Of a stretch of 64,000 nucleotides of DNA, positions 1 through 64,000 are shown piece after piece. The translations under genes were made by a program, and so were the position numbers. Source of the stretch: an uncultured Actinomycetes bacterium (GTDB lineage Bacteria; Actinomycetota; Thermoleophilia; Gaiellales; JAICJC01); the NCBI GenBank assembly GCA_963737445.1, contig CAVTSO010000001.1, positions 398,551-462,550 on the forward strand, read 5' to 3'. How positions within the stretch are numbered: the first letter of the stretch is position 1; the number at the start of each line of letters is the position of its first letter. Under the pieces are notes generated by a model. The model saw only the letters and a list, made by a program, of their open reading frames with translations, made no database searches and was not told where the DNA came from.

Positions 1-274
1 ACGTCCCGTCCGAGTGGCGGTAGACGGGCTTCATGATCGCCTCGCCCCGCCGCAGCAGCATCAGGTGCTGACCCATGATGTCCATGTGGTTGCAGGCCGG
101 GTCGAGCGGCGTCACGCCCATGTCGGCCCGCTGCGAGCGGTCGTAGCGGTGGTAGTCGTCGAGGCAGACATGCGAGACCTGCTCCGGCCCCAGCACGCGC
201 ACCAGCCCCCGCGTCAGTGTCGTCTTGCCGCTCGCGGAGTCACCCACGACGCCAAGGATGATCGGGCGTGGCAT
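1..274 (-). CDS. prk: phosphoribulokinase, N-terminal part (gene runs off window start)
   Basis: Minus-strand translation from ATG 274..272 gives MPRPIILGVVGDSASGKTTLTRGLVRVLGPEQVSHVCLDDYHRYDR. This has the P-loop and DDYHRYDR typical of the PRK/uridine-kinase family. It lies directly downstream of cbbLS on the same strand. Confidence 0.85.
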   Translation of the reverse strand, partial: MPRPIILGVVGDSASGKTTLTRGLVRVLGPEQVSHVCLDDYHRYDRSQRADMGVTPLDPACNHMDIMGQHLMLLRRGEAIMKPVYRHSDGT

Positions 275-283
275 CGATCCACT

Positions 284-586
284 CTACCCGGGGTGTCGCA
301 CGACGAAGGAAACGACCTGGCCCTGCCTGACGCTGTCGTATCCGACCAACTTGATCTGTGCGCCTGGGTTGGCGGCCGCGCACTGGTCGATCTCGGCCAG
401 CACCGCTTCGGCCGAGGGGCGAGCCACGAACGGGAGCTTCCACAGCTTCCAGTAGCTGTCCCGCGGCGCCGGGTCGATCGCGTACTCGATGCCCGGGATC
501 AGCCCGCCCCCGGTCAGGTGCTTCACCTGCGCGCGGACGTCGCTGTCGCTCAGCGCCGGCAGGTAGCTGAACGTCTCAGACGGCAT
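284..586 (-). CDS. cbbS: RuBisCO small subunit
   Basis: ORF track 284..595: [14 protein letters not shown]...YWKLWKLPF...IKLVGYD, which are small-subunit hallmarks. The start is ATG 586 or 595, abutting or overlapping the cbbL stop at 576. Confidence 0.9.
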
Positions 587-2009
587 GGGACACATCCAGG
601 GTGTCGACGGTGGCGTGCTCGAACCGCACGTCCCGCCAGGTCTCCATGGCGATCGCCAGCGCGGGGCTGTGGGCGGCCGCCTCGATCAGGATGCTCGCTC
701 CGTCGGCCGCCAGCGAGCGGCCCTCGTTGCGGGCCTTCACGCAGGCCTCCAGGGCGACGCGGTTGGCGGTGGCCCCGGCGGACGCGCCCCATGGGTGCCC
801 GAGCGTGCCACCGCCGAACTGCAGGACGGAGTCGTCCCCGAAGATGTCGACCAGGTCGGGCATGTGATGCACGTGGATGCCGCCGGACGCGACCGGCATC
901 ACCGCAGGCAGGGACACCCAGGGCTGGTCGAAATAGAGCCCGCGGGCGTGGTCGGCCGGGATGTGGTCGAGCCGCAGAAGGTCGACCACACCCAGTGTGG
1001 ACGCCCGGTCGCCCTCCAGCTTGCCGACCACGGTGCCCACGTGCAGGTGATCGCCGCCCGCCATGCGCAGCCACTTCGCGAGCACCCGGAAGTGGATGCC
1101 GTGATGCTTCTGTCGGTCCATCACCGCGTGCATCGCCCGGTGCACGTGCAGCAGCATCCCGTTCGCGCGGCACCAGTGGCTGAGCGACTGGTGCATCGCG
1201 AAGCCGGCGGTCAGATAGTCGTGCATGATGATCGGCGAGCCCAGCTCCCTGGCACGCTCGGCCCGCTCGAAGGTCTGCTCGACAGTCGGCGCCGTCACGT
1301 TCAGGTAATGCCCCTTGCGCTCCCCCGTCTCCGACTCGGCCTTCAGCACCGCCTCCATCACGAACCCGTAGCGGTCGCGCCACCGCATGAACGGCTGCGA
1401 GTTGATGTTCTCGTCGTCCTTGGTGAAGTCCAGCCCGCCGGACAGCGACTCGTACACGGCGCGGCCGTAGTTGCGCGCGGACAGGCCCAGCTTGGGCTTG
1501 ATCGTGCAGCCGAGCAGCGGGCGACCGTACTTGTTGAGGCGGTCGCGCTCGATCTGGATGCCGTTGGGCGGGCCCTGGAACGTCTTCATGTAGGCGGGCG
1601 GGATACGCATGTCCTCGAGCCGTAGCGCACGGAGCGCCTTGAACCCGAACACGTTGCCCACTATCGAGCTCATGACGTTGGAGATCGAGCCCTCCTCGAA
1701 CAGGTCGAGCGGGTAGGCGATGTACGCGATCGCCTGGTCGCGGTCGCCGGGCACCGGCTCGATCCGGTAGGCCTTGGCCTGGTAACGGCCGATGTCGACC
1801 AGGTGGTCTGTCCAGACCTGCGTCCAGGTGCCGGTCGACGACTCGGCGGCGACCGCCGCGGCCGCCTCCTCGATCGGCACGCCCGGCTGGGGCGTGACCC
1901 GGAAGGCGGTCAGGATGTCGGTGTCGGCTGGCACGTAGTCGGGGCGCCAGTAGCTGTCCCGGTAGTCCTTGACGCCGGCTTCAAACGTCGGAGCGGGGTG
2001 TGTGCCCAT
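576..2009 (-). CDS. cbbL: RuBisCO large subunit, form I
   Basis: Inside ORF 576..2585. From ATG 2009: [21 protein letters not shown]...[22 protein letters not shown]...[12 protein letters not shown]. 477 aa, with classic form I motifs. Confidence 0.97.
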
Positions 2010-2051
2010 GGCTACAGGGTAGGGCCGGAACGCTGCAACCACAATTGAAAC

Positions 2052-2067
2052 ATCAGACATGACTGAT
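2052..2067. promoter_or_regulatory. inverted repeat ATCAG-N6-CTGAT in the cbbR/cbbL divergent intergenic region (candidate LysR/CbbR operator)
   Basis: ATCAGACATGACTGAT is a perfect 5-bp-arm palindrome. It sits in the only AT-rich stretch between cbbL (start 2009) and cbbR (start 2082). Confidence 0.4.
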
Positions 2068-2081
2068 AACGTAGTACTGCA

Positions 2082-2957
2082 ATGACGTTCGGCCAGCTGA
2101 ACACGTTCCTGGCGCTCGCGCGCGCCGGCTCGGTGCGCGGAGCGGCGGCGGCGCTGGTGGTGACCGAGCCGGCCGTGTCGGCGGCGGTGGGCGCGCTGCA
2201 GCGCGACCTCGGCGTGGAGTTGGTGAGCCGGCAGGGCCGCGGCATCATGCTGACGCCGGCCGGTGAAACCCTGGCCCGCTATGCCGCCGAGCTGCTGGGG
2301 CTCCGCGACCAGGCGCTGCGCGAGATCCGGGAGGTGCGGGCGCTGCGCCTGGCCGCGGTGACCACCGCCGGTGAGTACGTGGTGCCGGCGCTCCTGAAGG
2401 CGTTCATGGCGGTCCACCCGAACGTGGACGTTTCGCTCGAGGTCGGCAACCGCGCCGAGGTGTACGAGCGGCTGACGCAGCGCCAGGTCGACCTGGCGAT
2501 CGGCGGCAGCCCGCCGGCCGGCTCCGGCATCAGCGGCCAGCCGTTCCTCGACTACCGGCTGGTGGTGGTGGCAGCGGCCGACCATCCGGTCGCGGATCCC
2601 GTCGACGAGACCTGGCTGCTGCGCGAGCGCGGGTCGGGGACGCGCGCGACCGTCGAGGCATTCCTGGTCGAGGCCGGGATCGCACCCCGCTCCACCCTCA
2701 CGCTGGGCTCAAACGGCGCCGTCAAGCAGGCCGTCCTGGTGGGTCTCGGCATCACCCTGCTGTCCGACCACGCGGCCGGCGCCGAGCTGGCCTCGGGCGC
2801 GCTGGTGCCGGTGGCGATGCCGGGCGCTCCGCTAGAGCGCTCCTGGTTCGTGCTGCGGCGTGCGAGTGGCCCGATCCTGCCGGAGGCATCCGCCTTCAGC
2901 GCGTTCTGCCGGTCGCCGGAGGCCGCGGCCGCCGTGCTGGCAGCGATCGGCCCGTAG
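2082..2957 (+). CDS. cbbR: LysR-family transcriptional regulator, divergent from cbbL
   Basis: [54 protein letters not shown] is a LysR HTH, followed by a substrate-binding domain. Its position is diagnostic for CbbR. Confidence 0.85.
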
Positions 2958-3256
2958 GCATTGCCGTGACCGGCGCGTGACACGCAATGGTGCAACGTTC
3001 ATCACGCTGCCGCAACGGGCCCATCGCCACACGTAACGATCGCACCACCCGGTCCGCCACCAACATCACGGCCCCTGACCGGGCCGCCTCGCAACCGTGC
3101 GGACGCGCGTCACCGTCCGGTCACGACTCGTCACGATCCCGTGCCGAACCGCCCACGCCGCCCGAGGCGGGGTTTGACTCCGTTACAGAACGCGCCGGGC
3201 GTTGCACGTCTGAGCGGGAGCCGTGACCGATCGTCGCGGAGTCGATGCTCCTGGCG

Positions 3257-4225
3257 CTACGCGCCCCGCTCGGCGACCGGCGACACCGGCTCGGCCGAGT
3301 CGATCACCACCTGCCGGCGGGCCCGGCTCGACGAGCGGTCAGACACCGCGACCGCCACGGCCGCCACGATCACCGCCGTCGCGACCAGGGTCGTGGCGGT
3401 GAGCTGCTCGCCCGCCAGGGCCCAGCCGAGGAAGACGGCCACCACGGGGTTCACGAACGCGTACGTTGCCACCCGCGTGGGCGGGACGTGGTCGAGCAGC
3501 CAGATGTAGGCGGTGAAGGTGACGACCGTGCCGAGCAGCACCAGGTAGAGCAGGCCAACGAGCGAGCGGCCGCTGACCTGCGACAGCTGCAGATCCTGCG
3601 CCTCGCCCGACGCGAACGAGACGACCACCAGCACCAGCCCGCCCACGAGCAGCGGCGCGCCCGCCGCCACCATCGGCGATGCGGGCAACGGCACCCTGCG
3701 GGTGGCGATCGTGCCGGCCGCCCACGAGAAGGCGGCCAGCAGCAGCAACGCGGCATCCGTCGCCGACAGGCCGCCGCCGCTGGTCTTTCCCGCAACCAGC
3801 AGCGCCACGCCCAGGAACGCGGCCAACAGGGCCAGCGCCGTGCGCGACGAGGGCCGGCCGGACCCTAGGAAGCCCCAGGCCAGCAGCGGCACGAACAGCG
3901 GGATGGTGGCGAGACAGAGCGCAGACACGCCCGACGGGACGAACTGCTCCTCGCGCGCCAGCACCGCGTGGCAGCCGACGAACAGGAACAGCCCGACAGC
4001 GCCCGAGCCCAGCCACTCGCCCGGCGTCGGCCATGCCGAGTCAGGCTCGCGCAGGCGCGACAGGCCCAGCAGGATGCCGCCGCCGACCAGGCAGCGCGCC
4101 GCCATCATCGGAAACGGCAGGATCGTCTCGACCGCCCAGGCGATGGCCAGGAAGGTCGAGCCCCAGACAAGGTAGATGGCCGCAAACGCGGCCACCACCC
4201 GCGGTTCGGGCAACGAGGAGGGCAT
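3257..4225 (-). CDS. EamA/DMT-family transporter
   Basis: 322 aa with about 10 predicted TM helices in two EamA-like halves (AAIYLVWGSTFLAI..., TYAFVNPVVAVFLGW). Confidence 0.8.
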   Translation of the reverse strand: MPSSLPEPRVVAAFAAIYLVWGSTFLAIAWAVETILPFPMMAARCLVGGGILLGLSRLREPDSAWPTPGEWLGSGAVGLFLFVGCHAVLAREEQFVPSGVSALCLATIPLFVPLLAWGFLGSGRPSSRTALALLAAFLGVALLVAGKTSGGGLSATDAALLLLAAFSWAAGTIATRRVPLPASPMVAAGAPLLVGGLVLVVVSFASGEAQDLQLSQVSGRSLVGLLYLVLLGTVVTFTAYIWLLDHVPPTRVATYAFVNPVVAVFLGWALAGEQLTATTLVATAVIVAAVAVAVSDRSSSRARRQVVIDSAEPVSPVAERGA

Positions 4226-4259
4226 CGCCGTAGGCTAGTGAGACGGGTAGGGCCGGGCG

Positions 4260-4877
4260 CTACCCGGCGGTCGCGGCGGCCCGCCGTATGGCCAGCAGAT
4301 CGCGGTCGCCGACCCGGGTGATACGGGCGCCGACCACAGAACGGCCGTAGGCGGCGATGTCCGCCTTCACTGCCTTGGCCTGGATCGTGATCTTGCGCTC
4401 TTCGAGCGAGAACGTGAGGGCGAACTCGTCGCCCGCCGCCATCTGCAGCTCGATCGAGAACTGCACGCCGGTCTCCGACAGGTCATCGATGCGCACGTCG
4501 TACTCGTTGCCCTCGACGGCGTACTGGCAGAAGATCGCGGTCATCACCGCCGGAATGTGCAGCTCCACCCGGGCCGCCTGCCGGCCCGGACCGTCCTCGC
4601 TGATCTCGACGAGGGCCAGCACCCCGATCGCCTGCTCGAACGAGTGGTACTCGGCCTCCGTCAGCTCGAACCGCGCCGTCCACGGCTGGTCGCCGACCGC
4701 AAAGCGCAGGGTCAGCTGCTCGACCCCGCCCATCTGCAGCCGCGGCAGGTAGGCCCGCAGCAACAACCCGTCCAGCTCGAACGGGTCGCACGGCAGCTGC
4801 TTCCCTTCCTGCGAGGTCGCGGATACGCCGGTGCGTCCCGGCAGCGATGCCAACGCTCGTGCGGCCGCCCCTTCCAC
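4260..4877 (-). CDS. hypothetical protein with PilZ-like C-terminal domain
   Basis: The C-terminus carries DVRIDDLSETGVQFS (a D-x-S-x-x-G PilZ motif). No RxxxR motif is visible upstream. The start is uncertain. Confidence 0.5.
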   Translation of the reverse strand: MEGAAARALASLPGRTGVSATSQEGKQLPCDPFELDGLLLRAYLPRLQMGGVEQLTLRFAVGDQPWTARFELTEAEYHSFEQAIGVLALVEISEDGPGRQAARVELHIPAVMTAIFCQYAVEGNEYDVRIDDLSETGVQFSIELQMAAGDEFALTFSLEERKITIQAKAVKADIAAYGRSVVGARITRVGDRDLLAIRRAAATAG

Positions 4878-4878
4878 G

Positions 4879-6510
<1,632 letters not shown>

Positions 6511-6530
6511 GGCGGCAAGCCTACCTCTCG

Positions 6531-6833
6531 TCAGCCGGGGCTGGTGCTGGTGCTGGCCACGACCACCAGCACGATGAACAGCACGGCGAGCACGACCAGC
6601 GCCACCCCGATCCAGCCCAGCACGATGCCGGCCGTGGCCAGGCCGGCCCCACCGAGCCCGGGACGCTCCGCGATCTCGCGCTTCGCCGAGTGACCGAACA
6701 CGATCGCCAGGATCGACAGCACGAACGGGAAGATCACGAAGCCGCCGATCCCGAGCACGAGCGAGGCGATCGCCTTGCCGCTGGTCTCGCCGGCCGAAAC
6801 CTGGACGGCGCCCGCCATGCGCGCGCCGCCCAT
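6531..6833 (-). CDS. DUF4190-type small membrane protein
   Basis: GKAIASLVLGIGGFVIFPFVLSILAIVFGHSAKREI plus a second TM helix. An in-frame zinc-ribbon-like stretch lies upstream but has no start codon (see rejected list). Confidence 0.65.
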   Translation of the reverse strand: MGGARMAGAVQVSAGETSGKAIASLVLGIGGFVIFPFVLSILAIVFGHSAKREIAERPGLGGAGLATAGIVLGWIGVALVVLAVLFIVLVVVASTSTSPG

Positions 6834-6912
6834 CCTGGCGCCGCAGTTCGAGCAGAACCCTGCGTCGGGCGCGACCGGCTCGCCGCAGCTCGTGCAGTAG
6901 GCCGCGGCTACG

Positions 6913-7314
6913 TCACACGCCCTTCGGAGACTCGTTCGGCAGCGTCAGCAGGTCGCGGATCGAGACGATGCCGATCAGCTTGCCGTGGTCGCAGATGGGA
7001 ACATGCCGGAAGCCGCCGTGGATCATCATCATGGCCGCCTCGCCGTTGGTGGCATCGGGCCCGACGGTGATCGGGTCGCGGGTCATCCACTGCTCGACGG
7101 TGCCCTCAATAGTGCCGCGGCCGACGGCCCGCAGCACATCGCGCTCGGTGAGGATGCCGATCAGGTGGTCGCCGTCGGTGACCAGGATCGCACCGACGCG
7201 GCGGTCCGCCATCTGGTGGGCCGCCTCCTGCAGCGCCTCGGATGGCCCGATCGTCAGCAGCCGGGTGGCCATGGTGTTGGAGACGGAATCCTCGCGGGGT
7301 CGCTGGTAGCTCAT
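6913..7314 (-). CDS. CBS-pair domain protein
   Basis: 133 aa with two CBS repeats (VGAILVTDGDHLIGILTERDVLRAV; FRHVPICDHGKLIGIVSIRDLL). Confidence 0.85.
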   Translation of the reverse strand: MSYQRPREDSVSNTMATRLLTIGPSEALQEAAHQMADRRVGAILVTDGDHLIGILTERDVLRAVGRGTIEGTVEQWMTRDPITVGPDATNGEAAMMMIHGGFRHVPICDHGKLIGIVSIRDLLTLPNESPKGV

Positions 7315-7457
7315 GCGCTAGCTGTACCTCGGGTCGGGGTGGGCGAGTGTACCGCACCCGTCGCTACGATTCGACCATGCCGGCCCAGACCTACCGGGGC
7401 AAGCCATGCGTGTGCCAGCACCGCCTGGAGCTCTGCGATCAGCGCTGCGTCGCCGAC

Positions 7458-8120
7458 ATGATGGCCACGACGTTCTACATGGCCTGCCTGAAGCTGACCG
7501 GCCGACGGTGCCTAGTGGTGGGCGCGGGCGCGGTCGGGCTGGAGAAGATCGAGGGGCTGCTCGCGTGCGACGCGAGTGTGCACGTGATCGCGACCGAGGT
7601 GGACGCGCCGGTGCAAGAACTGGCCGACGCGGGCGACATCGAGCTGACGGTGCGGCCGTACCGGCGGGGCGATCTCGAGGGGCACTTCCTGGCGATCGCC
7701 GCAACCAGCGATACGGACGTGAACGTGGCGGTGTTCGACGAGGCGGAGAGCCGGGCGATGCTCTGCAACGTGGTGGACGTGCCGCCGCTGTGCAGCTTCA
7801 TCCTGCCGGCGATCGTGCGCACCGGCCCGATCGCGATCGCGATCTCGACAGCCGGCGCGAGCCCGGCGCTGGCGAAGCGGATGAAGCGCGAGATCGGTGA
7901 GCTGTTCGGGGATCAGTATGCGGAGCTGGCGGAACTGCTGAACGACGCGCGCGGCTGGGCGAAGGCGACGCTGCCCACCTACGAGGAGCGAAAGGCGTTC
8001 TTCGAGGGGATCGTCAACGGCAGCCCCGATCCGGTCGAGCTGCTGCGGGCCGGCGACCGCCAGGCGGTGGTCGAGCTGATCGCGAGCCGGCAGGCGGCGG
8101 TTCCGATCAGCCTGCCCTAG
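7458..8120 (+). CDS. precorrin-2 dehydrogenase/sirohydrochlorin ferrochelatase (siroheme synthase N-terminal-domain type)
   Basis: LKLTGRRCLVVGAGAVGLEKIEGLL (Rossmann fold), NVVDVPPLCSFILPAIV and ISTAGASPALAKRMK. The start is chosen at ATG 7458 within ORF 7242..8120. Confidence 0.8.
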   Translation: MMATTFYMACLKLTGRRCLVVGAGAVGLEKIEGLLACDASVHVIATEVDAPVQELADAGDIELTVRPYRRGDLEGHFLAIAATSDTDVNVAVFDEAESRAMLCNVVDVPPLCSFILPAIVRTGPIAIAISTAGASPALAKRMKREIGELFGDQYAELAELLNDARGWAKATLPTYEERKAFFEGIVNGSPDPVELLRAGDRQAVVELIASRQAAVPISLP

Positions 8121-8422
8121 TCCAGCTTCGCCGAGCGGGGTGGTGGCAGCGCCCAGCGGCGTTCGTGGTGCCGGCGCTGGATGGTGCGACCGCTGGGCGG
8201 CTCGGCGTTCGTACAGGTCGCGGCCAGGATGTGCGCGCGAACCGTGCGCACCGGTGCGGCCTGGGCGAACGCGCGACCGGACCAGACGATCCATTACGCG
8301 CTGCCTGCTCCTACGATGCGCCTGTGATTAGCCCTCGTCGTGAGCGGGTAGCGCCCTCGTGCCCGGTCGACTCGGGACCCGCAGCCCAGCTCGCCGCGTT
8401 TCACCTACCGGAAGGAGCCACT

Positions 8423-9055
8423 GTGAGCTATCGGATTGCCATCATCGACGACATGCAGGACATCCCCTACCGCCAGGACACGCACATGCGGCCCGTCCGC
8501 CACCACCTGGGGATCAGCGCGTTTGGGTCGAACGCGTGGACGGCTGCGAACGAAGGCGACCGGATCTTGCCCGAGCACCGAGAGGACGAGGGCAAAGAGG
8601 AGCTCTACGTCGTGCTACGGGGCCGTGCCCGGTTCGAGATCGACGGCGACAGCGCCGATGCGCCCGTGGGCACGCTCGTGTTCGTCGGGCCGGAGAGCAA
8701 CCGCACCGCCTTCGCGGAGGAGGCGGGGACGACGGTGCTCGCCATCGGCAGCACCGTCGGCCAGCCATACGAGGTCGGCGGCTGGGAGGTGTGGGCAGAG
8801 TTCCACCCCGCGTACGAGGCCGGCGACTACGACGCGGTGATCGACCGCGCGCGCGAGCCGGTCGAGGCGAGCGAGTACGCCGCGCCGCTCTACAACCTCG
8901 CCTGCTGCGAGGCACTGGCGGGCCGCAAGGAGGACGCGATCGTTCACCTCCGGACCGCATTCGAGCGACGGCCGAACCTCCGCGACCTTGCAAAGGAGGA
9001 CACCGACCTCGACCCGCTCCGGGGCGAGCCGGCGTTTCGCGAGCTCGTCGGCTAG
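8423..9055 (+). CDS. cupin-domain protein with helical C-terminal extension
   Basis: GTG 8423 is preceded by GGAAGGAG. The cupin core is HREDEGKEELYVVLRGRARFEIDG...GTLVFV. The TAG stop (9053-9055) lies inside the IS target duplication. Confidence 0.7.
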   Translation: MSYRIAIIDDMQDIPYRQDTHMRPVRHHLGISAFGSNAWTAANEGDRILPEHREDEGKEELYVVLRGRARFEIDGDSADAPVGTLVFVGPESNRTAFAEEAGTTVLAIGSTVGQPYEVGGWEVWAEFHPAYEAGDYDAVIDRAREPVEASEYAAPLYNLACCEALAGRKEDAIVHLRTAFERRPNLRDLAKEDTDLDPLRGEPAFRELVG

Positions 9056-9056
9056 C
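9051..9056. repeat. target-site duplication GCTAGC (left copy)
   Basis: An identical hexamer flanks the other IS end at 10074..10079. Confidence 0.8.
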
Positions 9057-9990
9057 TGTGGTTCCTGACGCACGTTGTTCAGCCTGGAGTGCTCGTAGCC
9101 GGTTTCTGGGTGGCTGGCGGGCGAGGCTGCCGTGTGGTCGGTGGTGATTGTAGTAGTCGAGCCAGGTCGGTAAGGCGTGGATGCGGGCGGTGCTGGTCGG
9201 GTAGATCGCGGCGTACGCCCAGCCGTCAAGGAGGGTGCGGATGAAGCGTTCGGCCTTTCCGTTGGTGCGGGGCCGGTAGGGACGGGTTCGGAGGTGGCGG
9301 ATTCCGAGCGCGTGGCAGGCGATCGCCCAGATCGCAGCCTTGTAGGCCGACCCGTTGTCGGTCATCACTCGCTGTACCGACACGCCTCGCGCGGTAAACC
9401 AGGCAACGCAGCGACGCAGGAAGCCGATCGCGGTGACGGCTTGCTCGTTTGGGAGCGCCTCCACGTAGGCCAGGCGGGTGGCGTCGTCGACGCAGACATG
9501 CAGGTACTCATACCCAATCCGGTACGCGCCCTTGCGGCGTTTCTGCCCACGCCGGGTGCCGGTCACGGCGTGACCGACACGCTCGATCCGGGCCAGCTTC
9601 TTGATGTCGATATGGAGCAGCTCGCCCGGCCAGCGCCGTTCATACCAGTTGGCCCAGGCCCAACCGCTTCAGGATCGCCGACACCGTCGAAAGCGGCGTG
9701 CCGAGCATCCAGCTGATCTCGGCCGCCGTGAACCGGACACGACGCAACGCAGCAATCGCGTCGACCCGATCCGCCGGCGTCCTTGCCGCCAATCGATGCG
9801 GCGTCGAGGAACGATCCTCCGGCCCGCCCACGCCCTCCTCACGAAACCGGCGCAGCCACTTCGCCGCCGTCCGCTCCGACACGCCAGCCGCCGCCGCGGC
9901 CGCCGCCACCCGCCAATGCTCACTCAGCACCCGATCGACCAGCAACCGCCGACTCGCTGGGCACGTCCGAGCGTTACGGTGCAATCTCAT
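9057..9990 (-). pseudogene. IS481-family transposase, reading frame interrupted
   Basis: The HTH part (ORF 9640..10056, real start ATG 9990) ends in LGLGQLV*. The catalytic part continues one frame over (YERRWPGELLHIDIKK...). The C-terminal SRLNNV-like tail sits in yet another frame. That makes at least one frameshift, and probably two. Confidence 0.75.
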
Positions 9991-10073
9991 CTGGGGCCTC
10001 CTTGGAGGTCGAGGTCTTGGACAACCCCAACCCTCGAGGAGGCCCCGGATGAACAACCTTCCTAGGAACTACA
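9057..10073 (-). mobile_element. IS481-family insertion sequence (1017 bp)
   Basis: Imperfect terminal inverted repeats: TGTGGTTCCTGACGCACGTTGTTCA at the left end, and TGTAGTTCCTAGGAAGGTTGTTCA as the reverse complement of the right end. There is a 6-bp GCTAGC direct repeat of the NCTAGN type. The internal DDE transposase has the IS481-type N-terminus MRLHRNARTCPASRRLLV and the core YERRWPGELLHIDIKKL...DNGSAYK...RPYRPRTNGKAERF. Confidence 0.85.
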
Positions 10074-10079
10074 GCTAGC
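10074..10079. repeat. target-site duplication GCTAGC (right copy)
   Basis: See 9051..9056. Confidence 0.8.
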
Positions 10080-10103
10080 CGAATCGCGCGAGGGCAACGC
10101 ACC

Positions 10104-10730
10104 TCACATGTGAGCCAGCGCCCGGTCGAGCGGCCGCGGCACCTGGCTGAGATCGAGAGCCTCAACGAGCAGCCGTGCGTAGCGGATCTTCCGGCCGCTG
10201 CCGCTGCCCATGAACCGCCGCAGCTGCTCATCGGTCGCGCGACCGCGCCACTCGGGCTGCCTCTGCAGCGCGCGAAACGATCCCCGGTCGCCCTGGGCGA
10301 CAACGACCGCTTCCACGGCGGCGGCACCCAGCGCGCGGATCAGCTCGTCCTCCAGGTCGGCCGAGCAGACGAAGAAGCCCAGCCGTTCCATCTCGACACG
10401 GGTGAGCCGTGAACCGAGGCCGGCCTGCTCGAGGCCGCGCCGGAAGTCGCCCTCCTCACCGGCGTCGCAGATACCGGCCAGCCTCACGTCGAGCCCCGCG
10501 GGTCCGAACACGTCCAAGAACCCTCCGATCGCCTGCGCGCCCCCGATCGGCACGACGGAGACCCGCTCGGCGCGAAGATCGCGGCCGCGTCGTTCAGCCA
10601 GCGCCTGCACCGCACACCGGTCGCTCATCCCCTCAACCAGCAGGACCGCATGCGGGCGGCCGCCGGCCAGCGTGCGTCTGGCTGCGACCAGGGCTGCATC
10701 TTCCGAGCGGGATCTTGGCTGCTCCTCCAC
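10104..10730 (-). CDS. stand-alone TOPRIM (OLD-nuclease-like) domain protein
   Basis: VLLVEGMSDRCAVQALAERRGRDL...VSVVPIGGAQAI...LAGICDAGEE...FVCSADLEDELI carries the Toprim E and DxD-like signatures. The start is uncertain (GTG 10730 or ATG 10814). Confidence 0.65.
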   Translation of the reverse strand: MEEQPRSRSEDAALVAARRTLAGGRPHAVLLVEGMSDRCAVQALAERRGRDLRAERVSVVPIGGAQAIGGFLDVFGPAGLDVRLAGICDAGEEGDFRRGLEQAGLGSRLTRVEMERLGFFVCSADLEDELIRALGAAAVEAVVVAQGDRGSFRALQRQPEWRGRATDEQLRRFMGSGSGRKIRYARLLVEALDLSQVPRPLDRALAHM

Positions 10731-10803
10731 ACCACGTATCTTCGCAACGGCCCTGAGACGCGGGCGCTTTGATCGACCAGGCGACCTCGGCGACAATGCG
10801 GGC

Positions 10804-11214
10804 GTGGACGACATCCTGCCCGGCCTCAGCCAGGCGCTCGAGGCGATGAACCACGGTGATGTGGAGCCCGCGGTGGCCCTGCTCGATCCCGACGTGGACT
10901 GGCGAGGGAGACCGCAGGGGCACCTGTGGTGGCGGCACGTCCCGAGCTGCCACGGCCCGGACGAGGCGCGCAGGAACCTCGCGCTCCAGGTCGACAAGGG
11001 CCAGGCGCGGCCAGGCGTCAAGCGGTTCGCGTTGGAGCAGGTTGCTGAGGTCGGCGAGTGCGTGGTGGTCGCCGGGCGCTGGGAGATGGCGGATGGGTCG
11101 AACGAGGTAGGCCGGTTCTACCAGGTGCTGCGGGTGCGCGGAGGGCTGATCGTGGACATTCAGGGCTGCACCAGTCGCCGCGCCGCGATGGCCTACGCCC
11201 GCCGCGCTGCCTGA
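10804..11214 (+). CDS. SnoaL-like/NTF2-fold protein
   Basis: This is the C-terminal part of ORF 10210..11214. GTG 10804 is the first start that does not overlap the TOPRIM gene body. About 136 aa, with DILPGLSQALEAMNHGDVEPAVALLDPDVDW...GLIVDIQG. Confidence 0.55.
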   Translation: MDDILPGLSQALEAMNHGDVEPAVALLDPDVDWRGRPQGHLWWRHVPSCHGPDEARRNLALQVDKGQARPGVKRFALEQVAEVGECVVVAGRWEMADGSNEVGRFYQVLRVRGGLIVDIQGCTSRRAAMAYARRAA

Positions 11215-11229
11215 ATGCCGCAATCGCCG

Positions 11230-11676
11230 TCAGCCGATCGCCCGCTTCACAAGCGCGCTGATCCGTGCCTCCTCGGCGTCCGTCAGCTCCATCAGCGCGT
11301 AGGCGTTCGGCCACATGGCGCCCTCGTCGAGGTGCGCCTTGTCGCTGAAGCCGAGCGTCGCGTACCTCGTCTTGAACTTGTGACCGCTCTGGAAGAAGCA
11401 GACGACCTTGCCGTCCTCCCTCGCATACGCGGGCATCCCGTACCAGGTTCTCGGTGAGAGGTTCGGCGCGGCGGCCTTGACGATGGCGTGCAGCCGCTCG
11501 GCGATGGCGCGATCGTGGTCCGGCATCTCGGCGATCTTCGCGAGCACGTCGCTCTCCCCATCCGCCTTGGTGGCGCGCGAGCCGCGGCGCGCGGCCGACT
11601 TCACCTCCTGGGCGCGCTCCCTCATCGCGGCCCGTTCGTCGTCGGTAAATCCCTTGGACGCTTTCCTCTCAGCCAT
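11230..11676 (-). CDS. DUF1801 (YdhG-like) domain protein
   Basis: [24 protein letters not shown]...[36 protein letters not shown] 11676 is preceded by GGGAGGTAGGGAAG. Confidence 0.7.
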
Positions 11677-11760
11677 CTTCCCTACCTCCCTGCGAGCGAG
11701 TCCCCGAGCTTCCACCTGCCGTGATGGTAAGCGAACCGACGCGAGGGTACGCTCCCGCCC

Positions 11761-12213
11761 GTGGTCTCAGTGCGGCCGATCACCGGGTCGAATCGCGACG
11801 CACTGGAGGCCCTGCGCGTGGCGCCGGCGCAGCGCCGGTTCGTCAGTGGGGTAAGCGAGTCGCTGCGCCAGGCAGCCGAGCACCCCGGTGCCCGCGCCAT
11901 CCCATGGGGCGTGTATGCCGAGCACACGCCGGTCGGGTTCGTGATGATCGCCGACGACGTCGACGGGCCGCCGTACATCCCGCACTACCTCTGGAAGCTG
12001 CTGATCGACGAGCGCTACCAGCGGAAGGGCTACGGCACCGCAACGCTTGACCTGATCGTCGAGTACTTCCGCGGGCGACCGGGCGTCGAGGTGATCTGGA
12101 CGAGCGCGGGCCAGGGTGAGGGCAGCCCGATTGCGTTCTACGAGCGGTACGGATTCGAGCAGACGGGCGAGTTCGAGGAGAACGAGGTCAAACTGCGGCT
12201 GACGATCACCTGA
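11761..12213 (+). CDS. GNAT-family N-acetyltransferase
   Basis: 150 aa with motif A: [19 protein letters not shown]...[12 protein letters not shown]. Confidence 0.8.
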
Positions 12214-12222
12214 GCGCGACCG

Positions 12223-12633
12223 TTATCCCCCGGCTTCGAGCACCTGCTTCAACCGGGTGAGGTCGGTCTGGACGAGGCCCGCGTCGCGCTCGAAGTCCTC
12301 GTTGCTCATGTCCGGGAGGCGGCGCAGGGTGAACACCACCTCGCAGCCGTCACCGTCTGGGACGACGCGCATGGGGTTGTAGACCACATCGCCTGAGGGC
12401 AGCGTGACCTCGTGGTCGAGGACGCCAAACTCGTACGGCTCGACGAACGCGAAGCCGGCACGGCCGCCCGGCGTCTCCAAGAACCAGTGCCCGTCGATGT
12501 GCTCCACGGAGCTGCCGAGCCCGGGAGCCCATGCCGGAATATTCGCCGGATCGGAGGCGTACCGGTAGACGTCGGCTGCCGGCCGGTCGATCGACTCGCT
12601 GATCTGCTTGGACTCTACGGGCATGGACACCAA
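12223..12633 (-). CDS. SRPBCC (polyketide-cyclase/START-like) protein
   Basis: 136 aa. The composition and length are typical of the SRPBCC fold (ESIDRPAADVYRYASDPANIPAWAPG). Confidence 0.7.
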   Translation of the reverse strand: MVSMPVESKQISESIDRPAADVYRYASDPANIPAWAPGLGSSVEHIDGHWFLETPGGRAGFAFVEPYEFGVLDHEVTLPSGDVVYNPMRVVPDGDGCEVVFTLRRLPDMSNEDFERDAGLVQTDLTRLKQVLEAGG

Positions 12634-12655
12634 TCATGCCAAACATGATCCTCCC

Positions 12656-12945
12656 CTAGCCGTCGCTCACCCGGTCGGCGAACCATCGCACCCACTGCTC
12701 CTGGGCGCTGGTCTCGACCGCGGCCGGGTTGTACTCACGCCTGACCCAATCCACGGCGGTCCCCGGCGGCTCGCCGGCGAGCAGTGCCATGCAGGCAAGG
12801 ACGGTGCCGGTGCGGCCCAGGCCACCCAGTGGTAGAGCCGCAGGCCGGGGTCGGCGGCGAGCCGCCGGGCCACGGTCGACTTGCCGGCGCCGCTGCCACC
12901 ACCGGTCCAGCGGACGTGCTGCAGGCCTCGCCGGCGCGGTCGCGG
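12656..12945 (-). pseudogene. gene remnant: P-loop kinase N-terminal fragment joined to the C-terminal fragment of a Cys-based phosphatase
   Basis: One frame reads VRWTGGGSGAGKSTVARRLAADPGLRLYHW with no start codon, directly after the cspA stop. A second frame continues GGLGRTGTVLACMALLAGEPPGTAVDWVRREYNP...*. That is a PTP-loop tail lacking the catalytic HC and everything upstream. Confidence 0.4.
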
Positions 12946-13152
12946 CTACCCAACCACCGTCACGTTCGCAGCCTCCATGCCCTTGCGGCCCTCCTGCGGC
13001 TCGTACTCGACCTTCTGGCCCTCGTCGAGGTTGCGGAAGCCGGTGCCGGAGATGTTCGAGAAGTGCACGAAGACGTCGCTGCCGCCGTCGTCCGGGGTGA
13101 TGAAGCCGTACCCCTTCGCCTGCGAAAACCATTTCACGATGCCAGTGGCCAT
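12946..13152 (-). CDS. cspA: cold-shock protein
   Basis: [34 protein letters not shown], with the RNP1 and RNP2 motifs. 68 aa. Confidence 0.95.
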
Positions 13153-13286
13153 TGCCGCTCTCCTGGTCGACGTTTGGGAACGACGCAGGTCAGACACTTC
13201 ATGAGGCCACCACACGCACGTTCATGAACCCACAGGCGGTTCACCTGCGCAAGTTTAGCGAATCGGCGGTTTCGTAGCGGTGAAGA

Positions 13287-16200
13287 TCAGGCCGGCTCGG
13301 CGGCGTCCTGGATCGCCTCCACCGCAGCCTCCGGGGCCGCCCCGTTGGCCTCGGCGGCGCCCGGTTCGCCGTTTCCGCGGCGTCGTGAGCGCGACCTCGA
13401 CCGCCGCCGCCGCTCGCGCCGCTCGGGCGACGCGCCGACCGGCTCGCCGCGCGCCAGCTTGCGCACCGCGCCCGGCCGCGAGTCACGCGTCTTCTGCCCG
13501 TCCACCTCGATCTCGAACTCGACCCGCACGCGCCCGCGCACGCCTGCGCCCTTGAGCTGCACCAGCACGCGGCGGGCTGCATCGTCGGCCAGTACCTGTG
13601 CCTCCTCGACCGTCAGCGGCACGACGAGCCCGGCGCCGTCCACGGCCACACGCGCGTGCCGGTCGCTGCGCTGCGGCTCGCTCAGCACCTTCGCCACCGA
13701 GATCTCGAGCGGCTCCACCTCTGCGGCCGCCGCGCGCACCTCCTGTGCGGTATTCACGGGCTCCATCTTCGACCCGGTCAGCCTCCAGCTGAGCGGGGGC
13801 TTGTCTCCCAGCGATGTACCGACCACAAGGTCGGCGTCGTCGCGCAGCCGCACCGCGACCGCGGCCGGGATCTCGATCAGCACGCGGCCGTCCACACGCT
13901 TCACCGGCACGGCCGGCGGCGTGGCGCCGACGACGGCGCCGTTGAATGAGACGGTCTCGCCCTTGTCGGACTTCTCCTTGGCCTTGGCCCGCTTCGCCTG
14001 TTTGGTCTTGGGCTGCGGCGCCGGGATGTTCGAGCCGAGCGCGGCGGCCAGCCGGTGCGGATCCTGGGACAGCGCCACGCGTGCGCGCTCCACCAACCGT
14101 TCGGCGCCGCTGTTGCGCCGCGGCGAGGCGACGGCCAGGATGGCAGCGCCGGCCTCCAGCGGTGAGGTGGTGGCGACGGTGACCAGCCGCGCGGCCGCCT
14201 CGGTGTTGGTCTTGTCGTCGGAGGCCGCCGCCAGCGCGCCCAGCAGGCTGCGGCCGTCGGTGACGTGGGCTCCCGCGTAGCGGTACTCGTGGTCGCGGGC
14301 GGCCCGGGCCAGCTGCCACGTCCAGGCCACGATCCGGTCGATCGGGGCATCGATCTTGCCGTCGCCCATGGCCAGCAGCAGCACGCGCGCACCCTGGCCG
14401 CGATCCTGCTGCCAGGTGGGCGCCGCCTCCACCAGCCGGCAGGCCATGGCGAAGGTGGTCTGGCTGGGCCGCTGGGAGGACAGGTCGCCGAGCGCAGCCA
14501 GGCGCAGCTTGCGGTGCTTGTTCTCGGCGGCGCAGGTGAACAGGAACAGCTCCCGCGATTCGGGCTGCAGCGCTGCGATCCGCTCGGCCAGCTGCTGCGC
14601 GTCGGCCGGCGTGACGGCGCGAGCGGCGACGACGGCCCAGGCGCGCTGCTCGTCGATCGGCAGCTTGGACGCATCCACCAGGCGCCACTGGTTCGCGATC
14701 ACCGCGATCCGGCGCTCAGGGTTGTCCGAGACGGGGACGATCCAGGAGGCTTCCTTGACGATCGGCTTCGGCGGCCGGCGGCGCCAGCGGCGGCGGCGCG
14801 GCGGCGGCGGCGTGACCAGCCCGCTGGGCCGGTACGCGTCGACGTCGAGCAGCGAGTGCAGCGTGATCACGCGCTCGGTGTGCGGCGCGCCGGGCTCGGC
14901 GAAGTCGACCACGATGCCCGATTCCTTACGGCGGTGGAGGCGCATGATGCGGCCGACCCGCTGCTGGTAGACGCGGCGGCTGGCGGTCGGCGCGAGGTGC
15001 ATGCAGACCGTGGCGCGGGGGGCGTTCCATCCCTCGGCCAGGAGCATCGCGTTCACCAGCACGTTGATCTCGCCGCGCTCGTAGGCGGCCAGCGTCTCGG
15101 CGAGGACGCGGGGCGGCGTGCGGCCGGAGACGGCGGCGGCCCGCAGCCCGATCGCCTTCATGGCCGCGGCCACGCGCTCGGCGTGGTCGACACCGGCCGC
15201 ATAGACGATCCCCGGCGTGTCGCCGAACCGGCTCTGGTAGAGGTCGGCGGCGGCCATGTTCAGGGGGTCGAGGTCGAGTGCGACGGCCAGCTGGCCCTGG
15301 TCGAAGTCGCCGCCGACGATCTCGACGGTGCGTAGCGAGGCGATCGGGCGCACGCGGATGCAGCGAAGCGGCGCGACCACCCCGCGGCGCACGGCCTCGG
15401 CCAGCGGGAGGTCGGCGACCTCGGCGGGGAACACGTCCGAGACGTGCTTCTGAAGCAGCTGGTCGGTGGCGGTCATGCCGATGTAGACCGGCTCGGACAG
15501 GCTCCGGATCGCGGCCGAGGTCTTCTCGCCCAGCGCGGTGTGGGCCTCGTCGCAGACGACCACGCCGTACACGTCGGCCTTCAGCTGCGAGGCGTGCTTG
15601 ATGAACCAGGAATAGGTGTTGATCGTGAGCGGCGGCGTGTCGGGCGTGCGATCGCCGACCAGCACTGCCTCATGCAGCCGCGGGCCGTAGCCCTCCTTGG
15701 TGAGGTCGCGCGTGAACTGGTCGACCAGCAGCCGGCGGTGGGTGAGGATCAGGACGCCGGTGGTGCGCGCGGCATCGACGAAGCCGGCCGCGGCGATGGT
15801 CTTGCCGGACGCGGTCGGGTGCTTGAACCGGTACCGGCGCCGGGCGCCGGGGTCGTCGGTGGGCGCATCGGCCTCCAGCTCGTGGACGGGCGCGACGTGT
15901 GCGACCGCCACGTCGAAGCCGGCGTCGTTGCGGTGGTCGTCGCCGTTCTCGTCGCCGTTCCCGTTGCCGTTGCCGTTCCCGTTGCCCTCGTCGTCGTCCT
16001 CCTCGTCCTCCTCCCCCTCGCCACGCTCGCGGTCGGCGATCAGCGCGGCCAGCTGTCCGGCCAGCGCGTCCACCTGGTGGCGGCGCAGCGCGGTGCCGGA
16101 GGCCAGCCGCGGAGGCTGGCCGGAGAGCATGCGGTCGAGGCCGAGGATCAGGGAGAAGTCGCGACGCCAGGCGAAGCTGGGCTCGACCAGCCCGCGATCC

Positions 16201-16355
16201 ATCTCGGCGATGGCCGCGTCGAGGGCGGCTCGGCGCGCGGTGCCGGGGGCGAGCGCCGAATCGGCATTCTCACCCTCATGTAAGAGCGGTTCTCCGCACC
16301 ACGCAGATACGCGTCGCGCGGCCGCTTCCAGATCAGCCGTGATCCCCAAAGTCAT
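13287..16355 (-). CDS. SF2 DEAD/DEAH-type helicase with long C-terminal extension
   Basis: ATG 16355 (MTLGITADLE). Motifs: I HPTASGKT, II VCDEAH, III MTAT, VI QQRVGRIMR. An acidic/GN low-complexity insert lies near the N-terminus, and the last roughly 500 aa are uncharacterised and end in an Arg-rich tail. Confidence 0.85.
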   Translation of the reverse strand: MTLGITADLEAAARRVSAWCGEPLLHEGENADSALAPGTARRAALDAAIAEMDRGLVEPSFAWRRDFSLILGLDRMLSGQPPRLASGTALRRHQVDALAGQLAALIADRERGEGEEDEEDDDEGNGNGNGNGNGDENGDDHRNDAGFDVAVAHVAPVHELEADAPTDDPGARRRYRFKHPTASGKTIAAAGFVDAARTTGVLILTHRRLLVDQFTRDLTKEGYGPRLHEAVLVGDRTPDTPPLTINTYSWFIKHASQLKADVYGVVVCDEAHTALGEKTSAAIRSLSEPVYIGMTATDQLLQKHVSDVFPAEVADLPLAEAVRRGVVAPLRCIRVRPIASLRTVEIVGGDFDQGQLAVALDLDPLNMAAADLYQSRFGDTPGIVYAAGVDHAERVAAAMKAIGLRAAAVSGRTPPRVLAETLAAYERGEINVLVNAMLLAEGWNAPRATVCMHLAPTASRRVYQQRVGRIMRLHRRKESGIVVDFAEPGAPHTERVITLHSLLDVDAYRPSGLVTPPPPRRRRWRRRPPKPIVKEASWIVPVSDNPERRIAVIANQWRLVDASKLPIDEQRAWAVVAARAVTPADAQQLAERIAALQPESRELFLFTCAAENKHRKLRLAALGDLSSQRPSQTTFAMACRLVEAAPTWQQDRGQGARVLLLAMGDGKIDAPIDRIVAWTWQLARAARDHEYRYAGAHVTDGRSLLGALAAASDDKTNTEAAARLVTVATTSPLEAGAAILAVASPRRNSGAERLVERARVALSQDPHRLAAALGSNIPAPQPKTKQAKRAKAKEKSDKGETVSFNGAVVGATPPAVPVKRVDGRVLIEIPAAVAVRLRDDADLVVGTSLGDKPPLSWRLTGSKMEPVNTAQEVRAAAAEVEPLEISVAKVLSEPQRSDRHARVAVDGAGLVVPLTVEEAQVLADDAARRVLVQLKGAGVRGRVRVEFEIEVDGQKTRDSRPGAVRKLARGEPVGASPERRERRRRSRSRSRRRGNGEPGAAEANGAAPEAAVEAIQDAAEPA

Positions 16356-16413
16356 GCAGTTGGAGCCATCCGGGTCATACGGGCGCCATGGCAGGCGGCT
16401 CCGGAAGGCGCAA

Positions 16414-17211
16414 TCAGTGTAGCAGCGCGGATGCCACGAGGGCGGCGAGATCCGCGTGCAGCGCCGGCCCGGCCGCCAGCGCCCCGTCGCCGCTGTCCCC
16501 CACCGGCACCAGCGGGCTGACGACGCCGCCCGCCTCGGACACCAGCAGCACGCCGGCAGCGCGGTCCCAGCGACGCGTGCCAAGCTCGTAGTACCCGTCC
16601 AGGCGGCCGCAGGCCACCCAGGCCAGATCGATCGCCGCCGATCCGGCGCGGCGGACGTCGCGCACCCGCGGCAGGATCCGGGTGAGGGCCCGCGCCTGGC
16701 CGGCGCGCACCTCTGCGGAGTACGAGAAGCCGGTGCCGATCAGGCTGCGGGAGAGGTCGCCGCAGGTAGAGACCGCGATCGCCGTCCCGTTGCAGAAGGC
16801 GCCGCCCCCGCGCACCGCGGTGAAGGTCTCGCTCAGGCAAGGGTGGTGCACGACGCCGGCGACGCCCCCGTCGGCGTCCTCACAGGCCACCGACACCGCC
16901 CACACCGGCTCGCGGTAGAGGTAGTTGGTAGTGCCGTCCAGCGGGTCGACCACCCACAGCAGGTCACCGGCGCCGGCGGCCCGCCCGCCCTCCTCCCCCA
17001 GCACGGCATCGCCGGGGCGCCGCTCGCCGATCAGCGAACGGATCAGGGCCTCCGCGTCGCGGTCGGCGTCGGAGACCATGTCGGTGCTGCTGCTCTTGCG
17101 CCCGACGCCCGTGGCGGGGCGTCGAAACCGCTCCAGCAAGAGGTCGCCGGCCGCCACGGCTGCGGCCACCGCAACCTCGAGCAGCGCCTGATGATCACGT
17201 GAGGCGGGCAT
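16414..17211 (-). CDS. inositol monophosphatase-family protein
   Basis: LGEEGG, WVVDPLDGTTNY and WDRAAGVLLVSEAGG are IMPase signatures. Confidence 0.85.
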   Translation of the reverse strand: MPASRDHQALLEVAVAAAVAAGDLLLERFRRPATGVGRKSSSTDMVSDADRDAEALIRSLIGERRPGDAVLGEEGGRAAGAGDLLWVVDPLDGTTNYLYREPVWAVSVACEDADGGVAGVVHHPCLSETFTAVRGGGAFCNGTAIAVSTCGDLSRSLIGTGFSYSAEVRAGQARALTRILPRVRDVRRAGSAAIDLAWVACGRLDGYYELGTRRWDRAAGVLLVSEAGGVVSPLVPVGDSGDGALAAGPALHADLAALVASALLH

Positions 17212-17492
17212 CGCGGCAGTCTATGCCGTCGTCGAGCTTTTGGAAGACCAGGGACAGATTCGGTGAAATTCCTGCAATTCGCTAGATTTTTCGCCTGCTG
17301 ACGTGCATGCTTCCTGCATGCGACGCATGATCCATCGACTGCTCGACCGCCGGCGCGAGCGACGGCTGGCGCTGGAGCTCGAGCATCGCTTCAGGGCTCA
17401 GATGAACGCCCGCGCCGAGGCAGCGGCGCGGATGGCCGACGACCTGTAGCTGGACTAGCTGAAAAGCCCCCGGCGTCGCCTACGATGCCCGC

Positions 17493-17948
17493 ATGGCACG
17501 GCTCAACTACTCACGTCTGAGTGACCGACTACTGGCCGGGGCCATGCCCCACTCGGCCGAGCACGTGGCCACGCTGCACGACGAGGGCGTGCAGCTCGTG
17601 ATCAACCTGTGCGAGGAGCGCGAGTACTGGGTGGGCGAGCGGGAGGCGGTTCTGAGCGCCTACAGCAAGGCCCGCATCCGCGAGCTGCACCTGCCGGTCA
17701 AGGACGGCGCCACCATCCCGCCCGGGGTGATCGATGTTGCGGTCGAGCGCGGAGCAGCGAGCGTTGTGTACGTTCATTGCAGGGGTGGCCGCGAGCGATC
17801 CGCGACGGTCGCTACGGCACTCTTGGCGCGAGAGCAACAGCTGTCGATCGACCAGGCAATGGCGCTGGCCAGGGCGGGAAGGCCGGTGTTCTGCCCGCTG
17901 CCATGGCAAATGGCGGGACTTCAGGCCTGGGCGGCGAACATCGCCTGA
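17493..17948 (+). CDS. dual-specificity (Cys-based) protein phosphatase
   Basis: Active-site loop VHCRGGRERSATVA (HCX5R[ST]). 151 aa. Confidence 0.8.
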   Translation: MARLNYSRLSDRLLAGAMPHSAEHVATLHDEGVQLVINLCEEREYWVGEREAVLSAYSKARIRELHLPVKDGATIPPGVIDVAVERGAASVVYVHCRGGRERSATVATALLAREQQLSIDQAMALARAGRPVFCPLPWQMAGLQAWAANIA

Positions 17949-18119
17949 CCTGGCCGATGCGGTGCCGTCTTGAGGCACTGGTATCGTCCACCCTGGACGT
18001 GCGCAGTTTCCTTGGGTGACGCGTTACCCCTTGCGTTCTCGGCGGATTGTTCGTATTCTCAAGGCGCACGGGGTATCGGTAAAAAGGCTTCATCGGGTAG
18101 ACGAGGAGAGGTGGTTCCA

Positions 18120-18362
18120 ATGACGAAGGCTCTCAGGGGCGTGCTCATCCTGCTGGGCTCGACCGCGATTCTGGCAGTTTCGGCCGCAACCGCGTTTGCC
18201 GGTGACGGCTACGCCAGCGGCGGCGTTGCAGGCGAGTCGACCGGCGGCGGCGGAACGCTTCCGTTCACGGGCGCTGAGCTTGCCCTGTATGTCGTGATCG
18301 GCCTGGCCATCGTGGCCAGCGGTCTGGCACTGCGTGCGTACTCAGCACGCCGAGTCAGCTAG
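18120..18362 (+). CDS. 80-aa secreted mini-protein with LPXTG-type sorting signal
   Basis: ATG 18120 follows GAGGAGAGGTGG. The protein has a signal peptide (MTKALRGVLILLGSTAILAVSAATAFA), a 24-aa Gly-rich segment, then LPFTG plus a TM helix plus the basic tail RAYSARRVS. Confidence 0.6.
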   Translation: MTKALRGVLILLGSTAILAVSAATAFAGDGYASGGVAGESTGGGGTLPFTGAELALYVVIGLAIVASGLALRAYSARRVS

Positions 18363-18386
18363 CTGCGCACGGCACATAGCGGTTTC

Positions 18387-18417
18387 GAGAGGGCGCCTTC
18401 GGGCGCCTTCTCTGTTT
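18387..18417 (+). terminator. putative intrinsic terminator
   Basis: GAGAGGGCGCC-TTCG-GGCGCCTTCTC hairpin with one mismatch, followed by TGTTT. It lies 25 nt after the stop at 18362. Confidence 0.55.
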
Positions 18418-18596
18418 AAGCAACCCCGCCGGCACCCCGGATCTGGCGCGCGTCAAATACTGCCCTAACTACGCTCCCGGATGATGGACGCTCGCCGCCC
18501 GCCGCCGGATTGGCGGGCGGCCATCTGGGGTAATCGGTCTCCAAATTGAGGTATTCGCGCTCAAGCTGATCGTCTGCGCGAACGATGAAGAACTAG

Positions 18597-19214
18597 ATGA
18601 CTCCGTCGGAACTGACAGCGCTCCTGGCCCGTGCAAACGACCGCGTCCGGTCGGCGCTGACGGGCGCCTCGTCGCTCGTGCTCCTGGCGCTGCTGGCGCT
18701 GGTCGGCAGCTACGGCGTCCACAAGATCCAGCCCGGCATGGCCAAGACAGTCGCCGTGCTGGCCGTGCTCGGCGTGGGGCTGCTGATCCTGGCCTACCGG
18801 TTCTTCCGGTGGCAGCGTGACGAGCTCTACGACGACGTCGTGCTGCACGGATTCCGGCACGTGCATCCGCAGGCGGTCGCGCGGCGCGCCGCCGAGCTCG
18901 TGTCGCGCAGGCAGCGACGCCAGATCGCGGACACCCTCGATCGGTTCGTGGAGGCCGCGTTCGAAAACCACCCCACCCCCGTGCCCGTGCACCGCGGCGC
19001 GCTGATCGAGCTGCGGCCGCAGGTGGCCGAGCTGTCCACGATCCTGCGCACACCGGACGTCGAGCTTGAGCCGGCGGGGATGGTGCTGCTGGGCCGCTTC
19101 ATCAGCGACGGCGCCACCAGCCCGCTGTTCAAGCTGAACGCCCACCCGACCGAGGTGGAGCGCGAGCTGGCGCGGATCTCGCGCGTGCTCAGCCGCGAGC
19201 GCGAAGCCGCGTAG
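18597..19214 (+). CDS. hypothetical membrane protein
   Basis: 205 aa with two N-terminal TM helices and a soluble Arg-rich C-terminal domain. I do not recognise a family. Confidence 0.55.
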   Translation: MTPSELTALLARANDRVRSALTGASSLVLLALLALVGSYGVHKIQPGMAKTVAVLAVLGVGLLILAYRFFRWQRDELYDDVVLHGFRHVHPQAVARRAAELVSRRQRRQIADTLDRFVEAAFENHPTPVPVHRGALIELRPQVAELSTILRTPDVELEPAGMVLLGRFISDGATSPLFKLNAHPTEVERELARISRVLSREREAA

Positions 19215-19228
19215 GCCGGTTCGAGCAT

Positions 19229-20401
19229 CTAAAGCTCCAGCAGCTGCGGCACGCCCCGGCGCTCCAGCCCGCGACTGATGATCAGCCGCTGGATCTCGGA
19301 GGTGCCCTCCCAGATGCGGTCGACGCGCAGCTCACGCCACAGCCGTTCGACCGGGTTGCGACGCATGTAGCCGCGCCCGCCGAAGATCTGGACGACGCGG
19401 TCGGCCACGCGCCCGGCCGTCTCGGACGCGACCAGCTTGGCCATCGAGGCCTTGGCGTGCACCAGCTTGGGGTCGGCGCCCGAGTCGTGCAGCTGTCCCA
19501 CGTAGTAGGTCAGCAGCCGGGCCGCCGTCACCTCGGCCGCACAGTCGGCAAGCATGAACGAGATCGCCTGGTGATCGAAGATGCGCCCGCCGAACTGCTC
19601 GCGCTCCAGCGCCCACTCGGTGCCCAGCTCGATCAGGCGGTCGCACGCGCCGCAGCAGCGCGCGGCGATGTGCACGCGCTCCTCGATGAACCACTCGCCG
19701 GTCAGGTCGAACCCCTGCCCCACCTCACCCAGCACCGCGCCGACTGGCACCGGCGCGTCCGTGAAGGTGTACTCGGGGTGCCGGTAGGGGAAGTTGTGCG
19801 TGAAGTCGGGATCGTCGGTCATCTCCACGCCCGGCAGATCTTTGTCGACGATGAACAGCGTCGGCTGGCGCTCCAGCCCGTCGACGGCCCAGGCCAGTAC
19901 CAGGAAGTAGCTGGCGATGTCGCCGTCGGTGACGAACCACTTCTTGCCCGAGAGGCGGTAGACGTCGCCGTCCCGCACCGCCTCGGCACGGATGCCGCGC
20001 GCGTCGGAGCCGGCATGCTCCTCGGTGATCGCGTAGGCGTGGCGATGGTCTCCGCGCACGTCGGGCAGCAGGTACCGCTCGATCTGCTCGGGCGTGCCAT
20101 GGACGAGCACGTTGGAGGGGCTCCAGACCAGCACCCAAAGGCAGTTCGTGAGCCGGCCCAGCTGCTCGTGCATCACGATCTGCTCGGTCAGGTTGAGGCC
20201 GGCGCCGCCGTACTGGGTGGGGATGTTGGCGGCGTTCAGGCCGGACGCCAGCACCGCACGCTTGACGTGTGCGTGAGCCTCTGCCGACAGCCGCCCGCCG
20301 TTCTGCTCGGCCTCCAGCTCCAGCGGCTGCAGCACGTCGTCGACCAGCGACCGGGTGCGGGCGCGCAGCTGCTTCAACTCGGGGCTGAGCGTGAAATCCA
20401 T
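19229..20401 (-). CDS. acyl-CoA dehydrogenase
   Basis: 390 aa. AYAITEEHAGSD, GKKWFVTDG and the C-terminal QIFGGRGYMRRNPVERLWRELRVDRIWEGTSEIQR. Confidence 0.9.
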   Translation of the reverse strand: MDFTLSPELKQLRARTRSLVDDVLQPLELEAEQNGGRLSAEAHAHVKRAVLASGLNAANIPTQYGGAGLNLTEQIVMHEQLGRLTNCLWVLVWSPSNVLVHGTPEQIERYLLPDVRGDHRHAYAITEEHAGSDARGIRAEAVRDGDVYRLSGKKWFVTDGDIASYFLVLAWAVDGLERQPTLFIVDKDLPGVEMTDDPDFTHNFPYRHPEYTFTDAPVPVGAVLGEVGQGFDLTGEWFIEERVHIAARCCGACDRLIELGTEWALEREQFGGRIFDHQAISFMLADCAAEVTAARLLTYYVGQLHDSGADPKLVHAKASMAKLVASETAGRVADRVVQIFGGRGYMRRNPVERLWRELRVDRIWEGTSEIQRLIISRGLERRGVPQLLEL

Positions 20402-20406
20402 TCAGG

Positions 20407-21532
20407 TCATCCTTTCGAGGCGGGGCCTAGAGCGGCGGACGCGCCGCCGAAGATCAGCGCAGCCGTGACGTCGGCCGGTGTGACGCCCGCCAGCAGCGGG
20501 TGATCGAGGTCGATCTCGACCTCGCCGGGAGGATCGCCGAGGCCGACCGCGCGTGCGCCGTTTCTCCCGCCGATCTCGAGCAGGTAGGGCGTGGGCCCGT
20601 CGTCTCCCGGCGGCACCAGGACGTTTCGCCGCTCCACCAGGCGCCGCGCGCAGTGCTCGATCTCGCGCAGCTCGGCGAGCGGGTCGATGATGGTGTTCGA
20701 GTCGGTGCCGATGCAGATCGGCACGCCGTGCTGCATCAGCTCGAGCGCCGGCAGGAAGCCGTCGCCGAGGTTGGCCTCGGTGGTCGGGCAGGCGCAGACG
20801 GTCGCGCCGCTCGCGGCCAGCAGCTCCAGCTCGCGCTCCGAGACGTGGGTGGCGTGGATCACCGTGGCGCTCGGGCCGAGCAGCCCGATCTCGGCCAGCA
20901 GCTCGATCGGCCGCAGCCCGTACTCCGCCAGGCTCTCGTCGATCTCGCGCCGCTGCTCGTTGGCGTGGATGTGCACGACCATGCCGCTGGACGCTGCGTA
21001 GGCGGTGATCTCCTCCAGCCAGTCGCGCGGCACCGCCCGCACGCTGTGCGGAGCCAGGCCGACGCGCATCTCCGACGCCAGGGCATCCACCCGTGCCAGA
21101 TAGGACGCGACGTCCGGGATCGCAGAAGCGGCGCTGGCCCGGGGTCGGTGGCAGCCCCTAGCCGGCCCGCGCGTACGCGGTCATCAGCATCACGATCTCG
21201 ATGCCGGCATCGCGGGCAGCCGCGGCGGTCGCCTTTGCCATCGCGTTCGGGTCGGGGTAGGGCTCGCCGCCGGGCTGGTGGTGCGGGTAATGGAACTCGC
21301 CGACCGCGGTGTACCCGGCCGCCACCATCTCGCGGTAGAGCTGCAGCGCGACGTCGTAGGCGCCGTCCGGGTCGATCGCGTTCGCGGCCTGGTACATGGC
21401 CTCGCGCCACGTCCAGAAGTCGTCTTGCGGGTGTTCGGGGTCGACGTGCTCGACGCGCCCTCGCAGCGCCCTCTGGAAGGCGTGGCTGTGGGCGTTCACG
21501 AAGCCCGGGAGACGCAGCGTGGTATCGGACAT
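20407..21532 (-). pseudogene. amidohydrolase of the formimidoylglutamate-deiminase/guanine-deaminase type, disrupted
   Basis: N-terminal ORF 21158..21532 (LPGFVNAHSHAFQRALRG...GEFHYPHH) ends at an in-frame TAG (ARAG*GLPPTPGQRRFCD). A 1-nt frame change then leads into ORF 20407..21090 (HIHANEQ...ATHV...GTDSN). Confidence 0.75.
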
Positions 21533-21552
21533 ACGCGTATCCTCCCAGACCC

Positions 21553-22740
21553 ATGTCCGAGGTATCCAGAGAACGGTTCGTATCGTGGTTCGGCGAGCTG
21601 GCAGCCATCGGGCACAGCGAGGGCGGTTGGAACCGGTTGGCTTGGAGCCCGCTCGAGGCCGAGGCGCGAGCCTGGTTCTCGAGCACCGCCGCGTCCATCG
21701 GGCTCGAGGTGCAGCAGGACGGCGCCGGTAGCCTGTGGGCGGTCACCGACGACGCCGACCGCGGGCCCTGGGTGTGCGCCGGGTCTCACCTGGATACGCA
21801 GCCCGACGGCGGCGCGTATGACGGGGCGCTCGGAGTCGTGGCGGCGCTGGAGGCGGCGGCGACGGTGCTGGAGTCCGACGCCGGCCGCCGGCATCCGCTG
21901 GCGGTGGTCGCGTTCGTCGACGAGGAGGGAGCCCGGTTTCGCACCCCCACCTTCGCCAGCCTGGCGCTGACCGGTCGGCTGGACATCGATCACGTGCTCG
22001 AGGTGATGGGCGACGCGCCTGCGATCTACGGCGTCACCCGCGACTCGCTGGCCCAGAGCCGCAAGCAGCTCGACCGGGTGCGCTGCTTCTACGAGGTGCA
22101 CGTCGAGCAGGGCCGGTCGCTGGTCGACCGTGAGCTGGCGCTGGGCGTGGCCGACGTGTTGGCGCCGCGGCAACGCTGGCGGGTGGAGTTCGCCGGGGAG
22201 GCGAACCACGCCGGCACCACCGCCATGAGCGACCGCCGCGACGCGCTGCTCGACGCTGCCAGGTTCGCGCTCGCGGTGGACGAGGTGGCACGGGCCAGGC
22301 CGGGCGCCGTTGGCACCGTGGGCCGGATGGAGATCAGCCCCGGATCGACCAACTCCATCCCCGGCCACGTGGCCGCCTCGCTGGACGTGCGCGCGCTCGA
22401 GCTGGAGGCGGTCGATGCGATGGTCGAGGAGCTGGGGGTCCGCTTCGCCGACGCCGAGTTCGGCCGCGAGTCCCACAACGAGGGCGCGCGCTTCGACGAC
22501 CGCCTGCGGGCACAGCTGTTCACGGCCGCCGAGGCGCGCGGCATCGCGGCCGGCGACCTGCCCTCCTACGCAGGCCACGACGCGGGCATCCTCGCCACCG
22601 AGCGCCCGGCCGCGATGGTGTTCGTGCGCAACCCGACCGGCGCCAGCCACGTCGCCACCGAGTCGGCGTCCGAGGCCGACTGCCTGGCCGCCGTGCAGGT
22701 GCTGACCGACGCCATCTGCGTCGAGCTCGCGGCCGACTGA
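21553..22740 (+). CDS. M20-family amidohydrolase (allantoate amidohydrolase / N-carbamoyl-L-amino-acid hydrolase type)
   Basis: ATG 21553 within ORF 20500..22740. GSHLDTQPDGGAYDGALGV, FVDEEGARF and AGEANHAGTTAM. Confidence 0.85.
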   Translation: MSEVSRERFVSWFGELAAIGHSEGGWNRLAWSPLEAEARAWFSSTAASIGLEVQQDGAGSLWAVTDDADRGPWVCAGSHLDTQPDGGAYDGALGVVAALEAAATVLESDAGRRHPLAVVAFVDEEGARFRTPTFASLALTGRLDIDHVLEVMGDAPAIYGVTRDSLAQSRKQLDRVRCFYEVHVEQGRSLVDRELALGVADVLAPRQRWRVEFAGEANHAGTTAMSDRRDALLDAARFALAVDEVARARPGAVGTVGRMEISPGSTNSIPGHVAASLDVRALELEAVDAMVEELGVRFADAEFGRESHNEGARFDDRLRAQLFTAAEARGIAAGDLPSYAGHDAGILATERPAAMVFVRNPTGASHVATESASEADCLAAVQVLTDAICVELAAD

Positions 22741-22985
22741 ACGCCGAACTTTCCACACCGCATCCACAGGCACCGATGGTGGCCGTGGATAGCGTGTGGA
22801 TAAGGTCGCGAAATTCCCGCTCTCAGCGCCAATTTGTCTGGGGAATACCCGCGATCGGGTTGACGAGCGCTTGGGGAAAGGCGCAGTGTCCCTGTTCCAA
22901 TCCCCCCAAGACCGACGCCAGGCCCTCGCGATCCGTCCTCTCAGGCCTGGCGTCGGCCGTTAAGCGCCCGGGATAGGCTGCACGG

Positions 22986-23570
22986 ATGGGCAAGGTGTTC
23001 GCCGAGATCGACGACAAGCTGGCGAGCTGGATCCGCGGCCAGCAGATGTTCTTCGTCGCCACCGCGCCCGAGGCAGGCGGCCACATCAACCTGTCGCCAA
23101 AGGGCCCGATCGAGAGCCTGCAGGTGCTCGATCCGCACACGATCGCCTACCTCGACCTGGTCGGAAGCGGCGCCGAGACGATCGCGCACCTGCGCCAGAA
23201 CGGCCGCATCTGCGTGATGCTGTGCGCCTTCCAGGGCCCGCCGCGGATCCTGCGCATGCACGGGCGCGGCACGGTGCTGGCACCGGGCTGTGACCGGTAC
23301 GACGGCACGGCGGCGAGGTTCGACCTCGCGGCGATGCCGGCCGCGGAGCACGCCGCACGGTCGATCATCATGGTCGAGGTGGAGCGGATCGCCGACTCGT
23401 GCGGCTTCGACGTACCGCTGATGGTCGAGCAGGGCCGTCGCCCGCAACGCGGCGCATGGGTCGACAACAAGCTGGCCAAGGGCGGCCGGGCGGCGCTGGC
23501 CAGCTACGTCGCCGAGCACAACGCCGAGAGCATCGACGGGCTGCCGCGCAGACGGCGGCGCTGCCGCTGA
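22986..23570 (+). CDS. pyridoxamine 5'-phosphate oxidase-family protein
   Basis: FFVATAPEAGGHINLSPKG...ETIAHLRQNGRICVM, a split-barrel FMN-binding fold pattern. Confidence 0.75.
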   Translation: MGKVFAEIDDKLASWIRGQQMFFVATAPEAGGHINLSPKGPIESLQVLDPHTIAYLDLVGSGAETIAHLRQNGRICVMLCAFQGPPRILRMHGRGTVLAPGCDRYDGTAARFDLAAMPAAEHAARSIIMVEVERIADSCGFDVPLMVEQGRRPQRGAWVDNKLAKGGRAALASYVAEHNAESIDGLPRRRRRCR

Positions 23571-23597
23571 CCGCAAAGCAAGAAGTAGGCTGCAAGG

Positions 23598-23981
23598 GTG
23601 ATCGAACAGCTCACCGACATGCCTGAAGGCGCGATCGGCTTTCGGGGATCCGGCCGGCTGACCAGCCGGGACTACCACGACACGCTGCTGCCGGTGATCC
23701 GCGAGGCGCTCGAGAGTGGACGCACCGTGAATCTGCTGTTCGCGACCGCGCCTGACTTCAGCGGGCTGGACATGGGCGCGCTGTGGGAGGACACGAAGGC
23801 GGCGGGCACGATCGGGCTGAAGCACCTCTCTAGCTGGGGACGGATCGCGCTGGTCACCGACAAGGACTGGATGCGACACGCGATCAGCGCCTTCGGCTGG
23901 ATCTCCCCCGGCGAGTACCGAGTGTTCGAGCCGGGCGAATACGAGGCGGCGAAGACCTGGCTGAGCGAGGCGGGCGGCTGA
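23598..23981 (+). CDS. STAS/SpoIIAA-like protein (DUF3478 type)
   Basis: 127 aa with a GTG start. IGFRGSGRLTSRDYHDTLLPVI...WGRIALVTDKDWMRH. Confidence 0.65.
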   Translation: MIEQLTDMPEGAIGFRGSGRLTSRDYHDTLLPVIREALESGRTVNLLFATAPDFSGLDMGALWEDTKAAGTIGLKHLSSWGRIALVTDKDWMRHAISAFGWISPGEYRVFEPGEYEAAKTWLSEAGG

Positions 23982-24099
23982 CGGCGGCGACGGCTCCCGA
24001 GCCCGTGGCGGTTGCTCCAGGCGGTATTATGGGGCTGCTTTGAGCCGGAACGCGGTGGCCTCGAGCATCGTCTTCATTCCGCGATACTGGAGGATTCCC

Positions 24100-24456
24100 T
24101 TGGCCGACCCAGGAGCTGTGTCAGTCGAGCAAGCTGAAGGTGCTTCCGTCATCGCGCTGCGAGGCGAGCATGACCTCTCAACCGGGCCGGCGATCGAGGC
24201 CGCGTGCGACGACGCCTGGGTCAACTCCTCCTCGATCGTGTTCGATCTGGCCGACGCGACGTTCATCGACTCGACCGTGGTCGGCGTGATGGTGAGCGCC
24301 CGGCGGCGCGCAGCCGAGACGGGCGGATCCGTGGCGGTCGTGGCTCCGGCCGGCGGGTCTCCCGCGCGCGTGCTGACGCTCGTGGGCATCAACGACGTGC
24401 TCCCCCTGCACGAGACCCGCGACGAGGCGCTGCGAACCATCAGCGCGCCGGGGTAG
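24100..24456 (+). CDS. anti-sigma-factor antagonist (STAS domain)
   Basis: TTG 24100 follows GGAGGA. IALRGEHDLSTGPAIE...DLADATFIDSTVVGVMV. Confidence 0.8.
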   Translation: MADPGAVSVEQAEGASVIALRGEHDLSTGPAIEAACDDAWVNSSSIVFDLADATFIDSTVVGVMVSARRRAAETGGSVAVVAPAGGSPARVLTLVGINDVLPLHETRDEALRTISAPG

Positions 24457-24458
24457 CG

Positions 24459-25532
24459 TTGCCTGAACTGGCACGCAGGTTGGACACCCGGCAGGGCAAG
24501 CTGGTGGCGGCGCTGGTTGCGGTGCTCTGCGAGCTGGCGATCGCGCTGCCGTTCCTGGTGATCTCGCCGACCACGCTGCGCGGCGTTCCCGGCCCGCTGC
24601 TGGTGGTGATCGGGGTCGCCGCGAGCTATCTGCTGGGTCCGTGGTTCGGCGTGCCGGTGACGGCCGTGGCGGTGGTGCTGGCGGTGACCATCGTCGGCGA
24701 GAGCGCCTGGGCGGAGCCACTGGTATGGCTGCCCATCTCGGCCGGGGCCGGAATCGTGGGGGAGCGGGTGCGACACGGGGACGAGCTGCGGCGCGAGCTG
24801 ATCGAGGAGCTGCGACGGGGCCTGGTCGGGATCTACCGGGACCCCGCGGTCGGCCGGATGAACGTGGTCAGCCGCTACATCCCCGCGGTGAGTGCGCAGA
24901 GGATCGCCGGCGACTTCTACGGAGCCGTGGTGCAGCCCACAGGCGATGTCGCCATCATGGTCGGAGACGTGGCCGGCCACGGCCCCGCGGCCGCTGCGCT
25001 GGCGACCCGCCTGCGCGCAATGTGGCGCGGGCTGGCCATCGCCGGCGTCTCGGACAGCGAGACGATGAGCGCCCTGAACGAAACGTTGCTCGCCGAGCAG
25101 CAGCGAATTGCATCGCAGATCCCGTTCGCGACGCTGTGCCTCGCCACGGTGGCGGCCGACCTGCGGTCGGCCCAGATCGTGATCGCGGGCCACCCGCCGC
25201 CGATCCTGGTCACCGACCGCGGCACCAACGAGGACGCGCACCCGCCGGGCCCGGCCATCGGCATCTCAGCGACCTCCAGCTGGGTGCCGCATCCGCTGGC
25301 CTTGCCGGACGACCCGTGGTCGCTGGTCGTCTACACCGACGGTCTGATCGAAGGACGAACGTCACCGGACGGCCCTCGCCCGTACGGGCGCGAACGGCTG
25401 CTGCCGCTGCTGGCCGCCTCCGCCATCCCGATCGGTGAGGACGACGTGGACGCCGTGCTGCAGACGGTGCTGGATGCAAACGGCGGCGCGCTCCCGGACG
25501 ACGTGGTGCTGATCACGGCGTCGCCGCGGTAG
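24459..25532 (+). CDS. membrane-anchored PP2C/SpoIIE-type serine phosphatase
   Basis: TTG 24459 within ORF 24204..25532. Three to four TM helices, then IAGDFYGAV...VGDVAGHGPAAAALA...YTDGLIEG. Confidence 0.8.
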   Translation: MPELARRLDTRQGKLVAALVAVLCELAIALPFLVISPTTLRGVPGPLLVVIGVAASYLLGPWFGVPVTAVAVVLAVTIVGESAWAEPLVWLPISAGAGIVGERVRHGDELRRELIEELRRGLVGIYRDPAVGRMNVVSRYIPAVSAQRIAGDFYGAVVQPTGDVAIMVGDVAGHGPAAAALATRLRAMWRGLAIAGVSDSETMSALNETLLAEQQRIASQIPFATLCLATVAADLRSAQIVIAGHPPPILVTDRGTNEDAHPPGPAIGISATSSWVPHPLALPDDPWSLVVYTDGLIEGRTSPDGPRPYGRERLLPLLAASAIPIGEDDVDAVLQTVLDANGGALPDDVVLITASPR

Positions 25533-25547
25533 TTCGTCGTTACGCGT

Positions 25548-25832
25548 TTGGGCGTGACCCGCGATGGGTACGGCTCCGCTGGCATGCTGTTCGATCACGA
25601 CGTGCGGGCTCCCGCCGAGTGGGAGCAGGAATACGCGGGCGAGGATGACGAGCCCGCGCGAATCCGGGCGTGGCAACGCGAACAGCTGATGCTGATCGGG
25701 TATGAACCTACGACAGCTCGGCGAATCGTGCGCGAAGCCTGGGCTCGCGGCGAGAGCGGCGACCTCGTCCACCGCGTGTTCGACCTGATCGGCCGCGGCG
25801 CCAGCCACGAGCAGGCCGCACGCATCGCCTAG
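25548..25832 (+). CDS. hypothetical small acidic protein
   Basis: 94-aa ORF. I do not recognise a family, and the start is uncertain. Confidence 0.35.
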   Translation: MGVTRDGYGSAGMLFDHDVRAPAEWEQEYAGEDDEPARIRAWQREQLMLIGYEPTTARRIVREAWARGESGDLVHRVFDLIGRGASHEQAARIA

Positions 25833-25865
25833 CGTTCGGCTCAGCGTGAAGCCACGGCCAAGATG

Positions 25866-26456
25866 TCACGCCCCACGGTCGGCGGGCACCGTTGAGATAG
25901 GGCGATCGAGGCCCTCGCGGGTGAGCTCGGCGGCGACCGTTTCGCGGGCCTTGTAGATCCGCCACTTGACGGCGGCCAGCGTGGTCTCGAGCGAGTCTGC
26001 GATCTCGACGTAGGAGAGGCCGATCACGTCGCGTAGAACCAGCGCCATCTTCAGGTCGGGGCTGAGCGCACCGATCGCCCGCCACAGGATCTCCATGTCC
26101 TCGATCGCGTGGAACGGCACCGGCGCTGCCAACCCCAGCGACCAGACCGCATCGAGCTCCACCGCCGGCCGGATGCGCCGCTCGCGGGACCGCAGCTCGT
26201 CGACGAGGCGGTTCTTGGCGATCTGAAACAGCCAGGTTGTGAACAGCGACCGATCGTCGAACCGCGGCAGCGCGCGGTGCACGCGGACGAAGATCTCCTG
26301 GCAGACGTCCTCGGCCAGCGCCCGGTCGCCCGACAGCACACGCACGGCGTAGTTGTAGATCGGCGCGTGATACTGGCGAAGGATGATGGCAAAGGCGCGC
26401 TCATCACCCGCCTGCGCTCTGCGCAGGATGTCACGGTCGGGTTGAGTGAGAGCCAT
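25866..26456 (-). CDS. ECF-type RNA polymerase sigma factor
   Basis: Region 2 (FTTWLFQIAKNRLVDELR) and region 4 (LSYVEIADSLETTLAAVKWRIYKAR). Confidence 0.9.
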   Translation of the reverse strand: MALTQPDRDILRRAQAGDERAFAIILRQYHAPIYNYAVRVLSGDRALAEDVCQEIFVRVHRALPRFDDRSLFTTWLFQIAKNRLVDELRSRERRIRPAVELDAVWSLGLAAPVPFHAIEDMEILWRAIGALSPDLKMALVLRDVIGLSYVEIADSLETTLAAVKWRIYKARETVAAELTREGLDRPISTVPADRGA

Positions 26457-26561
26457 GATGCGTCAGAGCGTTCGGTCGTTGCAAAGGTGACCAATAACTC
26501 TGGCGGCGGGAGGTTGGAGCTTGCTTGGGTGCGCAAATCTGGCCGCAATCAGCGGGGCGAA

Positions 26562-28436
26562 TCAGAGCGTGCCGAGGCGCTCGCGCGCGACCTGCTCGAC
26601 CACCTCGGCGAACCCCGGAGCTTCCTTCATCAGCTGGTCGGTCAGGTGCCAGTCCATCCTCAGCAGCCGGGTCGGCGCGTCCGCGATCACGTCGGCCGAG
26701 CGCGCGCGGCCGAAGCTCGCACCCCAGTCGAGCGCGGCGAGCTCGCCGAAGAACTGGCCCGGCAGCAGCAGCCCAAGTGTTGCGTCGGCGCCCTCCACCC
26801 GCACCGCGCCGGACAGCACCACATACATGTCGCGGCTCGTCTGCCAGCGGCCCAGGACGACCTCGCCGGCGTCGACCTCGATCTCGGTGGCCGTGCTGCG
26901 CACCAGCGCCCGCTGATCCGGCCCGAGCGTGGCGAACAGCTCGAGCGAGCCGGCCGGCGCTTCAGGTTCCACCCCACCCTCCGCGGAACGTGGCGCCAGG
27001 TCGACCGGCAGCGTCTCCAGCAGGTCGATCGCCCTGTCCACCTCGCTCGCGGTCGTCGAGTGGTTCAGCACGCACAACCGCAGCGTGTGACGTCCCCGCA
27101 CCTGCCCCGACGACACGAACACCTCGCCGCCCGCCTCGATCTGCCGCACGAGGTCGGTGTTGATGCGCTCCAGGATGCGCTCATCGTCGACACCGGCGGG
27201 ATGGCGCCGCAACGCCACCACTCCCAGCGACGCCGGTGACATCAGCTCGAGCTCGAGCGAGTGCTCCACGCGCCGCTGGGCGTGCAGGGCGAGGTCGATG
27301 CAGCGGTCGATCGCCCGCCGGAAGGCGTCCACCCCGAAGTAGCGCAGCGAGATCCACAGCTTCAGCGCGCGGCAGCTGCGCGTCAGCTGCACGCCCAGGT
27401 CGGAGAAGTTCACCTCGCGATCGACGGCCTCAGTGCCCTTCAGGTAGCTGGGGTGGATCTCGAACGAGCGCCGCAGGCGGTCGCCGTCGCGCACCAGCAG
27501 GGCGCCCACCTCGACCGGCTGGTACAGCCACTTGTGCGGATCGAGGGTGATCGAGTCGGCCAGCTCCATGCCGGCAAGCGCGGCCCGCCCTCGCTCCGTC
27601 AAGCAGCCGAAGGCCCCGTAGGCGCCGTCCACGTGCAGCCAGGCGTCGTGCTCGCGGCAGATCCGCGACAGCTCCGTGAACGGGTCGATCGCACCCACCG
27701 CCGTGCTGCCCGCGTTGGCGACGACCAGCAACGGGCGCCTGCCGGCGGTCAGGTCGGCGCCGATCGCGCCCTCCAGCCCGTCCGGGCGCATGCGGCCGAC
27801 GTGGTCGCTCAGGATCACCCGCACCTGGTCGGGGCCGAACCCGAGCACGCGCGCGGCGCGGGCCAGCGACGAGTGCGCCTGGTCGGACATGTAGAACACA
27901 GCGCGCGCGTCCATCTCCCCCATCAGCGCCTCGCGGGCGCAGGCGAGCGCCGTCAGGTTCGCGGCCGACCCACCCGAGACCAGCGCGCCGCCCGCCTCGG
28001 CCGGATAGCCGACCCACTGCCGGAACCAGTCGAGCACGGCCAGCTCCAGCGCGGCCGGGCCGGAGGCGCCCAGCCACCAGCAGGCATCGATGTTGAGCGC
28101 GCTGGAGATCAGATCTCCCAGCGCCCCGGGCCAGGTGCCCTCGCCCGGGATGTAGGCGAGATAGCCGGGATGGGCGAGACGGGCGACGTAGGGCAGCACA
28201 TCGCGCTCGAGGTCGTCCAGGATCTCGTCGAAGCCGGCCGGCTGCTCGGGGGGCGGCATCGACAGTCGCCGGTGCAGCTCGCCAGGCGACTCGGCGTTCA
28301 CCACCGGGCCCGGCGGCCCCGTGATGCGATCCACCAGCATGTCGATCGTGCGATATCCCAGCTGCCGCATGACGTCGGCATCGAGCGCGAGCGACGAACC
28401 CTCGTGCGCCTGGCTGTCCGTCGTCTGCTCGAACAA
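26562..28436 (-). CDS. group II PLP-dependent amino-acid decarboxylase fused to a C-terminal cyclic-nucleotide-binding domain
   Basis: Residues 1 to about 490 carry SGGSAANL, HVDGAYGAF and DPHKWLYQP (the PLP lysine). The last roughly 120 aa carry GQFFGELAAL...RSADVIA, the cNMP phosphate-binding-cassette pattern. Confidence 0.85.
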   Translation of the reverse strand: MFEQTTDSQAHEGSSLALDADVMRQLGYRTIDMLVDRITGPPGPVVNAESPGELHRRLSMPPPEQPAGFDEILDDLERDVLPYVARLAHPGYLAYIPGEGTWPGALGDLISSALNIDACWWLGASGPAALELAVLDWFRQWVGYPAEAGGALVSGGSAANLTALACAREALMGEMDARAVFYMSDQAHSSLARAARVLGFGPDQVRVILSDHVGRMRPDGLEGAIGADLTAGRRPLLVVANAGSTAVGAIDPFTELSRICREHDAWLHVDGAYGAFGCLTERGRAALAGMELADSITLDPHKWLYQPVEVGALLVRDGDRLRRSFEIHPSYLKGTEAVDREVNFSDLGVQLTRSCRALKLWISLRYFGVDAFRRAIDRCIDLALHAQRRVEHSLELELMSPASLGVVALRRHPAGVDDERILERINTDLVRQIEAGGEVFVSSGQVRGRHTLRLCVLNHSTTASEVDRAIDLLETLPVDLAPRSAEGGVEPEAPAGSLELFATLGPDQRALVRSTATEIEVDAGEVVLGRWQTSRDMYVVLSGAVRVEGADATLGLLLPGQFFGELAALDWGASFGRARSADVIADAPTRLLRMDWHLTDQLMKEAPGFAEVVEQVARERLGTL

Positions 28437-28488
28437 CGCGTCCCCCTGTCGGCGGCCGGGCGGACCGGTTCTGGCCCGAGCGCCGACT

Positions 28489-30749
<2,261 letters not shown>

Positions 30750-30821
30750 GCCTCACGGTAGCAGAAGCGGAGAGCGTGTCCGTTTAGTTCCCCGGCCGAT
30801 TCGGCCGCGCGCCGGAGGAGC

Positions 30822-31328
30822 TCAGCTGCCGCTCTTGGCGGCCTCCGCCTTCACGCTCTCGACGCTGTCGGCGTCGACCTGGTGCTTCTCGACCTTCTCG
30901 GCGTTCCGCAGCTGCTTCTCGATCTCGGTCACCCAGCGCTCCTCGAACACCGCCACGATGCCGGAGCTGTTCGGCGGCAGCGAGTCCTCTACGTCGGCCT
31001 GGATCTCGCTCTTGAGGTGATGGTCGAGCAGTGCACCGGCGCCGGCCCCGATGCCGCCGCCGACCACGGCCGACGCCAGCAGCGACGGCGGGAAGATGAG
31101 GCCGATGATGGCGCCGCCGACCACGCCCAGCGTGGCGCCCACGCCGACCTCGTGGCCGTTGTCCTTGACGTCGATCTTGCCCTCGGCGTCGCGCTGGACG
31201 AGCACCATCGCGTCCACGGTGATCACCCGCTCGCGGGCGAGCTGTTTGAGACCGTCCCAGTCGGCCTGGGCGGCGTCGTGGTCGGAGTAGGCGGCGATGT
31301 AGAGATCGATGGGCGGCTTGTCGGCCAT
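30822..31328 (-). CDS. DUF1269-like membrane protein
   Basis: 168 aa with a central Gly-zipper TM region GATLGVVGGAIIGLIFPP...GGGIGAGAGALL. Confidence 0.6.
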   Translation of the reverse strand: MADKPPIDLYIAAYSDHDAAQADWDGLKQLARERVITVDAMVLVQRDAEGKIDVKDNGHEVGVGATLGVVGGAIIGLIFPPSLLASAVVGGGIGAGAGALLDHHLKSEIQADVEDSLPPNSSGIVAVFEERWVTEIEKQLRNAEKVEKHQVDADSVESVKAEAAKSGS

Positions 31329-31425
31329 GGCGTTGGTCTCCCTCGGGTCGCGGTCGGTAGGTGGCGACGATCATAGGTCGGTCCCTGCGATCGGGCGGTG
31401 ACCCGCCTTGTGTACCATCGCCTCC

Positions 31426-31758
31426 ATGGCGTACGACGAGGCGCTCGCGGAGCGCATACGGGAGCTGGTCGCCGGCGAGCACGAGCTGACCGAGAAGCTC
31501 ATGTTCGGTGGGCTGGCCTTCCTGATCGGCGGCAACATGGCGGTGGCCGCGAGCGGCCAGGGCGGCCTGATGGTGCGCGTCGACCCGGCGATGTCGGACG
31601 AGCTGGTCGCAACCACGGTCGCCCGCCCGATGGAGATGCGCGGCCGCCCGATGCAGGGCTGGCTGCGGGTGCGCTCCGAGCACATTCAGACCCGGGCGCA
31701 GCTGGCGGAGTGGGTCACGCTGGGCACGACGTACGCCCGCACGCTGCCGTCGAAGTGA
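31426..31758 (+). CDS. TfoX N-terminal-domain protein
   Basis: MAYDEALAERIRE...KLMFGGLAFLIGGNMAVAA...LMVRVDP. Confidence 0.7.
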   Translation: MAYDEALAERIRELVAGEHELTEKLMFGGLAFLIGGNMAVAASGQGGLMVRVDPAMSDELVATTVARPMEMRGRPMQGWLRVRSEHIQTRAQLAEWVTLGTTYARTLPSK

Positions 31759-31765
31759 CCGCCCC

Positions 31766-32216
31766 TCAGCGCGGCCGCGGATCGCCGATCCAGTAGCGCG
31801 GGCCGGGCCCGAGGCCGGCGGCGCGGTCGCCGGGGTTCGCGAGCCGGCAGCGGTCGAGCGACAGGCAGCCGCAGCCGATGCACTCGGTCAGGCCGGCCCG
31901 CAGGCGCTCCAGCTCGTCGATCCGCTCGTCGATCCGCGAAGTCCAGGTGCGTGACAGGCGCGACCAGTCGCGGCGGGTGGGCGCGCGGCCGGGAGGGAGC
32001 TTGCCCAGCTCGACGGCGATCTCGTCCAGGGTCAGCCCGACCCGCTGCGCGAAGACGATGAAGGCGATGCGCCGCAGCACCGCCCGCGGGTAGCGGCGGT
32101 GGCCCGAGCCCGCCCGCTCCGAGCGCGATCAGCCCGCGCTGCTCGTAGAAGCGCAGCGCGGAGGCTGCGACCCCGCTTCGCCGCGCGACATCGCCGATCG
32201 TGAGCAGTTCCGGCAT
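31766..32216 (-). pseudogene. soxR: SoxR-type MerR-family redox sensor, one frameshift
   Basis: ATG 32216 gives MPELLTIGDVARRSGVAASALRFYEQRGLIA. The frame then slips at about 32128. It continues SERAGSGHRRYPRAVLRRIAFIVFAQRVG...CIGCGCLSLDRCRLANPGD, which includes the SoxR [2Fe-2S] CIGCGC-x5-C motif. Confidence 0.8.
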
Positions 32217-32307
32217 CGTCTGCAGTGAACACGCCGGCCGCTTGACTTCAAGTTTACTTGAAGTTGTAGTCTGGGTGAGCATCCGCAGATCACTCCGGGA
32301 GGTACCC

Positions 32308-32647
32308 ATGACGAGCGAGCAGACGGCGAGCCAGACGATCACCGCGGAGGTCAGCTCCTGGCCGGGCGTCACCGCCGGGCCCGGCCGCCGCGGCGAATAC
32401 GCATTCAAGTCGGGCGCCGCGAGATCGGCCACCTGCACGGCGACCAGGCGGCGCACTTCCGTTCCCGAAGACCGTGTGGGCCGAGCTGGGCGGAGGGCCG
32501 GATCGTGCCGCACCCCGTCTTCCCCGATCGCAGGGGCCGGCGGCCCGCCGCGTCGACGGCGAGGACGACGTGCGCGATGTGATTGCGCTGATGCGGCTCA
32601 ACTACGATCGCGCCGTCGCCCGGCACGGCGTCCCGGCCAGCGCATGA
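32308..32647 (+). pseudogene. DUF5519 ('luciferase-family') small protein, four frame changes
   Basis: The best translation is MTSEQ...EYAFK/GRREIGHLHGDQAAHF/FPKTVWAEL/AEGRIVPHPVFPDRRG/PAARRVDGEDDVRDVIALMRLNYDRAV. It needs four single-nt corrections between 32410 and 32545. Confidence 0.6.
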
Positions 32648-33084
32648 GCGCCCTCGCGATCACCCCCCACCTTGTCGTCCGGGATGCCGCAGCCGCGGCC
32701 GAGTGGTACACCGCCGTGCTTGCGGCCGAGGAGCGCGGCCGGCTGGCCGTGCCCGGCGGCAAGCTGATGCAGCTGGAGCTCCGGTTCGGCTCCTCGACGG
32801 TGATGCTGGCCGATGAGTTCCCGGAGATGGGCGTGCTCTCGCCGCTCAGCATCGGCGGCACGGCGACCGTGTTGCACCTGTCGACCGACGACGTGGACGC
32901 CGTCTGGCAGCGCGCAATCGACGGTGGCGCCGAGGTGCGCCAGCCGCTGGCCGAGGCGTTCTGGGGCGAGCGCTACGGGCAGATCACCGACCCGTTCGGC
33001 CATCGCTGGGGGCTCGCCCAGCACGTCCGCGACGTCCCGCGCGAGCAGCTCGAGCACGCCGTGGCCGAGCTGTTCGCCGGATAG
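32644..33084 (+). CDS. VOC/glyoxalase-family protein (PhnB-like)
   Basis: The ATG overlaps the preceding stop (ATGA). ITPHLVVRDAAAAAEWY...FWGERYGQITDPFGHRWGL. Confidence 0.8.
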   Translation: MSALAITPHLVVRDAAAAAEWYTAVLAAEERGRLAVPGGKLMQLELRFGSSTVMLADEFPEMGVLSPLSIGGTATVLHLSTDDVDAVWQRAIDGGAEVRQPLAEAFWGERYGQITDPFGHRWGLAQHVRDVPREQLEHAVAELFAG

Positions 33085-33133
33085 ACGGCCCGGCGGGTCG
33101 CCGGGGGCAGTGCACCCGGCGACCCGTGACCGG

Positions 33134-33633
33134 TCAGCCGAGCGAGACCGCGACCTGCTCCAGCAGGTCGAGCGCGTCCTGCATGCCCGGCTCCATCCCG
33201 GAGTTGATGTGGGCGTCGCGTCCCTCCCTCGTGGGGTGCTCCACCAGCACGGTCAGGAGCGTGCGGCCGTCGCGCTCGGTCAGGGTGAGGGTGTTCAGCG
33301 CCGCGTCCGCTCGCTCGGCGTCGGGAATGCCCTCGTAGACCTCGGTCGAGACGATCCGCTCGTTCGTGACGATCTCCCGGTACTCGCCGTGGAACGCCAC
33401 CTCCATGCCGCTGTCGGTCACGCTCACGTACCGCCAGGCGCCCCCGACTCGCAAGTCGATCTCCGCGATCGTGACCTGGCCGCGGTTGGCGTGCCACCAG
33501 CGCTTGACCAGCTCCGGCGTCGTCCAGGCCTTGTACACCAGGTGCCGGGTGCGTCGAACTCGCGGGTGATCAGGATCTGCCGATCCTCAGGGAGCGTCAC
33601 CGTCGCCGTCCCGCTACTCGTCGCTGCCATCAT
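33134..33633 (-). pseudogene. Aha1/SRPBCC-domain protein, one frameshift
   Basis: The N-terminus MMAATSSGTATVTLPEDRQILITREFDAP is in the frame of ORF 33424..33633. The remainder (VYKAWTTPELVKRWW...) is in ORF 33134..33538. The junction at GCACCCGGCAC (about 33548) looks like a 1-nt loss in a C run. Confidence 0.7.
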
Positions 33634-33967
33634 CTACCTCCTCCGCTTGTAGTACCTCGAGCACGGCATCGAGCTGTTCGAACCGCTCCGACCACGAGCG
33701 CTCGTAGGCCGCCACCCAGTCGTGGATGGGCTTCAGCGCCGGGCCGTTGATCCGGTACAGCCGCTGACGGCCCTGGTCGCGCACGTCCACCGCCCCCACC
33801 TCGCGCAGCACACGCAGGTGCCTCGACACCTGCGGCTGTGCCAGCCCCGTGAGACCGACCAGGTCGTTCACAGGTCGCTCCCCGCCGGCCAGGATGTCCA
33901 GGATCTGCCGGCGCCGCGGCTCGGCCACGGCGTTGAACGCATCTGCGGTTGTGGCTGCTCGTGCCAT
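33614..33967 (-). CDS. ArsR/SmtB-family transcriptional regulator
   Basis: FNAVAEPRRRQILDILAGGERPVNDLVGLTGLAQPQVSRHLRVLREVG. Confidence 0.85.
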   Translation of the reverse strand: MARAATTADAFNAVAEPRRRQILDILAGGERPVNDLVGLTGLAQPQVSRHLRVLREVGAVDVRDQGRQRLYRINGPALKPIHDWVAAYERSWSERFEQLDAVLEVLQAEEVDDGSDE

Positions 33968-34058
33968 GGCCGCATCATATATCTATATCGATATATGTCA
34001 ATCCGAGGACGCCGGGGCGTGGCTTGAACCGGCATCGCCCGGTGGGTACTGTTGAGGG

Positions 34059-34706
34059 GTGATCTCGGACACCAGCGCCTCCCCAGTCCTCACCCGCGAC
34101 GAGTCGCACGCCCTGTTCGGGCAGACGATGGGATTCGTGGCGCTGACCTCGGCGTTCTTCGCGCTGGGCGCCTACCTCGGCCGCGACATGGCCTATCAGT
34201 GGGGTTGGCTGTGGTTCATCGTCGCGATCGTCTGCCTGTTCGGGCTGCAGGCGGCGGTCGCACGATCGGAGCAGCTGGCCATCGTCCTGCTGCTCACGTT
34301 CGGCCTCGTGATGGGGCTCGCGGTTGCGCCCACGATCGCCTACTACGTGAGCACGAACCCGCAGGCGGTGTGGCAGGCGGGCGGCGCAACGGCGCTGTTC
34401 ATCGCCGGGTTCGGAGCCGCCGGGTACGCGACCCGGCGCGACCTCTCCAACCTCGCCCGGCTTCTGTTCTTCGCGCTGCTGGCGCTGATCATCTTTGGCA
34501 TCGTCACGATCTTCGTGCGGATTCCGAACGGCCAGCTGATCTACGCGGTGCTGGGACTGATCATCTTCGCCGGCTTCACGATGGTCGACTTCCAGCGCCT
34601 GCGCCGCTCCCAGGACATCCGGGTCGCGCCGTTGCTGGCGGCCTCGATCTTCCTCGACGTCCTGAACGTCTTTCTGCTCTTCCTCAGCATCTTTGGACGG
34701 CGCTAG
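34059..34706 (+). CDS. Bax-inhibitor-1/YccA-family membrane protein
   Basis: 215 aa with 7 TM helices. The C-terminus is LDVLNVFLLFLSIFG. Confidence 0.8.
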   Translation: MISDTSASPVLTRDESHALFGQTMGFVALTSAFFALGAYLGRDMAYQWGWLWFIVAIVCLFGLQAAVARSEQLAIVLLLTFGLVMGLAVAPTIAYYVSTNPQAVWQAGGATALFIAGFGAAGYATRRDLSNLARLLFFALLALIIFGIVTIFVRIPNGQLIYAVLGLIIFAGFTMVDFQRLRRSQDIRVAPLLAASIFLDVLNVFLLFLSIFGRR

Positions 34707-35607
34707 CCCGAGCTGTCATCCGAGACGCGGGTCAACACCTCGAACAGCCCTGCCAGGTCACGCTCTCCGTAGCCGGTTGCGCGGGCCACGGTCAGCATCT
34801 GGTCCGCGGTCGCGGCTGACGGCAGCGAGACGGGCAGCCGGCGACCGGCCTCCAGCGCGAGCGCCACGTCCTTCTGCATCAGCTCGATGTTGAACCACGC
34901 CTCGTCCGGCAACTCCAGGAGCAGGTCGGCGCGCGCCTTCAGCATCGGCGAGCCGATCGGGCTCTGGGTCATGACCTCGATGGCGAGCCCGCGGTCGATG
35001 CCGGATCGTTCGGCGAGCAGCAGCCCTTCCGAGAACGCGAGCATCTGAACGGCGAGGCTGATGTTGATCGCGAGCTTCAGCACGAGTCCCTGCCCGTTCT
35101 CCCCCACGCGCGTGGGCGTGCCCAGCTCGCGCAGTACCGGCTCGACGCGCGCGTAGGCGTGCTCGTCTCCGCCGATCATGATCGTGAGCGTTCCGCTCTG
35201 CACCTGCGGGACGCTGCCCGATACCGGCGCGTCCAGCATCGCCGCCCCCTGTGCGCGCACCCGCTCGGCAAGCTCGCGGCTCGCGTGCGGGCTGACCGTG
35301 CTCATGTCGACCCAGATCTGATCCGGGGCGAGACCGGCGAGGATGCCGTCGGGCCCGGATGCCGACCGTGTCGAGCACGTCGTCGTCGGGCACCGAGGTG
35401 AAGAGGACTCGGCGGCCTCGGCGACCTCGCGCGGCGTGTCGCGCCACTGCAGGCCGTCGTCGCATCGAGCCCCTGCGCGTGGGCGCGGCTTCGTTTCTCG
35501 CCGTAGACCGGGTAGCCGGCGGCCAGGAACCGGGCGGCCATGTTGCCGCCCATGTGGCCGAGGCCGACAAAGCCGATCCTCGTCGGCGTTGCGGTATCGG
35601 TGGCCAT
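34703..35607 (-). pseudogene. NAD(P)-dependent 3-hydroxyisobutyrate/6-phosphogluconate-dehydrogenase-family oxidoreductase, three frameshifts
   Basis: ATG 35607 gives MATDTATPTRIGFVGLGHMGGNMAARFLAAGYPVYGE. It continues /DGLQWRDTPREVAEAAE/VLFTSVPDDDVLDTV/ASGPDGILAGLAPDQIWVDMSTVSP, then the intact C-terminal ORF 34703..35305. Confidence 0.75.
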
Positions 35608-35608
35608 G

Positions 35609-36573
35609 TCACGCCCTCCCTTCGATGGTGGCGATGTCCTCGTCGCTGAGCTCGAGCTCGTGCCGCGGCGATGATCGGGTCGACCTGGTCGGGGCGGCGG
35701 AAGCCGATGATAGCGCCGTCGACCGCCGGGTTTAGCAGCGTCCACGCGACCGCGACCGCTCCCGGGCGTCGTGCCGTGGCGATCGGCGACCTGTCCGCAG
35801 CCGGTCGACCAGCGCGAGGTGCTCGCGAGAGCTGCGGCTCCTGGAAGCGCGCGCTGCGCTTGCGCCAGTCGTCCTCGGGCAGCTGCTCGACCCGCTCGCG
35901 CGTCATCGCCCCGGTGAGCAGGCCCGAGCCCATCGGCGAGTAGACGATCACGCCGATCCCCTCGCGCTCGGCGAAGGGGAGGATCTCCTCCTCGACCTCG
36001 CGCGCGACCAGCGAGTACGGCGGCTGCAGCGTCTCGACGGGAGCGATCTGCTGGATCTGCCGCAGCTGCTCGACGCTGAAGTTGGAGACGCCGATGTGGC
36101 GGACGAGACCCTGCTCCTTCAGCTCGGCCAGCGTCGACCAGCCCTCCTCGATCTCGCTCCGCGGGATCGGCCAGTGGATCTGGTAGAGATCGATCGCATC
36201 CACTCCGAGCCGCGCGAGGCTCCCCTCCAGCCTCGCGCCGAAGCGAGTCGCGCCGCAGGCTCTGGATCGTCGTGCGGCCCGGCCCCTCGGGCTGCCCGCC
36301 CTTCGTGAACACGTACGGGCGCTCGACCGAGACCGGCGAGCGCGCGGCCGACGACCTCCTCGGAGTGCCCGAAGCCGTACTGCGCAGCCGTGTCGATCCA
36401 GTTCACGCCCAGGTCGAGCGCGTGATGGATGGCCGCAATCGACTCGTCGTCCTCCTGGTTGCCCCACCCCCAGTCGTAGCCGGCGCCCCCGATCGCCCAC
36501 GCGCCGAAGCCGACGCGGGTGATCTCAAGCCCGGTCTGGCCGAGTTCCGTCGTTGAGAGTCGTGTGGTCTGCA
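35609..36573 (-). pseudogene. aldo/keto reductase, at least five frame changes
   Basis: ATG 36573 follows GAAGGAGGAG. Recognisable AKR blocks lie in alternating frames: GFGAWAIGG...IDTAAQYGFGHSEEVVG / RPYVFTKGG...SLRRDSLRRE / LEGSLARLGVDAIDLYQIHWP...HIGVSNF...YSPMGSGLLTG / VADRHGTTPG / AVAVAWTLLNPAVDGAIIGFRRPDQV / HELELSDEDIATIEGRA*. Confidence 0.75.
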
Positions 36574-36656
36574 TCGCTGCTCCTCCTTCTTCTCTCTTCA
36601 GAACCGTATCGCGCTCACGATAGCACATATTCGAAACTGATCGTATCGTTTCTGAT

Positions 36657-37226
36657 ATGATTAGGGAATCACGTAGTAACGAGAGGAGCACGGGCATGAG
36701 TTTGATGACACTGGCGCCCCGGCGGACGGGGCGAAACGCGGCGGATGACCGGCCGGTGGCGCAGTCGTTTCTGCTCCAGCGGGTGCAGCCCGCGCTGACG
36801 GGGCTGATCGACGGCTCGCTGTCGACGCTGGCGCCGATCTTCGCCGTCGCGCTGGCCACGCACCAGCCGCACTACGCCTTTCTGGCGGGCGTGGCGACGG
36901 CCATCGGCGCCGGGGTCAGCATGGCGTTCTCGGAGGGGCTCTCCGACAGCGGTGAGCTGACGGGCCGCGGCAACCCCTACCTGCGCGGCGCCATCACCGG
37001 CGTGGGCACATTCGCCGGCGGCATCCTGCACACGCTGCCGTTCCTGATCCCGCAGTACCAGGCGGCCCTGACGGCGGCCGTGATCACTGTGGCGCTGGAG
37101 CTCGTCGTGCTGGCCTGGATCCGGTCACGCTTCTTCCAGACCGGGTTCCTGCGATCGGTCGCCTCGGTATCGCTCGGCGGCGTGATCATCGTCACCATCA
37201 GCGCGGCGCTGGGAGCAGCAAGTTGA
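36657..37226 (+). CDS. VIT1/CCC1-family (iron/manganese transporter-like) membrane protein
   Basis: LTGLIDGSLSTLAPIFAVA...GVSMAFSEGLSD...GGILHTLPFLIP. The start may be ATG 36696. Confidence 0.75.
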   Translation: MIRESRSNERSTGMSLMTLAPRRTGRNAADDRPVAQSFLLQRVQPALTGLIDGSLSTLAPIFAVALATHQPHYAFLAGVATAIGAGVSMAFSEGLSDSGELTGRGNPYLRGAITGVGTFAGGILHTLPFLIPQYQAALTAAVITVALELVVLAWIRSRFFQTGFLRSVASVSLGGVIIVTISAALGAAS

Positions 37227-37855
37227 CCGCCGCAACCAGCAACGCGTCCTCCCCCGCCCTGCGGCGCGGGCGGCCACGCAGCGAGATGCGCAAGCAGGCG
37301 ATCCTGCAGGCCGCGTTCGAACTGCTCGGGGAGCGGGGGCTCGCTGCGACCAGCATGGACGCCGTGGCCGAGCGGGCGGGCGTCAGCAAGGCCACGATCT
37401 ACCGCTGGTGGGACTCGAAGGAGCTGCTCGCGCTGGACGCGCTCTATGCGGCATGGGATAGCTCCGGCCCGGCCACTCACCAGACCGGCACGCTCCGGGC
37501 AGAGATGCTGGCGCTGGTGCGCCCCTGGGTGCGGCTGGTCGCGACGGGGCCTTCCGCCCGGATCCTGACCGCTCTGCTGGCCGAGGCCCAGAACGATCCC
37601 GAGTTCGGCCAGGCGTACCGTGCACACTTCATCGAGCCGCGCCGCGACCAGGCACGGGCAGCCTTCTCGCGCGCGATCGCCCGCGGAGAGATCCCCGCCG
37701 GCACCGACGTCGAAGTCGCGATCGACCTGCTGTGGGGCCCCCTCTACCACCGCCTGTTTCACAGACACGCGCCGCTCAACGAGCGCTTCGCCCGCCGATC
37801 GGTGGACACGGCGCTCGCCGGCATCCTCCCGCGCGAGACCACCGGCCCCGAGTGA
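37223..37855 (+). CDS. TetR-family transcriptional regulator
   Basis: The TTG start overlaps the previous stop. HTH MDAVAERAGVSKATIYRWWDSKELL. Confidence 0.85.
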   Translation: MTAATSNASSPALRRGRPRSEMRKQAILQAAFELLGERGLAATSMDAVAERAGVSKATIYRWWDSKELLALDALYAAWDSSGPATHQTGTLRAEMLALVRPWVRLVATGPSARILTALLAEAQNDPEFGQAYRAHFIEPRRDQARAAFSRAIARGEIPAGTDVEVAIDLLWGPLYHRLFHRHAPLNERFARRSVDTALAGILPRETTGPE

Positions 37856-37876
37856 CGCGCCGGCCGGCCGGTCGGC

Positions 37877-38272
37877 TCACACGGGTTGCCCGTAGACGGA
37901 GAGCGCGACGGCGACGTTGCCGCGGGTCGCGTTCGAATACGAAGCCGCCGCCGGCGCTGCCGGGACCGATGCCGACCCGGGAAGCGATCTGCGATCCGCT
38001 CGCGTCGACGTTTCGGCCCTGCGCAATCGCGAGCAGCGCCGACTGGAAACACGCCGCGTAGCCGACCGCGAACAGCTGCTCCGGGTTCGTCCCGGGCCCG
38101 TCATCGCCGCGGGCACCGAGAGATCGACCTCGAGCCGGCCATCGCTCGTGCGGCCGTGTCCTCCGCGACCACCCTCGACGAGCGTTTCGGCCGTGTAGAG
38201 GACGCGCTTCAGTTTGGGGGGCGACACGGCTGGACCGGGCTCCCGTCCTGGATGCTGCTGCTGGTCGGTCAC
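37877..38272 (-). pseudogene. Ohr/OsmC-family peroxiredoxin, two frameshifts
   Basis: VLYTAETLVEGGRGGHGRTSDGRLEVDLSVP is in one frame. GTNPEQLFAVGYAACFQSALLAIAQ, with the conserved Cys, is in a second. The sequence then returns to the first for SYSNATRGNVAVAL. Confidence 0.7.
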
Positions 38273-38426
38273 GGTGGCCTCCTCGTCTGGCGGTTGACGA
38301 CATCGATGGTATTTCCGGACAGCCGGCCACTGGGGTCACGGACCACGGTATGGCCGATGCGACCGCCCCGCCGCGCGGGCACGATCCGGCGACGACCGAA
38401 CCCCAACCAACCGAAGGAGATCCTCC

Positions 38427-39357
38427 GTGAGTATCGAGCAGCAACAGACCCTCGACGCGATCCTGAGCCAGGCAGCGCTCCCCGTCGGCAGCAGCGTCGA
38501 CGAGCAGCGGCAGCTGCTCAAGGAGCTGGTATCCGCGCAGCCGCTGCCGGCCGAGGTGACCGTGACCGCAGCGGAAGTGGGCGGCGTCCCGACCGCCGAG
38601 GTCACCGTCGACGGAATCTAGGCTCGCCACGTGGTGCTGTCCTTCCACGGCGGCGTGTACGTGATCGGGGACGCCTTCCTCGCCGCCGAGCTGGCCTCAC
38701 AAGTCGGCCGGCGGACGAACGCGAAGGTCATCTCCGTCGATTACCGGCTCGCCCCGAGCACCCGTATCCGGCGGGGGTTGAGGACGCGCTTGCGGCCTAC
38801 CAGGCGCTGCTGCAGGACGGCATCGCTCCGTCGAACATCGCCTTCGCGGGAGAGTCCGCCGGCGGCGGTCTGGCCGTCGCCACTCTGGTCAACGCCCGCG
38901 ATCACGGACTGCCCCTGCCGGCGGCGGCCTACGTCATGTCACCGTACGTCGACCTCACCCTGGCCGGGACGACGATGGAGACCCGGCGCGAGGCCCACCC
39001 GCTGCTCAGCCGGGAGCTCCTCCAACCGCGAGTGACCGACTATGCGTCGGGACACGCGCCTCTGGCCTGACCAGCCCCCTGTTCGCCGACCTGTCCGGCC
39101 TGCCGCCGCTGCTGATCCAGGCCGGAACGCACGAGGTGCTGCTCGACGATGCCGTCCGCCTCGCGGCACAGGCCGCCGCCGCCGCCGACGTCGCGGTCAC
39201 GCTCGACATCACCCCCGGGGTGCCCCACGTGTTCCAGGCCTACCGCGCGATCCTCGACGAAGGTGCGGCGACGCTGGACCGAGCCGGGCAGTTCCTGTCG
39301 GCGCGCCTCGCCGGTGCGGAAGAAGGCGTTACCGGACAGCCGGCGGTGTCCTCGTAA
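38427..39357 (+). pseudogene. alpha/beta-hydrolase (HSL-type esterase/lipase), in-frame stop plus two frameshifts
   Basis: An in-frame TAG at 38619 sits before VVLSFHGGVYVIGD (the HGG box). The frame changes at about 38760 (DYRLAP/EHPYPAGVEDA...GESAGGGLA, the GXSXG motif) and at about 39065 (SPLFADLSGLPPLLIQAGTHEVLLDD...HVF). Confidence 0.7.
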
Positions 39358-39358
39358 C

Positions 39359-40365
39359 TCAAGGGTCGGACACGCGCAGCACGATCTTGCCGAACCGGTC
39401 GCGATCGAGCAAGCCGCCGCGCCGCCGCATCGATGTCCTCCAGGACGTGGACGCTGTCGATCACCGGCCGCCAGGAGTGCGTGGAGACATGGTCGAGCAG
39501 CGCCAGGTACTCCTCCGGACTGCCCATGGTCGTGCCCACGATCGAGCGCCACGCCCAGTACACCTCGGAGACGGGGATGGTCGACGTCTCGCCGCCGGTG
39601 TCGCCGAAGCTGACCAGCACGCCACCCCACCGCAACGCCGGCAGGGCCTCCGGCCAGCAGTCCGCACCCCAGCTGTCGATCACGGCGTCGAACACTGCCG
39701 GCTGCCTCACGCAGGCTCGATCCCCAGCCCGGCTGCGAATAGAGGACGCCGCCGCGGGCACCCAGCTCCCGCACACGCTCGAGCTTCGCATCCGTCGAGG
39801 TGGTGACCCACACCTCGCTGCCGACCGCGGCCGCGATCTGGACAGCGAAGGTCGCCACCCCGCTGCCGGCGCCCGTCACCAGGACGCGGCGTCCCGGGCC
39901 GGCGCCCGCACCGGTGATCGCAGCCCGCCAGGCCGTGAGTCCGGCAAGGTTCAATGCAGCCGACTCCTCCCACGAAAGGGCGGTCGGCCGCGGCGCGACG
40001 TTGGCCGCCGGTACCACGACCCGGTCGGCAAAGGTGCCGTCGCGCGGCGAGCCCAGGATCTCGAACGTCTCGGTGGGTACGTGCTCGCCGGCATTCCAGC
40101 CGAGCGTCGGGTTGATCACGACCTCGTCTCCCACCGAGACCGTCGCGACGCCGGCGCCCACCGCGGTGACCACCCCGGCGGCGTCGGAGCCGAGCGTCAC
40201 CGGCGCGCCGTCAGAGGCCTCCCGCCAGATCCACCAGTCTCGCCGGTTCAACGCCGCGGTGACGACACGCACGACCACCTCGCCGTCACCGGCAACGGGC
40301 TCGGCCACATCCACCTCCCGGAAGACGGGCGGGTCCCCGGGGCTGACCAGGCGCATCGCTCGCAT
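39359..40365 (-). pseudogene. zinc-type alcohol dehydrogenase / quinone oxidoreductase, two frameshifts
   Basis: The N-terminus is intact (MRAMRL...VLVTGAGSGVATFAVQIA). The frame changes at about 39700 (GVFDAVIDSWG...) and at about 39420 (LDRDRFGKIVLRVSDP*). Confidence 0.7.
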
Positions 40366-40370
40366 CGCGG

Positions 40371-41096
40371 CTACACCTCCTCGTAGTCGACCATCAGCAC
40401 ATCGACGGCGGTCGACCCGCCGTCCACCATCAGGATCGCGCCGGTGACGTACGACGCATCGTCCGACGCGAGGTAGCAGATCGCCGAGGCGATCTCCTCG
40501 GGCTCCCCCGCGCGTCGCAGCGGCGCGAACCGCGTGACCTTGCGATAGGCGTCATCGGCGTCCTCGCTGATCTTGCCCATGTCCTCCTCGCCCATCGGGG
40601 TGCGCACCCAACCCGGGCAGACCGCATTCGCCCGCACGCCGTGGGGTCCCAGTCTGACCGCCAGCGAGCGCGTCAGCATGACCAGCCCCGCCTTGGCGGC
40701 GTTGTAGTCGGCGTCGACCGCGCCGGAGACCATGGCCGCGGTGGAGGCGACCGTGACGATGGAGCCGTGCCTCGCGATCAGGTCGCGCTCGGCGAGTTCG
40801 GACAGGTGGTGGGCCGCAGTCAGGTTGACCGCGATCCCGTGGTCCCAGCCGGTGCCCGAGACTCCGGCGTTGTGGACGAGGACGTCGAGCGGGCCGGCCG
40901 CCTCGACGGCCCGGCGGCAGTCGTCGGTGTTGCTGACGTCACCGACGACGAAATTCGGGGAGATCGACTCCAGCGGGGCCTTGCGGCGGCCCATCACGGT
41001 CACCACGGCCCCCTCCTCGATCATGCGGGTGGCGACCGCGGCACCGATGCCGGTTCCGCCACCGGTGATCAGCGCGCGCTTGCCTGCGAACCGCAT
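40371..41096 (-). CDS. SDR-family oxidoreductase
   Basis: GKRALITGGGTGIGAA, NAG and YNAAKAG. Confidence 0.9.
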   Translation of the reverse strand: MRFAGKRALITGGGTGIGAAVATRMIEEGAVVTVMGRRKAPLESISPNFVVGDVSNTDDCRRAVEAAGPLDVLVHNAGVSGTGWDHGIAVNLTAAHHLSELAERDLIARHGSIVTVASTAAMVSGAVDADYNAAKAGLVMLTRSLAVRLGPHGVRANAVCPGWVRTPMGEEDMGKISEDADDAYRKVTRFAPLRRAGEPEEIASAICYLASDDASYVTGAILMVDGGSTAVDVLMVDYEEV

Positions 41097-42274
41097 CAGT
41101 GGGCTTCCAGTCGTGGCGAGGGAGTGCCGTTCAGCATCGCTTTGTACTCCTTGTGGAAGGTGTGAAGGCAGCGGTCGGCATAGGGGAGCACGCCGCCCTG
41201 GGCATAGCCGCGCGAGCGTGATCCCCGCTGCGCGTTCTCGCAGACGGCCCAATCCTGCAGCGCGAGCTCGTGTCGAAAGTCCACGAGCTCGGACGGGTCG
41301 AAGTCCGGTGCCGCAACCGTTTCGGCCGCGAACAGGTAGTGACACGTCACGCGGGTCTCGGCAGGCGCCTCCGGCTGCAGAAGGAAGGTCGAAACGGTGT
41401 CTGAGTGGTAGTTGATGATCAGGTTTGGAAGCAGCGTGAGACCGTAGAACATGCCCAGATCGACCGCTTCCAGGCCGGGCAGATGGGGCAGGCGGGAGCG
41501 GCCCCGGGGGGTGAACGAGGTGAAGCCGTCGCGAAGCTGGTTGCCGCTCCCGGTCTGGCCGGGTTCTTCCTCGACCTCGCCGCGCTTGTAGACCGGAACG
41601 ATCTCCACGAGCTGCGGATGCACGGTCGGGCAGTGCAGGCACTCGTTGTAGTTCTCTATCAGGATCTTCCAGTTCGCGGCGACCCGGTACTCGCGCCGCG
41701 ACCCGATGACCAGGTCGCCGACCCCGTATCGCTCCCACTGGAGTGGATCGTCGCTGGACCATGCCGCCAGGTGGTCGGTCAGCTCGCCACTGTCGCCGGC
41801 GATCGACACCCAGACGAACCCCTCCCACAGGTCGAGCCGCACCTCGTGCAGGCCGAGCCGTTCTCGCGACAGCCGTTCGCCGCGGCGGACGTTCGGCGTG
41901 GCGAGCAGTCGGCCGTCGAGCCCGTACGACCACGCGTGGTAGGGGCAGCGGATCGCACTCACCGACCCAGATCCCTGGCAGAGCTGGGAGCCCCGGTGGC
42001 GGCACACGTTGAGGAACGCGCGCAGGCTGCCGTCGGCGCCGCGCACGATCAGGACGCTCTCGCCGGCCACGTTCGCGACGACGAACGAGCCGGTTTCGGG
42101 CAGCTCCTCAGCTCGCCCCACGCAGAACCACGATCCCTGGAACAGGCGCTCGCGCTCGACCTCGAACACCTCGTCCGAGCAGTAGTCGCGACCGGGCAGC
42201 GTCGCCGCCGGATCCCATCGCGCAGCGTCGTCGGCGTGGGGATCGACCCGCCGCGTCGAGGTCGCATCCGACAT
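41096..42274 (-). CDS. Rieske [2Fe-2S] aromatic-ring-hydroxylating oxygenase, alpha-subunit type
   Basis: CRHRGSQL...CPYHAWSY Rieske motif, and a mononuclear-iron region NYNECLHCPTVH. ATG 42274 overlaps the TetR stop (TGATG). Confidence 0.85.
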   Translation of the reverse strand: MSDATSTRRVDPHADDAARWDPAATLPGRDYCSDEVFEVERERLFQGSWFCVGRAEELPETGSFVVANVAGESVLIVRGADGSLRAFLNVCRHRGSQLCQGSGSVSAIRCPYHAWSYGLDGRLLATPNVRRGERLSRERLGLHEVRLDLWEGFVWVSIAGDSGELTDHLAAWSSDDPLQWERYGVGDLVIGSRREYRVAANWKILIENYNECLHCPTVHPQLVEIVPVYKRGEVEEEPGQTGSGNQLRDGFTSFTPRGRSRLPHLPGLEAVDLGMFYGLTLLPNLIINYHSDTVSTFLLQPEAPAETRVTCHYLFAAETVAAPDFDPSELVDFRHELALQDWAVCENAQRGSRSRGYAQGGVLPYADRCLHTFHKEYKAMLNGTPSPRLEAH

Positions 42275-42930
42275 CAGGATGGCTCGCTCCGAAGAGCCTC
42301 GCAACCGAGGATTGCCGCCAGCGCATCCAGCACGATCGCCGCCGCGCGCGTGCTGATCATGCCGGGATGCTCGAGCACGACCGGAACGCCGACGCCGTCC
42401 AGCAGGGCGAGCACCTGGATCGCGGCCTGATCCGTGTCCAGATCGCTGCGGAAGTCTCCAGCCGCGCAGCCGTCCGCCAGGATGCCGCCGACCAGCGTCC
42501 GCCAACGCGCGTAGACGGCAGCCGAACCGGCCCGAAGCTCGCTGTCGCGGGCCGCCGCGCGCCAGTACTCGACCCACACCAGCCACTGCTCGCGGGTCGT
42601 CTCGTCGCTGTCGGCGATCACGCTCTCGCACACCAGCGCGCGCAACTGCGCAACCGCTCCCAAGACGGCCGCTGCCGCCTGCTGCGCCCGCTCGAGATCG
42701 GCCTCGGCCGCATCCTCGAGGGCTGCGATGATGAGATCCTCGCGGCTGCCGAAGCTGTATTGCAGCGTGCTCACCGCCGAACCGGTCTCATCGGCGACGT
42801 CGCGAAACCGCGTGGCGTCGGCCCCGCGAAGTGCGATCACCCGCCGCGCGCCGTGCAGCACGTCGCGCTTGCCCCGCCCGGCCCGGCGCCGGCGATGGCG
42901 TGATCCCGTATCTCTGTATGGTTCAGTCAT
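42274..42930 (-). CDS. TetR-family transcriptional regulator
   Basis: HTH FRDVADETGSAVSTLQYSFGSREDL. Confidence 0.85.
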   Translation of the reverse strand: MTEPYRDTGSRHRRRRAGRGKRDVLHGARRVIALRGADATRFRDVADETGSAVSTLQYSFGSREDLIIAALEDAAEADLERAQQAAAAVLGAVAQLRALVCESVIADSDETTREQWLVWVEYWRAAARDSELRAGSAAVYARWRTLVGGILADGCAAGDFRSDLDTDQAAIQVLALLDGVGVPVVLEHPGMISTRAAAIVLDALAAILGCEALRSEPS

Positions 42931-42957
42931 ACCGAGACCCTACCAGGAGGAAATCCA

Positions 42958-43797
42958 TTGCTGCAGGAATCGCGATCGGCATGTGTGTCCGGAGCGGGTA
43001 CGGGAATCGGACGAGCGACCGCCCTGCTCCTGGCGGAGCAGGACTACAACGTGGCGCTGGTGGGACGGCGACCCGAGCCGCTGGACCAGGTGAAGGATGA
43101 CATCACCTCCCAGGGCGGCCGTGCCGTCACGATCTCAGCCGACGTCGGCAGCCCGGACGGCGCCGAGAGCGCCGTCGCGGCCACGCTCGACGCCTTCGGC
43201 CGCCTCGATACCCTGATCTGCAACCACGGCGTGGGTGCGAGCGCACCGGTCGGCGACGACACGCCCGAGGGGTGGGACGCGACGCTGCGCATCAACCTCA
43301 CGGGGCCGTTTCTGCTGGCCCGAGCGGCGATCCCGCACCTCATCGCCTCGCGCGGGTCGATCGTGAACGTCAGCTCGACCAACGGCTGCCAGGCCGGGCC
43401 GGGATGGGCGTCGTACGACGTATCGAAGGCGGGCGTGATCATGCTCACCCGCAGCCTGGCGAACGACTACGGCCCGCGGGGTGTGCGGGCGAACTGCGTC
43501 TGCCCGGGTTGGGTGCGCACCCCGATGGGCGACGACGGCATGCAGGAGGTGGTCGAGAAGTGGGGCTGCTCGCTCGAGGATGCCTACTGGCTGTGTGCCC
43601 GGGACACGCCCTTGCGGCGGCCGGGCGAAGCGGCGGAACTTGCAGAGGTGATCGTGTTCCTGGCGGGCCCCAAGGCCAGCTACATGTCGGCCGCCACGGT
43701 GGTGGTCGATGGTGGCGGGATGGCGGTGGACGGCTCCTCGACCGCCTTTCGCGGGCCGCAGCAGCGGCTGCGTGACCTGCTGGCCACGTCGCTCTAA
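42958..43797 (+). CDS. SDR-family oxidoreductase
   Basis: TTG start. VSGAGTGIGRA, NHG and YDVSKAG. Confidence 0.9.
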   Translation: MLQESRSACVSGAGTGIGRATALLLAEQDYNVALVGRRPEPLDQVKDDITSQGGRAVTISADVGSPDGAESAVAATLDAFGRLDTLICNHGVGASAPVGDDTPEGWDATLRINLTGPFLLARAAIPHLIASRGSIVNVSSTNGCQAGPGWASYDVSKAGVIMLTRSLANDYGPRGVRANCVCPGWVRTPMGDDGMQEVVEKWGCSLEDAYWLCARDTPLRRPGEAAELAEVIVFLAGPKASYMSAATVVVDGGGMAVDGSSTAFRGPQQRLRDLLATSL

Positions 43798-44174
43798 CGA
43801 AGAACGCGATCGGAGACGAGCAGATGGCCGGTCGGCGAGATCTCGCTTCGGATCGATTCGAGCTGGATCGACGGCAGGCCGTCGAGCAGTCGGCGTCCGC
43901 GGCCGGCGATCCCTTGGCGCTATCACGAGCCTGAGTTCGTCGACGACGCCGGCGGCGACGAGCAACGCCTGTGCGACCGAGATACTCGCGTGGACGCCGA
44001 TGTCGCCTCCTTGCTGCTGCTTGAGATCCTCAGCGAATTCGACCAGCCCGCCGTCCAGCGCAGTCGCATTGGCCCAATCGCGCTCAAGGGGCGCCGACGT
44101 CGCGACATGCTTCGTGACCCGTTGATGAACGTCGCGAATGGCTGGATCTCGCTGCTGGGCCAGAAACTGCGCAC
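43794..44174 (-). pseudogene. RibD-C-terminal/dihydrofolate-reductase-like protein, 5'-truncated and frameshifted remnant
   Basis: FWPSSEIQPFATFIN / RVTKHVATSAPLERDWANATALDGGLVEFAEDLKQQQGGDIGVHASISVAQALLVAAGVVDELRLVIAP / IAGRGRRLLDGLPSIQLESIRSEISPTGHLLVSDRVLR*. The roughly 60 N-terminal residues typical of this family are missing, because the ABC permease gene ends at 44219. Confidence 0.55.
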
Positions 44175-44218
44175 TCTCTGGTCTCGATGCTACTGGCTGG
44201 CCGATGAGCGGGACTCCA

Positions 44219-45154
44219 TTACTCGGCGCGGCGGTGCGTCCACCAGGCGCCGAACGCCATCATGAGCAGCCCGATCGCAGCAAAGAGCAGGGTCTCTCTG
44301 ATCTGCAGCGTCCAGAACGCGCTCGCCGGCTGGTACACGACATGGGAGATCGCGTTGGCACCGTTGCCGGGTACACCCAGCTGGGTGCTCGTGCCAAGCA
44401 CGCTGCCGCCACCGCTGCTGCTCTCCAACACCCGGCCGTCGACCGTCACGTTCTGGCTGATGATGCTCGCGTGCACGAGGTAGGCGGGAAGGTTCACACC
44501 GTGCCACGTCGCCTTGAGCGGGCTGAGCAGATGGTTTCGCAGCCAGAGATCATCGACCGCGCGCATCACGAAGTAGCCCACAAATGCGACCGTCAACGCG
44601 GCGGCCGGGCGCCGCCATAACGCTCCGACCGCGACCGCGAGTCCGAGCGCGAACAGCGCGTAGCCGATCGCAACCGTCCCCGTGGTGTCGAACGTGCCGG
44701 TGTCGAGGCCCCCGTTGAGGTTGGTCAGCGGGCCGCGCCACCATGTGACCAGCGCGATCAGAACGGCGGTCGCGACCACCGCGGACACGACCGGGAGCGC
44801 CAGCTTGACCGCGAGCCAGCGGCGGCGGGTGATGCTCTGCGTCCAGACCAGCCGATAGGTGCCCTGCTCGAGCTCGAGGATGAACGGCGCGGCGAGCAGC
44901 ACGCCGATCAGACCTGGGACGAGCGTGAACCAGTTGGCGATGAAGTTGAGTGACTGGAACCGGGCCTGGAAGTCGTTGATCCGCTGCATGCAGGACTGCC
45001 CGTCGCTGTGCCCGAGGCACGAGCCGAGGTCGTTGGCGTGATACGAGTTGGCCATCGAGATCCCGGTCGGGATCAGGAGCACCGCGATCAGCGCGAGGAT
45101 GCCGACCGCGACAAGCATCTCGGTGCGCTGCAGACGCCACGCAAGCCAGGTCAT
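44219..45154 (-). CDS. ABC-2-type transporter permease
   Basis: 311 aa with 6 TM helices, overlapping the upstream ATPase gene by 4 nt. Confidence 0.7.
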   Translation of the reverse strand: MTWLAWRLQRTEMLVAVGILALIAVLLIPTGISMANSYHANDLGSCLGHSDGQSCMQRINDFQARFQSLNFIANWFTLVPGLIGVLLAAPFILELEQGTYRLVWTQSITRRRWLAVKLALPVVSAVVATAVLIALVTWWRGPLTNLNGGLDTGTFDTTGTVAIGYALFALGLAVAVGALWRRPAAALTVAFVGYFVMRAVDDLWLRNHLLSPLKATWHGVNLPAYLVHASIISQNVTVDGRVLESSSGGGSVLGTSTQLGVPGNGANAISHVVYQPASAFWTLQIRETLLFAAIGLLMMAFGAWWTHRRAE

Positions 45155-46059
45155 CGGACGACCACCTCTGGTGCCGGCGTCGGCGCTGGGGAAGTACCGG
45201 GCGCATAGCCCATGTAGGCGAGCACCACCTCTTCGAGATCCACCTCGTACTGCTGCCAGCAGGTGTCGTAGACATGACCGTTGGCACGGACGAGTAGCGT
45301 CGTCTGGCGCTCGGTGTGGCTCTCGCGGATCACGTCGTGGACGCGCGCCACGTTGGCGGCGTCGGTCCGCGGACCGATCAAGAGACGATGGCTCTCGACG
45401 ATCCCCGCTATGTAGCCGACCAACTGCGTGGAGCCGGCCGCGAGCGTCACGAGATAGTCACAGACCCGCTCCAGCTCGGACACGATGTGCGACGAGAGAA
45501 CGACCGTGAGCCCGTCCTCTGCGACCGCCTCGAGCACGCCGCTCAGAAACTCGCGGCGAGCGAGCGGATCGAGCGAGGCGACCGGTTCGTCGAGGACGAG
45601 CAGCCGCGGCCGCTTGGCGAGCGCGAGGGTGAGGGCGACCTGCGCCTGCTGGCCGCCCGAGAGCTTACCCACCTTGTAGCCGGGATCCAGGCCGAGCCGC
45701 TCGATGCGCGCGCGGGCGTAGACCTCATCCCAGGTCGGATTGAGCCTGCGCCCGAGCGTCAGCGTCTCGGCAACGGTCAGGTTGCGGTAGAGCGGGTGAT
45801 CTTGCGCGACAAACCCGAGCCGCTGCAGAGCTTCGGCGCCATCGTCCCGCGGCGCGCGGCCGAGCACCTCCACCGTGCCCTTGGTCTCGGTCGCCAGGCC
45901 GGATATCAGGTGCAGGAACGTCGTCTTGCCGGCGCCGTTGGGTCCGACCAACGCGGTCACCGCGCCCTCCGGGATCTCGAGCGTGCAGTCGTGCAGCGCC
46001 CACTTCTGGCCAAATCGCTTGCCCAGCCCGTCCGCGTGAATCGCAGCCGTCGTGCTCAC
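45151..46059 (-). CDS. ABC transporter ATP-binding protein
   Basis: GTG 46059. Walker A GPNGAGKTT, signature LSGGQQ and Walker B LLVLDEP. Confidence 0.9.
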   Translation of the reverse strand: MSTTAAIHADGLGKRFGQKWALHDCTLEIPEGAVTALVGPNGAGKTTFLHLISGLATETKGTVEVLGRAPRDDGAEALQRLGFVAQDHPLYRNLTVAETLTLGRRLNPTWDEVYARARIERLGLDPGYKVGKLSGGQQAQVALTLALAKRPRLLVLDEPVASLDPLARREFLSGVLEAVAEDGLTVVLSSHIVSELERVCDYLVTLAAGSTQLVGYIAGIVESHRLLIGPRTDAANVARVHDVIRESHTERQTTLLVRANGHVYDTCWQQYEVDLEEVVLAYMGYAPGTSPAPTPAPEVVVR

Positions 46060-46060
46060 G

Positions 46061-46459
46061 TCATGCCACCACCCTCGATCGCACAGGCGGCCGCACCGCC
46101 TCGGCGAAGAGCGCCGCCATCGCTTCGTCATCGAGCCCTACCCCACGGGCCGACGTCACCCAGCGCTCAAGCGACGCACGCAGGTTCTTCAGCCCATCCG
46201 ACGGTGGAAGCTCCGGATTCGCAGCCACAAACGTCCCCACTCCACGCTTGCCCTCGACCAGCCCCTCCATGTCGAGCTGGCGGTAGGCGTGCAGCACCGT
46301 GTTGGGGTTGATCGTGAGGCTCGCAACCACTTCCTTCACGGTCGGCAACTGATCGCCGGGGCGCAGCATGCCGAGCCGGATCGCATGGCGCACCTGCTGC
46401 ACCAGCTGCAGGTATGCGGGCACTCCCGAGCGGCTATCCAGGTGGAATTCGATCACCAA
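46061..46459 (-). CDS. GntR-family (YtrA-like) transcriptional regulator
   Basis: 132 aa. LRPGDQLPTVKEVVASLTINPNTVLHAYRQLDMEGLV. First gene of the GntR-ABC operon. Confidence 0.85.
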   Translation of the reverse strand: MVIEFHLDSRSGVPAYLQLVQQVRHAIRLGMLRPGDQLPTVKEVVASLTINPNTVLHAYRQLDMEGLVEGKRGVGTFVAANPELPPSDGLKNLRASLERWVTSARGVGLDDEAMAALFAEAVRPPVRSRVVA

Positions 46460-46470
46460 GACTCCAAATC

Positions 46471-46491
46471 ACTAGTCATCTAGATAACTAG
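46471..46491. promoter_or_regulatory. CTAG-rich palindromic cluster upstream of the GntR gene (candidate operator)
   Basis: ACTAGTCATCTAGATAACTAG contains the palindromes ACTAGT and ATCTAGAT. It is the only AT-rich element in the 5' region of the operon. Confidence 0.3.
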
Positions 46492-46640
46492 CGTACAAGG
46501 TGTGAGGGTCGGCGTCAAGGAACTCGGGGCGGGTCCGGGAAGAGCGGGTCTTCAAAATCGTCAAGCCGAAGCCGTGCTCGTGTGCTGAGCGCGCGGGGCG
46601 ATAGCCGCGGCGCCGACGCGTCAGACCGGCGCGATCACCT

Positions 46641-47042
46641 TCAGGTCCAACCCGGGGTGCGGCTCGCCTCGTCTATCCACTTGTGCAGCTCTGGTCGTTG
46701 TACCTGCTCCAGAGTGGTCACCTTGATGTACCGAGTCCGATCGGTGGTTCCAAGTGGTGGTGGGGAGTCGAAGTCTGCACCGCCGAGGAAGACGACATTC
46801 ACCGAAACGTCGTAGGCGGCCAGCTCTATGATCCAGCCAAGTTCTGGTAGCCCGTAGTACGGCCTCTTCCACTTGACGGCGTGGTGAAGGCGCGGGATCG
46901 TCGCTCGGATCGACTCATCCAACCGCTGGACAATGGGCTGCAGATGCGGCATCTGGCGCCGGAACCAATCGTCGATGTCGGAGTGGTTCGCCGATGGCTC
47001 TGGCGGCTTTCGCCCTGCATTTCCCTTGATGTCTTTCGGCAT
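46641..47042 (-). CDS. DUF1801-domain protein
   Basis: ATG 47042 follows GGAGGAGG. DDWFRRQMPHLQPIVQRLDESIRATIPRLHHAVKWKRPYYG. Confidence 0.7.
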   Translation of the reverse strand: MPKDIKGNAGRKPPEPSANHSDIDDWFRRQMPHLQPIVQRLDESIRATIPRLHHAVKWKRPYYGLPELGWIIELAAYDVSVNVVFLGGADFDSPPPLGTTDRTRYIKVTTLEQVQRPELHKWIDEASRTPGWT

Positions 47043-47762
47043 CGCGTGTCCTCCTCCGACGAGCCGCGCCGCCTGTGGACACAGGGCGTCCAACCCGACC
47101 ACCATGGTCTCTGGGGGGCCCTGCTCAGAATGATAGAACGCTCGCCGGAAAGGCTGGCATTTCATGGGAAAGCCTCGCATTTGCAGGGCTTTCCGTTAGC
47201 CGATCTCCAAGCGGGATTCTTGGGACGGGCGAGGCGAACCCAGGCGGGTTTTCGCATGGCTATGCTAAAATGGCGACCCCGACGCGGTCGCCGAAGGCCG
47301 CCAACCGGTGTGCTCGTGATGCCTCGGTGTGCCTCGCCGAGGCCGGTCGACTTTCCAGCCCCGATGCCGCCCGAACCCCTGACGGATAGACCGGCGGACA
47401 ATCTTCGGGATGACCACAGTAACCCCCCACCCAGACCCGTTGCCGGTGAGCGGTGCCCGCCGTGAGCAACCCGTGATCGAGAGCTCGATTAGCTTTGGGG
47501 AGTTCTGATCTCGACCTACGGCGCCCGAAGCTCGTTCGCAGCACGCTCCCGTTCTGGGTCGTGAACGCATTTCGTGATGGGTGGCCGCCACTTGTCTTGC
47601 TGCAACAGAGGATCTACATCGGCGTGGGTGCCACGAAGAATGACGTTTGTGCACGGTCGACGACCTACACGCCACGCTCGCGCGAGCCAGGAGAGATCTA
47701 CCGCCGCTCGGGCAGACCGATTGGTCTTCAGCTCTGCAAGCGCATGAACCCATGCGTTGGTA

Positions 47763-47786
47763 GGTTCGAACCCCGGCGCCGCTCCA
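47763..47786 (+). other. tRNA 3'-end-like fragment (T-loop, 3' T-stem, 3' acceptor strand, CCA)
   Basis: GGTTCGAA-CCCCG-GCGCCGC-T-CCA. The upstream sequence cannot complete a T-arm or an acceptor stem, so this is not a whole tRNA. It resembles an integrase att-site remnant. Confidence 0.35.
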
Positions 47787-47850
47787 CTTAGAAGCCCTGC
47801 AAACCGGTCAGGATGGTAGGAGAGTTCGGGCACGGAAAACGCCAGCGGCT

Positions 47851-48474
47851 CTAAGCGGTGTAGGCGAGCGCGGCGCGGCCCTCGCTGACCCCGTAGTAGA
47901 CAATCACGAACCCCGCGAGTGGGTCGGCCCACCACCAGCCCAGTGTCGCGTTCAACACCAGGCCGAGCAACACGGCACTGGCGAGGTAGCCGTCGATCAT
48001 CGTCACGCGCGCCTCGGTCGTAAGTACCGGGTTGCCGAGTGCTCGCCCGGTGCGGGCCTTGCCGGCCGCCAGCGCGAACATCGCGACGACGGTGAACGTC
48101 AGCCACGTGATCCCCACGCGCGAGGGATTCGGGTGGGAGGCGGTTGCCACCACGTAGCCGGATTGGATGGTGATGTAGACGGCGAGCGCAATGAAAGCGA
48201 CGCCGATGATCCGCATCGCCTGTCGCTCGCGCCCCTCGTCGACTCCTCGAAGCTGCCAGATCACGACCGCTGATGCCAAGATCTCGATCACTGAGTCCAA
48301 GCCGAACCCGGCCAATGCGACAGATCGCGCAGCCACCGCGGCCGCCAACACGACCACGCTGCCCACCACGTTCCAGCCAAGCGTCGTGTACTCCAGATGC
48401 AGACCGCGGCGAAGCAGCTTCGAATACGCGCTGCGTGATGGCGTCATCTCCAGCCAGTCGGAGGGTCGGAGCAC
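47851..48474 (-). CDS. cation-efflux (CDF-like) membrane-domain protein
   Basis: LEYTTLGWNVVGSVVVL...FGLDSVIEILASAVVIWQL. Six TM helices and no cytoplasmic CDF domain. The start may be ATG 48447. Confidence 0.6.
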   Translation of the reverse strand: MLRPSDWLEMTPSRSAYSKLLRRGLHLEYTTLGWNVVGSVVVLAAAVAARSVALAGFGLDSVIEILASAVVIWQLRGVDEGRERQAMRIIGVAFIALAVYITIQSGYVVATASHPNPSRVGITWLTFTVVAMFALAAGKARTGRALGNPVLTTEARVTMIDGYLASAVLLGLVLNATLGWWWADPLAGFVIVYYGVSEGRAALAYTA

Positions 48475-48728
48475 CGCTCATGCTGGCTGCTTGGCAGCCG
48501 CCGTCGTCGTGCACCTCGCCGCGCCACGCCGCGAGGCCCTCGCGCCGCCGCCCGTGCACCGAGCGTCGAGGTCAGAAGGTTCGGCAAGAGCGCCGTCGGT
48601 ACCTCGTCCCCCATGTCAGATAACAAGCTCGCCAGGCCAATCCCCGCCACTCCGCGGGTCATCCACCCGCGCTTCGGCTGGTCGTGCTCCTGTTCGCGAA
48701 TCTCCGCCATCGATGATTCTTCCATCAT
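48444..48728 (-). pseudogene. MFS transporter, N-terminal fragment only
   Basis: The ATG overlaps the stop of the upstream MutS-like gene (ATGA at 48725-48728). GVAGIGLASLLSDMGDEVPTALLPNLLTSTLGA is a typical first-TM region of an actinobacterial MFS. The frame decays after about 60 aa and the CDF-like gene begins. Confidence 0.4.
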
Positions 48729-50311
48729 GCGCCCCCTGACCCGCGGCCGATGGGCGGCAGCTGGGTCACTGTGTGTTCCGGGGCGGCGGGCTGCTTGCGG
48801 GGTGGCTCCGTGGAGCTGGTCGCGGCCGCCGCGAAGATGCGGCGGTAGGAGTCTTGGCCGTGGCTGGTAGGGAGTGGCGGGCCGGGCGTCACCCGGAAGG
48901 TTCGGGTGCCGTCGGACAGCCGTTCGGCGCGCAGGAACCGTGCGCTCTCGATCTTCTGGCGGTAGAGGCTGTCTGCGAGGTCGTAGAGGTGGGTGACGAC
49001 GTAGACCTTCACGCCGACGTCGAGCATCGCGTGGATCACCTGCCGCGCGATCTCGGAGCCTTCACGCTCGTTTGTGGCGGCGAACGACTCGTTGCACAGC
49101 AGCAGGCATGCGGGCGTGATCTGGTCGGCGATATCGCTCATCCGGTGCAGCTCTTCATCGAGCTTGCCCTGCGTCATGGTTGGATCCTCTTCCCGCTTGA
49201 AGTGAGTGAAGACCGCGTTCACAACGCTCGCTTGGTAGGTCTCGGCGGTGACGTACATTCCTGCCTGCATCATCAGCTGGGCCAATCCGAGGCTGCGCAG
49301 GAACGTCGACTTTCCGCCCTGGTTGGCGCCGGTGATGAGCATCAGCCGGGTGCCGTCGGCGTCAATGTCGTTGCCCACGATCGATGCGCTGAGGTGGAAG
49401 GCGAGCGCGGCATCGTAGAGCGAGCGCGCAGACGTATGCTGGGATGAGGTTGGTTCGGGCGTCGGGAAGCAGGTGGGGAGCTGTTTCGCGGTGAGTTGCT
49501 CGTGCAAGTTCAGGCAGCCGACGTAGAAGGCGAGTTCGGCTCGCAGCGTTTTGCAGAAGCTGAGCACGTGATCGGTCGCTTGGGCGAGCGCGTTGGCGAC
49601 GTGGTTGACGCCTCGGCCGCGCAGTTCGGCGAGCGCCTGCATTCCGTACTCGTCTCGGTCTGCGATCGTGAAGCTGTAGCCTGCTCGCCCCGGCGCGGTG
49701 ATGCGCTCGATAAGGCGGCGCGGTTGCGGCTTTCGCAGGACGAAGTTCGTGCCACGGTTGGCTCTGCCCAGCGTCGCGCTGATAAGCGTACCGTCGCGGA
49801 AACGCATCTGCTTGAGCTGGTGATCGATGGTCTGCAGGTAGGCGTCGTCAAGGTCGCGCTGGAGGGTCGCGAAGAGTTCGGTGAACGCTTGTGAGCAGAA
49901 CGCGGAGCTGTGGTCGTCGGCGATTCGCCGAAGCTCTCGCAGGACGTCGGTGAGCATCTGCAGCATGCCGACGGACTTCTGCAAAACCGAGTCGGGAGAG
50001 TCGCGAAACCAGAAGAACCTGGCGTCGCGCTTGGTATCGACGCCTTTGACCGCCAGGGCGTAGAGCTGACGAATGACCGTGGGATGCTCGAGACAGTCGG
50101 CCAGAGCCCGTTGGCGGTAGCGGATCGCGTCGGGGTCGGTCAGCCCGAGCAGCAGGCCGCTCCGCGCGACGCTGCGCAGGTAGTCGTCGCCGCGGGCCAT
50201 CGCATCGTAGAGCGTGGGGAGTTCGAGATCCCGCTCCAGCGCATCGGCGTTTGCGGGAAGCTGCGCCTCGAGGTCAAAGTCACGATCGGGGTGCATCAGG
50301 TATGCCTTCAT
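48725..50311 (-). CDS. MutS-family ATPase (domain V only), paralog B
   Basis: 528 aa. Walker A ITGANQGGKSTFLRSLG, Walker B LLLCNESFAATN, MutS-type TQGKLDEELHRM and VVTHLYDL. No mismatch-binding or nuclease domain is recognisable. Confidence 0.8.
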   Translation of the reverse strand: MKAYLMHPDRDFDLEAQLPANADALERDLELPTLYDAMARGDDYLRSVARSGLLLGLTDPDAIRYRQRALADCLEHPTVIRQLYALAVKGVDTKRDARFFWFRDSPDSVLQKSVGMLQMLTDVLRELRRIADDHSSAFCSQAFTELFATLQRDLDDAYLQTIDHQLKQMRFRDGTLISATLGRANRGTNFVLRKPQPRRLIERITAPGRAGYSFTIADRDEYGMQALAELRGRGVNHVANALAQATDHVLSFCKTLRAELAFYVGCLNLHEQLTAKQLPTCFPTPEPTSSQHTSARSLYDAALAFHLSASIVGNDIDADGTRLMLITGANQGGKSTFLRSLGLAQLMMQAGMYVTAETYQASVVNAVFTHFKREEDPTMTQGKLDEELHRMSDIADQITPACLLLCNESFAATNEREGSEIARQVIHAMLDVGVKVYVVTHLYDLADSLYRQKIESARFLRAERLSDGTRTFRVTPGPPLPTSHGQDSYRRIFAAAATSSTEPPRKQPAAPEHTVTQLPPIGRGSGGA

Positions 50312-51903
50312 CGGCCGATGCGGCTCCTCAGCCGCTCAGAGGAGAGCCCGTACTTGTCGGCCAGGGCGGCCGCATAGGCGCGGCCGTCGGCCGGCCGGCG
50401 GACGATCTTGAATGTGCGCCGCGTCGGATCGTCGGAAGCGACGGTCGCTACCAGACTCACCGTCTCCTCCCCCAGCCGCGACAGCTCATCGATAAAGGTG
50501 ACCCAAACGGTCGCACAGCCCACATCGACGATACGCCGCAGGACCTCGCTCCCCAAGTAGACGGCGTCGGCCAGGGTTGTCGACGCAAATACCTCGTTGA
50601 GCACCAGGATGCTGCGATCGGTCGCGTGCTCGAGGATTTCGCGCAGCCGCACGAGCTCGTTGTCCAGCCGGCCGCGCAATGTCGAGATGTCCTCCTCCTC
50701 CTCAAACAGCGTGAAAATGTGATCAGCGAGCACGAGCTGCGCTCGGCGTGCCGGAACAGGCACGCCGAGGCTGGCCAGATAGTGGAGTTGGCCGAACGAC
50801 CGCGCGAACGTGGTCTTGCCGCCCTGGTTTGGGCCGGTGACGACGAGGATCCGCTCGGCGCCGCGAAGCATGAAGTCGTTGGTGACGAGTGTCGAGCCGC
50901 CGCCGGCGAGCTTGGTCGCGAGGGCGATGTCGAAAGCGCCTTCGGCCGTAACGTCTCGCAGCTGGGTGGAGACGCTGGGATAACTAAAAGCAAGGTCCGG
51001 CGTCTGGAGCGTGTCCATGTACTCCAGGTATGCGAGGTAGAACTGCAGTTCACGGTCGAACCGGGTGATGCGCGGATCGGGGAATCCGGCCTGGCGGGTG
51101 CAGAACTCCCCGAGCGCGGCGAACTCAGTCGGAAAGAGGCGGCTGACGAGTTGCACGATCCGCGCTTCGACGTGGTCCATCGAACCGGAGTCGGGAACCC
51201 TCACCAGGTGATCCTCGGCGTCTCCCTGGCGGAACCGGGCAAACGTCTGTGCCACCTCGACGGTGTAGTCGGCCTCGCCGTCGTAGGCGCGAACGGTGAC
51301 ACGTCCACCCTTGATCCTCGTCGTGTACCTCACCCGTGCCAGGCCGTCGAGCACGTCGCGAACCTCGTGGACGAGGACCCCGAAACGATCGGATGAGCGG
51401 TATCCGGCGAGGTAGTCGCGCAGTGCGCAGAATCCCTGCGAGGTGAGGTCAACCACGGCCAGCCCGTCGGTCAGCCGGCTGACCGCGTCGCAGTAGATCG
51501 ATGCGGCATCAAGGAACCAGCGCTGCTTCTCCTGTGGGTATCGCTGCTTCTCGGCGAGGGCGAGGTACTGCCGCATGGTTCGCATGCTCTGGGCGAACCC
51601 GCTCACCGCGGCTCGGAGGGCATCCTGTTCGAGATCGCGGAACACGTCGTGTCGGGCGTAGACCGCTTGTGGGTCGTCGAGCGGCGTGTGGAAGAAGCGT
51701 TCGAGCGCGTACTCGTCCCGCCCGGCGACGATCCGGCGGACGACCTGATCCAGGTTCAGATCGGCGAAGCAGGCGGGCTCGAGCGGTTCGGCGTTACCCG
51801 ACTCGGAACTGCTGAAGAGGATGCTGTCGAACTCGGCGACGGGCGTCCCATCGGGGGGGACGGGCGGCTGCGAAGGGGTATCGAGGCGATCAGAACGCGT
51901 CAC
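50308..51903 (-). CDS. MutS-family ATPase (domain V only), paralog A
   Basis: 531 aa with a GTG start at 51903. Walker A VTGPNQGGKTTFARSFG, Walker B ILVLNEVFASTT, STLRGRLDNELVRL and WVTFIDEL. Its stop overlaps the paralog B start (ATGA). Confidence 0.8.
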   Translation of the reverse strand: MTRSDRLDTPSQPPVPPDGTPVAEFDSILFSSSESGNAEPLEPACFADLNLDQVVRRIVAGRDEYALERFFHTPLDDPQAVYARHDVFRDLEQDALRAAVSGFAQSMRTMRQYLALAEKQRYPQEKQRWFLDAASIYCDAVSRLTDGLAVVDLTSQGFCALRDYLAGYRSSDRFGVLVHEVRDVLDGLARVRYTTRIKGGRVTVRAYDGEADYTVEVAQTFARFRQGDAEDHLVRVPDSGSMDHVEARIVQLVSRLFPTEFAALGEFCTRQAGFPDPRITRFDRELQFYLAYLEYMDTLQTPDLAFSYPSVSTQLRDVTAEGAFDIALATKLAGGGSTLVTNDFMLRGAERILVVTGPNQGGKTTFARSFGQLHYLASLGVPVPARRAQLVLADHIFTLFEEEEDISTLRGRLDNELVRLREILEHATDRSILVLNEVFASTTLADAVYLGSEVLRRIVDVGCATVWVTFIDELSRLGEETVSLVATVASDDPTRRTFKIVRRPADGRAYAAALADKYGLSSERLRSRIGR

Positions 51904-51924
51904 TGGCTTCCACCGTTGGGGTCG

Positions 51925-51975
51925 CGGTAGAAGCCATCAGCCCTCTCGGGCGGTTTCAGGCGGGCCTCATCGCCT
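51925..51975 (-). promoter_or_regulatory. fluoride riboswitch (crcB motif) aptamer
   Basis: The minus strand reads AGGCGAUGAGGCCCGCCUGAAACCGCCCGAGAGGGCUGAUGGCUUCUACCG. Block for block this matches the well-studied Thermotoga fluoride aptamer GGGCGAUGAGGCCCGCCCAAACUGCCCUGAAAAGGGCUGAUGGCCUCUACUG (recalled from memory). A TACATT -10-like hexamer (51987-51982) lies 6 nt upstream, and the GTG of the MutS-like gene lies 21 nt downstream. Confidence 0.85.
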
Positions 51976-52274
51976 GCTCACAATGTACCCGACGGGAGCG
52001 CTAACCGATGACCATCACCGGACAGCTCGCACGCCGGATCGACCGGGCAGCTGGGGATATCGACACCCGAAGCCGTCCCAGCCGGGGCGTCCACCTCGGC
52101 TGTCGAAAGCCCTCCAAGCTGCATTCGCCCGGTGCGCGATTACCATCACGACACCGGAGGCAAGGCGGTTCGCCTCGTCGAACCCAGCCGCCATGGCGCG
52201 CCGGCCCCGCGGCGTCGGTTCCACCACCACCATGACGGAGCGCCGTCTCCGATCCGCACAGGCGAGGGGTAGGC

Positions 52275-52517
52275 ATGGGACAGCCGGACGACCAGCACCG
52301 TGAGCAGGTGGCGATTCTGTGGTCAGGTGCCGCATTCATGGCCGTGGCGCTGATCGGCCATCTGCTGCTTCCGCCCGTCGACGTCCTCTGGATCGTGATC
52401 GGGGGCTTTGGCCTTCTCGCCGTTCGCGCAGGCCTTCCTCCGGCGGCGCTGAACGGCCGGTCACGGCCCTTACGGCTCGGCTATAGTGGGCGCGGACGCG
52501 ATGAGGCTCGCGCTTAA
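52275..52517 (+). CDS. possible small 2-TM membrane protein
   Basis: GAGGGG lies 5 nt before the ATG, and two hydrophobic helices are present. However, the 3' end overlaps the promoter and aptamer of the plus-strand riboswitch, so the ORF may be spurious. Confidence 0.3.
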   Translation: MGQPDDQHREQVAILWSGAAFMAVALIGHLLLPPVDVLWIVIGGFGLLAVRAGLPPAALNGRSRPLRLGYSGRGRDEARA

Positions 52518-52546
52518 CCGCCCCCGTGGCTGATGGCCTCTACCAC
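52488..52546 (+). promoter_or_regulatory. fluoride riboswitch (crcB motif) aptamer
   Basis: GGGCGCGGACGCGAUGAGGCUCGCGCUUAACCGCCCCCGUGGCUGAUGGCCUCUACC has the same conserved blocks (GAUGAGGC, AACCGCC, GGCUGAUGGCCUCUAC). A TATAGT -10-like hexamer (52482-52487) lies immediately upstream. Confidence 0.85.
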
Positions 52547-52650
52547 TTTGGGTAGACCACGCCACGAAAGGAGCAGCGGTTGGAGCATATGCGAGTCGCA
52601 ACGGCCGACCGGCGATCACTGACGACGGCACCGATCCGTAGGCTGGCGTC

Positions 52651-53692
52651 GTGAACGTCCCGGCGCTGAAGCTGACCCTGTATTTCAACGAGACGCTCCG
52701 CTGCCGCGGTCATCTCGCGGCGGACCTGCTGTTGGACATGTTCGAGCACGCAGACGTCATGGCCAGCGTGCTCCTCCGCGGCATCGAGGGATTCGGTGCT
52801 CACCACCGACTCCACACCGACCGCTTCGAAAACGCGAGCCTGAACCAGCCGATCGTCGCCGTCGCCATGGATCGTCAGGATCGCATCGAACACTGGCCTC
52901 TCGGGTCGACGAGATCCTCGAAAGCGGGCTGGTCACCACCGAACGCGCCTGGCTGATCGGACAGCCCAGCGAAGGCGTCCTGCCGGCGGTCGCGTACGAC
53001 TCGGTCAAGCTGACCGTCTACTGCGGCCGGGCCGACCGCGTCTGGTGGACTGCCGTCCTACCGGGCGATCATCGATCATCTCCGCGCGAGTGGTGTCGAG
53101 GGAGCGACGGTGTTCCTGGGAGTGGACGGAACGGTGCATGGCCGCCGAGAGCGCGCCGCCTTCTTCTCGCGCAACCGCGAGGTGCCATTGATGATCGTCG
53201 CCGTCGGCCAACCCGACGCCGTCGCACGAAGCCTGCCGGGGATCCGCCGGCTCGCGGACAGGCCGATCATCACCGTCGAGGGTATCCAGATCTGCAAACA
53301 GGACGGCGAGCTGATCGCCGCTCCCACCCCGGCGCCGGGTCTCGGAGCGCGGCGGCATCTGGCGGAAGCTGATGATCCACGCCGCCGGCGACACCCACGT
53401 CGGCGGCGAATCGCTGCACTATCAGCTGGTCGAGCAGCTGCGCCGCATCGACGCGGCCGGCGCGACGTCACTTCGCGCGATCTGGGGGTATCGCGGTCAG
53501 GCGCCTGCCCACGGCGACTCGGTCTGGTCGATCAGACGCACGAGCCCTGTGGTCACGATCGTGATCGACCGCGATGAACGGGTCGGCGCGACCTGGGAGG
53601 TCATCGATCTGCTCACCCGTGAGGCTGGTCTGGTGACCAGCGAGCTCGTCCCCGCCCACCGCGCTCTGGCAGCGGAGGCCAGTGCCCGATGA
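52651..53692 (+). pseudogene. three tandem DUF190 (PII-like, CrcB-associated) domains in one gene; frame interrupted three times
   Basis: D1 LKLTLYFNETLRCRGHLAADLLLDMFEHADVMASVLLRGIEGFG. D2 VKLTVYCGRADRV/GGLPSYRAIIDHLRASGVEGATVFLGVDG. D3 RKLMIHAAGDTHVGGESLHYQLVEQLRRIDAAGATSLRAIWGYRG. There are no stops between domains in the corrected reading. Frame changes are at about 52897, 53040 and 53355. Confidence 0.7.
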
Positions 53693-53708
53693 CCGGTGAG
53701 GGACGCTC

Positions 53709-55337
53709 GTGCCGTATCTGAGCGACTGGGTGATCCAGCTGTTTCAGGTCGGAACGGTGCTCGTGCTGGGCCCGCTGGTGATGGGCATCATCGCCCGCGC
53801 CGAGGCCATCGTCCAGATGCGTCGTGGACCGCGGCTGCTCCAGCCCTACTACGACATCGCCAAGTTCTTCCATAAGGAGACGGTGCTTCCGGGCGACGCG
53901 GGCGTCGTCTTCCGCGCGGCGCCCTACGCCTCCTTTGCCTGCTACATGACGGTGCCGCTGCTGATCCCGGTGCTGACCAACTTCCCGCTCCAGCTCGGCT
54001 ACATGGGCGACATCCTGGGCGGCGGCTTCATCCTAGCCCTGGCCAGCTTCTCGGTCTCCCTGGCCGCGCTCGACACCGGCACCCCCTACACCCAGCTCGG
54101 CTCGAGCCGCCTGCGAAGCTTCGGCGCGCTCGGGGAGCCGACGATCCTGGTCGTCATCTTCACCGTGGCGCTGATCACCCACACCGACCTGCCCTACGCC
54201 CTGGTCAAGACGCTGGAGGGATCTGCCGCCGAGATCACCCGCCCCGCGCATCTGCTGGCCGCAGCTGCCTTCTTCCTCGTCATCCTCGCGGAGACCGGCC
54301 GAATCCCGATCGAAAGCCACGGCTCCACGCTCGAGTTCGGCATGATCGAGGAGGCGCGCACGCTCGAGCATTCCGGCCCCGGCTTCGCGCTGCTGCGATG
54401 GGGCTCGACTATGAAGCAGCTGATCCTGTTCGTGATCTTCCTGAACGTGCTCGTCGCACCCTGGGGCCTGGCCGCCGATCACCGCCTCGACCACGTCCTG
54501 CTCGCGATCGTGATCCTCTTCGCAAAGACGCTTGGGATCGGCCTTGTGATCGTGGTGATCGAGTCGGCCTACGCCAAGCTTCGGCTCTACAAGATTCCCG
54601 AGTTCACCGTCGCGGGCTTCCTGCTGGCTGTGCTGGCGGTGATCACGTTCGTCTTCCAGGAGAGCTTTCAGCCCGGTCAGCTGACCGTCTTTGCAGGCAC
54701 GGCGACCGTGATCGCGGTGGTCGTGCTGCTGCTCGAGTTCGTGATGCTTCGAAGCCAGGATGTCTGGGAGCTGCTTCGTCTCTACGGCCTGGCGTCGCTT
54801 CTGATCGGCGTGCTCGCCTTTTGCGCCGCCGCGACCGGCCACGACCGGGGGCTGTATGTGCTGGGCGCAGTCACGATCGGCTTCAAGGCCCTGCTCGTCC
54901 CCCTCGGCGTCGGGTTCCTCCTGCGCACACTGGAGGTGCCCGAGCGGGTGCCCTCCTCGATCAGCGCGCCTTCCGCAGTGCTTGCAGGCATCGTGCTTTC
55001 CGGCTTTGCGTTCTACACCCTGTCTCGCCTGAACCTGCCCGAGCCGGGAACCTTGCCGCTGGCGGCGTTGGCGGTCGCTATGGCGGCCGTCCTGGTCGCG
55101 TTCTTGCTCATGATCGTGCGGCCCTATGCGCCGTCGCAGCTGCTCGGATTCCTGGCCGTGGAAAACGGCGCGACGCTCGCGAGTCTTGTCGTCGCGCCCG
55201 GTCTCCCGCTGATCCTGGCGGTGCTGCTGCTGTTCGACGTGCTGATCGGCGTCGTCGTGTTCGTCGTGCTCGTCCAGTACCTGGCGATGGAGCGCAGCTC
55301 CGTCACTACCCACGTCCTTGACAGGTTGCGGGGCTGA
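53709..55337 (+). CDS. fused HycD/HyfC-like (NuoH-type) and HyfE-like (NuoK-type) membrane subunit
   Basis: 542 aa with a GTG start. The N-terminal roughly 310 aa carry RRGPRLLQPYYDIAKFFHKE...ETGRIPIE (NuoH/HycD family). The C-terminal roughly 220 aa form a multi-TM HyfE-like region ending AVENG...LLLFDVLIGVVV. Confidence 0.8.
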   Translation: MPYLSDWVIQLFQVGTVLVLGPLVMGIIARAEAIVQMRRGPRLLQPYYDIAKFFHKETVLPGDAGVVFRAAPYASFACYMTVPLLIPVLTNFPLQLGYMGDILGGGFILALASFSVSLAALDTGTPYTQLGSSRLRSFGALGEPTILVVIFTVALITHTDLPYALVKTLEGSAAEITRPAHLLAAAAFFLVILAETGRIPIESHGSTLEFGMIEEARTLEHSGPGFALLRWGSTMKQLILFVIFLNVLVAPWGLAADHRLDHVLLAIVILFAKTLGIGLVIVVIESAYAKLRLYKIPEFTVAGFLLAVLAVITFVFQESFQPGQLTVFAGTATVIAVVVLLLEFVMLRSQDVWELLRLYGLASLLIGVLAFCAAATGHDRGLYVLGAVTIGFKALLVPLGVGFLLRTLEVPERVPSSISAPSAVLAGIVLSGFAFYTLSRLNLPEPGTLPLAALAVAMAAVLVAFLLMIVRPYAPSQLLGFLAVENGATLASLVVAPGLPLILAVLLLFDVLIGVVVFVVLVQYLAMERSSVTTHVLDRLRG

Positions 55338-55339
55338 CG

Positions 55340-56815
55340 ATGAGCTGGTTGCTGGTCGCCATGATCGTCGTGCCGCTTGCAGTCTCGATCGCCGCGCTTG
55401 TTGTCCATCCTGGCGTTGCCCAGATGCTGACGGTCGCATCGGGCTGTGCGGCGCTGGGGATCGCCGTGCTGGCGGCGTTCGCCGTACGCGACGGAAGCAC
55501 GCTGCACGCCCTCGGAGGCTGGATCGGCCTGGATGCCCTCGGCGCGGTGTTTTTGTTGCCGACGGCGTTTCTGTACGCCGTCTCCGCCGTCTACTCGGTT
55601 GGCTACATGCGCGGCGAGAGCCGCGAAGACTACGCCCCCTTCGCGCGCCGCTACACCGTCTATCTGAACCTGTTCTGCCTGACGATGCTGCTCGTGCCGC
55701 TGGCCACCGACTTCGCCAGCCTCTGGATCGCTGTCGAGCTGACCACGATCATCTCCGCGCTGCTGGTGGCACTCGACCGCACGGACGCCGCTCTCGAAGC
55801 TGCCTGGAAGTACGTGCTGATCGCCTCCGCCGGGTTGGGCATCGCACTGATGGGTCTGATCATCCTCTATGCAGCAGCCACCGCGCCGCTCGGGTCCGAC
55901 CATGTGCCCCGCTTCGCCGACTACACACGCGTCTCGGCCAGCCTGCACCCCGACATCGTCAAGCTCGCCTTCCTGCTGGCCGTGGTCGGCTTCGGAACCA
56001 AGGCCGGCTTCGCGCCCATGCACACCTGGCTGCCCGACGCACACTCAGAAGCGCCGACGCCGGTATCGGCGCTCCTGTCTGGGTCGCTCCTCGCCAACGC
56101 GTTCTACGCCATCCTGCGCTTCTACCAGGTGGCCGTGGCCACCGGCGGACACGCCTTCCCCGACCGGGTGCTGGTCGTCTTCGGCGTTGTCTCGTTGGCT
56201 GTCGCTGCTGTCTTTGTCATGCGCCAGGAGAACTACAAGCGTCTGCTTGCCTACTCGTCGATCGAGCACGTCGGCGTGATCGCCGTGGGCGTCGGCTTCG
56301 GCAGCCCGCTCGCCATCTTCGGAGCGCTGTTGCACGTCGTCAGCCACGCCGCGGCCAAGGGTCTTGCCTTCCTTGGCGCGGGGTCGATCCTACGCCGCTA
56401 CGACACCAAGCTCGTCGGCAACGTCGGCAACGCCGTCGGTGTCCTCCCGTGGAGCGGTCCGATGTTCCTGTTCGCCGGTATCGCTCTCTCCGGCCTGCCG
56501 GTGTCAGGCGTCTTTCGAAGCGAGTTCCAGGTCGTCACGGCCGGGTTCGCCAACCCCTCCTACGTTGCCGTCGCACTGCTGATCATCCTCGTGAACCTCG
56601 CCTTCTTCGGCGTGATGTGGCACATCGGGCGGATGACGCTGTCCGCCGACACCCCCGTAGCCCCCACGCACACCGGCGAGACCAGTCGATGGATGGTCGC
56701 CGCCATGATCGGCTGCCTGGTGGTGCTGGTCGGCTTGGGCATCCATGTTCCCGGCAGCCTCTCGGATCTGCTCGGACACGCGGCCAGCAGTCTCCGCCAG
56801 GGAGTCGCCAGATGA
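55340..56815 (+). CDS. NuoM/N-type antiporter-like subunit (HyfF/HyfD-like)
   Basis: 491 aa. WIAVELTT, GFGTKAGFAPMHTWLPDAHSEAP and KRLLAYSSIEHVG. Confidence 0.85.
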   Translation: MSWLLVAMIVVPLAVSIAALVVHPGVAQMLTVASGCAALGIAVLAAFAVRDGSTLHALGGWIGLDALGAVFLLPTAFLYAVSAVYSVGYMRGESREDYAPFARRYTVYLNLFCLTMLLVPLATDFASLWIAVELTTIISALLVALDRTDAALEAAWKYVLIASAGLGIALMGLIILYAAATAPLGSDHVPRFADYTRVSASLHPDIVKLAFLLAVVGFGTKAGFAPMHTWLPDAHSEAPTPVSALLSGSLLANAFYAILRFYQVAVATGGHAFPDRVLVVFGVVSLAVAAVFVMRQENYKRLLAYSSIEHVGVIAVGVGFGSPLAIFGALLHVVSHAAAKGLAFLGAGSILRRYDTKLVGNVGNAVGVLPWSGPMFLFAGIALSGLPVSGVFRSEFQVVTAGFANPSYVAVALLIILVNLAFFGVMWHIGRMTLSADTPVAPTHTGETSRWMVAAMIGCLVVLVGLGIHVPGSLSDLLGHAASSLRQGVAR

Positions 56816-58294
56816 GCGAGACCCGACAGATCCCGGATCAGCCGCACGATCCCTTCGTCTCGATCGGCGTTTCCGAGCAAGGCGACGCGTCTGCCGAAAC
56901 GAGGCTGAGCGTGCCGCTGGCCGACCTGGCGTCAGCGGCGGCCGAGTTGGCCCGCCAAGGCCGGTTTCTGACGCTCACCACGACCAACCGGCCGGGCTCG
57001 CTGCTGGTCGGCGTTCGCGATCCGCGGCGAGATCGTCGAGGTCGTCGCCACGGCGTCGGAAACGCGCTCCTACCCAGCAGTCTCGAGCGGGGTTCCAGCC
57101 GCCGGCTGGGCCGAGCGCGAGGCACGCGACGCCGCCGCGTTCCAGCCCGACGGGCTGCCCGACCCGCGGCCGTTCCTGAATCCCGACGTCGACGCCGTCG
57201 CCCCGCGCTTGGTCGGCGACGACGCGTTCGTGATGCCCTATGGCCCGGTGCGTTCCGGTGTCTTCGAAGCCATCCAGTTCATCATCGAGACCGGCGGCGA
57301 GGATGTTCCCCTGCTCGACGTCCGCACAGGATTCAAACATCGCGGCCTGGAACGGCGGATGGTCGGCCTGACCGCTCGCGACGGCGCGGTCGTCGCAGAG
57401 CGCGTTGCCGGCATCTCCTCGGTCGCCCATGCACTGGCCTGCTGCCAGGCGGTCGAGCGTGCGCTGGGCGTCACGCCCCCCCGGCGGGCTGAGCTGTGGC
57501 GTGCCGTGCACGCCGAGCTGGAACGCATCGCCAACCACCTGCACTGCGCCGCACAACTGGCCGAGACAACGGCGCTTCACCTCGGCGTCGCCCGGTTCGG
57601 GATCCTGAAAGAAGACGTGATGCGGCTGCGAGCCGAGCTCTGCGGCAACCGGTTCGGTCGCGGAGTCGTGATCCCCGGCGGCGTCACCGAGTTCGACGCC
57701 AACACGACCGACACGCTGATGGACGCGATCGAGCATCTCGACACCGACCTTCGCCGCGACCGGCGACTGCTGGTGGGGACCACATCCTTCACCGACCGGC
57801 TGTTCGGCACGGGTCACCTGCCGCGCGACCTGGCCGAACGCTACGCGGTCGTCGGCCCCGTCGCCCGCGGCTCCGGCGTCTCGACCGATGCCCGCTTCGA
57901 ACGACCCTACGGCGCCTACCGCCGCCTGGGCTGGCAACTGGTCACTCGGACCGCCGGCGACGCGATGGCACGCCTCGAGGTTCGCCTCGGCGAGATCACA
58001 CAGAGCATGCACATCATCCGCCAAGCGGTCGACGCGCTCAGGCGCACCGAACCAACTGTCGCCAGCCCGCTGCCGCCGGCCGACGGAGCGGCCTGGGGCT
58101 GGGCCGAAGCGGCGCAAGGCGAGGTGCTCTACCGCCTCGAGATCGACGCCGGTCGCATCCGACACGCGCACATCGCCTCGCCGTCGCTGCGCAACTGGCA
58201 GGTCTTCGCCCACTGCTTCCCACGCGACGTGCTGACCGACTTCGGCTTCATCGAACACAGCTTCCAACTCACGCCGGCCGGCGCGGATCGGTAG
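56812..58294 (+). pseudogene. HycE/HyfG-like (NuoC-NuoD fusion) 'large subunit' lacking all four Ni-Fe cysteines; one frameshift
   Basis: The ATG overlaps the previous stop (ATGA). The frame changes at about 57008 (GSLLV/AFAIRGEIVEVV). L1 reads ERVAGISSVAH where hydrogenases have ERxCGxCxxxH. The C-terminus reads SFQLTPAGADR* where they have DPCxxCxxR. Confidence 0.8.
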
Positions 58295-58299
58295 ACGGC

Positions 58300-59067
58300 A
58301 TGCTCGAATGGATCTGGAGAGGACTGCGAAAGGGACGGGTCACCAGCCGCTACCCCGACCAGCCCGAGCAGGCGCCGCAGCTCCTGCGCGGACGCATCAG
58401 CGTTCTCAACGCCGAGGGCGCCGACCCCGGCCTCGCCACGATCTGCCCGACCGGCGCCATCGCCGTCGAGGAGACGACCGTCAACGTCGACCGCGGCCGC
58501 TGCATCCTGTGCGGGGTCTGCGTCGAGCGCCACCCCGACCGATTCGCCTTCCACCCGGTCCACGAGACGGCCAGCCAGCATCGAGAAGCACTCTGGGTCC
58601 GCCCGCACGCCACGGCCACACCGAACGGAGCGGCACCGCCGCTGGGCCAGCGCTTCCCCGCGCTTCGCCGCTCGATCCACATCCGCCACGTCGATACCGG
58701 CTCTGACGGCAGCGAGGAGTGGGAGATCGCCGCGCTCACCAACCCCTACTACGATATGCAGCGGCTCGGCCTCTTCTTCACCGCCGCCCCCCGCCACGCC
58801 GACATCCTGCTCCTCACCGGCGTCGCCACCGCGGCGATGCGCGAACCGCTGTTGCGGACGTGGCAGACGATGCCTGACCCCAAGGCCGTTGTCGCGGTCG
58901 GCACCGACGCCTGCTCAGGCGGCCTCGCCGGACACAGCATCGGCGCCTCCGGAGTGGCCGGCCTTGTCCCCGTAGACGTGTTCGTGCCGGGCTCGCCGCC
59001 GACGCCGATCGCCATCCTCCACGGCCTGTTGCTCGCCGCGGGACTTCTGACGGAGAACACCGGATGA
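58300..59067 (+). CDS. fused HycF-like (ferredoxin) and HycG/NuoB-like 'small subunit', Fe-S ligands mostly lost
   Basis: 255 aa. Of the ferredoxin part only ICPTGAI and CILCGVCVERHP remain (4 Cys). The NuoB part reads HVDTGSDGSEEWE, GTDACSGG and PGSPPTP where the family has GSCNGCE, GACA and PGCPP. Confidence 0.8.
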   Translation: MLEWIWRGLRKGRVTSRYPDQPEQAPQLLRGRISVLNAEGADPGLATICPTGAIAVEETTVNVDRGRCILCGVCVERHPDRFAFHPVHETASQHREALWVRPHATATPNGAAPPLGQRFPALRRSIHIRHVDTGSDGSEEWEIAALTNPYYDMQRLGLFFTAAPRHADILLLTGVATAAMREPLLRTWQTMPDPKAVVAVGTDACSGGLAGHSIGASGVAGLVPVDVFVPGSPPTPIAILHGLLLAAGLLTENTG

Positions 59068-61028
59068 ACGCAACCCTGCTCGCCGCGCTCGCCCTGCTCG
59101 TCGCGGCCATCCCCGTCAGCTACCTGTCGCGCCGAGTCGCGATGGCGGCGTCGCTGCTCGCCGCGGTTTGCATGACCGTCGTCGGTTTCAGTGCGGCCGG
59201 CGCCTGGGGCACCGCACATGTCAGCCTCGGCGACTGGCTCGGCTTCGGCGAGACAACGCTGCGCGTCGACCGGCTGGCCGGCGTCTTCCTCGGCCTGGCA
59301 GGCCTGCTCGCCGTCTCCGTCACGCTCCGCTACCTGGAAGCGCGGCCGAGCCGAGTCGTCTGCGCGCTGCACGCCGCGCTGCTGCTCGCAGTGATCGCCG
59401 TCATCACCACCGATCAGGCCTTCGCCTTCCTCCTTGCCTGGGAGGCACTCACCGTCGTCATCTACCTGCTCGCAAGCGCCGACCGAACGCGCGCCGGGAC
59501 ACTGGTCTCCGGCTACCTGACCGGCGCGCTCAACAAGATCAGCGGCGCCGCGCTGCTGGCAGCGTTCGGGCTGCTGTATGGCTCCACGCACAGCCTCCGC
59601 TTCGCCGACTGGCACACCGCCGCCCTGTCGTCCAACACCCGCAACGCCGTCTTCGTCCTGCTGGTCGCCGGCTTCGCCGCCAAGATCGGCATCCCGCCGC
59701 TGCAAGCAGCCCTGCCGGCCAGCTATGAGGCGGCGCCCAGCCCCGCCTCGGCGACGCTCTCGATCGCCCTCGTCGGCGGCTTCTACGGCCTCTGGCGGCT
59801 GGTCTACGAAACGCTCGCCCCGGCCGCGCTGTGGTGGGGAGAGGCACTCCTGGTCATCGGCAGCATCACCGCCCTGCTCGGCATCATCTATGCGATCGCC
59901 CAAAGCGACATGCGCCGCTTCCTCGGCTTCTCAAGCGTCGAACACACCGGCATCACGCTGCTCGGCCTCGGCACAGCCCTGCTCGGACAAGCCACGCATC
60001 ACCGGGAGCTGATCGCCGCCGGCATCCTCGCCGCCACCCTCCACGTCATCGCCCACGCGATCGGAAAGACGCTCGCCCTGCTCTCCGCAGATCGCATCGC
60101 CGAGGCGACCGGCACCGCCAAGCTCGGGCCACTCGGCGGCCTCTCCCGGCACCTCCCCGCGTCGTCGGTCGGTCTGGGGCTGGCGACCGTCACCCTCGCC
60201 GCGCTGCCACCGTTCGGCGGCTTCGTCAGCGAATGGTTCACGCTCGAAGCGCTGCTGCAAGGCTTCCGCGTCGACAACACGCTCGCTCGGCTGCTGATGG
60301 CGCTGGCCGCGGCCGCGCTCGCGCTGACCGCAGGGCTGGGGCTGCTCGCCTTCGCCAAACTGTTCGGCTCGACCATCCTCGGCCAAGCACGCTCCCGGCT
60401 GCCCAAGCCGGTCGAATCCGGCCTCCCCATCGGCCTGGCACTGCTCGCCACCTGTGCGCTGCTGCTGGGACCGATCGCACCATGGGAGATCCGGCTGCTC
60501 GGAACCGCGCTCACCCCGACCCTCGGCTTCGACCCCGCCACAACCGCGATCAGCCATCCACTCGTCCTGGGCCCCGTCTACTCCGGCTTCTCCGTGCTCG
60601 CCCCCACCTGGCTCTCGATCGCCCTACCCAGCTTCGCAATCGCAGCGGCACTGATCGTCAGGCTGGCGCGCCGCTCACCGGCGAGGCGCGCAGCACCATG
60701 GGTCTGTGGCACCTCACTCCCACCCGAGCTCGTGCAGTACACCCCCTCCGGATACTCCAACCCGATCCGGGTCGTCCTGCGCAGCGTGTACGGCTTCCGC
60801 CGCCGCGTGGTGCCGATCCCCGGCGAACCCAACCCTGGCCGGTTCGAGTTGCAGACCTCGATGGTCGCGCTCGTTGAAGACCGCATCTATCGCCCGCTCA
60901 CCGACACCACGCTTGCGATCACCGCCCGGGGCCGCAAGCTGCAATCGGGCCGGCTCGGCTCCTACCTCGCCTACATCCTGATCGTGCTTCTGATCGCCCT
61001 CGCCCTGATACCAACCCTCACCCACTGA
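59064..61028 (+). CDS. NuoL-type antiporter-like subunit (HyfB/HycC-like)
   Basis: 654 aa with about 16 TM helices. WEALTVVIYLL, FAAKIGIPPLQAALP and RRFLGFSSVEHTG. The C-terminal extension is typical of HyfB. Confidence 0.85.
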   Translation: MNATLLAALALLVAAIPVSYLSRRVAMAASLLAAVCMTVVGFSAAGAWGTAHVSLGDWLGFGETTLRVDRLAGVFLGLAGLLAVSVTLRYLEARPSRVVCALHAALLLAVIAVITTDQAFAFLLAWEALTVVIYLLASADRTRAGTLVSGYLTGALNKISGAALLAAFGLLYGSTHSLRFADWHTAALSSNTRNAVFVLLVAGFAAKIGIPPLQAALPASYEAAPSPASATLSIALVGGFYGLWRLVYETLAPAALWWGEALLVIGSITALLGIIYAIAQSDMRRFLGFSSVEHTGITLLGLGTALLGQATHHRELIAAGILAATLHVIAHAIGKTLALLSADRIAEATGTAKLGPLGGLSRHLPASSVGLGLATVTLAALPPFGGFVSEWFTLEALLQGFRVDNTLARLLMALAAAALALTAGLGLLAFAKLFGSTILGQARSRLPKPVESGLPIGLALLATCALLLGPIAPWEIRLLGTALTPTLGFDPATTAISHPLVLGPVYSGFSVLAPTWLSIALPSFAIAAALIVRLARRSPARRAAPWVCGTSLPPELVQYTPSGYSNPIRVVLRSVYGFRRRVVPIPGEPNPGRFELQTSMVALVEDRIYRPLTDTTLAITARGRKLQSGRLGSYLAYILIVLLIALALIPTLTH

Positions 61029-61465
61029 TGTTCCAACAGATACTGATCGCCTGGGACGCCTCGCGCCCCGCCGTCCACGCCCTCGACGTCGCCATCGACC
61101 TGGCACGACGCTACGACGGAGAGATCGTCGCCGTCAGCGTCGCCCTGGCTCCCACCCATGCCGAGACGAGGGAGGACCGAGACGAGTCGGTCGAGGCCGC
61201 GCGGGAACACCTGGAAGGCACGCTCGCCGCGTTGCGAGACCGCGCCGATCGCGTCGGAGTCCCACTCGAGCACGTCATCATCACCGGCAGCCACCCGGCC
61301 GAGGACATCCTGCGCTACGCCCACGAACACGGCACGGACCTGGTGATCGTCGGTCGCCACTCGAGCAGCCGCGCAGGGCGGATGCTGCTCCGCGGCGTAT
61401 CCGACCAGCTCGCCCGCTCCGCACAGCTACCTGTACTGATCGTCGGAGAACCCAACGGTGGGTGA
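61028..61465 (+). CDS. universal stress protein
   Basis: 145 aa. ILIAWDAS...DLVIVGRHSSSRAGRMLLRGVSDQLARSAQLPVLIV. The start overlaps the HyfB-like stop (TGATG). Confidence 0.85.
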   Translation: MFQQILIAWDASRPAVHALDVAIDLARRYDGEIVAVSVALAPTHAETREDRDESVEAAREHLEGTLAALRDRADRVGVPLEHVIITGSHPAEDILRYAHEHGTDLVIVGRHSSSRAGRMLLRGVSDQLARSAQLPVLIVGEPNGG

Positions 61466-61483
61466 CACCAAGCAAGGACGCCG

Positions 61484-61939
61484 ATGAGCGCCGACGTCGC
61501 CTTCGACGAATCGCCAACCGCAGCCAGGCGCGCGCCTCGCCGCCCGTTCACGACCGGCTCTGAGCGCGTCGCGATCGCGCTCGGCGGTGCACTTGGCGCC
61601 TACGCACGCGTCCTCGTCGATCAGGTGATCGGCCCGCCCGGACAGGGATGGCCATGGGCGACCTTCACCGCAAATACCGTCGGCGCGTTCCTACTCGGCT
61701 ACTTCACCGCCCGGCTCCTCGAGCGACTCCCACCATCGACATACCGCCGTCCGATGCTGGGTACAGGCTTCTGCGGAGCGCTGACCACCTTCTCGACACT
61801 GCAGTTCGAGCTCTTCAGTCTCCTGCAATCGGGGCGATACCTGCTGGCGACGGCCTACGCCGCGGCATCCGTGCTCGCCGGGTTCGCAGCCTTCCTGGGC
61901 GCGATATGGCTCGTGCGAAGGGCGCGGGTCTTGTGGTGA
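61484..61939 (+). CDS. crcB: fluoride channel subunit CrcB/Fluc (1 of 2)
   Basis: GGALGAYAR...WATFTANTVGAFLLG...GFCGALTTFSTL. Confidence 0.9.
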   Translation: MSADVAFDESPTAARRAPRRPFTTGSERVAIALGGALGAYARVLVDQVIGPPGQGWPWATFTANTVGAFLLGYFTARLLERLPPSTYRRPMLGTGFCGALTTFSTLQFELFSLLQSGRYLLATAYAAASVLAGFAAFLGAIWLVRRARVLW

Positions 61940-62307
61940 ACATCGCCACCTACGCGTGGCCGCTGATCGGCCTGGTCGGAGCGGTCGGAGCGACGCTTCG
62001 CGTCAGCGTCGACAACGCCGTCAAACGGCGCACCAGCGAGCGATTCCCCTTCGGCACGCTCGCCGTCAACCTCAGCGGAGCGCTCGCGCTCGGGATCATG
62101 CACGGCCTTGCCGCCCAGGGAACCATCGCACTCCTCATTGGGACGGCCGGCCTCGGCACCTACACAACCTTCTCCACCCTCGTCTTCGAAACCGAGCGAC
62201 TGCTCGAAGAAGGAGACCGACTCCTGGCCGGAGCGAACCTCCTGGGATCGATGATCCTCGGCCTGGACGCCGCGGCCCTGGGCTGGGCACTCGGACACGC
62301 TCTATGA
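61936..62307 (+). CDS. crcB: fluoride channel subunit CrcB/Fluc (2 of 2)
   Basis: GTG 61936 overlaps the previous stop (GTGA). GAVGATLR...FGTLAVNLSGALALG...GLGTYTTFSTL. Confidence 0.9.
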   Translation: MNIATYAWPLIGLVGAVGATLRVSVDNAVKRRTSERFPFGTLAVNLSGALALGIMHGLAAQGTIALLIGTAGLGTYTTFSTLVFETERLLEEGDRLLAGANLLGSMILGLDAAALGWALGHAL

Positions 62308-62507
62308 GCCGACGCAACCGCGACAACGGCACCACATGGCGCCACCTCATCGCCCTCGCCGGCTGGTGGGGAGTGGCCATCGGCGTCGCCGGGCTGATCT
62401 GGCACCGCAGCCTCTACCCACTCTGGATCGCCCTGATCGCCTTCGGGCTCGCCGGAGCCCCGCGACCCATCCTCGACTGGATCAGGGAACACAGGCGGAA
62501 GCAATGA
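62304..62507 (+). CDS. 67-aa two-TM membrane protein translationally coupled to crcB
   Basis: The ATG overlaps the crcB2 stop (ATGA). MSRRNRDNGTTWRHLIALAGWWGVAIGVAGLIWHRSLYPLWIALIAFGLAG... Confidence 0.45.
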   Translation: MSRRNRDNGTTWRHLIALAGWWGVAIGVAGLIWHRSLYPLWIALIAFGLAGAPRPILDWIREHRRKQ

Positions 62508-62614
62508 GTTGAGCACGGGCCTCGGAAAGGGGGCAGCCGGTCGCCTCACGGAGGGCGGTTGGGGACGCAGACCTCGACCCGCATCCATGCTGGCAAATAC
62601 TGATCATCTTCGAT

Positions 62615-62977
62615 ATGCTGACGGAGATGAAGCGACTGCCGACGATCAACTGCTGCACGCCGCTTGCCGGTTCCTCACTGTCCGATGGCGAGGCGGTGGA
62701 GTTGGAGCGCCTGTTTCGGGTTCTCGGTGATCGCCACCGGCTTCGGATCTTGAACATCCTGTTGCGAGCGGGCGGCCAGGCGGTGTGCGTGTGCGAGTTC
62801 ACCGATCAGATCGGTCTTGCTCAACCCACCGTCAGCTACCACCTCAAGCAGCTGACTGAGGCGGGGCTGCTCGAGCGTGAGAAGCGGGGCACCTTCGCCT
62901 ACTTCCGCGTTCGGGCGGAGGCGATGGAGCAGCTGCAGAGCCTGGTCGAGCCGGCTGCGCTGGCAAAGGCCGGGTAG
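62615..62977 (+). CDS. arsR: ArsR-family metalloregulator
   Basis: LGDRHRLRILNILLRAGGQAVCVCEFTDQIGLAQPTVSYHLKQL, including the CVC metalloid-binding motif. Confidence 0.85.
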   Translation: MLTEMKRLPTINCCTPLAGSSLSDGEAVELERLFRVLGDRHRLRILNILLRAGGQAVCVCEFTDQIGLAQPTVSYHLKQLTEAGLLEREKRGTFAYFRVRAEAMEQLQSLVEPAALAKAG

Positions 62978-63060
62978 CCGGTGGCCGGGCATCTTGGATC
63001 GAGCCGTTTCGCGAGATCGGCACGACCGTGAGCCAGGTGCCCAGCGACTGGAGGTGAGCG

Positions 63061-63678
63061 ATGAAGTACGTCCTGTTTGTGTGCACCCACAACGCCGGCC
63101 GCTCCCAGATGGCGCAGGCGCTCTGGCGCAAGTACGCACCCGGTGACGTGCGCGCCGAATCGGCTGGTCAGACGCCGGCCGAGGCACCGTGGCCAGAGGT
63201 GGTCGAGGTGATGCGTGAGGTCGGCATCGACATCTCCAATCAACGGCCGAAGCGACTTGACCTGGAGATGCAGCTGCACGCCGACTGGGCGATCACGCTT
63301 GGGTGCGGCGGCGCCTGCCCTTACGTTCCCGCGCACGTCGAGGACTGGGAGATCCCCGATCCGCGGGGCGCGAGCATCGAGGCGGTGCGGCGGATCCGAG
63401 ACGACCTCGACCGCCGCGTGCGCGACTTCATCGACACTCGGCTGGACGCGGTGCGCGCGGATCGCACCGCGCACGAGATGCGGCTGGCGCGGATGCTGCC
63501 CGACCTCGACCGCGAGTTTGGAGACACCCACCCGGCCGAGGAGATCCGCGGCTGCGCCGACGCCATCCTTTCGCGCTACGACGACGCACCGGTCCGCTCG
63601 ATGGTGCAGACGATCGCCTTCCGCGAGGTCCGCGAGTGCCTACGCGCCAACCGATGCGCCGCCGTGACGGCCGCCTAG
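63061..63678 (+). CDS. arsC: arsenate reductase, LMW-PTP type, with C-terminal helical extension
   Basis: [17 protein letters not shown] is the CX5R(S) P-loop. [10 protein letters not shown] is also present. About 70 extra C-terminal residues follow. Confidence 0.8.
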
Positions 63679-63736
63679 CGATGCCCACTCGTCACCGTAC
63701 GAGCGCCCCCTCGCCGACGCGAGTCGAGGAAGCCCT

Positions 63737-64000
63737 GTGAACGACTCGCCGCCCTCCCCGGACGGTGACCGCTCGACCGCCGCGGTGGCTCGGGCGCGGG
63801 TTGGGATCAATGGGTTTGGTCGCATGGGACGGCTCGCGCTGCGCGCCGCGTGGGGATCGCCAGAGCTCGACTTCTGCCACATCAACGAGCTCCACGGCGA
63901 CGCTGATACCGCCGCGCACCTGCTCGTGTTCGACTCGGTGCACGGGCGCTGGCCGCATGATGCGCGTGGCGCGACCGAAGGGCTGGTGATCGACCAAGAG
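63737..64000 (+). CDS. gap: glyceraldehyde-3-phosphate dehydrogenase (ars-cluster type), N-terminal part, runs off window end
   Basis: GTG 63737. [18 protein letters not shown]...[22 protein letters not shown]. Confidence 0.8.

Follow-up and report, generated by a model that had tools for sequence, protein, structure and literature searches.

We analyzed a 64,000-nucleotide stretch of DNA (the window) from an actinobacterial, Thermoleophilia/Gaiellales-like genome and found that it contains a genuine fluoride-defense island, though one with precedent. Two fluoride riboswitches are located back to back and point outward, with their 5' ends 504 nt apart, in agreement with the original prediction of two outward aptamers about 520 bp apart. 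The leftward operon contains, in the order and with the ATGA junctions first proposed, genes encoding two MutS-like ATPases and a truncated MFS transporter. The left limit of 48444 did not hold, as the operon reaches 47851 through a CDF-like gene that is ATGA-coupled to the MFS remnant. The rightward operon contains the ten genes expected, with a largest gap of 18 nt and five overlapping junctions (three ATGA, one GTGA, and one TGATG). The order of the predicted genes was correct, but the frame breaks, three in the triple-DUF190 gene and one in the NuoC/D-like gene, had been missed.

Table 1 Predicted genes and RNA features of the island (coordinates in the window).
Feature	Coordinates	Strand	Evidence
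Short CDF-like membrane protein, transmembrane domain only	48447..47851	-	Pfam Cation_efflux, 27.5 bits (cut-off 26.6)
MFS transporter remnant, 94-aa ORF, first ~64 codons	48728..48444	-	ATGA-coupled to MutS4B
MutS4B, paralogue of MutS4A, 528 aa	50311..48725	-	Pfam MutS_V, 4e-18
MutS4A, 531 aa, MutS core, clamp, and ATPase	51903..50308	-	Pfam MutS_V, 5.6e-20
Leftward expression platform, 12-bp hairpin	51904..51936	-	RNA fold
Fluoride riboswitch aptamer, leftward copy	51983..51921	-	RF01734, 51.7 bits, E=2e-11, full model 1-64
Divergent promoter and spacer region	51984..52487		Between the two aptamers
Fluoride riboswitch aptamer, rightward copy	52488..52549	+	RF01734, 39.3 bits, E=2e-7
Rightward competing hairpin	52525..52566	+	RNA fold
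Triple-DUF190 (UPF0166) gene	52651..53692	+	Reconstructed 348 aa; Pfam DUF190 x3, 1.3e-57
NuoH/HyfC-like and HyfE-like fusion, membrane subunit, 542 aa	53709..55337	+	Pfam NADHdh, 5.2e-30, residues 16-314
Antiporter-type subunit, HyfF/NuoM/MbhH-like, 491 aa	55340..56815	+	Pfam Proton_antipo_M, 3e-45
NuoC+NuoD / HyfG-like large subunit	56812..58294	+	Frame broken; reconstructed 494 aa
Ferredoxin-like (HyfH/NuoI-like) and NuoB/HycG-like fusion, 255 aa	58300..59067	+	Pfam Oxidored_q6 and Fer4_15
Antiporter-type subunit, HyfB/NuoL-like, 654 aa	59064..61028	+	Pfam Proton_antipo_M, 3.2e-39
Universal stress protein (USP)	61028..61465	+	Pfam Usp, 6.2e-26
CrcB/Fluc fluoride channel subunit 1	61484..61939	+	Pfam CRCB, 2.5e-27, above cut-off
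CrcB/Fluc fluoride channel subunit 2, GTGA-coupled	61933..62307	+	Pfam CRCB, 4.2e-21, above cut-off
67-aa predicted membrane protein, ATGA-coupled to crcB	62304..62507	+	Coding signal, Viterbi segmentation

Riboswitches and expression platforms

We scanned the whole window against Rfam with cmscan and obtained exactly two matches, both to RF01734 and both above its gathering score of 34. This bore out the proposal of a fluoride aptamer on each strand. In the leftward leader, the 3' pseudoknot strand of the aptamer (GGCUUCUACCGC) pairs in a 12-bp hairpin with GGUGGAAGCC, a Shine-Dalgarno-like stretch abutting the GUG start at 51903. The MFE and centroid structures both contained this hairpin. 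Without ligand, it would sequester the ribosome-binding site, while bound fluoride would keep the aptamer 3' strand in the pseudoknot and free the site near the GUG start. We infer from these folds that the leftward platform is a translational ON switch. On the rightward side, the competing hairpin captures the 3' strand of aptamer P3 together with the pseudoknot strand and is kept in the closest relative (L001). It has no U-tract, and a search of this leader for a canonical intrinsic terminator found none. The predicted long hairpin probably attenuates transcription in the absence of fluoride.

The spacer between the aptamers contained no match to a sigma-70-like promoter or terminator, and its ORFs had no Pfam matches. 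Spacer positions 52012-52414 are missing from L001 (blastn of the window against L001). Both riboswitches would turn on the divergent operons as cytoplasmic fluoride increases. Co-regulation of the two operons by fluoride can be soundly inferred, because MutS-like pairs and the hydrogenase-like complex are likewise under riboswitch control at related loci from several phyla.

Products of the two operons

The predicted "hydrogenase" is a Hyf-like complex of Ehr type. Compared with Ehr, E. coli hydrogenase-4 (Hyf), and FHL, its subunits are homologous to HyfB, HyfC plus HyfE, HyfF, HyfG, and HyfH plus HyfI, and the solved structures nearest to it are those of HycE and HycG, two subunits of E. 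coli FHL, and of the P. furiosus MBH. Residues 335-542 of the 542-aa fusion matched a hydrogenase-4 membrane subunit in NCBIfam, and the top matches of the 491-aa and 654-aa subunits were hydrogenase 4 subunit F and subunit B (3.8e-117), all three below cut-off. The charged residues of antiporter-like subunits are kept in the complex. When aligned to MbhH (6cfw_H), the 491-aa subunit retained the TM5 Glu, TM7 Lys, TM8 Lys, and TM12 Glu.

The reconstructed large subunit matched Pfam Complex1_49kDa, NiFeSe_Hases, and Complex1_30kDa. It has RVAGISSVAH in place of RxCGxCxxxH and ends in LTPAGADR, as found in 9/9 relatives. The Ni-Fe ligands were missing from all nine aligned large subunits, and the loss of these cysteines is also the defining trait of Ehr. 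Where complex I has the Tyr and His of its quinone site, Gly and Arg are found instead. In the 255-aa fusion, whose nearest solved chain is E. coli HycG (7z0s_G, 1.6e-31), the four proximal-cluster Cys positions are substituted (HVDTGSDGSEEWE, GTDACSGG, PGSPP). Among 120 homologues of this small subunit, PGSPP and GSDGxEEWE were found in 118-120 and the ferredoxin motif CP plus CxxCxxC was kept in 115-120, as well as in 9/9 relatives. The earlier description "cofactor-less" thus fits the Ni-Fe and proximal [4Fe-4S] sites but not the conserved four-Cys ferredoxin motif. Unlike in Ehr, Hyf, and FHL, all four proximal [4Fe-4S] ligands are replaced by conserved Asp, Glu, Asp, and Ser, only one of two ferredoxin clusters remains, HyfA, HyfD, and formate dehydrogenase are absent, two gene fusions are present, and the operon is under fluoride-riboswitch control.

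Among the other rightward genes, the CrcB pair would export fluoride, as established for the family. The triple-DUF190 protein is likely a single-chain pseudo-trimer and, together with the USP, may be an accessory regulator. The USP gene was always located 3' of Ehr-like genes or, in other islands, of a CPA antiporter gene. The 67-aa protein had no match in Pfam or NCBIfam and no homologue in any other compared locus.

The ATPase pair belongs to the MutS4A/MutS4B subfamily. As in the MutS4 proteins described by Lin, Nei and Ma (2007), the sequence is recognizable only in the MutSac/MutS_V region (MutS_V was the only Pfam match of MutS4A), and the paralogues are adjacent with the A-stop/B-start overlap that is the subfamily's signature, here ATGA. 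The distribution is likewise patchy and HGT-like, covering bacteria and Thermoplasmatales archaea. An AlphaFold model of MutS4A (pLDDT 83) matched MutS and the T. thermophilus MutS2 core (7vuf) in Foldseek with TM 0.62-0.65, aligning with their core, clamp, and ATPase parts. Walker A reads GPNQGGKT, and Walker B is NE, not DE, in all A and B copies. Basic residues of the clamp hairpin are conserved, and the A/B pair was kept at every locus whose contig runs past MutS4A.

The 94-aa ORF had no Pfam match, and no MFS-like continuation was found downstream in any frame. It is a true MFS remnant, as first supposed, because it is 55% identical over 56 aa (E=6e-16) to the N-terminus of the riboswitch-controlled MFS protein of a related locus (L002). 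The NCBIfam CDF superfamily match of the adjacent CDF-like protein was below cut-off, and a 60-61% identical homologue adjoins MutS4AB on the M. branderi plasmid.

Related loci and known fluoride islands

We surveyed related loci for the co-occurrence of these gene families behind fluoride riboswitches, a check that the original prediction had proposed. In 23 of 31 loci (22 besides the present one), MutS4A was preceded by a riboswitch at no more than 300 nt, and in four more the riboswitch was at operon distance. Riboswitches also preceded 11 of the 12 assessable Ehr-like operons, including that of Rhodanobacter lycopersici, with an aptamer of 52.6 bits, and that of the M. branderi plasmid, although several Ehr-type aptamers score below the Rfam gathering score (27.6 bits in L003, for example) and others were called with a purpose-built model, R1, whose E-values are rough. 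MutS4AB was found on 45 plasmids, including Klebsiella plasmids, and back-to-back aptamers with divergent operons in at least 13 related loci.

The novelty of these associations had been overstated, because a 2010 report (PMC2864571) and the NCBI annotation of an E. coli plasmid predate them. The former already listed mutS and formate hydrogen lyase genes behind the crcB motif, as the original prediction had noted, and the latter reads "riboswitch - antiporter - USP - MutS-related x2". Both leaders match the curated model of the crcB-motif regulon (RF01734; Weinberg et al. 2010 and the 2012 riboswitch study) above threshold, and all the downstream classes found here (crcB, mutS-like, "formate hydrogen lyase", USP, DUF190, and MFS) were already listed for it. 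What differs is that two aptamers lie back to back and drive divergent operons, an architecture for which no description was found in the literature searched.

An enterobacterial plasmid island (K. pneumoniae NZ_CP058867, E. coli NZ_CP067312) also contains riboswitch-controlled MutS4A/MutS4B with a USP, adjoining riboswitch-controlled crcB, enolase, and pyrophosphatase genes. However, it has a single-gene cation:proton antiporter in place of the five-gene Ehr-like complex, and all four genes are in a single operon rather than divergent. This island includes the experimentally characterized E. cloacae FRM GI3-type operon, which is fluoride-induced and required for high resistance. The FRM island confers high resistance without MutS4AB or an Ehr-like complex, and both modules are therefore accessory at best. 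Plasmid 2 of Rubrobacter radiotolerans has a divergent arrangement, with an antiporter and a USP behind a riboswitch and MutS4A, MutS4B, and MFS on the other strand, but its antiporter is CPA-type rather than Ehr-like, no second aptamer reaches the Rfam threshold, and the operon contains neither crcB nor DUF190. The 13-ORF island of Mycobacterium yongonense Type I contains enolase, NADH-dehydrogenase-like genes, a hydrogenase subunit, and MutS4A/B, neighbors that match those found here. Neither the M. yongonense study nor Lin 2007 ties MutS4 to fluoride, whereas here and in 22 other loci a riboswitch is directly upstream; no paper mentioning MutS4 and fluoride together was found in the literature searched.

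Function of the modules

The triple-DUF190 gene is not one ORF as sequenced. Its frame changes near 52890, 53047, and 53340 were mapped by tblastn with an intact homologue (L006), in agreement with codon-usage Viterbi segmentation, while alignment with the 89%-identical L001 placed a 1-nt insertion at 57011 of the NuoC/D-like gene. These breaks are likely assembly errors, because such breaks recur throughout the window. They might instead be pseudogenizing mutations in a decaying locus, with the rightward operon at least partly non-functional; three frame changes fall within a 1-kb gene and one in the large-subunit gene, the MFS gene is genuinely truncated, and L001 has lost DUF190 by deletion and is without crcB at the locus. 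We consider this unlikely, since similar breaks occur in ordinary genes of the window (SoxR-like, alcohol dehydrogenase-like, esterase, and aldo-keto reductase), L001 carries three other 1-nt insertions in genes intact here, MutS4 genes are fragmented in other MAGs with the same "contig_N" naming (L029, L030, and L032), and the pattern fits consensus indel errors of long-read assembly. Given the four frameshifts, parts of the operon may nevertheless be inactive in the present copy. The five-gene complex itself would be a group-4 hydrogenase relic of Ehr type. Having lost its Ni-Fe site and proximal cluster as well as the residues of the quinone site, it cannot be formate hydrogenlyase. Most likely, it is an Mrp-like cation/proton translocator that keeps HF influx from upsetting the pH of the cytoplasm and the membrane potential. 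The antiporter-like role in pH or ion homeostasis originally proposed gains support because a cation:proton antiporter with a USP fills the same slot: CPA plus USP occurred in 7 loci and Ehr-like plus USP in 13, never together, and each of these modules was directly preceded by a riboswitch. Among the riboswitch-associated classes, Na+/H+ antiporters rank second in frequency, and a link between fluoride stress and pH homeostasis has been described (PMC11139923). The invariant four-Cys ferredoxin motif (9/9 relatives, about 115/120 homologues) could mean residual redox function. A live redox enzyme would pump ions by means of the remaining [4Fe-4S] cluster and a partner encoded elsewhere, whether ferredoxin, formate dehydrogenase, or some other oxidoreductase, and energy metabolism would be re-routed under fluoride stress, as would be implied by the label "formate hydrogen lyase", which a 2024 review applies to the riboswitch-associated genes. 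The nearest solved relatives are true hydrogenases, and Ehr complexes elsewhere have been proposed as partners of formate dehydrogenase (PMC6349859). Such an enzyme is improbable given the lost ligands and quinone-site residues, a single cluster with no evident electron path toward a catalytic site, no oxidoreductase partner in the operon at any of 13 loci, and the plain antiporter that substitutes for the complex in 7 islands.

MutS4A and MutS4B would form a heterodimeric, MutS2-core-like ATP-gated clamp, without mismatch-recognition and nuclease domains and with the Walker B Asp changed to Asn. Most likely, though as the least certain step, this clamp would hold nucleic acid (DNA likelier than ribosomes) and protect or restart processes stalled by Mg-fluoride. 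The sole MutS4 experiment found homologous recombination raised in M. smegmatis, with fluoride not involved (PMC5742357), and the M. yongonense study proposed a role in recombination. An ATP-driven reactivase or chaperone that frees phosphoryl-transfer enzymes (enolase, pyrophosphatase) poisoned by Mg-fluoride has a precedent in KamC, the reactivating MutS_V-type ATPase of lysine 5,6-aminomutase. The NCBIfam KamC model matched MutS4B on par with the MutS2 model (6e-18 and 4e-18), but this similarity is limited to the ATPase domain and far under the model cut-off. MutS4AB has enolase as a neighbor at 7 loci and pyrophosphatase at 6, with enolase co-oriented 3' of MutS4B at 18 nt (L021) and 159 nt (L031); both enzymes are themselves common riboswitch targets, however, and adjacency may reflect only a shared regulon. 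The Walker B Asn would alter Mg2+ coordination at the ATP site, while the whole-chain fold matches that of MutS/MutS2, including the clamp hairpin with its conserved basic residues. We regard a reactivase as less probable still than locus decay or a live redox enzyme.

The single integrated multi-component system of the original prediction was not supported. MutS4AB, Ehr-like or CPA antiporter plus USP, the CrcB pair, DUF190, MFS, enolase, and pyrophosphatase are freely recombined across genomes, and L001 has neither DUF190 nor crcB genes at the locus. Rather than one obligate machine, these would be independent modules exchanged among genomes and plasmids. Overall, with a probability of about 0.6, the locus is a modular fluoride-response island in which two riboswitches would control CrcB export, an Ehr-like ion translocator, and a MutS4AB nucleic-acid clamp as independent modules.

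Two fluoride riboswitches and the operons behind them

We searched the window, which has a G+C content of 69%, against Rfam and found exactly two matches in the whole 64 kb, both to the fluoride riboswitch family RF01734. Both aptamers are full-length (model positions 1-64) and exceed the gathering score of 34. Their 5' ends are 504 nt apart and they are oriented outward, so that the two outward-pointing aptamers of the original prediction, which had proposed this Rfam scan, are confirmed. The 3' end of the leftward aptamer lies 18 nt ahead of the MutS4A start, and that of the rightward aptamer lies 101 nt ahead of DUF190, in the operon that bears crcB.

RNA folding predicted competing hairpins in both leaders. 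In the leftward leader, a 12-bp hairpin (51936..51904) pairs the pseudoknot strand of the aptamer with GGUGGAAG, which abuts the GUG start. This predicted fold suggests that the leftward switch would be translational, acting through the hairpin on the stretch before the GUG. The rightward switch would operate through a long competing hairpin at 52525-52566, which has no U-tract. No sigma-70 promoters or intrinsic terminators were found in a scan of 51700-52800. A 21-codon ORF at 52589-52654, with a strong AAAGGAG upstream and GTGA-coupled to DUF190, was considered as a leader peptide and dropped because its ATG is not kept in L001, the closest relative among our comparison loci. The ~400-bp stretch between the aptamers (52012-52414) is missing from L001, whose aptamers are only ~106 nt apart. 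This spacer has a weak coding signal at 52306-52419, and its ORFs had no Pfam match.

The gene content and junctions were as originally described. On the left, two MutS_V proteins of 531 and 528 aa overlap by an ATGA (50311-50308) and are followed by a 94-aa ORF that is also ATGA-coupled. On the right, triple-DUF190, five complex-I/hydrogenase-like genes, a universal stress protein (USP) gene, two crcB genes and a 67-aa membrane ORF follow one another with five overlapping junctions and no gap larger than 18 nt. The 94-aa ORF had been described as a truncated MFS gene and is a real remnant, being 55% identical over 56 aa to the N-terminus of the MFS protein of locus L002, whose gene has its own fluoride riboswitch. 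The leftward operon does not end there, as originally placed, since a CDF-like gene is also coupled. A 60% identical homologue of the CDF-like protein is encoded next to the corresponding ATPase pair of a Mycobacterium branderi plasmid. The 67-aa ORF had no family match in Pfam or NCBIfam and no homologue in any other locus.

Both channel genes encode a CRCB domain (95.7 and 75.7 bits against a cut-off of 32.9), and they are adjacent and overlapping. This fits the domain and gene-pair organization of the CrcB/Fluc family, which is typically a dual-topology dimer, and the pair is a predicted channel that would export fluoride. The frame-corrected DUF190 product matched PF02641 three times (1.3e-57), and intact triple-domain homologues were found in loci L006 and L008. 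The functions of the solved DUF190 relatives, 2dcl and 1o51, are both unknown. As the entry of the single-domain relative 2dcl holds three chains, the fusion may be a single-chain pseudo-trimer.

The original prediction counted 3xDUF190 as one gene. The three domains are present, but they lie in three frames, with switches near 52890, 53047 and 53340. The NuoC/D-like gene also carries a 1-nt insertion, at 57011, relative to L001 (89% identical), and codon-usage Viterbi segmentation recovered this break exactly. We considered locus-specific decay and rejected it, as the same segmentation revealed comparable breaks in unrelated genes across the window: in a SoxR-like regulator near 32103, in an alcohol-dehydrogenase-like gene near 39694, in an esterase near 38751 (plus an in-frame stop at 38619) and in an aldo-keto reductase between 35.4 and 36.5 kb. 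Breaks occur about once per 5 kb across the window, a frequency that points to assembly indel errors or a pseudogene-rich genome. L001 carries three other 1-nt insertions in genes that are intact in the window, and several metagenome-assembled genomes (MAGs) sharing the 'contig_N' naming also have fragmented genes. Taken together, these breaks are probably a property of the assembly, most likely long-read consensus errors, and give no evidence of a dying locus.

Two other features of the window lie outside the operons. At 9148-9657 (-), the reading frame of a rve/IS481-like transposase fragment continues for >600 nt after the coding signal stops, and the element is therefore likely a degraded insertion sequence. 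Directly past the fluoride island, 62615-63678 encodes an ArsR-family regulator and a low-molecular-weight phosphatase (ArsC-type). The same neighborhood, plus methyltransferases and an aquaporin (MIP), occurs at L002 19322-21533 and L004 716-4093. Because these genes adjoin the island in the window and in its relatives, fluoride and arsenic loci appear to travel together.

Coordinates of features in the window and, where a locus is named, in comparison loci
Feature	Position	Strand	Details
Fluoride aptamer, leftward	51983..51921	-	RF01734, 51.7 bits, E=2e-11
Fluoride aptamer, rightward	52488..52549	+	RF01734, 39.3 bits, E=2e-7
CDF-like membrane protein, 198 aa	48447..47851	-	ATGA-coupled; beyond the originally predicted extent
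Walker B Asn-Glu site, MutS4A	50596-50601		
Walker B Asn-Glu site, MutS4B	49063-49068		
Three-domain DUF190 fusion, ~345 aa	window 52651-53692; L006 13938-14972; L008 3682-4716		conserved
Interrupted ordinary genes	31782-32456, 34704-36542, 38420-39065, 39418-40371		SoxR-like, aldo-keto reductase, 3-hydroxyisobutyrate-dehydrogenase-like, esterase, Zn-alcohol-dehydrogenase-like

Classification of the ATPase pair and the hydrogenase-like complex

MutS_V was the sole Pfam match in both ATPases, Pfam identified no Smr domain in either, and the first residues aligned to MutS in PDB profile searches are at about position 300. The proteins are therefore without a mismatch-binding domain (I) or connector domain (II) recognizable by sequence. 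An AlphaFold model of MutS4A (pLDDT 83) matched MutS and MutS2 over its whole length, with TM-scores of 0.62-0.65 normalised to the Thermus thermophilus MutS2 core. This fold match suggested that lever, clamp and ATPase domains are present. An ABC-type exporter with MutS-like transmembrane segments was rejected, as hydropathy shows no such segments. The MutS4 subfamily was defined by a MutSac-only architecture and by adjacent A and B paralogues in which the A stop overlaps the B start (Lin, Nei and Ma 2007, PMC2190696). The window pair shares all of these features, which identify it, at the level of sequence, as a predicted MutS4A/MutS4B pair. A similarity search with one and the same query retrieved both an A/B pair from Ferroplasma (L028; 35% and 33% identity) and the M. 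branderi pair. The proteins differ from canonical MutS1, scoring 75.7 bits against a cut-off of 641.7 with NCBIfam mutS1 and 84 against 480 with PRK05399; both alignments were confined to the ATPase region.

Walker A is kept, while the Asp-Glu of Walker B is replaced by Asn-Glu in both paralogues at all loci inspected. A natural parallel to the Escherichia coli MutS D693N mutant, the structure of which was among the fold matches, this residue change implies a probable alteration of Mg2+ handling at the ATP site. MutS4AB, whose clamp hairpin has conserved basic residues, would be an ATP-gated clamp on nucleic acid. By analogy, it could instead be a ribosome-rescue factor, like MutS2, or an enzyme reactivase, like KamC. 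In the sole experiment on MutS4, introduction of the Mycobacterium yongonense operon into Mycobacterium smegmatis reportedly increased homologous recombination (PMC5742357). The role of MutS4AB is the weakest link of the mechanism that we propose.

The best NCBIfam matches of the membrane complex were to the hydrogenase-4 subunits HyfB, HyfF and HyfE, all under the cut-off, and the nearest solved chains were E. coli formate hydrogenlyase HycE and HycG, followed by Pyrococcus furiosus MBH. In the large subunit, Ala or Ser occupies the Ni-Fe cysteine positions in 9/9 aligned relatives; for example, HycE 'drvCgiCgfaH' aligns to 'ervagiaavaH'. The C-terminus is LTPAGADR in all nine sequences, and only one conserved Cys remains in the entire protein. 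The residues that we take to be the quinone-site Tyr and His of complex I, by their T. thermophilus Nqo4 residue numbers, align to Gly and Arg. None of the four proximal [4Fe-4S] cysteines remains in the small-subunit domain, where HycG 'vdCggCngCeie', 'gaCgnsgg' and 'pgCpp' align to 'vdtgsdgseewe', 'gtdacsgg' and 'pgspp'. The replacing motifs HVDxGSDGxEEWE, GTDACSGG and PGSPP are nearly invariant among 120 homologues, PGSPP being found in 118. The fused ferredoxin-like domain has exactly four cysteines (Cys-Pro plus CxxCxxC), a predicted ligand set for one [4Fe-4S] cluster. The original term 'cofactor-less' thus holds for the catalytic sites but is wrong for the complex as a whole, because this domain retains four cysteines.

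On the membrane side, the 491-aa antiporter-like subunit retains the TM5 Glu, TM7 Lys, TM8 Lys and TM12 Glu of MbhH (6cfw_H), and the TM5 Glu, TM7 Lys and TM12 charge can also be recognized in the 654-aa subunit sequence. We compared the complex with its possible families. It lacks the RxCGxCxxxH and C-terminal DPCxxCxxH/R cysteine pairs and the proximal [4Fe-4S] cysteines of group 4 [NiFe]-hydrogenases and formate hydrogenlyase, and no formate dehydrogenase or other electron-input gene was found in either operon, in the window or in related loci; it fails every defining test for formate hydrogenlyase. It differs from respiratory complex I in having neither N2 ligands nor the quinone-site Tyr/His, and there are no NuoEFG genes at the locus. 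With MrpA/D of Mrp-type antiporters it shares the TM5 Glu, TM7 Lys and TM12 charge, but there is no recognizable MrpB/C/E/F/G, and NuoB/C/D/I-like peripheral-arm proteins are encoded instead. Our claim is that it 'works like' an Mrp antiporter, not that it belongs to that family. Ehr complexes are group-4 hydrogenase homologues without Ni-Fe-coordinating residues and with Mrp antiporter-like subunits (PMC6349859). All parts of this published definition are present in the window complex, which we therefore classify, from its residues, as an Ehr complex. Such a complex would translocate cations or protons without redox chemistry.

Variation of the island across genomes and plasmids

To the window and four metagenome contexts we added 26 further non-redundant GTDB loci, giving 31 non-redundant MutS4A loci. 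Among the taxa represented are Thermoleophilia/Gaiellales, other Actinomycetota, Chloroflexia, Acidobacteriota, Planctomycetota, Spirochaetales, Eubacteriales, Burkholderiales and Rhodanobacter. The loci were scanned for aptamers with Rfam and with R1, a covariance model that we built from ten aptamers. R1 had a lower sensitivity than Rfam for proteobacterial aptamers that contain insertions, and apparent negatives were re-scanned with Rfam. A fluoride riboswitch was located ≤300 nt upstream of MutS4A in 23 of the 31 loci and farther upstream, with co-oriented genes intervening, in four; in the remaining four, neither model found one upstream. An aptamer preceded the Ehr-like operon in 11 out of 12 assessable cases, several below the Rfam threshold (in L003, 27.6 bits with a 16-nt insertion, threshold 34). 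Divergent back-to-back pairs occurred in at least 13 loci.

The neighbors of MutS4AB varied in combination and comprised the Ehr-like complex with USP, enolase, pyrophosphatase, MFS, and CrcB with triple-DUF190. L001 has no crcB at the corresponding locus, and its DUF190 gene is deleted with the last ~30 nt remaining. The candidate multi-component fluoride-stress system therefore stands as a fluoride regulon island but not as a single fixed system.

Two aptamers had unusual surroundings. At L002 14280-14344 (+), an aptamer of 51.4 bits is followed by no called gene on its own strand; the MFS gene under riboswitch control lies on the other strand, with its 3' end toward the aptamer. This aptamer may be an orphan, may lead into a small ORF that escaped gene calling, or may work in antisense. 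On the M. branderi plasmid (L036), an aptamer of 53.6 bits at 5090-5150 (+) lies upstream of PE/PPE and WXG100 (ESX-type) genes, a class unexpected behind a fluoride riboswitch, which are followed by a second aptamer and MutS4AB.

MutS4A homologues were also found on 45 plasmids in PLSDB, with hosts including Klebsiella (18), Enterobacter, Citrobacter, Salmonella, Rhodococcus, Burkholderia, Rubrobacter and Mycobacterium. On a Klebsiella pneumoniae IncFIB plasmid, one riboswitch precedes a cation:proton antiporter (CPA), USP, MutS4A and MutS4B, and a second, on the opposite strand, precedes ppaC-uspA-eno-gpmA-crcB-ATPase. The latter operon was shown by experiment to be fluoride-induced and needed for high resistance in Enterobacter cloacae FRM, which is without MutS4AB. 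Plasmid 2 of Rubrobacter radiotolerans has the divergent layout of the window, with antiporter and USP opposite MutS4A, MutS4B and MFS.

The CPA antiporter with USP was present in 7 loci and the Ehr-like complex with USP in 13, each directly behind a riboswitch, and the two never occurred together among these 20 loci. This displacement of one module by a non-orthologous one is our strongest evidence for an antiporter-like function of the Ehr-like complex, and it strengthens the antiporter-like module of the original prediction. Such a role also fits the known connection of fluoride stress with HF influx and pH homeostasis (2024 review, PMC11139923).

A P-type cation ATPase is a recurrent neighbor of MutS4AB in plasmid and MAG islands (L033 12123-14459 (-), L035 11040-13637 (-) and L027 3420-5675 (+)). 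The truncated 'orf5249' of E. cloacae FRM, annotated as a divalent-cation-transporting ATPase, sits in the equivalent place behind crcB and may therefore be a remnant of this gene.

Relation to earlier work and a possible second fluoride defense

Neither association is new: the 2010 list of genes downstream of the crcB motif already included mutS and formate hydrogen lyase (PMC2864571), as the original prediction had stated. The 2024 review repeats these associations and takes the hydrogenlyase label literally (PMC11139923). In the literature searched, no paper joined MutS4 and fluoride, and the MutS4 papers made no mention of fluoride. On an E. coli plasmid, the labels of the NCBI pipeline already read 'riboswitch', 'cation:proton antiporter', 'universal stress protein' and, twice, 'MutS-related protein'.

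A more speculative joint reading, to which we give a probability of about 0.1, is that a redox-independent Ehr-like translocator and a MutS4AB rescue clamp form a second, non-export fluoride defense spread by plasmids. The former proximal-cluster pocket (invariant Asp/Glu/Asp/Ser in GSDGxEEWE, GTDAC and PGSPP) would be a hard-metal or Mg-fluoride site that would gate the antiporter-like subunits. MutS4AB, both subunits of which have Asn where Walker B normally has its Mg-coordinating Asp, would serve as a clamp, either tolerant of fluoride or triggered by it, and would rescue DNA or ribosomal machinery that Mg-fluoride has stalled.

The locus sharpens, but does not answer, the question standing since 2010 of what the 'mutS' and 'formate hydrogen lyase' genes do behind fluoride riboswitches. 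The former are, by sequence features, MutS4A/MutS4B, a subfamily named in 2007. The latter encode an Ehr-type complex that cannot be a hydrogenase and whose slot is filled by CPA in other islands. The 13-gene 'non-mycobacterial' Type I island of M. yongonense, read as a driver of recombination, contains enolase, six 'NADH dehydrogenase complex' ORFs including a hydrogenase subunit, and MutS4A/B (PMC5742357), the gene content of the fluoride islands surveyed here. The same modules are present in cultured bacteria and on plasmids of Klebsiella, Enterobacter, Salmonella and E. coli, so knock-outs and reporter assays are feasible now. The value of the locus is that it ties together three separate literatures and points to cultured and plasmid-borne versions that can be tested.

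Follow-up and report, generated by a model that had tools for sequence, protein, structure and literature searches.

A MutS4A/MutS4B gene pair with Asn-Glu Walker B motifs behind a fluoride riboswitch in an uncultured actinomycete

Why should two overlapping genes for MutS-type ATPases stand behind a fluoride riboswitch? The question is raised by a locus in a 64,000-nucleotide stretch of actinomycete DNA, here called the window; its features are listed in Table 1.

Table 1. Features of the MutS4A/MutS4B locus and its neighbourhood, in positions of the window.
Feature	Position	Strand	Basis or sequence
MutS4A	50308..51903	-	531 aa, GTG start; ORF call and Pfam MutS_V
MutS4B	48725..50311	-	528 aa, ATG start; ORF call and Pfam MutS_V
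ATGA overlap, MutS4A stop codon/MutS4B start codon	50308..50311	-	direct sequence reading
Walker A of MutS4A, G357-T365	50809-50835	-	GPNQGGKTT
Walker A of MutS4B, G328-T336	49304-49330	-	GANQGGKST
Walker B of MutS4A, N436-E437	50593-50598	-	LVLNEVF
Walker B of MutS4B, N407-E408	49088-49093	-	LLCNESF
H-loop position of MutS4A, Phe470	50494-50496	-	TFIDEL, Phe instead of His
H-loop of MutS4B, His441	48989-48991	-	THLYDL, His retained
Fluoride riboswitch aptamer (crcB motif, RF01734), 5' leader of MutS4A	51921..51983	-	Rfam cmscan
Predicted expression platform	51904..51936	-	12-bp helix, RNA minimum-free-energy and centroid structures
94-aa ORF, ATG overlapping MutS4B stop codon (second ATGA)	48444..48728	-	tblastn
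Second fluoride riboswitch, divergent	52488..52549	+	Rfam 39.3 bits, E 2.2e-7
DUF190	52651-52956 and 53372-53692	+	Pfam
NADHdh	53709-55337	+	Pfam
Proton_antipo_M	55340-56815 and 59064-61028	+	Pfam
Oxidored_q6	57496-59067	+	Pfam
CrcB	61484-61939	+	Pfam

The gene pair fits the MutS4A/MutS4B subfamily

The initial annotation had described tandem, translationally coupled MutS paralogues without a mismatch-binding or nuclease domain, and had likened them to the adjacent, uncharacterised subfamilies of MutS phylogenies. The open reading frames and their ATGA overlap bear out the coupling. Pfam detects MutS_V alone in both proteins, at residues 354-490 of A (E 5.6e-20) and 324-450 of B (E 4e-18), and finds no MutS_I, II, III, IV, Smr, KOW or nuclease domain in either, in agreement with the second point. 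A and B can be aligned with each other solely across the C-terminal ~220 residues (32% identity, E 3e-28). The searches returned over 7,600 homologues of each protein, so the features of the gene pair are not the product of chance. Orthologues from Thermoanaerobacter, Chloroflexota and many other groups keep the arrangement and are 46-53% (A) and 45-56% (B) identical to the window pair; those of one Thermoanaerobacter sp. (L001), at 49-50% identity, have the same layout. The identity of A to B is ~25-32%, and that of orthologues 45-56%.

The pair is not a new class. Lin, Nei and Ma (2007, NAR 35:7591; PMC2190696) named MutS4A/B, proteins that consist of the MutSac domain only; in Thermoanaerobacter, Chloroflexus and other taxa their genes are neighbours, and the hallmark is that the A stop codon shares bases with the B start codon. 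A mycobacterial pair was described again by Kim et al. (2017, Front Microbiol 8:2578; PMC5742357). The window pair has all of these traits, a lone MutS ATPase domain, adjacent paralogues and the stop/start overlap, and judged by its sequence it fits the published description. Common to both are also the ancient origin of the tandem paralogues, the patchy, transfer-driven spread (Thermoanaerobacter, Chloroflexi, actinobacteria) and the NADH-dehydrogenase/hydrogenase-like genes of the actinobacterial island: the MutS4 island of M. yongonense holds enolase, an NADH dehydrogenase complex, a hydrogenase subunit and MutS4A/B, and the window island has gene content of the same kind. There is no essential difference; specific to the window are a ~40-aa tail of B that is predicted to be disordered (residues 485-528) and the coupling of B to a truncated MFS gene. 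As Weinberg et al. (2010; PMC2864571) had reported "mutS" genes downstream of the crcB/fluoride motif, both the pair and this association were already known. The available portions of the published MutS4A/MutS4B descriptions mention neither the fluoride riboswitch nor the Asn-Glu Walker B motif nor the histidine asymmetry between A and B described below.

What is added here is that the pair is nearly always intact in 80 related loci from more than 10 phyla. A and B co-occur in 79 of them, the A-type gene preceding the B-type gene wherever the sequence reaches far enough; in the exception, a metagenome-assembled genome (L017), B is apparently truncated. Of the 71 loci in which the overlap could be scored, 59 show the 4-nt form. 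Given this co-occurrence and overlap, the heterodimer predicted initially is the natural reading. The window layout was also found in an 83% identical relative and on plasmids, 45 of which carry the pair (21 conjugative); on plasmid pY546, MutS4B is split.

Predicted folds resemble the MutS2 core

[quoted passage not shown] With a predicted lever and clamp next to the ATPase, A and B are therefore not "domain V only"; this description is right for the Pfam matches and wrong for the predicted fold. Foldseek gave full-length matches of A to MSH2, the MutS2 core and E. coli MutS (E ~1e-17) and of B to MutS2, MSH3 and MutS, the alignments with the MutS2 core, MSH2, MSH3 and E. coli MutS covering ~500-570 columns (E 1e-16 to 1e-18). 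For the MutS2 core 7vuf, the values were E 6.7e-17, 526 aligned columns and a TM of 0.62 normalised to the target (A) and E 6.8e-18 (B); 7vuf is also the closest solved sequence relative of A (E 5e-17 with the single sequence, 2.9e-33 with a profile). The models thus suggest MutS2-core-like folds, with helical levers, a small clamp and an ABC-type ATPase. The clamp-equivalent segment carries a net charge of +5.4 in B (residues 168-226, basic) and of -1.5 in A.

Neither protein can be assigned to MutS1 or to MutS2 proper. Against MutS1, Pfam finds no MutS_I or MutS_II, the NCBIfam MutS1 scores are 58-84 bits (cut-offs 480-642), the predicted fold begins at the lever domain and both proteins are too short. 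In the models, A and B share with MutS2 a lever-clamp-ATPase core without domains I and II, but Smr and KOW are absent in Pfam and the NCBIfam mutS2 scores are 65-68 bits (cut-off 400). The NCBIfam models for MutS1, MutS2 and KamC align to the ATPase part alone, far under their cut-offs. The comparison of profiles and structures with the MutS subfamilies that had been proposed at the outset thus yields scores below the MutS1 and MutS2 cut-offs and a fold like the MutS2 core. The PADLOC anti-phage defence models gave marginal P-loop-level matches alone (E 1e-4 to 3e-3).

MutS2 (T. thermophilus core 7vuf; B. subtilis MutS2/RqcU 7qv3) is the best solved relative in both sequence and fold. It likewise combines lever, clamp and ABC-type ATPase without the mismatch-binding and connector domains. 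However, MutS2 forms homodimers, carries KOW and Smr nuclease domains at its C-terminus and has an Asp-Glu Walker B motif, whereas MutS4 is presumably a heterodimer, lacks KOW and Smr and has Asn-Glu. The eukaryotic heterodimers MSH2-MSH6, MSH2-MSH3 and MSH4-MSH5 also pair two MutS paralogues that have diverged and whose ATPase sites are unequal, and their fold is matched over the full length (8r7v_A, TM 0.60 normalised to the query); unlike MutS4, they have no fluoride link, and the mismatch-repair MSH proteins possess domains I and II, each of the two subunits having the canonical Asp-Glu and His.

The two ATPase sites are unequal and share an Asn-Glu Walker B motif

Conservation of the motifs was counted over 82 A and 70 B sequences. 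The Walker A lysine and the catalytic glutamate are invariant in both, and in the window pair the signature region reads STLRGRLDNEL in A and TMTQGKLDEEL in B. Neither protein has the canonical Walker B hhhhDE with its Mg-coordinating aspartate; the Walker B asparagine was found in 82/82 A and 69/70 B sequences, while the aligned position is DE in the solved MutS2 and Taq MutS sequences. This corroborates the earlier view that Asn-Glu is no lesion but a conserved trait of the family. At the H-loop position, which corresponds to His728 of E. coli MutS, all 82 A sequences have the phenylalanine (Phe470) and all 70 B sequences the histidine (His441). Judging from these motifs, the missing H-loop histidine of A makes its ATPase site different from that of B. 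The ATPase core had been described as kept in both proteins, including a THxxxL-like motif: the core motifs are indeed there, but the sites are unequal and the THxxxL-like motif is confined to B.

An engineered form of the same exchange is known from E. coli MutS D693N (PDB 3k0s; Lebbink et al. 2010), where Mg2+ coordination is loosened: no Mg2+ occupies its site in the crystal with ADP, the Km for ATP is up about five-fold, and the basal ATPase is kept and strongly Mg2+-dependent. It harms mismatch repair in MutS1, whereas in MutS4 asparagine is the invariant wild-type state of both subunits. MutS can be trapped by metal fluoride, as seen in the MutS-ADP-BeF3-DNA complex (PDB 1nne). Since the dynamin-family GTPase of the fluoride islands keeps the Mg-coordinating aspartate of its DxxG motif, the Asp-to-Asn exchange is no adaptation common to the NTPases of the islands.

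A fluoride riboswitch precedes the pair in most loci

A fluoride riboswitch regulon was reportedly described by Baker in 2012. In the window, the RF01734 match upstream of A covers the full-length model at 51.7 bits (gathering score 34, E 2.1e-11) and lies on the same strand, with 17 nt between the end of the aptamer and the GTG; with our own covariance model (R1) it scores 61.1 bits. In the predicted 12-bp helix of the leader, UGGCUUCUACCG (51925-51936), which comprises the aptamer 3' strand and the pseudoknot, pairs with CGGUGGAAGCCA (51904-51915), a Shine-Dalgarno-like stretch abutting the GUG at 51903. A pseudoknot stabilised by fluoride would compete with this helix and free the ribosome-binding site, from which we infer that the leader is a fluoride-responsive translational ON switch.

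The link to fluoride, also claimed initially, proved to be real and general. The covariance model finds a same-strand riboswitch match upstream of A in 63 of the 80 loci, within 400 nt in 50 and farther away in 13; 11 of the 50 nearby matches score below 30 bits, and in ~17 loci there is no riboswitch inside the sequence fetched. Strong and sub-threshold examples were confirmed by Rfam, while one match (L069) was not. As the link is general, the outcome that had been named as speaking against the initial interpretation, namely orthologues that are never linked to fluoride riboswitches, was not what we found.

The pair is part of a fluoride-response island

The MutS4 operon forms one arm of a ~14-kb fluoride-response island. 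The second riboswitch lies outside this operon and heads the neighbouring, divergent operon of the same island. The 94-aa ORF coupled to MutS4B has no Pfam match and retains just residues 30-76 of the island MFS family (tblastn, 51% identity, E 2e-8); by its sequence it looks like a remnant of the MFS transporter gene often found 3' of MutS4B elsewhere.

About 75 of the 80 loci lie inside fluoride-resistance gene clusters. The recurrent neighbours are enolase (23 loci), MFS (22), dynamin-family GTPase (19) and CrcB (12), followed by the rarer DUF190 (10), Na+/H+ exchanger (8), Usp (7) and pyrophosphatase-like and HAD-like genes, and no DNA-repair, recombination, helicase, nuclease or MutL gene recurs beside MutS4 in the 80 loci. 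The pair resembles the known fluoride riboswitch regulon (RF01734; Weinberg 2010; E. cloacae FRM operon, Liu 2017) in the upstream aptamer, in "mutS" being listed among the associated genes, and in its neighbours (CrcB, enolase, pyrophosphatase, Na+/H+ antiporter, Usp, DUF190 and formate-hydrogenlyase-like complexes). The difference is that the exporters and replacement enzymes of the regulon have clear roles, while none has been assigned to the MutS-type member. The six-gene operon of E. cloacae FRM confers fluoride resistance with no MutS4AB (Liu 2017); at least one system can therefore reach high fluoride resistance without the pair.

A fluoride-induced MutS-type clamp as the favoured reading

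We favour, with a probability of roughly 0.6, the explanation that the operon encodes a MutS-type clamp that is induced by fluoride, is built as an asymmetric heterodimer and has no domain for mismatch recognition or nuclease activity; its substrate would most likely be DNA. Without fluoride, the aptamer 3' strand would be paired to the Shine-Dalgarno region; fluoride would lock the pseudoknot and thereby open this region for translation of A, which B would follow by coupling in a 1:1 ratio. A and B may then form a heterodimer like MSH2-MSH6 or MSH4-MSH5, in which the A site, having no histidine, would be regulatory and slow and the B site catalytic, and B would contribute the one basic jaw of the clamp. 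The Walker B asparagine may loosen Mg2+ coordination as in E. coli MutS D693N and make the ATPase cycle strongly Mg2+-dependent. We further propose that the ATPase would be less readily trapped as ADP-Mg-fluoride, a "fluoride-hardened ATPase" that could work at high fluoride. Its substrate would most likely be a nucleic acid, by default DNA (branched or stalled intermediates), and the heterodimer would serve on it as a clamp or sensor driven by ATP, not as a nuclease.

Alternative roles

A more far-reaching proposal is that MutS4AB is no DNA-repair protein but a dedicated fluoride-stress machine, with an ATPase made responsive or resistant to Mg-fluoride by Asn-Glu and the one-sided loss of the histidine, and with a client that is not mismatched DNA but, for instance, stalled ribosomes or Mg-enzymes poisoned by fluoride. 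We regard this as tentative and rather unlikely.

A role in translation or ribosome rescue, which we consider improbable, would have MutS4AB act like MutS2 (RqcU), whose MutS-type ATPase clamp splits collided ribosomes, and clear ribosomes that stall as fluoride depletes energy or poisons translational GTPases. The MutS2 core 7vuf being the closest solved sequence relative of A, the superposition of both models on MutS2, including the ribosome-bound B. subtilis MutS2 7qv3, the absence of domains I and II from both families and the lack of DNA-metabolism genes near MutS4 loci would be consistent with such a role. However, according to the available part of PMC10897456, MutS2 is recruited to collisions via KOW and Smr, neither of which is present in MutS4A/B; ribosome-related genes are not among the recurrent neighbours, and the idea is wholly inferential.

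A similarly low probability is given to a role in the mobile island itself, where MutS4AB would modulate homologous recombination and so aid the integration or spread of the fluoride island or plasmid instead of protecting the cell. The patchy distribution shaped by lateral transfer (PMC2190696, PMC5742357), the 45 plasmids and the dispensability of the pair for resistance in E. cloacae FRM would agree with this, as would the sole functional report, a weak one done without fluoride, in which the M. yongonense operon led to ~2.5-fold more rpoB recombinants in M. smegmatis. An island-selfish role leaves unexplained, however, both the fluoride riboswitch control in most loci across more than 10 phyla and the invariant Asn-Glu, and many loci are chromosomal with flanks that carry no mobility genes.

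Still less probable is a protein client: MutS4AB might resemble the "lysine 5,6-aminomutase reactivase ATPase KamC" and strip inhibitory Mg-fluoride-phosphate complexes off enzymes such as enolase or pyrophosphatase. B scores as well with the NCBIfam KamC model as with the MutS2 model (64.9 bits, E 6e-18), but the match is confined to the ATPase core and far under the 300-bit family cut-off. A mutS-family gene is present in lysine-fermentation clusters. Enolase is the commonest neighbour and pyrophosphatase-like genes recur, yet both are general members of the fluoride regulon that are also present without MutS4, and levers and a clamp with a basic jaw appear better suited to a nucleic-acid ligand.

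That the genes are drifting, non-functional paralogues, with the Walker B asparagine and the missing histidine as inactivating lesions, is hardly credible: mutation of the Walker B aspartate impairs mismatch repair in E. coli MutS, and B is damaged on pY546 and in L017, but this reading is already contradicted by the conservation of the sequence, with full-length proteins 45-56% identical across phyla, more than 7,600 homologues of each, an invariant Walker A lysine, catalytic glutamate and asparagine, and the ATPase activity kept by D693N.

If true, the proposal of a dedicated fluoride-stress machine would give the MutS fold a second non-DNA job, after MutS2, and make MutS4AB the first known case of an ATPase tuned to fluoride by evolution.

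The gene pair and its place in the MutS4 subfamily

In agreement with the tandem MutS-type ATPases described in the initial annotation, two ORFs are found in the window (see the table below), and the four bases ATGA are common to both, forming the stop codon of MutS4A (A) and the start codon of MutS4B (B). MutS_V is the only Pfam domain in either protein (A residues 354-490, E 5.6e-20; B residues 324-450, E 4e-18), and the Walker A and Walker B motifs are those quoted there, GPNQGGKTT and LVLNEVF in A, GANQGGKST and LLCNESF in B. As the ORFs, the overlap, the MutS_V domains, the motifs and a riboswitch were all found, the observation is confirmed. A and B can be aligned with each other over the last ~220 residues only, with 32% identity, and the NCBIfam models for MutS1, MutS2 and KamC ATPases matched the ATPase core alone, with scores far under their cut-offs. 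The nearest named relatives come from metagenome-assembled Gaiellaceae genomes (~61% identity) and a Rubrobacter radiotolerans plasmid (55.6%). A reading of the pair as a defence system was rejected, since the PADLOC models gave merely marginal P-loop matches.

Features of the fluoride-response island and its flank, with positions in the window
Feature	Position	Strand	Remarks
ABC-2 membrane protein	44219-45154	-	Adjoins island; no evident link
ABC-transporter ATPase	45151-46131	-	After GntR regulator; adjoins island; no evident link
GntR-family regulator	46061-46459	-	Adjoins island; no evident link
207-aa membrane protein	47851-48474	-	Marginal Pfam Cation_efflux (CDF) match, 27.5 bits (cut-off 26.6)
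94-aa ORF	48444-48728	-	ATG overlaps MutS4B stop (second ATGA); translationally coupled
MutS4B	48725-50311	-	528 aa; ORF call; head to tail with MutS4A
MutS4A	50308-51903	-	531 aa; GTG start; ORF call
Fluoride riboswitch aptamer	51921-51983	-	Rfam, full-length, 51.7 bits (gathering score 34)
Second fluoride riboswitch	52488-52549	+	Rfam, 39.3 bits; heads long operon
Plus-strand arm	52488-62000	+	Riboswitch, DUF190, DUF190, NADHdh/HyfC-like, Proton_antipo_M, NuoB-like Oxidored_q6, Proton_antipo_M, CrcB

The MutS4 subfamily was defined by Lin, Nei and Ma (2007), its function then being unstudied, with Thermoanaerobacter tengcongensis, Chloroflexus and two archaea as carriers (PMC2190696). Kim et al. 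(2017) described a MutS4A/B signature in 15 Mycobacterium species; in M. yongonense, the 13-gene island that holds the pair, 'from non-mycobacterial actinomycetes', also encodes enolase, a hydrogenase subunit and an NADH-dehydrogenase complex (PMC5742357). In Weinberg et al. (2010), the genes given as following the crcB motif are mutS and those for K+/Cl- transport and formate hydrogen lyase (PMC2864571). The traits of the published MutS4 pairs, of their islands and of the crcB-motif genes are all present in the window, and, judged by the defining sequence features and by orthologues in the same taxa, the window pair is a member of the named MutS4A/B subfamily. After 2010 the crcB motif was shown to be the fluoride riboswitch, and the link of MutS4 to this riboswitch is already published. 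What this analysis adds is the scale on which MutS4 is linked to fluoride, the finding that Asn-Glu is invariant, the asymmetry of A and B in His/Phe and in charge, and the identification of lever and clamp domains.

Predicted riboswitch control and its conservation

The aptamer on the minus strand ends 17 nt upstream of the GTG of A. In the folded leader, the aptamer's 3' strand, UGGCUUCUACCG, pairs with CGGUGGAAGCCA in a 12-bp helix; CGGUGGAAGCCA stops a single base short of the GUG of A, and the helix is present in the minimum-free-energy and centroid structures alike. As the same strand UGGCUUCUACCG enters the pseudoknot of the ligand-bound aptamer, the simplest model is a translational ON switch, in which fluoride would free the Shine-Dalgarno region and allow A to be translated. 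A scan of 47600-52700 for consensus promoters and terminators found none, which is uninformative in a high-GC organism.

To place the pair in a wider context, one genome per species was scanned, which yielded 80 related loci from Thermoanaerobacter/Thermoanaerobacterium, Chloroflexota, Desulfobacterota, Nitrospirota, Meiothermus, Bacteroidota, Verrucomicrobiota, Acidobacteriota, Alpha- and Gammaproteobacteria and Actinomycetes. The A proteins of these loci share 45-53% identity with that of the window, and a B orthologue (45-56% identical) directly follows A in every locus with enough sequence except one (L017), where B appears truncated. The 4-nt overlap recurs in 59 of 71 scorable junctions, and databases hold more than 7,600 homologues each of A and B. 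A relative with 83% identity has the same divergent two-riboswitch layout as the window, and in an Anaerolineales genome (L034, 3788-9530) two consecutive MutS4A-MutS4B pairs form a tandem duplication of the whole module.

Of 15 loci searched with Rfam at its gathering threshold, 7 have a riboswitch immediately upstream of A. A covariance model of our own, built from 11 such aptamers and run on all 80 loci, gave a same-strand match at most 400 nt upstream of the A match in 50 and a match further upstream, with other regulon genes between, in 13; the remaining 17 showed no match within the fetched sequence. Among the 50 near matches, 11 have scores under 30 bits. For seven weak cases Rfam was run in E-value mode, and in six it matched a fluoride aptamer at that position, too (23-53 bits), the exception being the Anaerolinea thermolimosa locus L069. 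Neither a riboswitch nor fluoride-regulon neighbours were found in only ~5 loci. The riboswitch that the initial annotation had placed before the pair is borne out by the window aptamer and by the same-strand matches in 63 of the 80 loci, and its reservation that orthologues might never be riboswitch-linked does not hold in this set.

Many loci (L004, L030, L038, L070, L076, L078, L079) contain two to six fluoride aptamer matches within ~9.5 kb, arranged as back-to-back divergent pairs, as in the window, or as tandem pairs (L076, 7107-7303). In L069 a match to the cspA thermoregulator RNA family that stays below threshold (3317-3691, minus strand; 66 bits, gathering score 78) overlies a cold-shock-protein-like gene just upstream of MutS4A.

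Conserved motifs and predicted folds

Walker A does not vary among the 82 A and the 70 B sequences that were aligned. The Asn-Glu Walker B, put forward as a conserved feature in the initial annotation, is just that: N436 and E437 of A are each found in 82/82 sequences, N407 of B in 69/70 and E408 in 70/70, while Asp-Glu occupies the aligned position in the solved sequences of MutS2 and Taq MutS. The THxxxL-like motif ascribed to both proteins stands for B, with Thr-His at the H-loop (His441, 70/70), and falls for A, which has Thr-Phe (Phe470, 82/82).

The AlphaFold2 models, both confident (A, pLDDT 83.3 and pTM 0.82; B, pLDDT 83.1 and pTM 0.80), share one layout: the N-terminal half is helical, and a beta-hairpin and a loop of low confidence lead to a long return helix and then the ATPase. 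With Foldseek, ~500-570 columns of each model aligned with MSH2, MSH3, E. coli MutS and the T. thermophilus MutS2 core (E 1e-16 to 1e-18), and A reached a TM-score of 0.62, normalised to the target, against the latter (7vuf). A profile search of PDB sequences aligned the ATPase part only, and the N-terminal domains were recovered by fold comparison alone. [quoted passage not shown] A novel 'domain V only' family, as initially proposed, was hence discarded: the predicted folds of both proteins hold lever and clamp, and MutS4A/B is already named. The clamp-equivalent segment is basic in B, where its mean net charge is +5.4 and Arg/Lys residues are conserved; in A it is slightly acidic (-1.5).

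Genomic neighbourhood and plasmid carriage

The minus-strand arm runs from the riboswitch through MutS4A and MutS4B to the 94-aa ORF, which looks like a truncated MFS transporter gene by sequence, as no more than residues 30-76 of the island MFS family remain. An MFS transporter is the conserved downstream partner in other loci, of which the window has only this remnant. The 207-aa 'CDF-like' gene was considered and rejected as an operon member, its Pfam match being marginal and the gene not a recurrent MutS4 neighbour; the match covers the transmembrane part only, with no cytoplasmic domain. The plus-strand operon, divergent from the MutS4 operon, consists of fluoride-regulated genes of the 'formate hydrogen lyase' class.

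When flanking ORFs from the 80 loci were clustered, the recurrent neighbours proved to be enolase (23 loci), an MFS transporter after MutS4B or before MutS4A (22), a dynamin-family GTPase (19), CrcB (12), a HEAT/zinc-ribbon protein (11), DUF190 or DUF190-CBS (10), a Na+/H+ exchanger (8) and Usp (7), besides pyrophosphatase-like, HAD-like and Hyf/NADH-dehydrogenase-like proteins. The set is that of the classic fluoride regulon, reviewed in PMC11139923. No recurrent nuclease, helicase, MutL or recombination gene was found among these clusters. The dynamin-family GTPase (~570 aa) lies in riboswitch islands beside MutS4AB, often with a small HEAT-repeat/zinc-ribbon protein and in some loci directly behind the riboswitch (loci including L002, L004, L007, L010, L019, L024, L025, L038, L049, L050, L070 and L079). 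We know of no role assigned to a bacterial dynamin in fluoride stress.

The pair is also carried by 45 plasmids, 21 of them conjugative, in Klebsiella, Enterobacter, Citrobacter and Salmonella (conjugative ones included) and in Rhodococcus, Burkholderia, Rubrobacter and Mycobacterium; clinical Enterobacteriaceae plasmids are among the carriers. On pY546 of Enterobacter roggenkampii (L082; NZ_CP032915.1, 91-104 kb) a riboswitch heads a cation:proton antiporter-Usp-MutS4A-MutS4B operon, which adjoins a cluster of a DHHA2-domain protein (in the ppaC position), usp, eno, phosphoglycerate mutase and crcB. An arsenic-resistance cluster also lies beside this pair, and its MutS4B is annotated as two fragments. 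MutS4 is absent from the listed or induced genes of the E. cloacae FRM island GI3; the contribution of MutS4AB is accessory or context-dependent.

Possible role under fluoride stress

The best-supported reading is a fluoride-induced A/B heterodimer that would clamp nucleic acid in an ATP-driven manner. Upon fluoride, A and B would be made 1:1, with unequal nucleotide sites, that of A slow or regulatory and that of B catalytic. The family fold and the basic jaw suggest DNA as the default substrate. The only functional datum comes from M. smegmatis carrying the M. yongonense operon, where a modest rise in rpoB recombinants was seen without fluoride.

A role in ribosome rescue, as for MutS2, would fit the closest solved relative, but MutS4 has neither the KOW nor the Smr recruitment domain. 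A recombination helper for mobile islands would leave the riboswitch control unexplained, and a KamC-like reactivase of fluoride-poisoned enzymes has little evidence behind it. The conservation of A and B excludes gene decay.

The exchange found at Walker B was made in E. coli MutS (D693N) by Lebbink et al. (2010). There, the Mg2+ site was vacant in the ADP-bound crystal, ATP affinity dropped ~ten-fold, and the basal ATPase, unchanged at 10 mM Mg2+, rose ~ten-fold at higher Mg2+ (PMC2857095). Metal-fluoride trapping of MutS is seen in PDB 1nne (ADP-BeF3). In a fluoride-induced ATPase, the invariant Asn would loosen Mg2+ coordination, and this could disfavour trapping as ADP-Mg-fluoride. Such 'fluoride hardening' is not a general rule for island NTPases, as the island dynamin-like GTPase retains the DxxG Asp.

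MutS4 is one of the MutS branches (MutS3-5) that have been functionally blank since 2007, and MutS4A/B are among the few members of the fluoride-riboswitch regulon without an assigned role. The fluoride link holds for the majority of related loci across phyla, and also on conjugative Enterobacteriaceae plasmids. The well-studied D693N change of MutS occurs naturally in both subunits, and the two nucleotide sites are unequally built. The annotation 'DNA mismatch repair protein MutS' is vague and could mislead; in actinobacteria without MutS/MutL, MutS4A/B genes are not to be taken for mismatch repair.

Follow-up and report, generated by a model that had tools for sequence, protein, structure and literature searches.

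The minus strand of the window, as we call the whole 64,000-nucleotide stretch of DNA analysed here, carries a fluoride riboswitch aptamer in the leader of a gene for a MutS-like protein (MutS-like A), and the 3' strand of the aptamer pseudoknot can instead pair with a segment that runs up to the start codon of that gene. Nucleotides 51935-51930 are common to the pseudoknot and to the resulting 12-bp hairpin, so the two folds are mutually exclusive. We favor the reading, with a probability of about three in four, that the leader as a whole is a translational switch that fluoride would turn on, that would mask the start codon in its OFF state and that would be decided co-transcriptionally. Coordinates below refer to the minus strand unless marked (+).

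The aptamer matches Rfam family RF01734 (51921-51983) with 51.7 bits against a gathering score of 34 (E = 2.1e-11), and the cmscan alignment spans the whole model, positions 1-64. A covariance model built in this analysis (R1) gives the window aptamer 67.6 bits. The structure comprises P1 (51974-51971 with 51962-51959), P3 (51951-51948 with 51943-51940) and a pseudoknot from the P1 loop to the 3' tail (GAGGCC, 51968-51963, with GGCUUC, 51935-51930). The core nucleotides GGCGAUG, AACCGCC, GGCUGAUG and CUAC are all found in the window aptamer in the cmscan alignment, and the aptamer core is invariant or near-invariant in alignments A2 and A3. Among the 35 leaders of A3, P1 and the pseudoknot are 100% paired and P3 is 96.4% paired, with two-sided changes in P3 and in pseudoknot pairs. 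The aptamer lies in the 5' UTR of a MutS-like gene, a gene class recorded for the motif. The family score and the 96-100% pairing in relatives bear out an earlier note on this DNA, which had placed a fluoride riboswitch on the minus strand; by class, the RNA is a genuine fluoride-sensing aptamer, and it is predicted to bind fluoride.

A −10-like hexamer, TACATT (51982-51987), preceded by GG, stands just upstream, the order on the minus strand being TACATT, gtgagc, A51975 and the aptamer. When 36 leaders were anchored on P1, the hexamer fell in register with GGTAnnAT, a motif conserved at −15 to −8 relative to P1, with T at −13 in 24 leaders, A at −12 in 24, A at −9 in 20 and T at −8 in 25, in a region with a background of ~70% G+C. 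The 36 aligned leaders have no conserved −35 element. A scan for E. coli-type promoters gave no match; such a scan is uninformative for an actinobacterial −10-only promoter. Actinobacterial −10 boxes have the form TANNNT, with the start 6-8 nt downstream, and A51975, directly 5' of P1, lies 6 nt past the hexamer, at a position (−1) where 31 of the 36 leaders have an A. Because TACATT is both in register and at the TANNNT spacing, the transcript should begin at A51975 or its neighbor G51974, as predicted from the alignment. The proposal that TACATT makes the transcript start at the aptamer fits this pattern.

Downstream, GGCUUCUACC (51935-51926), which contains the 3' pseudoknot strand, is followed by an 11-nt spacer, GCGACCCCAAC (51925-51915), by GGUGGAAGCC (51914-51905), by A51904 and by the GUG start codon of MutS-like A (51901-51903). 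The earlier note was correct in all its coordinates and counts for the arms, the 11-nt spacing, the GUG and TACATT. Its 10-bp alternative helix exists and is part of the minimum-free-energy (MFE) fold of the leader (−44.7 kcal/mol, z = −3.9), but its length needs correction: U51936-A51904 and G51925-C51915 add one pair at each helix end, making 12 bp with a 9-nt loop (51916-51924) whose sequence is not conserved. The 5' arm of this OFF hairpin is UGGCUUCUACCG (51925-51936), which includes the pseudoknot strand 51935-51930, and the 3' arm is CGGUGGAAGCCA (51904-51915), which ends 0 nt from the GUG. When the downstream 45 nt were shuffled 20000 times, the pseudoknot strand formed a helix of at least 12 bp in 7 trials and of at least 10 bp in 119.

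The 3' arm holds GGUGGA (51914-51909), the sole purine-rich, Shine-Dalgarno (SD)-like stretch, so the alternative helix does, as had been claimed, cover the only SD-like sequence and adjoin the start codon. GGUGGA is an imperfect SD that may nonetheless function as one. GUG 51903 is the earliest start codon of the open frame, and the N-terminus that it opens (MT..RLD) matches that of ~530-aa homologues. To go by these positions, the site where the ribosome lands is very probably hidden inside the hairpin when fluoride is absent.

Protein-alignment scans of genome and metagenome collections yielded 160 related loci, and the aptamer covariance model gave 111 and 75 matches in the two sets of loci. 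At these 160 loci a fluoride aptamer usually lies upstream of the MutS-like gene, often together with a second, divergent aptamer. The layout of the window recurs in 34 related leaders, which we call the start-masking class: UGGCUUCUACCG, a variable loop, CGGUGGA(A/G)GC, 1-9 nt, and then AUG, GUG or UUG. About half of the 34 are metagenome contigs; the named genome bins bear the labels of Gaiellaceae, Solirubrobacterales and other actinobacteria, mostly Thermoleophilia. The OFF helix is 96.4% paired in the 35-leader alignment, and RNAalifold applied to the 35 leaders independently yields P1, P3 and the 12-bp helix. The loop varies from 7 to 15 nt and is freely variable in sequence, as is the spacer, and between them CGGTGGARGC is near-invariant, with GGAGG present there in 12 of the 35. 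Both arms being near-invariant, a two-sided pair change occurs in one cell of the alignment only (L045, C-G), beside many U-A/U-G and U-G/C-G/U-A alternations. Support for the helix within the class is thus conservation and position rather than covariation, which is slight. More telling is the conservation of the 3' arm, which is not part of the aptamer and has freely varying sequence on either side, the loop and the spacer.

The start codon, too, keeps to a narrow range of positions. Among the 34 loci with a verifiable ORF, and taking as start the first codon that opens a full-length MutS-like ORF, the start codon lies 1-9 nt past the arm core in 33, most often at 2 nt (18 loci). In the start-masking class no T-run follows the hairpin, no tail having more than 4 T among 8 nt; the E. 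coli-type promoter/terminator scan found no terminator-like site in the window. The translational ON design proposed in the earlier note agrees with the closeness of the start codon and with the lack of a T-run, which sets these leaders apart from those of other phyla, and we consider it the probable output of the leader. At five loci (L015, L104, L107, L140 and L141) the ATG behind the conserved start-masking hairpin is not the start of the MutS-like ORF; in L015, L107 and L141, for which the distance was measured, the MutS-like start is 90-560 nt further on, as if a small ORF had been inserted, or a frameshift had occurred, between riboswitch and gene.

Leaders from Chloroflexota and several other phyla have the same hairpin with 6-8 T behind it and a gene that begins after another 40-440 nt; the hairpin sequence there tracks the local pseudoknot, as in AGCCUCUAC/GUAGAGGCU. 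To judge from its sequence, this version of the hairpin is a classical terminator. Terminator versions also precede MutS-like genes (L027, L030, L041, L047 and L065, from Chloroflexota and other loci). An anti-pseudoknot helix of at least 8 bp lies within 45 nt of 98 of the 133 distinct aptamers at the retrieved loci, as against 8 of 133 when shuffled. This is the controlled figure; the compensatory exchanges that follow the pseudoknot sequence (U-A 50 versus C-G 30, U-A 68 versus C-G 21 and A-U 72 versus G-C 16) are illustrative, the hairpins having been selected for pairing. Other fluoride leaders at the MutS-like loci, divergent ones included, often share the design with a canonical SD (GGUAGGAGG or AGGAG) and a start codon within 3-9 nt. 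ACUCCU, the consensus pseudoknot strand, already resembles an anti-SD; in the window it has drifted to GCUUCU, and the element that it masks is therefore GGUGGAAG and not the canonical AGGAG.

The homology of the window hairpin to these bona fide terminator stems raises the question of whether it, too, acts chiefly on transcription, as a U-less 'I-shaped' terminator or pause or by exposing an untranslated leader to Rho, with occlusion of the start codon secondary. Its stability (−19.4 kcal/mol) is terminator-like, and the kinetic control that it would require (see below) is typical of transcriptional riboswitches, but neither the window nor any of the 34 class members has a T-run after the hairpin, and efficient intrinsic termination by mycobacterial RNA polymerase in vitro depends on a U-tract. 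A terminator would, moreover, give no reason for conserving a start codon at 1-9 nt. We therefore regard a chiefly transcriptional role as unlikely, and translation initiation as the step that the hairpin would control.

The energetics bear on when the choice between the two folds would be made. The hairpin alone is worth −19.4 kcal/mol, against approximately −7.7 kcal/mol for the pseudoknot calculated as a duplex, and the OFF fold of the leader has −35.7 kcal/mol as against −19.5 kcal/mol with the pseudoknot strand held free. Even if the alternative fold is credited with the pseudoknot and with about −2 kcal/mol for fluoride at millimolar concentration, a term that assumes the Kd of roughly 50 uM given for the fluoride aptamer (PMC8814607), the OFF state is still favored by ~6-10 kcal/mol. 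This gap is difficult to reconcile with an equilibrium translational switch, in which hairpin and pseudoknot would interchange in the full-length mRNA and fluoride could alter their ratio whenever it was present. Many SD-sequestering riboswitches behave in that manner, and the wording of the earlier note is compatible with it, but by the folding model such a switch is unlikely here, and we leave it only a slim chance. The four inferences that made up the interpretation in that note all hold computationally; it is the simple equilibrium that the energy gap disfavors, and kinetic switching that the gap implies. Given so large a difference between hairpin and pseudoknot, the choice would be made kinetically, during transcription, as for the relatives with a terminator. 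It is scarcely credible that the helix arose by chance or simply reflects sequence conservation and regulates nothing: aptamer function constrains the 5' arm in any case, but the near-invariant 3' arm is outside the aptamer, between free loop and free spacer, and neither the rarity of 12 bp among the shuffles (7 of 20000) nor the excess of such helices next to aptamers (98 versus 8 of 133) would be expected.

The translational, kinetically decided switch that we favor can be set out as a sequence of predicted steps. A sigma-A-type promoter (−10 TACATT) would start the mRNA at or beside A51975, the first nucleotide of the aptamer. If fluoride and Mg2+ are bound while the leader is being synthesized, the pseudoknot (51968-63 with 51935-30) would be locked, CGGUGGAAGCCA would stay single-stranded, and ribosomes would start translation of MutS-like A at GUG 51903 and reach MutS-like B through an ATGA overlap. 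Without fluoride, the 3' arm would pair first with a toehold, ACCG (51928-51925), just 3' of the pseudoknot; the pseudoknot would then be displaced and the 12-bp hairpin would extend up to the start codon, hiding the SD-like GGUGGA and blocking 30S binding. The decision would fall while the 3' arm leaves the polymerase, and bound fluoride would bar strand invasion.

One further pairing was left out of this scheme, being present in only 4 of 35 leaders. The 5' strand of P1, AGGCGAU (51975-51969), is complementary to AUCGCCU (51887-51881), which encodes residues Asp-Arg-Leu at codons 5-7 of MutS-like A. The two segments pair in the MFE fold and are also complementary in L005 and L006, and in L084 with a matching change (AGGUGAU/AUCACCU). 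The pairing may be coincidental or may add a minor lock to the initiation region, which in a few loci it might help to close.

The genes that would be controlled are a tandem pair of paralogues, MutS-like A (531 aa, 50308-51903) and MutS-like B (528 aa, 48725-50311), the start of B overlapping the stop of A in an ATGA at 50311-50308. MutS domain V, the ATPase, is the only MutS domain in either protein (Pfam, 72.5 bits in A and 66.5 bits in B), and the N-terminal ~330 aa have no family match. We rejected an assignment to MutS1 or MutS2 proper, for which the NCBIfam equivalogs score 84 and 61 bits against cut-offs of 400-640. Both proteins are weakly similar to the KamC reactivase ATPase. The literature searched yielded no relevant functional study of riboswitch-linked MutS-like proteins.

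The window contains a second, divergent fluoride aptamer at 52488-52549 (+) (39.3 bits), upstream of DUF190 genes and of genes for hydrogenase-4/formate-hydrogenlyase-like membrane subunits. It has a −10-like hexamer of its own, TATAGT, at 52482-52487 (+). The plus-strand platform is unlike that of the MutS-like genes: an SD, AAAGGAG (52567-52573), precedes a 24-codon upstream ORF that starts at TTG 52580 or ATG 52589 and ends at 52654, its TGA overlapping the GTG with which the first DUF190 gene begins (GTGA, 52651-52654). In the MFE fold, GGCUCGC of the plus-strand aptamer pairs with GCGAGUC just past AUG 52589. The second of the three DUF190 copies (52990-53300 (+)) is split over two frames, with KLTVYCGRADR in one and GGLPSYRAIIDHL...VFLGVDG in the next, which points to a frameshift or to an error in sequencing.

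In the window 505 nt separate the two divergent aptamers (gap 51988-52487), compared with 39-77 nt in L003, L005 and L025. An 80-aa ORF (52275-52517 (+)) in the gap has a coding-like GC content by codon position and two hydrophobic stretches, and its 3' end overlaps the plus-strand aptamer; the other ORFs in the gap look non-coding.

Among previously described systems, the P. syringae eriC-F riboswitch is usually cited as a presumed translational fluoride riboswitch. With fluoride riboswitches presumed to be translational the window leader shares the terminator-less ON control of a fluoride-associated gene; it differs in its target, a MutS-like pair, and in its lineage, Thermoleophilia or other actinobacteria by the names of the bins. 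The Bacillus cereus crcB riboswitch, of the terminator type, has the same aptamer, and its ON response to fluoride and kinetic decision are what is predicted for the window; in both, a stable hairpin takes its 5' arm from the 3' pseudoknot strand and has its toehold just 3' of the pseudoknot. Unlike the B. cereus type, the window hairpin has no U-tract and its SD-like 3' arm ends at the start codon; the output expected of it is therefore translation initiation.

According to Weinberg et al. (2010, PMC2864571), mutS and formate hydrogen lyase genes are among those with crcB RNAs in their 5' UTRs, and the motif is often overlapped by predicted terminators. The window has both a mutS-like and a formate-hydrogenlyase-like gene set, each with an aptamer, in line with the reported crcB-motif/mutS association (PMC2864571), but its proteins, with domain V only and scores below all NCBIfam cut-offs, are unlike MutS proper. 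The statement in PMC8814607 that summarises Weinberg 2010 and Baker 2012 has fluoride platforms acting 'sometimes presumably through translation regulation'. Publications thus already cover the aptamer class, its ON logic, platforms without a terminator and the association with mutS-like and formate-hydrogenlyase-like genes; we found no published dissection of the MutS-like start-masking platform in the literature searched.

The window riboswitch is well supported but, as a case of a known type of switch, ordinary; it would not surprise a specialist, and what is known of the class stays unchanged by it. It adds a comparatively supported case of the less-studied translational fluoride riboswitch, annotated from the predicted promoter to the start codon, in which a large energy imbalance predicts kinetic control. 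Across lineages, one anti-pseudoknot hairpin appears to be reused either as a terminator or as a mask of the start site. More tentatively, and with the odds somewhat against it, the Thermoleophilia-type leader may be a terminator-derived, kinetically controlled translational switch that arose when the hairpin that ends transcription ahead of the orthologous Chloroflexota genes lost its U-tract and was set against the start codon. If so, the path from promoter to start codon would be a compact cassette of only ~90 nt, and the two kinds of leader would form a natural matched pair in which one aptamer and one hairpin give transcriptional and translational outputs.

Follow-up and report, generated by a model that had tools for sequence, protein, structure and literature searches.

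Energy-converting hydrogenase-related (Ehr) complexes are an informal class of group 4 hydrogenase homologues without Ni-Fe ligands (PMC6349859, PMC5037454). As early as 2010, genes annotated as formate hydrogen lyase and mutS were reported to be associated with the crcB motif (PMC2864571), and the literature repeated this in 2021 and 2024. After exporters, Na+/H+ antiporters are the commonest class associated with fluoride riboswitches according to a review, and the "formate hydrogen lyase" genes behind such riboswitches are read as a formate-oxidising hydrogenlyase (PMC11139923). A literature search retrieved no paper on missing cofactor ligands in these fluoride-associated genes. Here we report on a locus of this kind, from which it appears that the "formate hydrogenlyase" long listed as fluoride-regulated is probably no hydrogen enzyme.

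The window, i.e. the whole 64-kb stretch of DNA that was analysed, contains at positions 53709-61028 of the forward strand the five subunit genes of a complex that fits the broad Ehr class, as the preliminary description of this DNA had proposed. The Hyf/Hyc-like identity assigned there to the gene set is borne out for all five genes by Pfam and NCBIfam, with each NCBIfam match scoring under its own curated cut-off (Table 1). In 70 of 71 related loci, the HyfB-like gene is directly followed by one for a universal stress protein (Usp), and the resulting six-gene operon encodes a complex-I/hydrogenase-4-like membrane complex plus this protein. All known members of the family come from uncultured metagenome-assembled genomes. 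The two gene fusions had been regarded as unusual; both are the norm within the clade, the HycF-HycG fusion is found in sister clades too, and the HycD-HyfE fusion is missing from at least one of these. The HycF-HycG fusion gene has an alternative GTG start at 58291. As previously stated for the window, formate dehydrogenase, Hyp and HycI genes were not found among 20 larger ORFs elsewhere in it.

Table 1. Features of the operon and its surroundings in the window
Feature	Position	Strand	Evidence
Two MutS-related ATPase genes	50308-51903 and 48725-50311	-	Partial NCBIfam MutS/MutS2 matches, under cut-off
Second fluoride riboswitch, divergent, before the two MutS-related genes	51921..51983	-	Rfam RF01734, 51.7 bits
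Fluoride riboswitch aptamer, canonical type, operon head	52488..52549	+	Rfam RF01734, 39.3 bits, E = 2.2e-7
Possible 21-codon leader ORF	52589..52654	+	Inferred from reading the sequence; no Pfam match
Triple-DUF190 gene, about three frameshifts in the assembly	52651..53692	+	DUF190 Pfam matches on two ORF fragments
NuoH/HycD-HyfE fusion, 542 aa	53709..55337	+	Pfam NADHdh residues 16-314; NCBIfam HyfE (NF008556) residues 335-542
HyfF/NuoM-like antiporter-like subunit, 491 aa	55340..56815	+	Pfam Proton_antipo_M; top NCBIfam match HyfF
NuoC-NuoD/HycE-like large subunit, frame broken in the assembly	56812..58294	+	Complex1_49kDa/NiFeSe_Hases; alignments to HycE, MbhL and Aquifex NuoCD
HycF/NuoI-like ferredoxin and HycG/NuoB-like fusion, 255 aa	58300..59067	+	Pfam/NCBIfam; Oxidored_q6 (NuoB/HycG)
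HyfB-like antiporter-like subunit, 654 aa	59064..61028	+	Pfam Proton_antipo_M; NCBIfam HyfB, E = 3.8e-117, under cut-off
Universal stress protein, conserved sixth operon gene	61028..61465	+	Pfam Usp, E = 6e-26
Two CrcB (Fluc-type fluoride channel) genes	61484-61939 and 61936-62307	+	Pfam CRCB on both

In the large subunit, the L1 motif reads ERVAGISSVAH opposite DRVCGICGFAH of E. coli HycE (7z0s_E), with MbhL (6cfw_L) also aligned. The L2 motif, HSFQLTPAGADR versus KSFELCYSCCDR of cysteine-bearing relatives, matches column for column, with Thr and Gly in place of the cysteines, and the subunit ends at the position corresponding to the ...DR of this motif. All four Ni-Fe cysteines are substituted in these alignments, which include solved hydrogenase and complex I structures, in agreement with the preliminary description, and the peripheral arm is predicted to be unable to bind a [NiFe] centre. 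NuoD's quinone ligands, Tyr and His, are likewise lacking, with Gly and Phe aligned at their positions.

Homologues of the complex carry the public annotations 'formate hydrogenlyase subunit 5' or 'Ni,Fe-hydrogenase III', as would be expected if it were a true [NiFe] hydrogenase (formate hydrogenlyase) with its cysteines masked by sequencing errors. The large-subunit frame is broken within the NuoC-like N-terminal domain, where one surplus G is present at about 57010-57011; removal of this G yields a 493-aa protein of the homologues' size. It had been considered that correction of this frameshift might bring the cysteines to light; however, it lies 5' of both ligand motifs, which are within an uninterrupted 361-codon frame, and all of the 120 closest database homologues, from independent assemblies, share the same cysteine-free motifs. 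A hydrogenase with hidden cysteines is refuted by the alignments, and we give it virtually no chance.

The frameshifts could also be taken as signs that this is the remnant of a hydrogenase operon, decaying and no longer functional, as two operon genes are affected in the window assembly, the large subunit gene and the adjacent DUF190 gene. In the latter, intact homologues (about 350 aa) used as tblastn queries revealed frame switches near 52890, 53010-53040 and 53350; three DUF190 domains are present in the intact homologue of L013 (14328-15401). Yet unrelated genes of the window (SRPBCC-like, aldo/keto reductase, esterase) are frameshifted as well, which points to indel errors in the assembly, and because of this an assembly error is the most likely cause of the large-subunit frameshift. 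A remnant is also hard to reconcile with dN/dS values of 0.06-0.33 for all six operon genes versus the closest relative, with the gene order and full-length genes kept across dozens of genomes and with the conservation of the replacement residues, making decay very improbable.

These residues are seen in the HycG/NuoB-like part of the HycF-HycG fusion, where alignments to HycG and MbhJ place D139, E142, D206 and S235 at the four proximal [4Fe-4S] cysteines, so that the loss of at least three ligands noted earlier becomes four of four. The loss is conserved in 74 of 74 small-subunit homologues, among which the Asp/Glu/Asp/Ser residues are nearly invariant, while C208, two residues past the third ligand position, and the peripheral arm motif H130-x-R-H-x-D-x-G-S-D-G-x-E-E-W-E are invariant. 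The ferredoxin part contains, as previously counted, exactly four cysteines (C52, C71, C74 and C77), invariant in the 74 homologues. They are the CP of motif 1 and the CxxCxxC of motif 2, the medial-cluster ligand pattern described for MBS (PMC8165549). The ligands of the distal Fe-S cluster are lost, and the complex is predicted to bind neither the proximal (N2-type) nor the distal cluster. The medial [4Fe-4S] ligand set alone survives, and a continuous electron path is therefore absent. The AlphaFold2 model of the fusion (pTM 0.79) has HycG and MbhJ as its top structural matches.

Conservation is as strong in the peripheral arm as in the membrane arm. This exceeds the apparent need of a passive cap and hints at another ligand or metal site, and the invariance of the medial-cluster cysteines points to an Fe-S cluster that has been kept; both count against a function in translocation only. 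The complex might still be a redox enzyme, in which the surviving [4Fe-4S] cluster and a new Asp/Glu/Asp/Ser (plus Cys208) metal site catalyse a reaction driving ion pumping, with donor and acceptor encoded elsewhere. The purifying selection on the peripheral arm, the invariant medial-cluster cysteines and the near-invariance at the former proximal site would fit such an enzyme, and MBS and other hydrogenase-related complexes have re-purposed this site (PMC8165549). Nevertheless, the distal cluster, the electron receiver in relatives, is without ligands, the proximal cluster and quinone ligands are both absent, and in 80 loci no conserved redox partner gene, neither formate dehydrogenase nor NuoF-like, occurs within 10 kb of the operon. 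We therefore consider a redox enzyme possible and rather unlikely.

The membrane arm had been described as three antiporter-like subunits intact over 5.7 kb. Two subunits are antiporter-like, the third being NuoH-like plus HyfE-like, and the three membrane genes sum to 5.07 kb. In the NuoH/HycD-HyfE fusion, the HyfE match spans profile positions 10-216 of 216 (E = 2.7e-9), and the protein is 97% identical in the closest relative (dN/dS 0.06). A check of the antiporter-like subunits for conserved Lys/Glu residues had been advised, and such residues occur in both: across 72 homologues, conservation reaches at least 95% for E133, K221, K300, H310, H332, H336, K340 and E395 of the HyfF-like subunit, with E133, K221 and E395 opposite conserved charged residues of MbhH, and E127, K207, K335, E390 and E395 of the HyfB-like subunit are also at least 95% conserved. 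This conservation of Glu, Lys and His is consistent with an ion-translocating role in fluoride or acid stress.

Both aptamers of the window exceed the RF01734 gathering score of 34, and the fluoride control postulated for the operon extends to its relatives. All 69 related loci whose upstream sequence is long enough for assessment have an aptamer no more than 150 nt 5' of the first ehr gene, and in more than 60 related soil actinobacterial genomes the operon is directly behind it. Judged from these sequences, fluoride control appears to be a conserved trait of the family and not an accident of this locus. The closest relative (L001) has a near-identical aptamer and leader at 6735-6796, directly 5' of the first ehr gene and above the gathering score. 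In most relatives, the aptamer immediately before this gene is a variant that has CAG/CUG as its P1 stem and a hairpin inserted, and to which the Rfam model gives 22-26 bits, under the threshold; covariation was seen in P1, pseudoknot and P3. The duplex of aptamer 3' tail and ribosome-binding site (mean -19.3 kcal/mol versus -11.8 for shuffled tails) spans GGAG in 63 of 69 loci. In the variant, the 3' pseudoknot strand could alternatively pair with the ribosome-binding site, which fluoride binding would free, switching translation on. In the window, the canonical aptamer would head a transcript also carrying the triple-DUF190 gene and the two CrcB fluoride channels. A GAAAGGAG ribosome-binding site precedes the putative leader ORF, which ends in a TGA that overlaps the DUF190 start codon, GTG.

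The position of the operon between DUF190 and CrcB, emphasized in the preliminary description, is correct for the window and particular to it; in most relatives CrcB and DUF190 are downstream of the ehr operon or not nearby, and in the closest relative neither adjoins it. The MutS-related pair, whose first gene starts at 51903 behind the divergent riboswitch, is part of the same fluoride island; in 23 of 80 related loci the pair is no more than 10 kb away from the ehr operon. Further aptamers in related loci precede typical fluoride-regulon genes: 18 are ahead of MutS-like genes, 10 ahead of an enolase-length family recognised by eye and 2 ahead of a pyrophosphatase-like ORF.

The obligate aptamer association (69/69 loci) raises the question of direct fluoride handling. 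The carboxylate-rich former cluster site might bind a hard metal ion and fluoride, or sense HF/F-, and gate the channels, or the complex might export fluoride or HF by the proton-motive force. The operon of the closest relative is riboswitch-controlled and no CrcB gene was found in the retrieved 21.4 kb of its contig; moreover, the sister clade P0245 shows the Asp/Glu/Asp/Ser signature again, in the form Asp/Asp/Asp/Ser, and P0248, a separate sister clade, is in a fluoride context. But residue chemistry is the sole basis of this idea, anion transport is known for no relative in the complex I superfamily, and in many loci CrcB channels already provide export. Direct handling of fluoride is, in our view, unlikely.

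With a probability of about one half, we favor a non-hydrogenase function as a redox-independent, Mrp-like proton/cation translocator for pH and membrane-potential homeostasis under fluoride stress. HF entering the cell would dissociate and load the cytoplasm with H+, while F- export via CrcB channels would use up membrane potential. By expelling protons or swapping cations through its intact membrane arm, the complex could hold both pH and membrane potential, with the remodelled peripheral arm serving as a structural or regulatory cap and not as a catalytic module.

With the Ehr class, the complex shares group 4 hydrogenase homology, the lack of Ni-Fe-binding residues and Mrp-antiporter-like subunits; the L1/L2 cysteines are missing in 77 of 124 near-full-length large-subunit relatives of a 50%-identity representative library. 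Unlike the class, the window clade keeps the medial set alone of its Fe-S ligands, those of the proximal and distal clusters being lost as well; it has conserved Asp/Glu/Asp/Ser instead of the proximal ligands, two fusions between subunits and a Usp gene attached to the operon, and is systematically behind a fluoride riboswitch. The sister clade L085 has Ala, Pro and Glu where the window clade has Glu, Asp and Ser (three of the four proximal positions) and retains more cysteines in the ferredoxin part; no aptamer was found in 280 nt of its upstream sequence.

For the large and small subunits, the top matches in sequence and structure are to E. coli hydrogenase 4/formate hydrogenlyase (Hyf, Hyc; PDB 7Z0S), and HyfB, HyfE and HyfF are the top NCBIfam matches for the membrane subunits, with scores far under the cut-offs. 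In contrast to Hyf/Hyc, the window complex lacks the four Ni-Fe and four proximal-cluster cysteines and the C-terminal large-subunit extension for protease processing, and no HyfA, HyfD, FdhF, Hyp or HycI genes are near the operon. With complex I/NDH-1 (Nuo) it has in common the NuoH, NuoC/D, NuoI, NuoB and NuoL/M/N homologues, the L-shaped module logic and, in NuoD as in the large subunit, the absence of Ni-Fe cysteines; it differs in the replacement of the quinone-binding Tyr and His by Gly and Phe, in the missing N2 cluster with its tandem cysteines, in the absence of NuoE/F/G genes and in having two antiporter-like subunits only. By analogy, the Mrp (CPA3) antiporters would be the closest model for how the complex works, as they share the two MrpA/MrpD-type subunits with conserved Glu/Lys and no evident redox input. 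The window complex, for which no homologues of MrpB, MrpE, MrpF or MrpG were found, differs from Mrp in possessing a NuoH-like subunit together with a complete peripheral arm. With regard to the RF01734 regulon, the window carries both published crcB-motif associations, formate hydrogen lyase and mutS.

The assignment of the ehr operon (53709-61028) to complex I- and group 4 hydrogenase-like subunits, as proposed in the preliminary description, was upheld by searches against Pfam and NCBIfam. Every NCBIfam score lay far under the curated cut-off, so no curated family covers the ehr proteins. Two of the three membrane subunits were found to be antiporter-like, instead of all three, and the three membrane genes total 5.07 kb, where 5.7 kb had been given for the antiporter-like genes.

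Features of the ehr operon and its flanks in the window
Feature	Position (nt)	Strand	Remarks
Divergent fluoride riboswitch	51921-51983	-	Rfam, 51.7 bits
Fluoride riboswitch aptamer	52488-52549	+	Rfam RF01734, 39.3 bits (gathering score 34)
DUF190 gene	52651-53692	+	Downstream of the + strand aptamer
NuoH/HycD domain fused to HyfE-like half	53709-55337	+	Pfam, NCBIfam
HyfF-like subunit, Proton_antipo_M	55340-56815	+	Pfam, NCBIfam
Large subunit	start ATG 56812	+	Matches Complex1_49kDa and NiFeSe_Hases (Pfam, NCBIfam)
NuoI/HycF-like ferredoxin part fused to NuoB/HycG domain	58300-59067	+	Pfam, NCBIfam
HyfB-like subunit	59064-61028	+	Pfam, NCBIfam
Universal stress protein (Usp)	61028-61465	+	
Two CrcB genes	61484-62307	+	

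The Ni-Fe ligands of group 4 [NiFe] hydrogenases are missing from the large subunit. Its ERVAGISSVAH aligns opposite DRVCGICGFAH of E. coli HycE (7z0s_E) as well as the corresponding MbhL motif; hence, the cysteines of the first Ni-Fe motif, L1, are replaced by Ala and Ser, and the RxCGxCxxxH signature with its two Ni-Fe cysteines is absent. A genuine L1 was recovered by pattern search in 58 of the 120 closest database homologues, and both cysteines were found in none; one homologue reads ERVAGIAGCAH, with a single Cys off the ligand positions. For the second motif, L2, the correspondence was taken from a multiple alignment of the large subunit with 123 near-full-length representatives of a 50%-identity library. 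Here, the C-terminal HSFQLTPAGADR stands opposite KSFELCYSCCDR of cysteine-bearing relatives, which means that the L2 cysteines have given way to Thr and Gly, and the C-terminus lacks DPCxxCxx(H/R) with its two Ni-Fe cysteines. The protein ends at the position of ...DR in L2 without any C-terminal extension. All 120 closest database homologues are cysteine-free in their last 12 residues and carry the C-terminal motif HSF[GQ]LTPAGADR or close variants of it. A PDB search with the last 69 residues yielded no alignment that extends to L2. Cysteine-free relatives are numerous and diverse, accounting for 77 of 124 sequences in the representative search (50%-identity library). The possibility that the large subunit is a NuoD in disguise was ruled out as well, because, when aligned with Aquifex NuoCD (7q5y_B), it has Gly in place of the quinone Tyr of NuoD (RMDY) and Phe in place of the second His of GPLHPGTHG, another quinone ligand of NuoD.

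The start codon of the large-subunit gene overlaps the stop of the preceding gene, and its frame switches at about 57010. Deletion of one G from CTGGTCgGCGTTC yields a large subunit of 493 aa, compared with 491-500 aa in homologues, and the closest homologue reads ...GSLLVAFGIRGEIVEVV... across the junction. According to the preliminary description, cysteines appearing after repair of this frameshift would have spoken against ligand loss. Both ligand motifs are encoded downstream of the break, which falls within the NuoC-like N-terminal domain, so no cysteine is hidden by it.

In the small-subunit part of the HycF-HycG fusion, alignments to HycG and MbhJ place D139, E142, D206 and S235 at the positions of the proximal [4Fe-4S] cysteines. 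The four-cysteine proximal cluster of a group 4 hydrogenase small subunit is missing, and, with regard to the N2 ligands of complex I, no NuoB-type cysteine is in place. The four replacing residues are 93-100% conserved among 74 homologues taken from genome loci, in which C208, two residues past the third proximal position, and the motif H130-x-R-H-x-D-x-G-S-D-G-x-E-E-W-E are invariant. In the sister clade represented by locus L085, three of the four proximal positions are occupied by Ala, Pro and Glu. The cysteines of the ferredoxin part are exactly C52(P), C71, C74 and C77, all of them invariant, and the medial cluster retained with them corresponds to N6b of complex I. They represent the fourth cysteine of motif 1 and the first three of motif 2, the set described as medial-cluster ligands for MBS (PMC8165549). 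All four ligands of the distal cluster are gone, so that of the two NuoI-type clusters ligands are kept for one. With the medial cluster alone surviving and its neighbours lost, the electron path is broken on both its sides. An AlphaFold2 model of the fusion (pLDDT 75.8, pTM 0.79, least confident at residues 139-141) had its best structural matches in HycG, MbhJ and NDUFS7. Judged by the residues at these ligand positions, the ehr complex is unable to bind a [NiFe] centre, the proximal or the distal cluster, or quinone in the manner of NuoD.

The operon, which lies behind fluoride aptamers, encodes an intact membrane arm that has kept its conserved charged residues. In the HyfF-like subunit, E133, K221, K300, H310, H332, H336, K340 and E395 are at least 95% conserved; E133, K221 and E395 align opposite conserved Glu, Lys and Lys residues of MbhH, respectively, and we take them to be the TM5, TM7 and TM12 positions. 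E127, K207, K335, E390 and E395 are kept in the HyfB-like subunit, as is a series of invariant acidic residues in the NuoH-like subunit. Compared with the closest relative, dN/dS ranges from 0.06 to 0.33 over all six genes, and the ehr complex is under purifying selection.

Further frame disruptions were found outside the ehr genes. About three frame changes are needed to match the DUF190 gene to intact homologues of ~350 aa with three DUF190 domains, and an SRPBCC/AHSA1-like gene (about 33137-33633, minus strand), an aldo/keto reductase gene (about 35829-36544, minus strand) and an esterase-like gene (38627-39260, plus strand) are each split over two or three frames. The last three were picked up as candidates by a crude GC-frame Viterbi segmentation, and each was then read by eye. 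The closest relative comes from a MAG of long contigs whose 'MFD' isolate code belongs to long-read assemblies, which makes indel errors of assembly the likeliest cause. Most likely, then, the frameshifts reflect a general indel-error problem of the window's assembly, and every gene call in it needs a frame check. Pseudogenisation of the operon was rejected in view of the dN/dS values, the conservation of the family and the occurrence of frameshifts throughout the window.

The large subunit had at least 2690 matches in a 90%-identity collection (E ≤ 1e-5, among 8000 candidates scored), and those bearing a source name belong to Solirubrobacterales, Thermoleophilia and Gaiellaceae MAGs. Scanning a single genome for each GTDB species gave 308 encoding loci; the best 80 of these, all from Solirubrobacterales, Thermoleophilia or Gaiellaceae, served for the neighbourhood counts. 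The gene order of the window (NuoH/HycD-HyfE fusion, HyfF-like, large subunit, HycF-HycG fusion, HyfB-like) is complete in 66 of the best 80 loci, and a Usp gene follows immediately in 70 of 71. Downstream of the operon, CrcB occurs in 16 and a triple-DUF190 gene in 21 of 63 loci, while a MutS-like pair lies within 10 kb in 23 of 80. In the closest relative, with a large subunit 93% identical, neither a DUF190 nor a CrcB gene adjoins the operon. A sister clade at 43% identity (P0248, locus L083) has Usp, enolase, DUF190, CrcB and MutS genes in its locus, and in the other sister clade, L085, the NuoH and HyfE genes are unfused.

A conserved formate dehydrogenase or NuoF-like partner was rejected, since none is conserved near the operon in the 80 loci; a NuoF-like gene was found in none of them. 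In agreement with the preliminary description, no formate dehydrogenase, Hyp or HycI gene was found among the 20 larger ORFs of the window outside the operon. The closest relative encodes a molybdopterin oxidoreductase of 674 aa two genes upstream of its ehr operon on the opposite strand (L001, 3339-5363, minus strand), which is absent from the other retrieved loci and thus probably not a partner.

In the window, an aptamer above the gathering score lies in the operon leader, as expected of a member of the RF01734 regulon. From 52651 to 62307, neighbouring genes either overlap in their stop and start codons or leave at most 19 nt between them. A scan for promoter and terminator consensus sequences gave nothing beyond chance, the single plus-strand terminator-like site being at chance level. 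In the closest relative, too, the first ehr gene is directly preceded by this canonical aptamer and leader.

Several other features were observed around the operon. Two adjoining genes for MutS-related ATPases of 531 and 528 aa (48725-51903, minus strand) lie behind their own, divergent fluoride riboswitch and match only the ATPase part of MutS/MutS2, as well as KamC-like ATPases. A 21-codon ORF (52589-52654, plus strand) begins just past a GAAAGGAG site after the riboswitch. It ends in a TGA that overlaps the DUF190 gene's GTG start, and it may encode a translationally coupled leader peptide. The second CrcB gene is immediately followed by an ORF of ~66 aa with two hydrophobic stretches and no Pfam match (62307-62507, plus strand); a similar small membrane ORF occurs downstream of aptamers in locus L069. 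The adjacent ArsR-family regulator and low-molecular-weight phosphatase/ArsC-like gene (62615-63678, plus strand) may form an arsenic-resistance module beside the fluoride island. At the other end of the window, a RuBisCO large-chain gene (576-2585, minus strand) and a divergent LysR-type regulator (2082-2957, plus strand) suggest that the organism may fix CO2.

For the related loci, a covariance model (R1) was built from nine Rfam-confirmed aptamers. Its second helix was doubtful according to RNAalifold; R1 was used as a detector only, and matches were checked against Rfam's own model. It gave 129 matches in the 1.47 Mb of related loci plus window, often several per locus. Every one of the 69 related loci whose upstream sequence is long enough carries the conserved 3′ aptamer motif GCUGAUGGCU(C/U)CU.., nearly always ~45-60 nt ahead of the start codon and, in the closest relative (L001/L002), ~122 nt ahead of it. 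In L003-L081, a variant aptamer precedes the first ehr gene by about 100-150 nt (for example at about 6375-6470 in L017 and 1961-2043 in L016). In most of the 69, the P1 of its 5′ half reads (C/U)CAG...CUG(G/A) in place of GGCG...CGCC, and P1 and P3 are set apart by an additional hairpin of variable length, which forms clear stems in individual sequences and differs in stem length and bulges between them. Covariation in P1 (outer pair C-G in 29, U-A in 20), in the pseudoknot (pair 2 G-C in 39, A-U in 18) and in P3 (pair 4 C-G in 43, G-C in 13) supports this fold. Under Rfam's own model the variants score 22-26 bits, below the gathering score of 34, and would therefore be missed by standard annotation; fluoride regulons of these soil bacteria are probably under-annotated. 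Of the two sister clades, P0248 (L083) has a sub-threshold match (27.9 bits) right before its NuoH-like gene, and for L085 no aptamer was found in the 280 nt of upstream sequence searched.

The 3′ tail of the aptamer, ..CUCCUUUCGCG, is complementary to the downstream ribosome-binding site, ..CGCGAAAGGAG. The predicted duplex has a mean of -19.3 kcal/mol compared with -11.8 for shuffled tails, and it covers GGAG in 63 of 69 loci. From these predictions we infer a translational ON switch, in which a fluoride-stabilised pseudoknot would compete with masking of the ribosome-binding site.

Aptamers also precede other genes of the related loci, namely MutS-like genes (18), an enolase-length family recognised by eye (10), a NUDIX-like ORF (4) and a pyrophosphatase-like ORF (2); the heuristic that takes the first ORF after an aptamer chose the wrong frame at some high-GC loci, so that the larger clusters alone are meaningful. 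These genes are a typical fluoride regulon. Up to seven aptamer matches lie within about 21 kb in loci such as L035, L061, L069, L075 and L076, ahead of MutS-like pairs, the ehr operon and, by eye, the enolase-length family and pyrophosphatase-like and NUDIX-like ORFs. CrcB and DUF190 genes occur in many of the same loci, forming dense 'fluoride islands' in Thermoleophilia-type genomes.

Gene identities, ligand mapping and Rfam aptamers thus confirm the observation at the heart of the preliminary description. Of its interpretation, the cofactor-stripped Ehr type and the control by fluoride are supported, while a transport function is still what we infer. On entering the cell, HF dissociates; F- passes out by way of Fluc/CrcB channels at the cost of membrane potential, and H+ is left inside (PMC11139923). 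Second only to exporters, the class most often associated with the riboswitch is that of pH and ion homeostasis genes, Na+/H+ antiporters in particular (PMC11139923). The ehr complex would act as a redox-independent, Mrp-like translocator of protons or cations that is turned on when cytoplasmic fluoride rises. This reading gives no energy source for net proton extrusion, the medial-cluster cysteines are invariant, and the Asp/Glu/Asp/Ser(+Cys) pocket is very strongly conserved. In view of these three points two other readings keep some weight, of which a redox function appears unlikely and direct sensing or transport of fluoride or a metal-fluoride species less probable still. Hardly more probable than the latter is a former electron wire turned ligand site: the rebuilt proximal pocket of Asp/Glu/Asp/Ser and the shifted Cys might bind fluoride, a hard metal ion or both, or detect acidification caused by HF, and the peripheral arm might thereby, via the NuoH-like subunit, drive or gate the antiporter-like channels.

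A link between the crcB motif and 'formate hydrogen lyase' and mutS genes has been in print since 2010 (PMC2864571), and in a review of 2024 the hydrogenlyase genes are still described as formate-oxidising FHL (PMC11139923). 'Formate hydrogen lyase' is among the commonest fluoride-riboswitch-associated genes and has been taken to mean a switch to formate fermentation. For the fluoride-resistance literature our results mean a correction: at least in Thermoleophilia-type actinobacteria, this is not a hydrogenlyase. Searches for fluoride riboswitches together with Ehr, hydrogenase, complex I, Mrp, NADH dehydrogenase, hydrogenase 4 or DUF190, in full texts that leave most subscription journals outside and in which absence is not proof, returned no notice of cofactor-ligand loss. 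Ehr complexes are widespread kin of complex I and membrane hydrogenases, and their role is the question at stake. The present clade is an unusually clean case, with the electron path cut at both ends and the ion-translocating arm intact. Since the leader RNA of every member examined points to a known inducer, fluoride, function becomes testable, and the riboswitch offers a practical handle. To specialists in fluoride resistance or in the evolution of complex I and hydrogenases, this would come as a surprise.

By the operational definition of Ehr, the informal class of energy-converting hydrogenase-related complexes (PMC6349859, PMC5037454), the complex belongs to this type: the operon encodes group 4 hydrogenase homologues without Ni-Fe ligands together with Mrp-antiporter-like subunits, represented by two Proton_antipo_M proteins in an order conserved in the 66 complete loci. 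With Mrp (CPA3) it shares MrpA/MrpD-type subunits with TM5 Glu, TM7 Lys and TM12 Lys/Glu, and this likeness suggests its expected way of working. In Mrp, however, a peripheral arm is lacking and the small subunits are MrpB, C, E, F and G, whereas the ehr operon encodes NuoH-like, HyfE-like and peripheral subunits instead. By their defining features, the ehr complex thus qualifies neither as a group 4 [NiFe] hydrogenase nor as complex I or Mrp, and represents a further-stripped, fluoride-dedicated Ehr clade.
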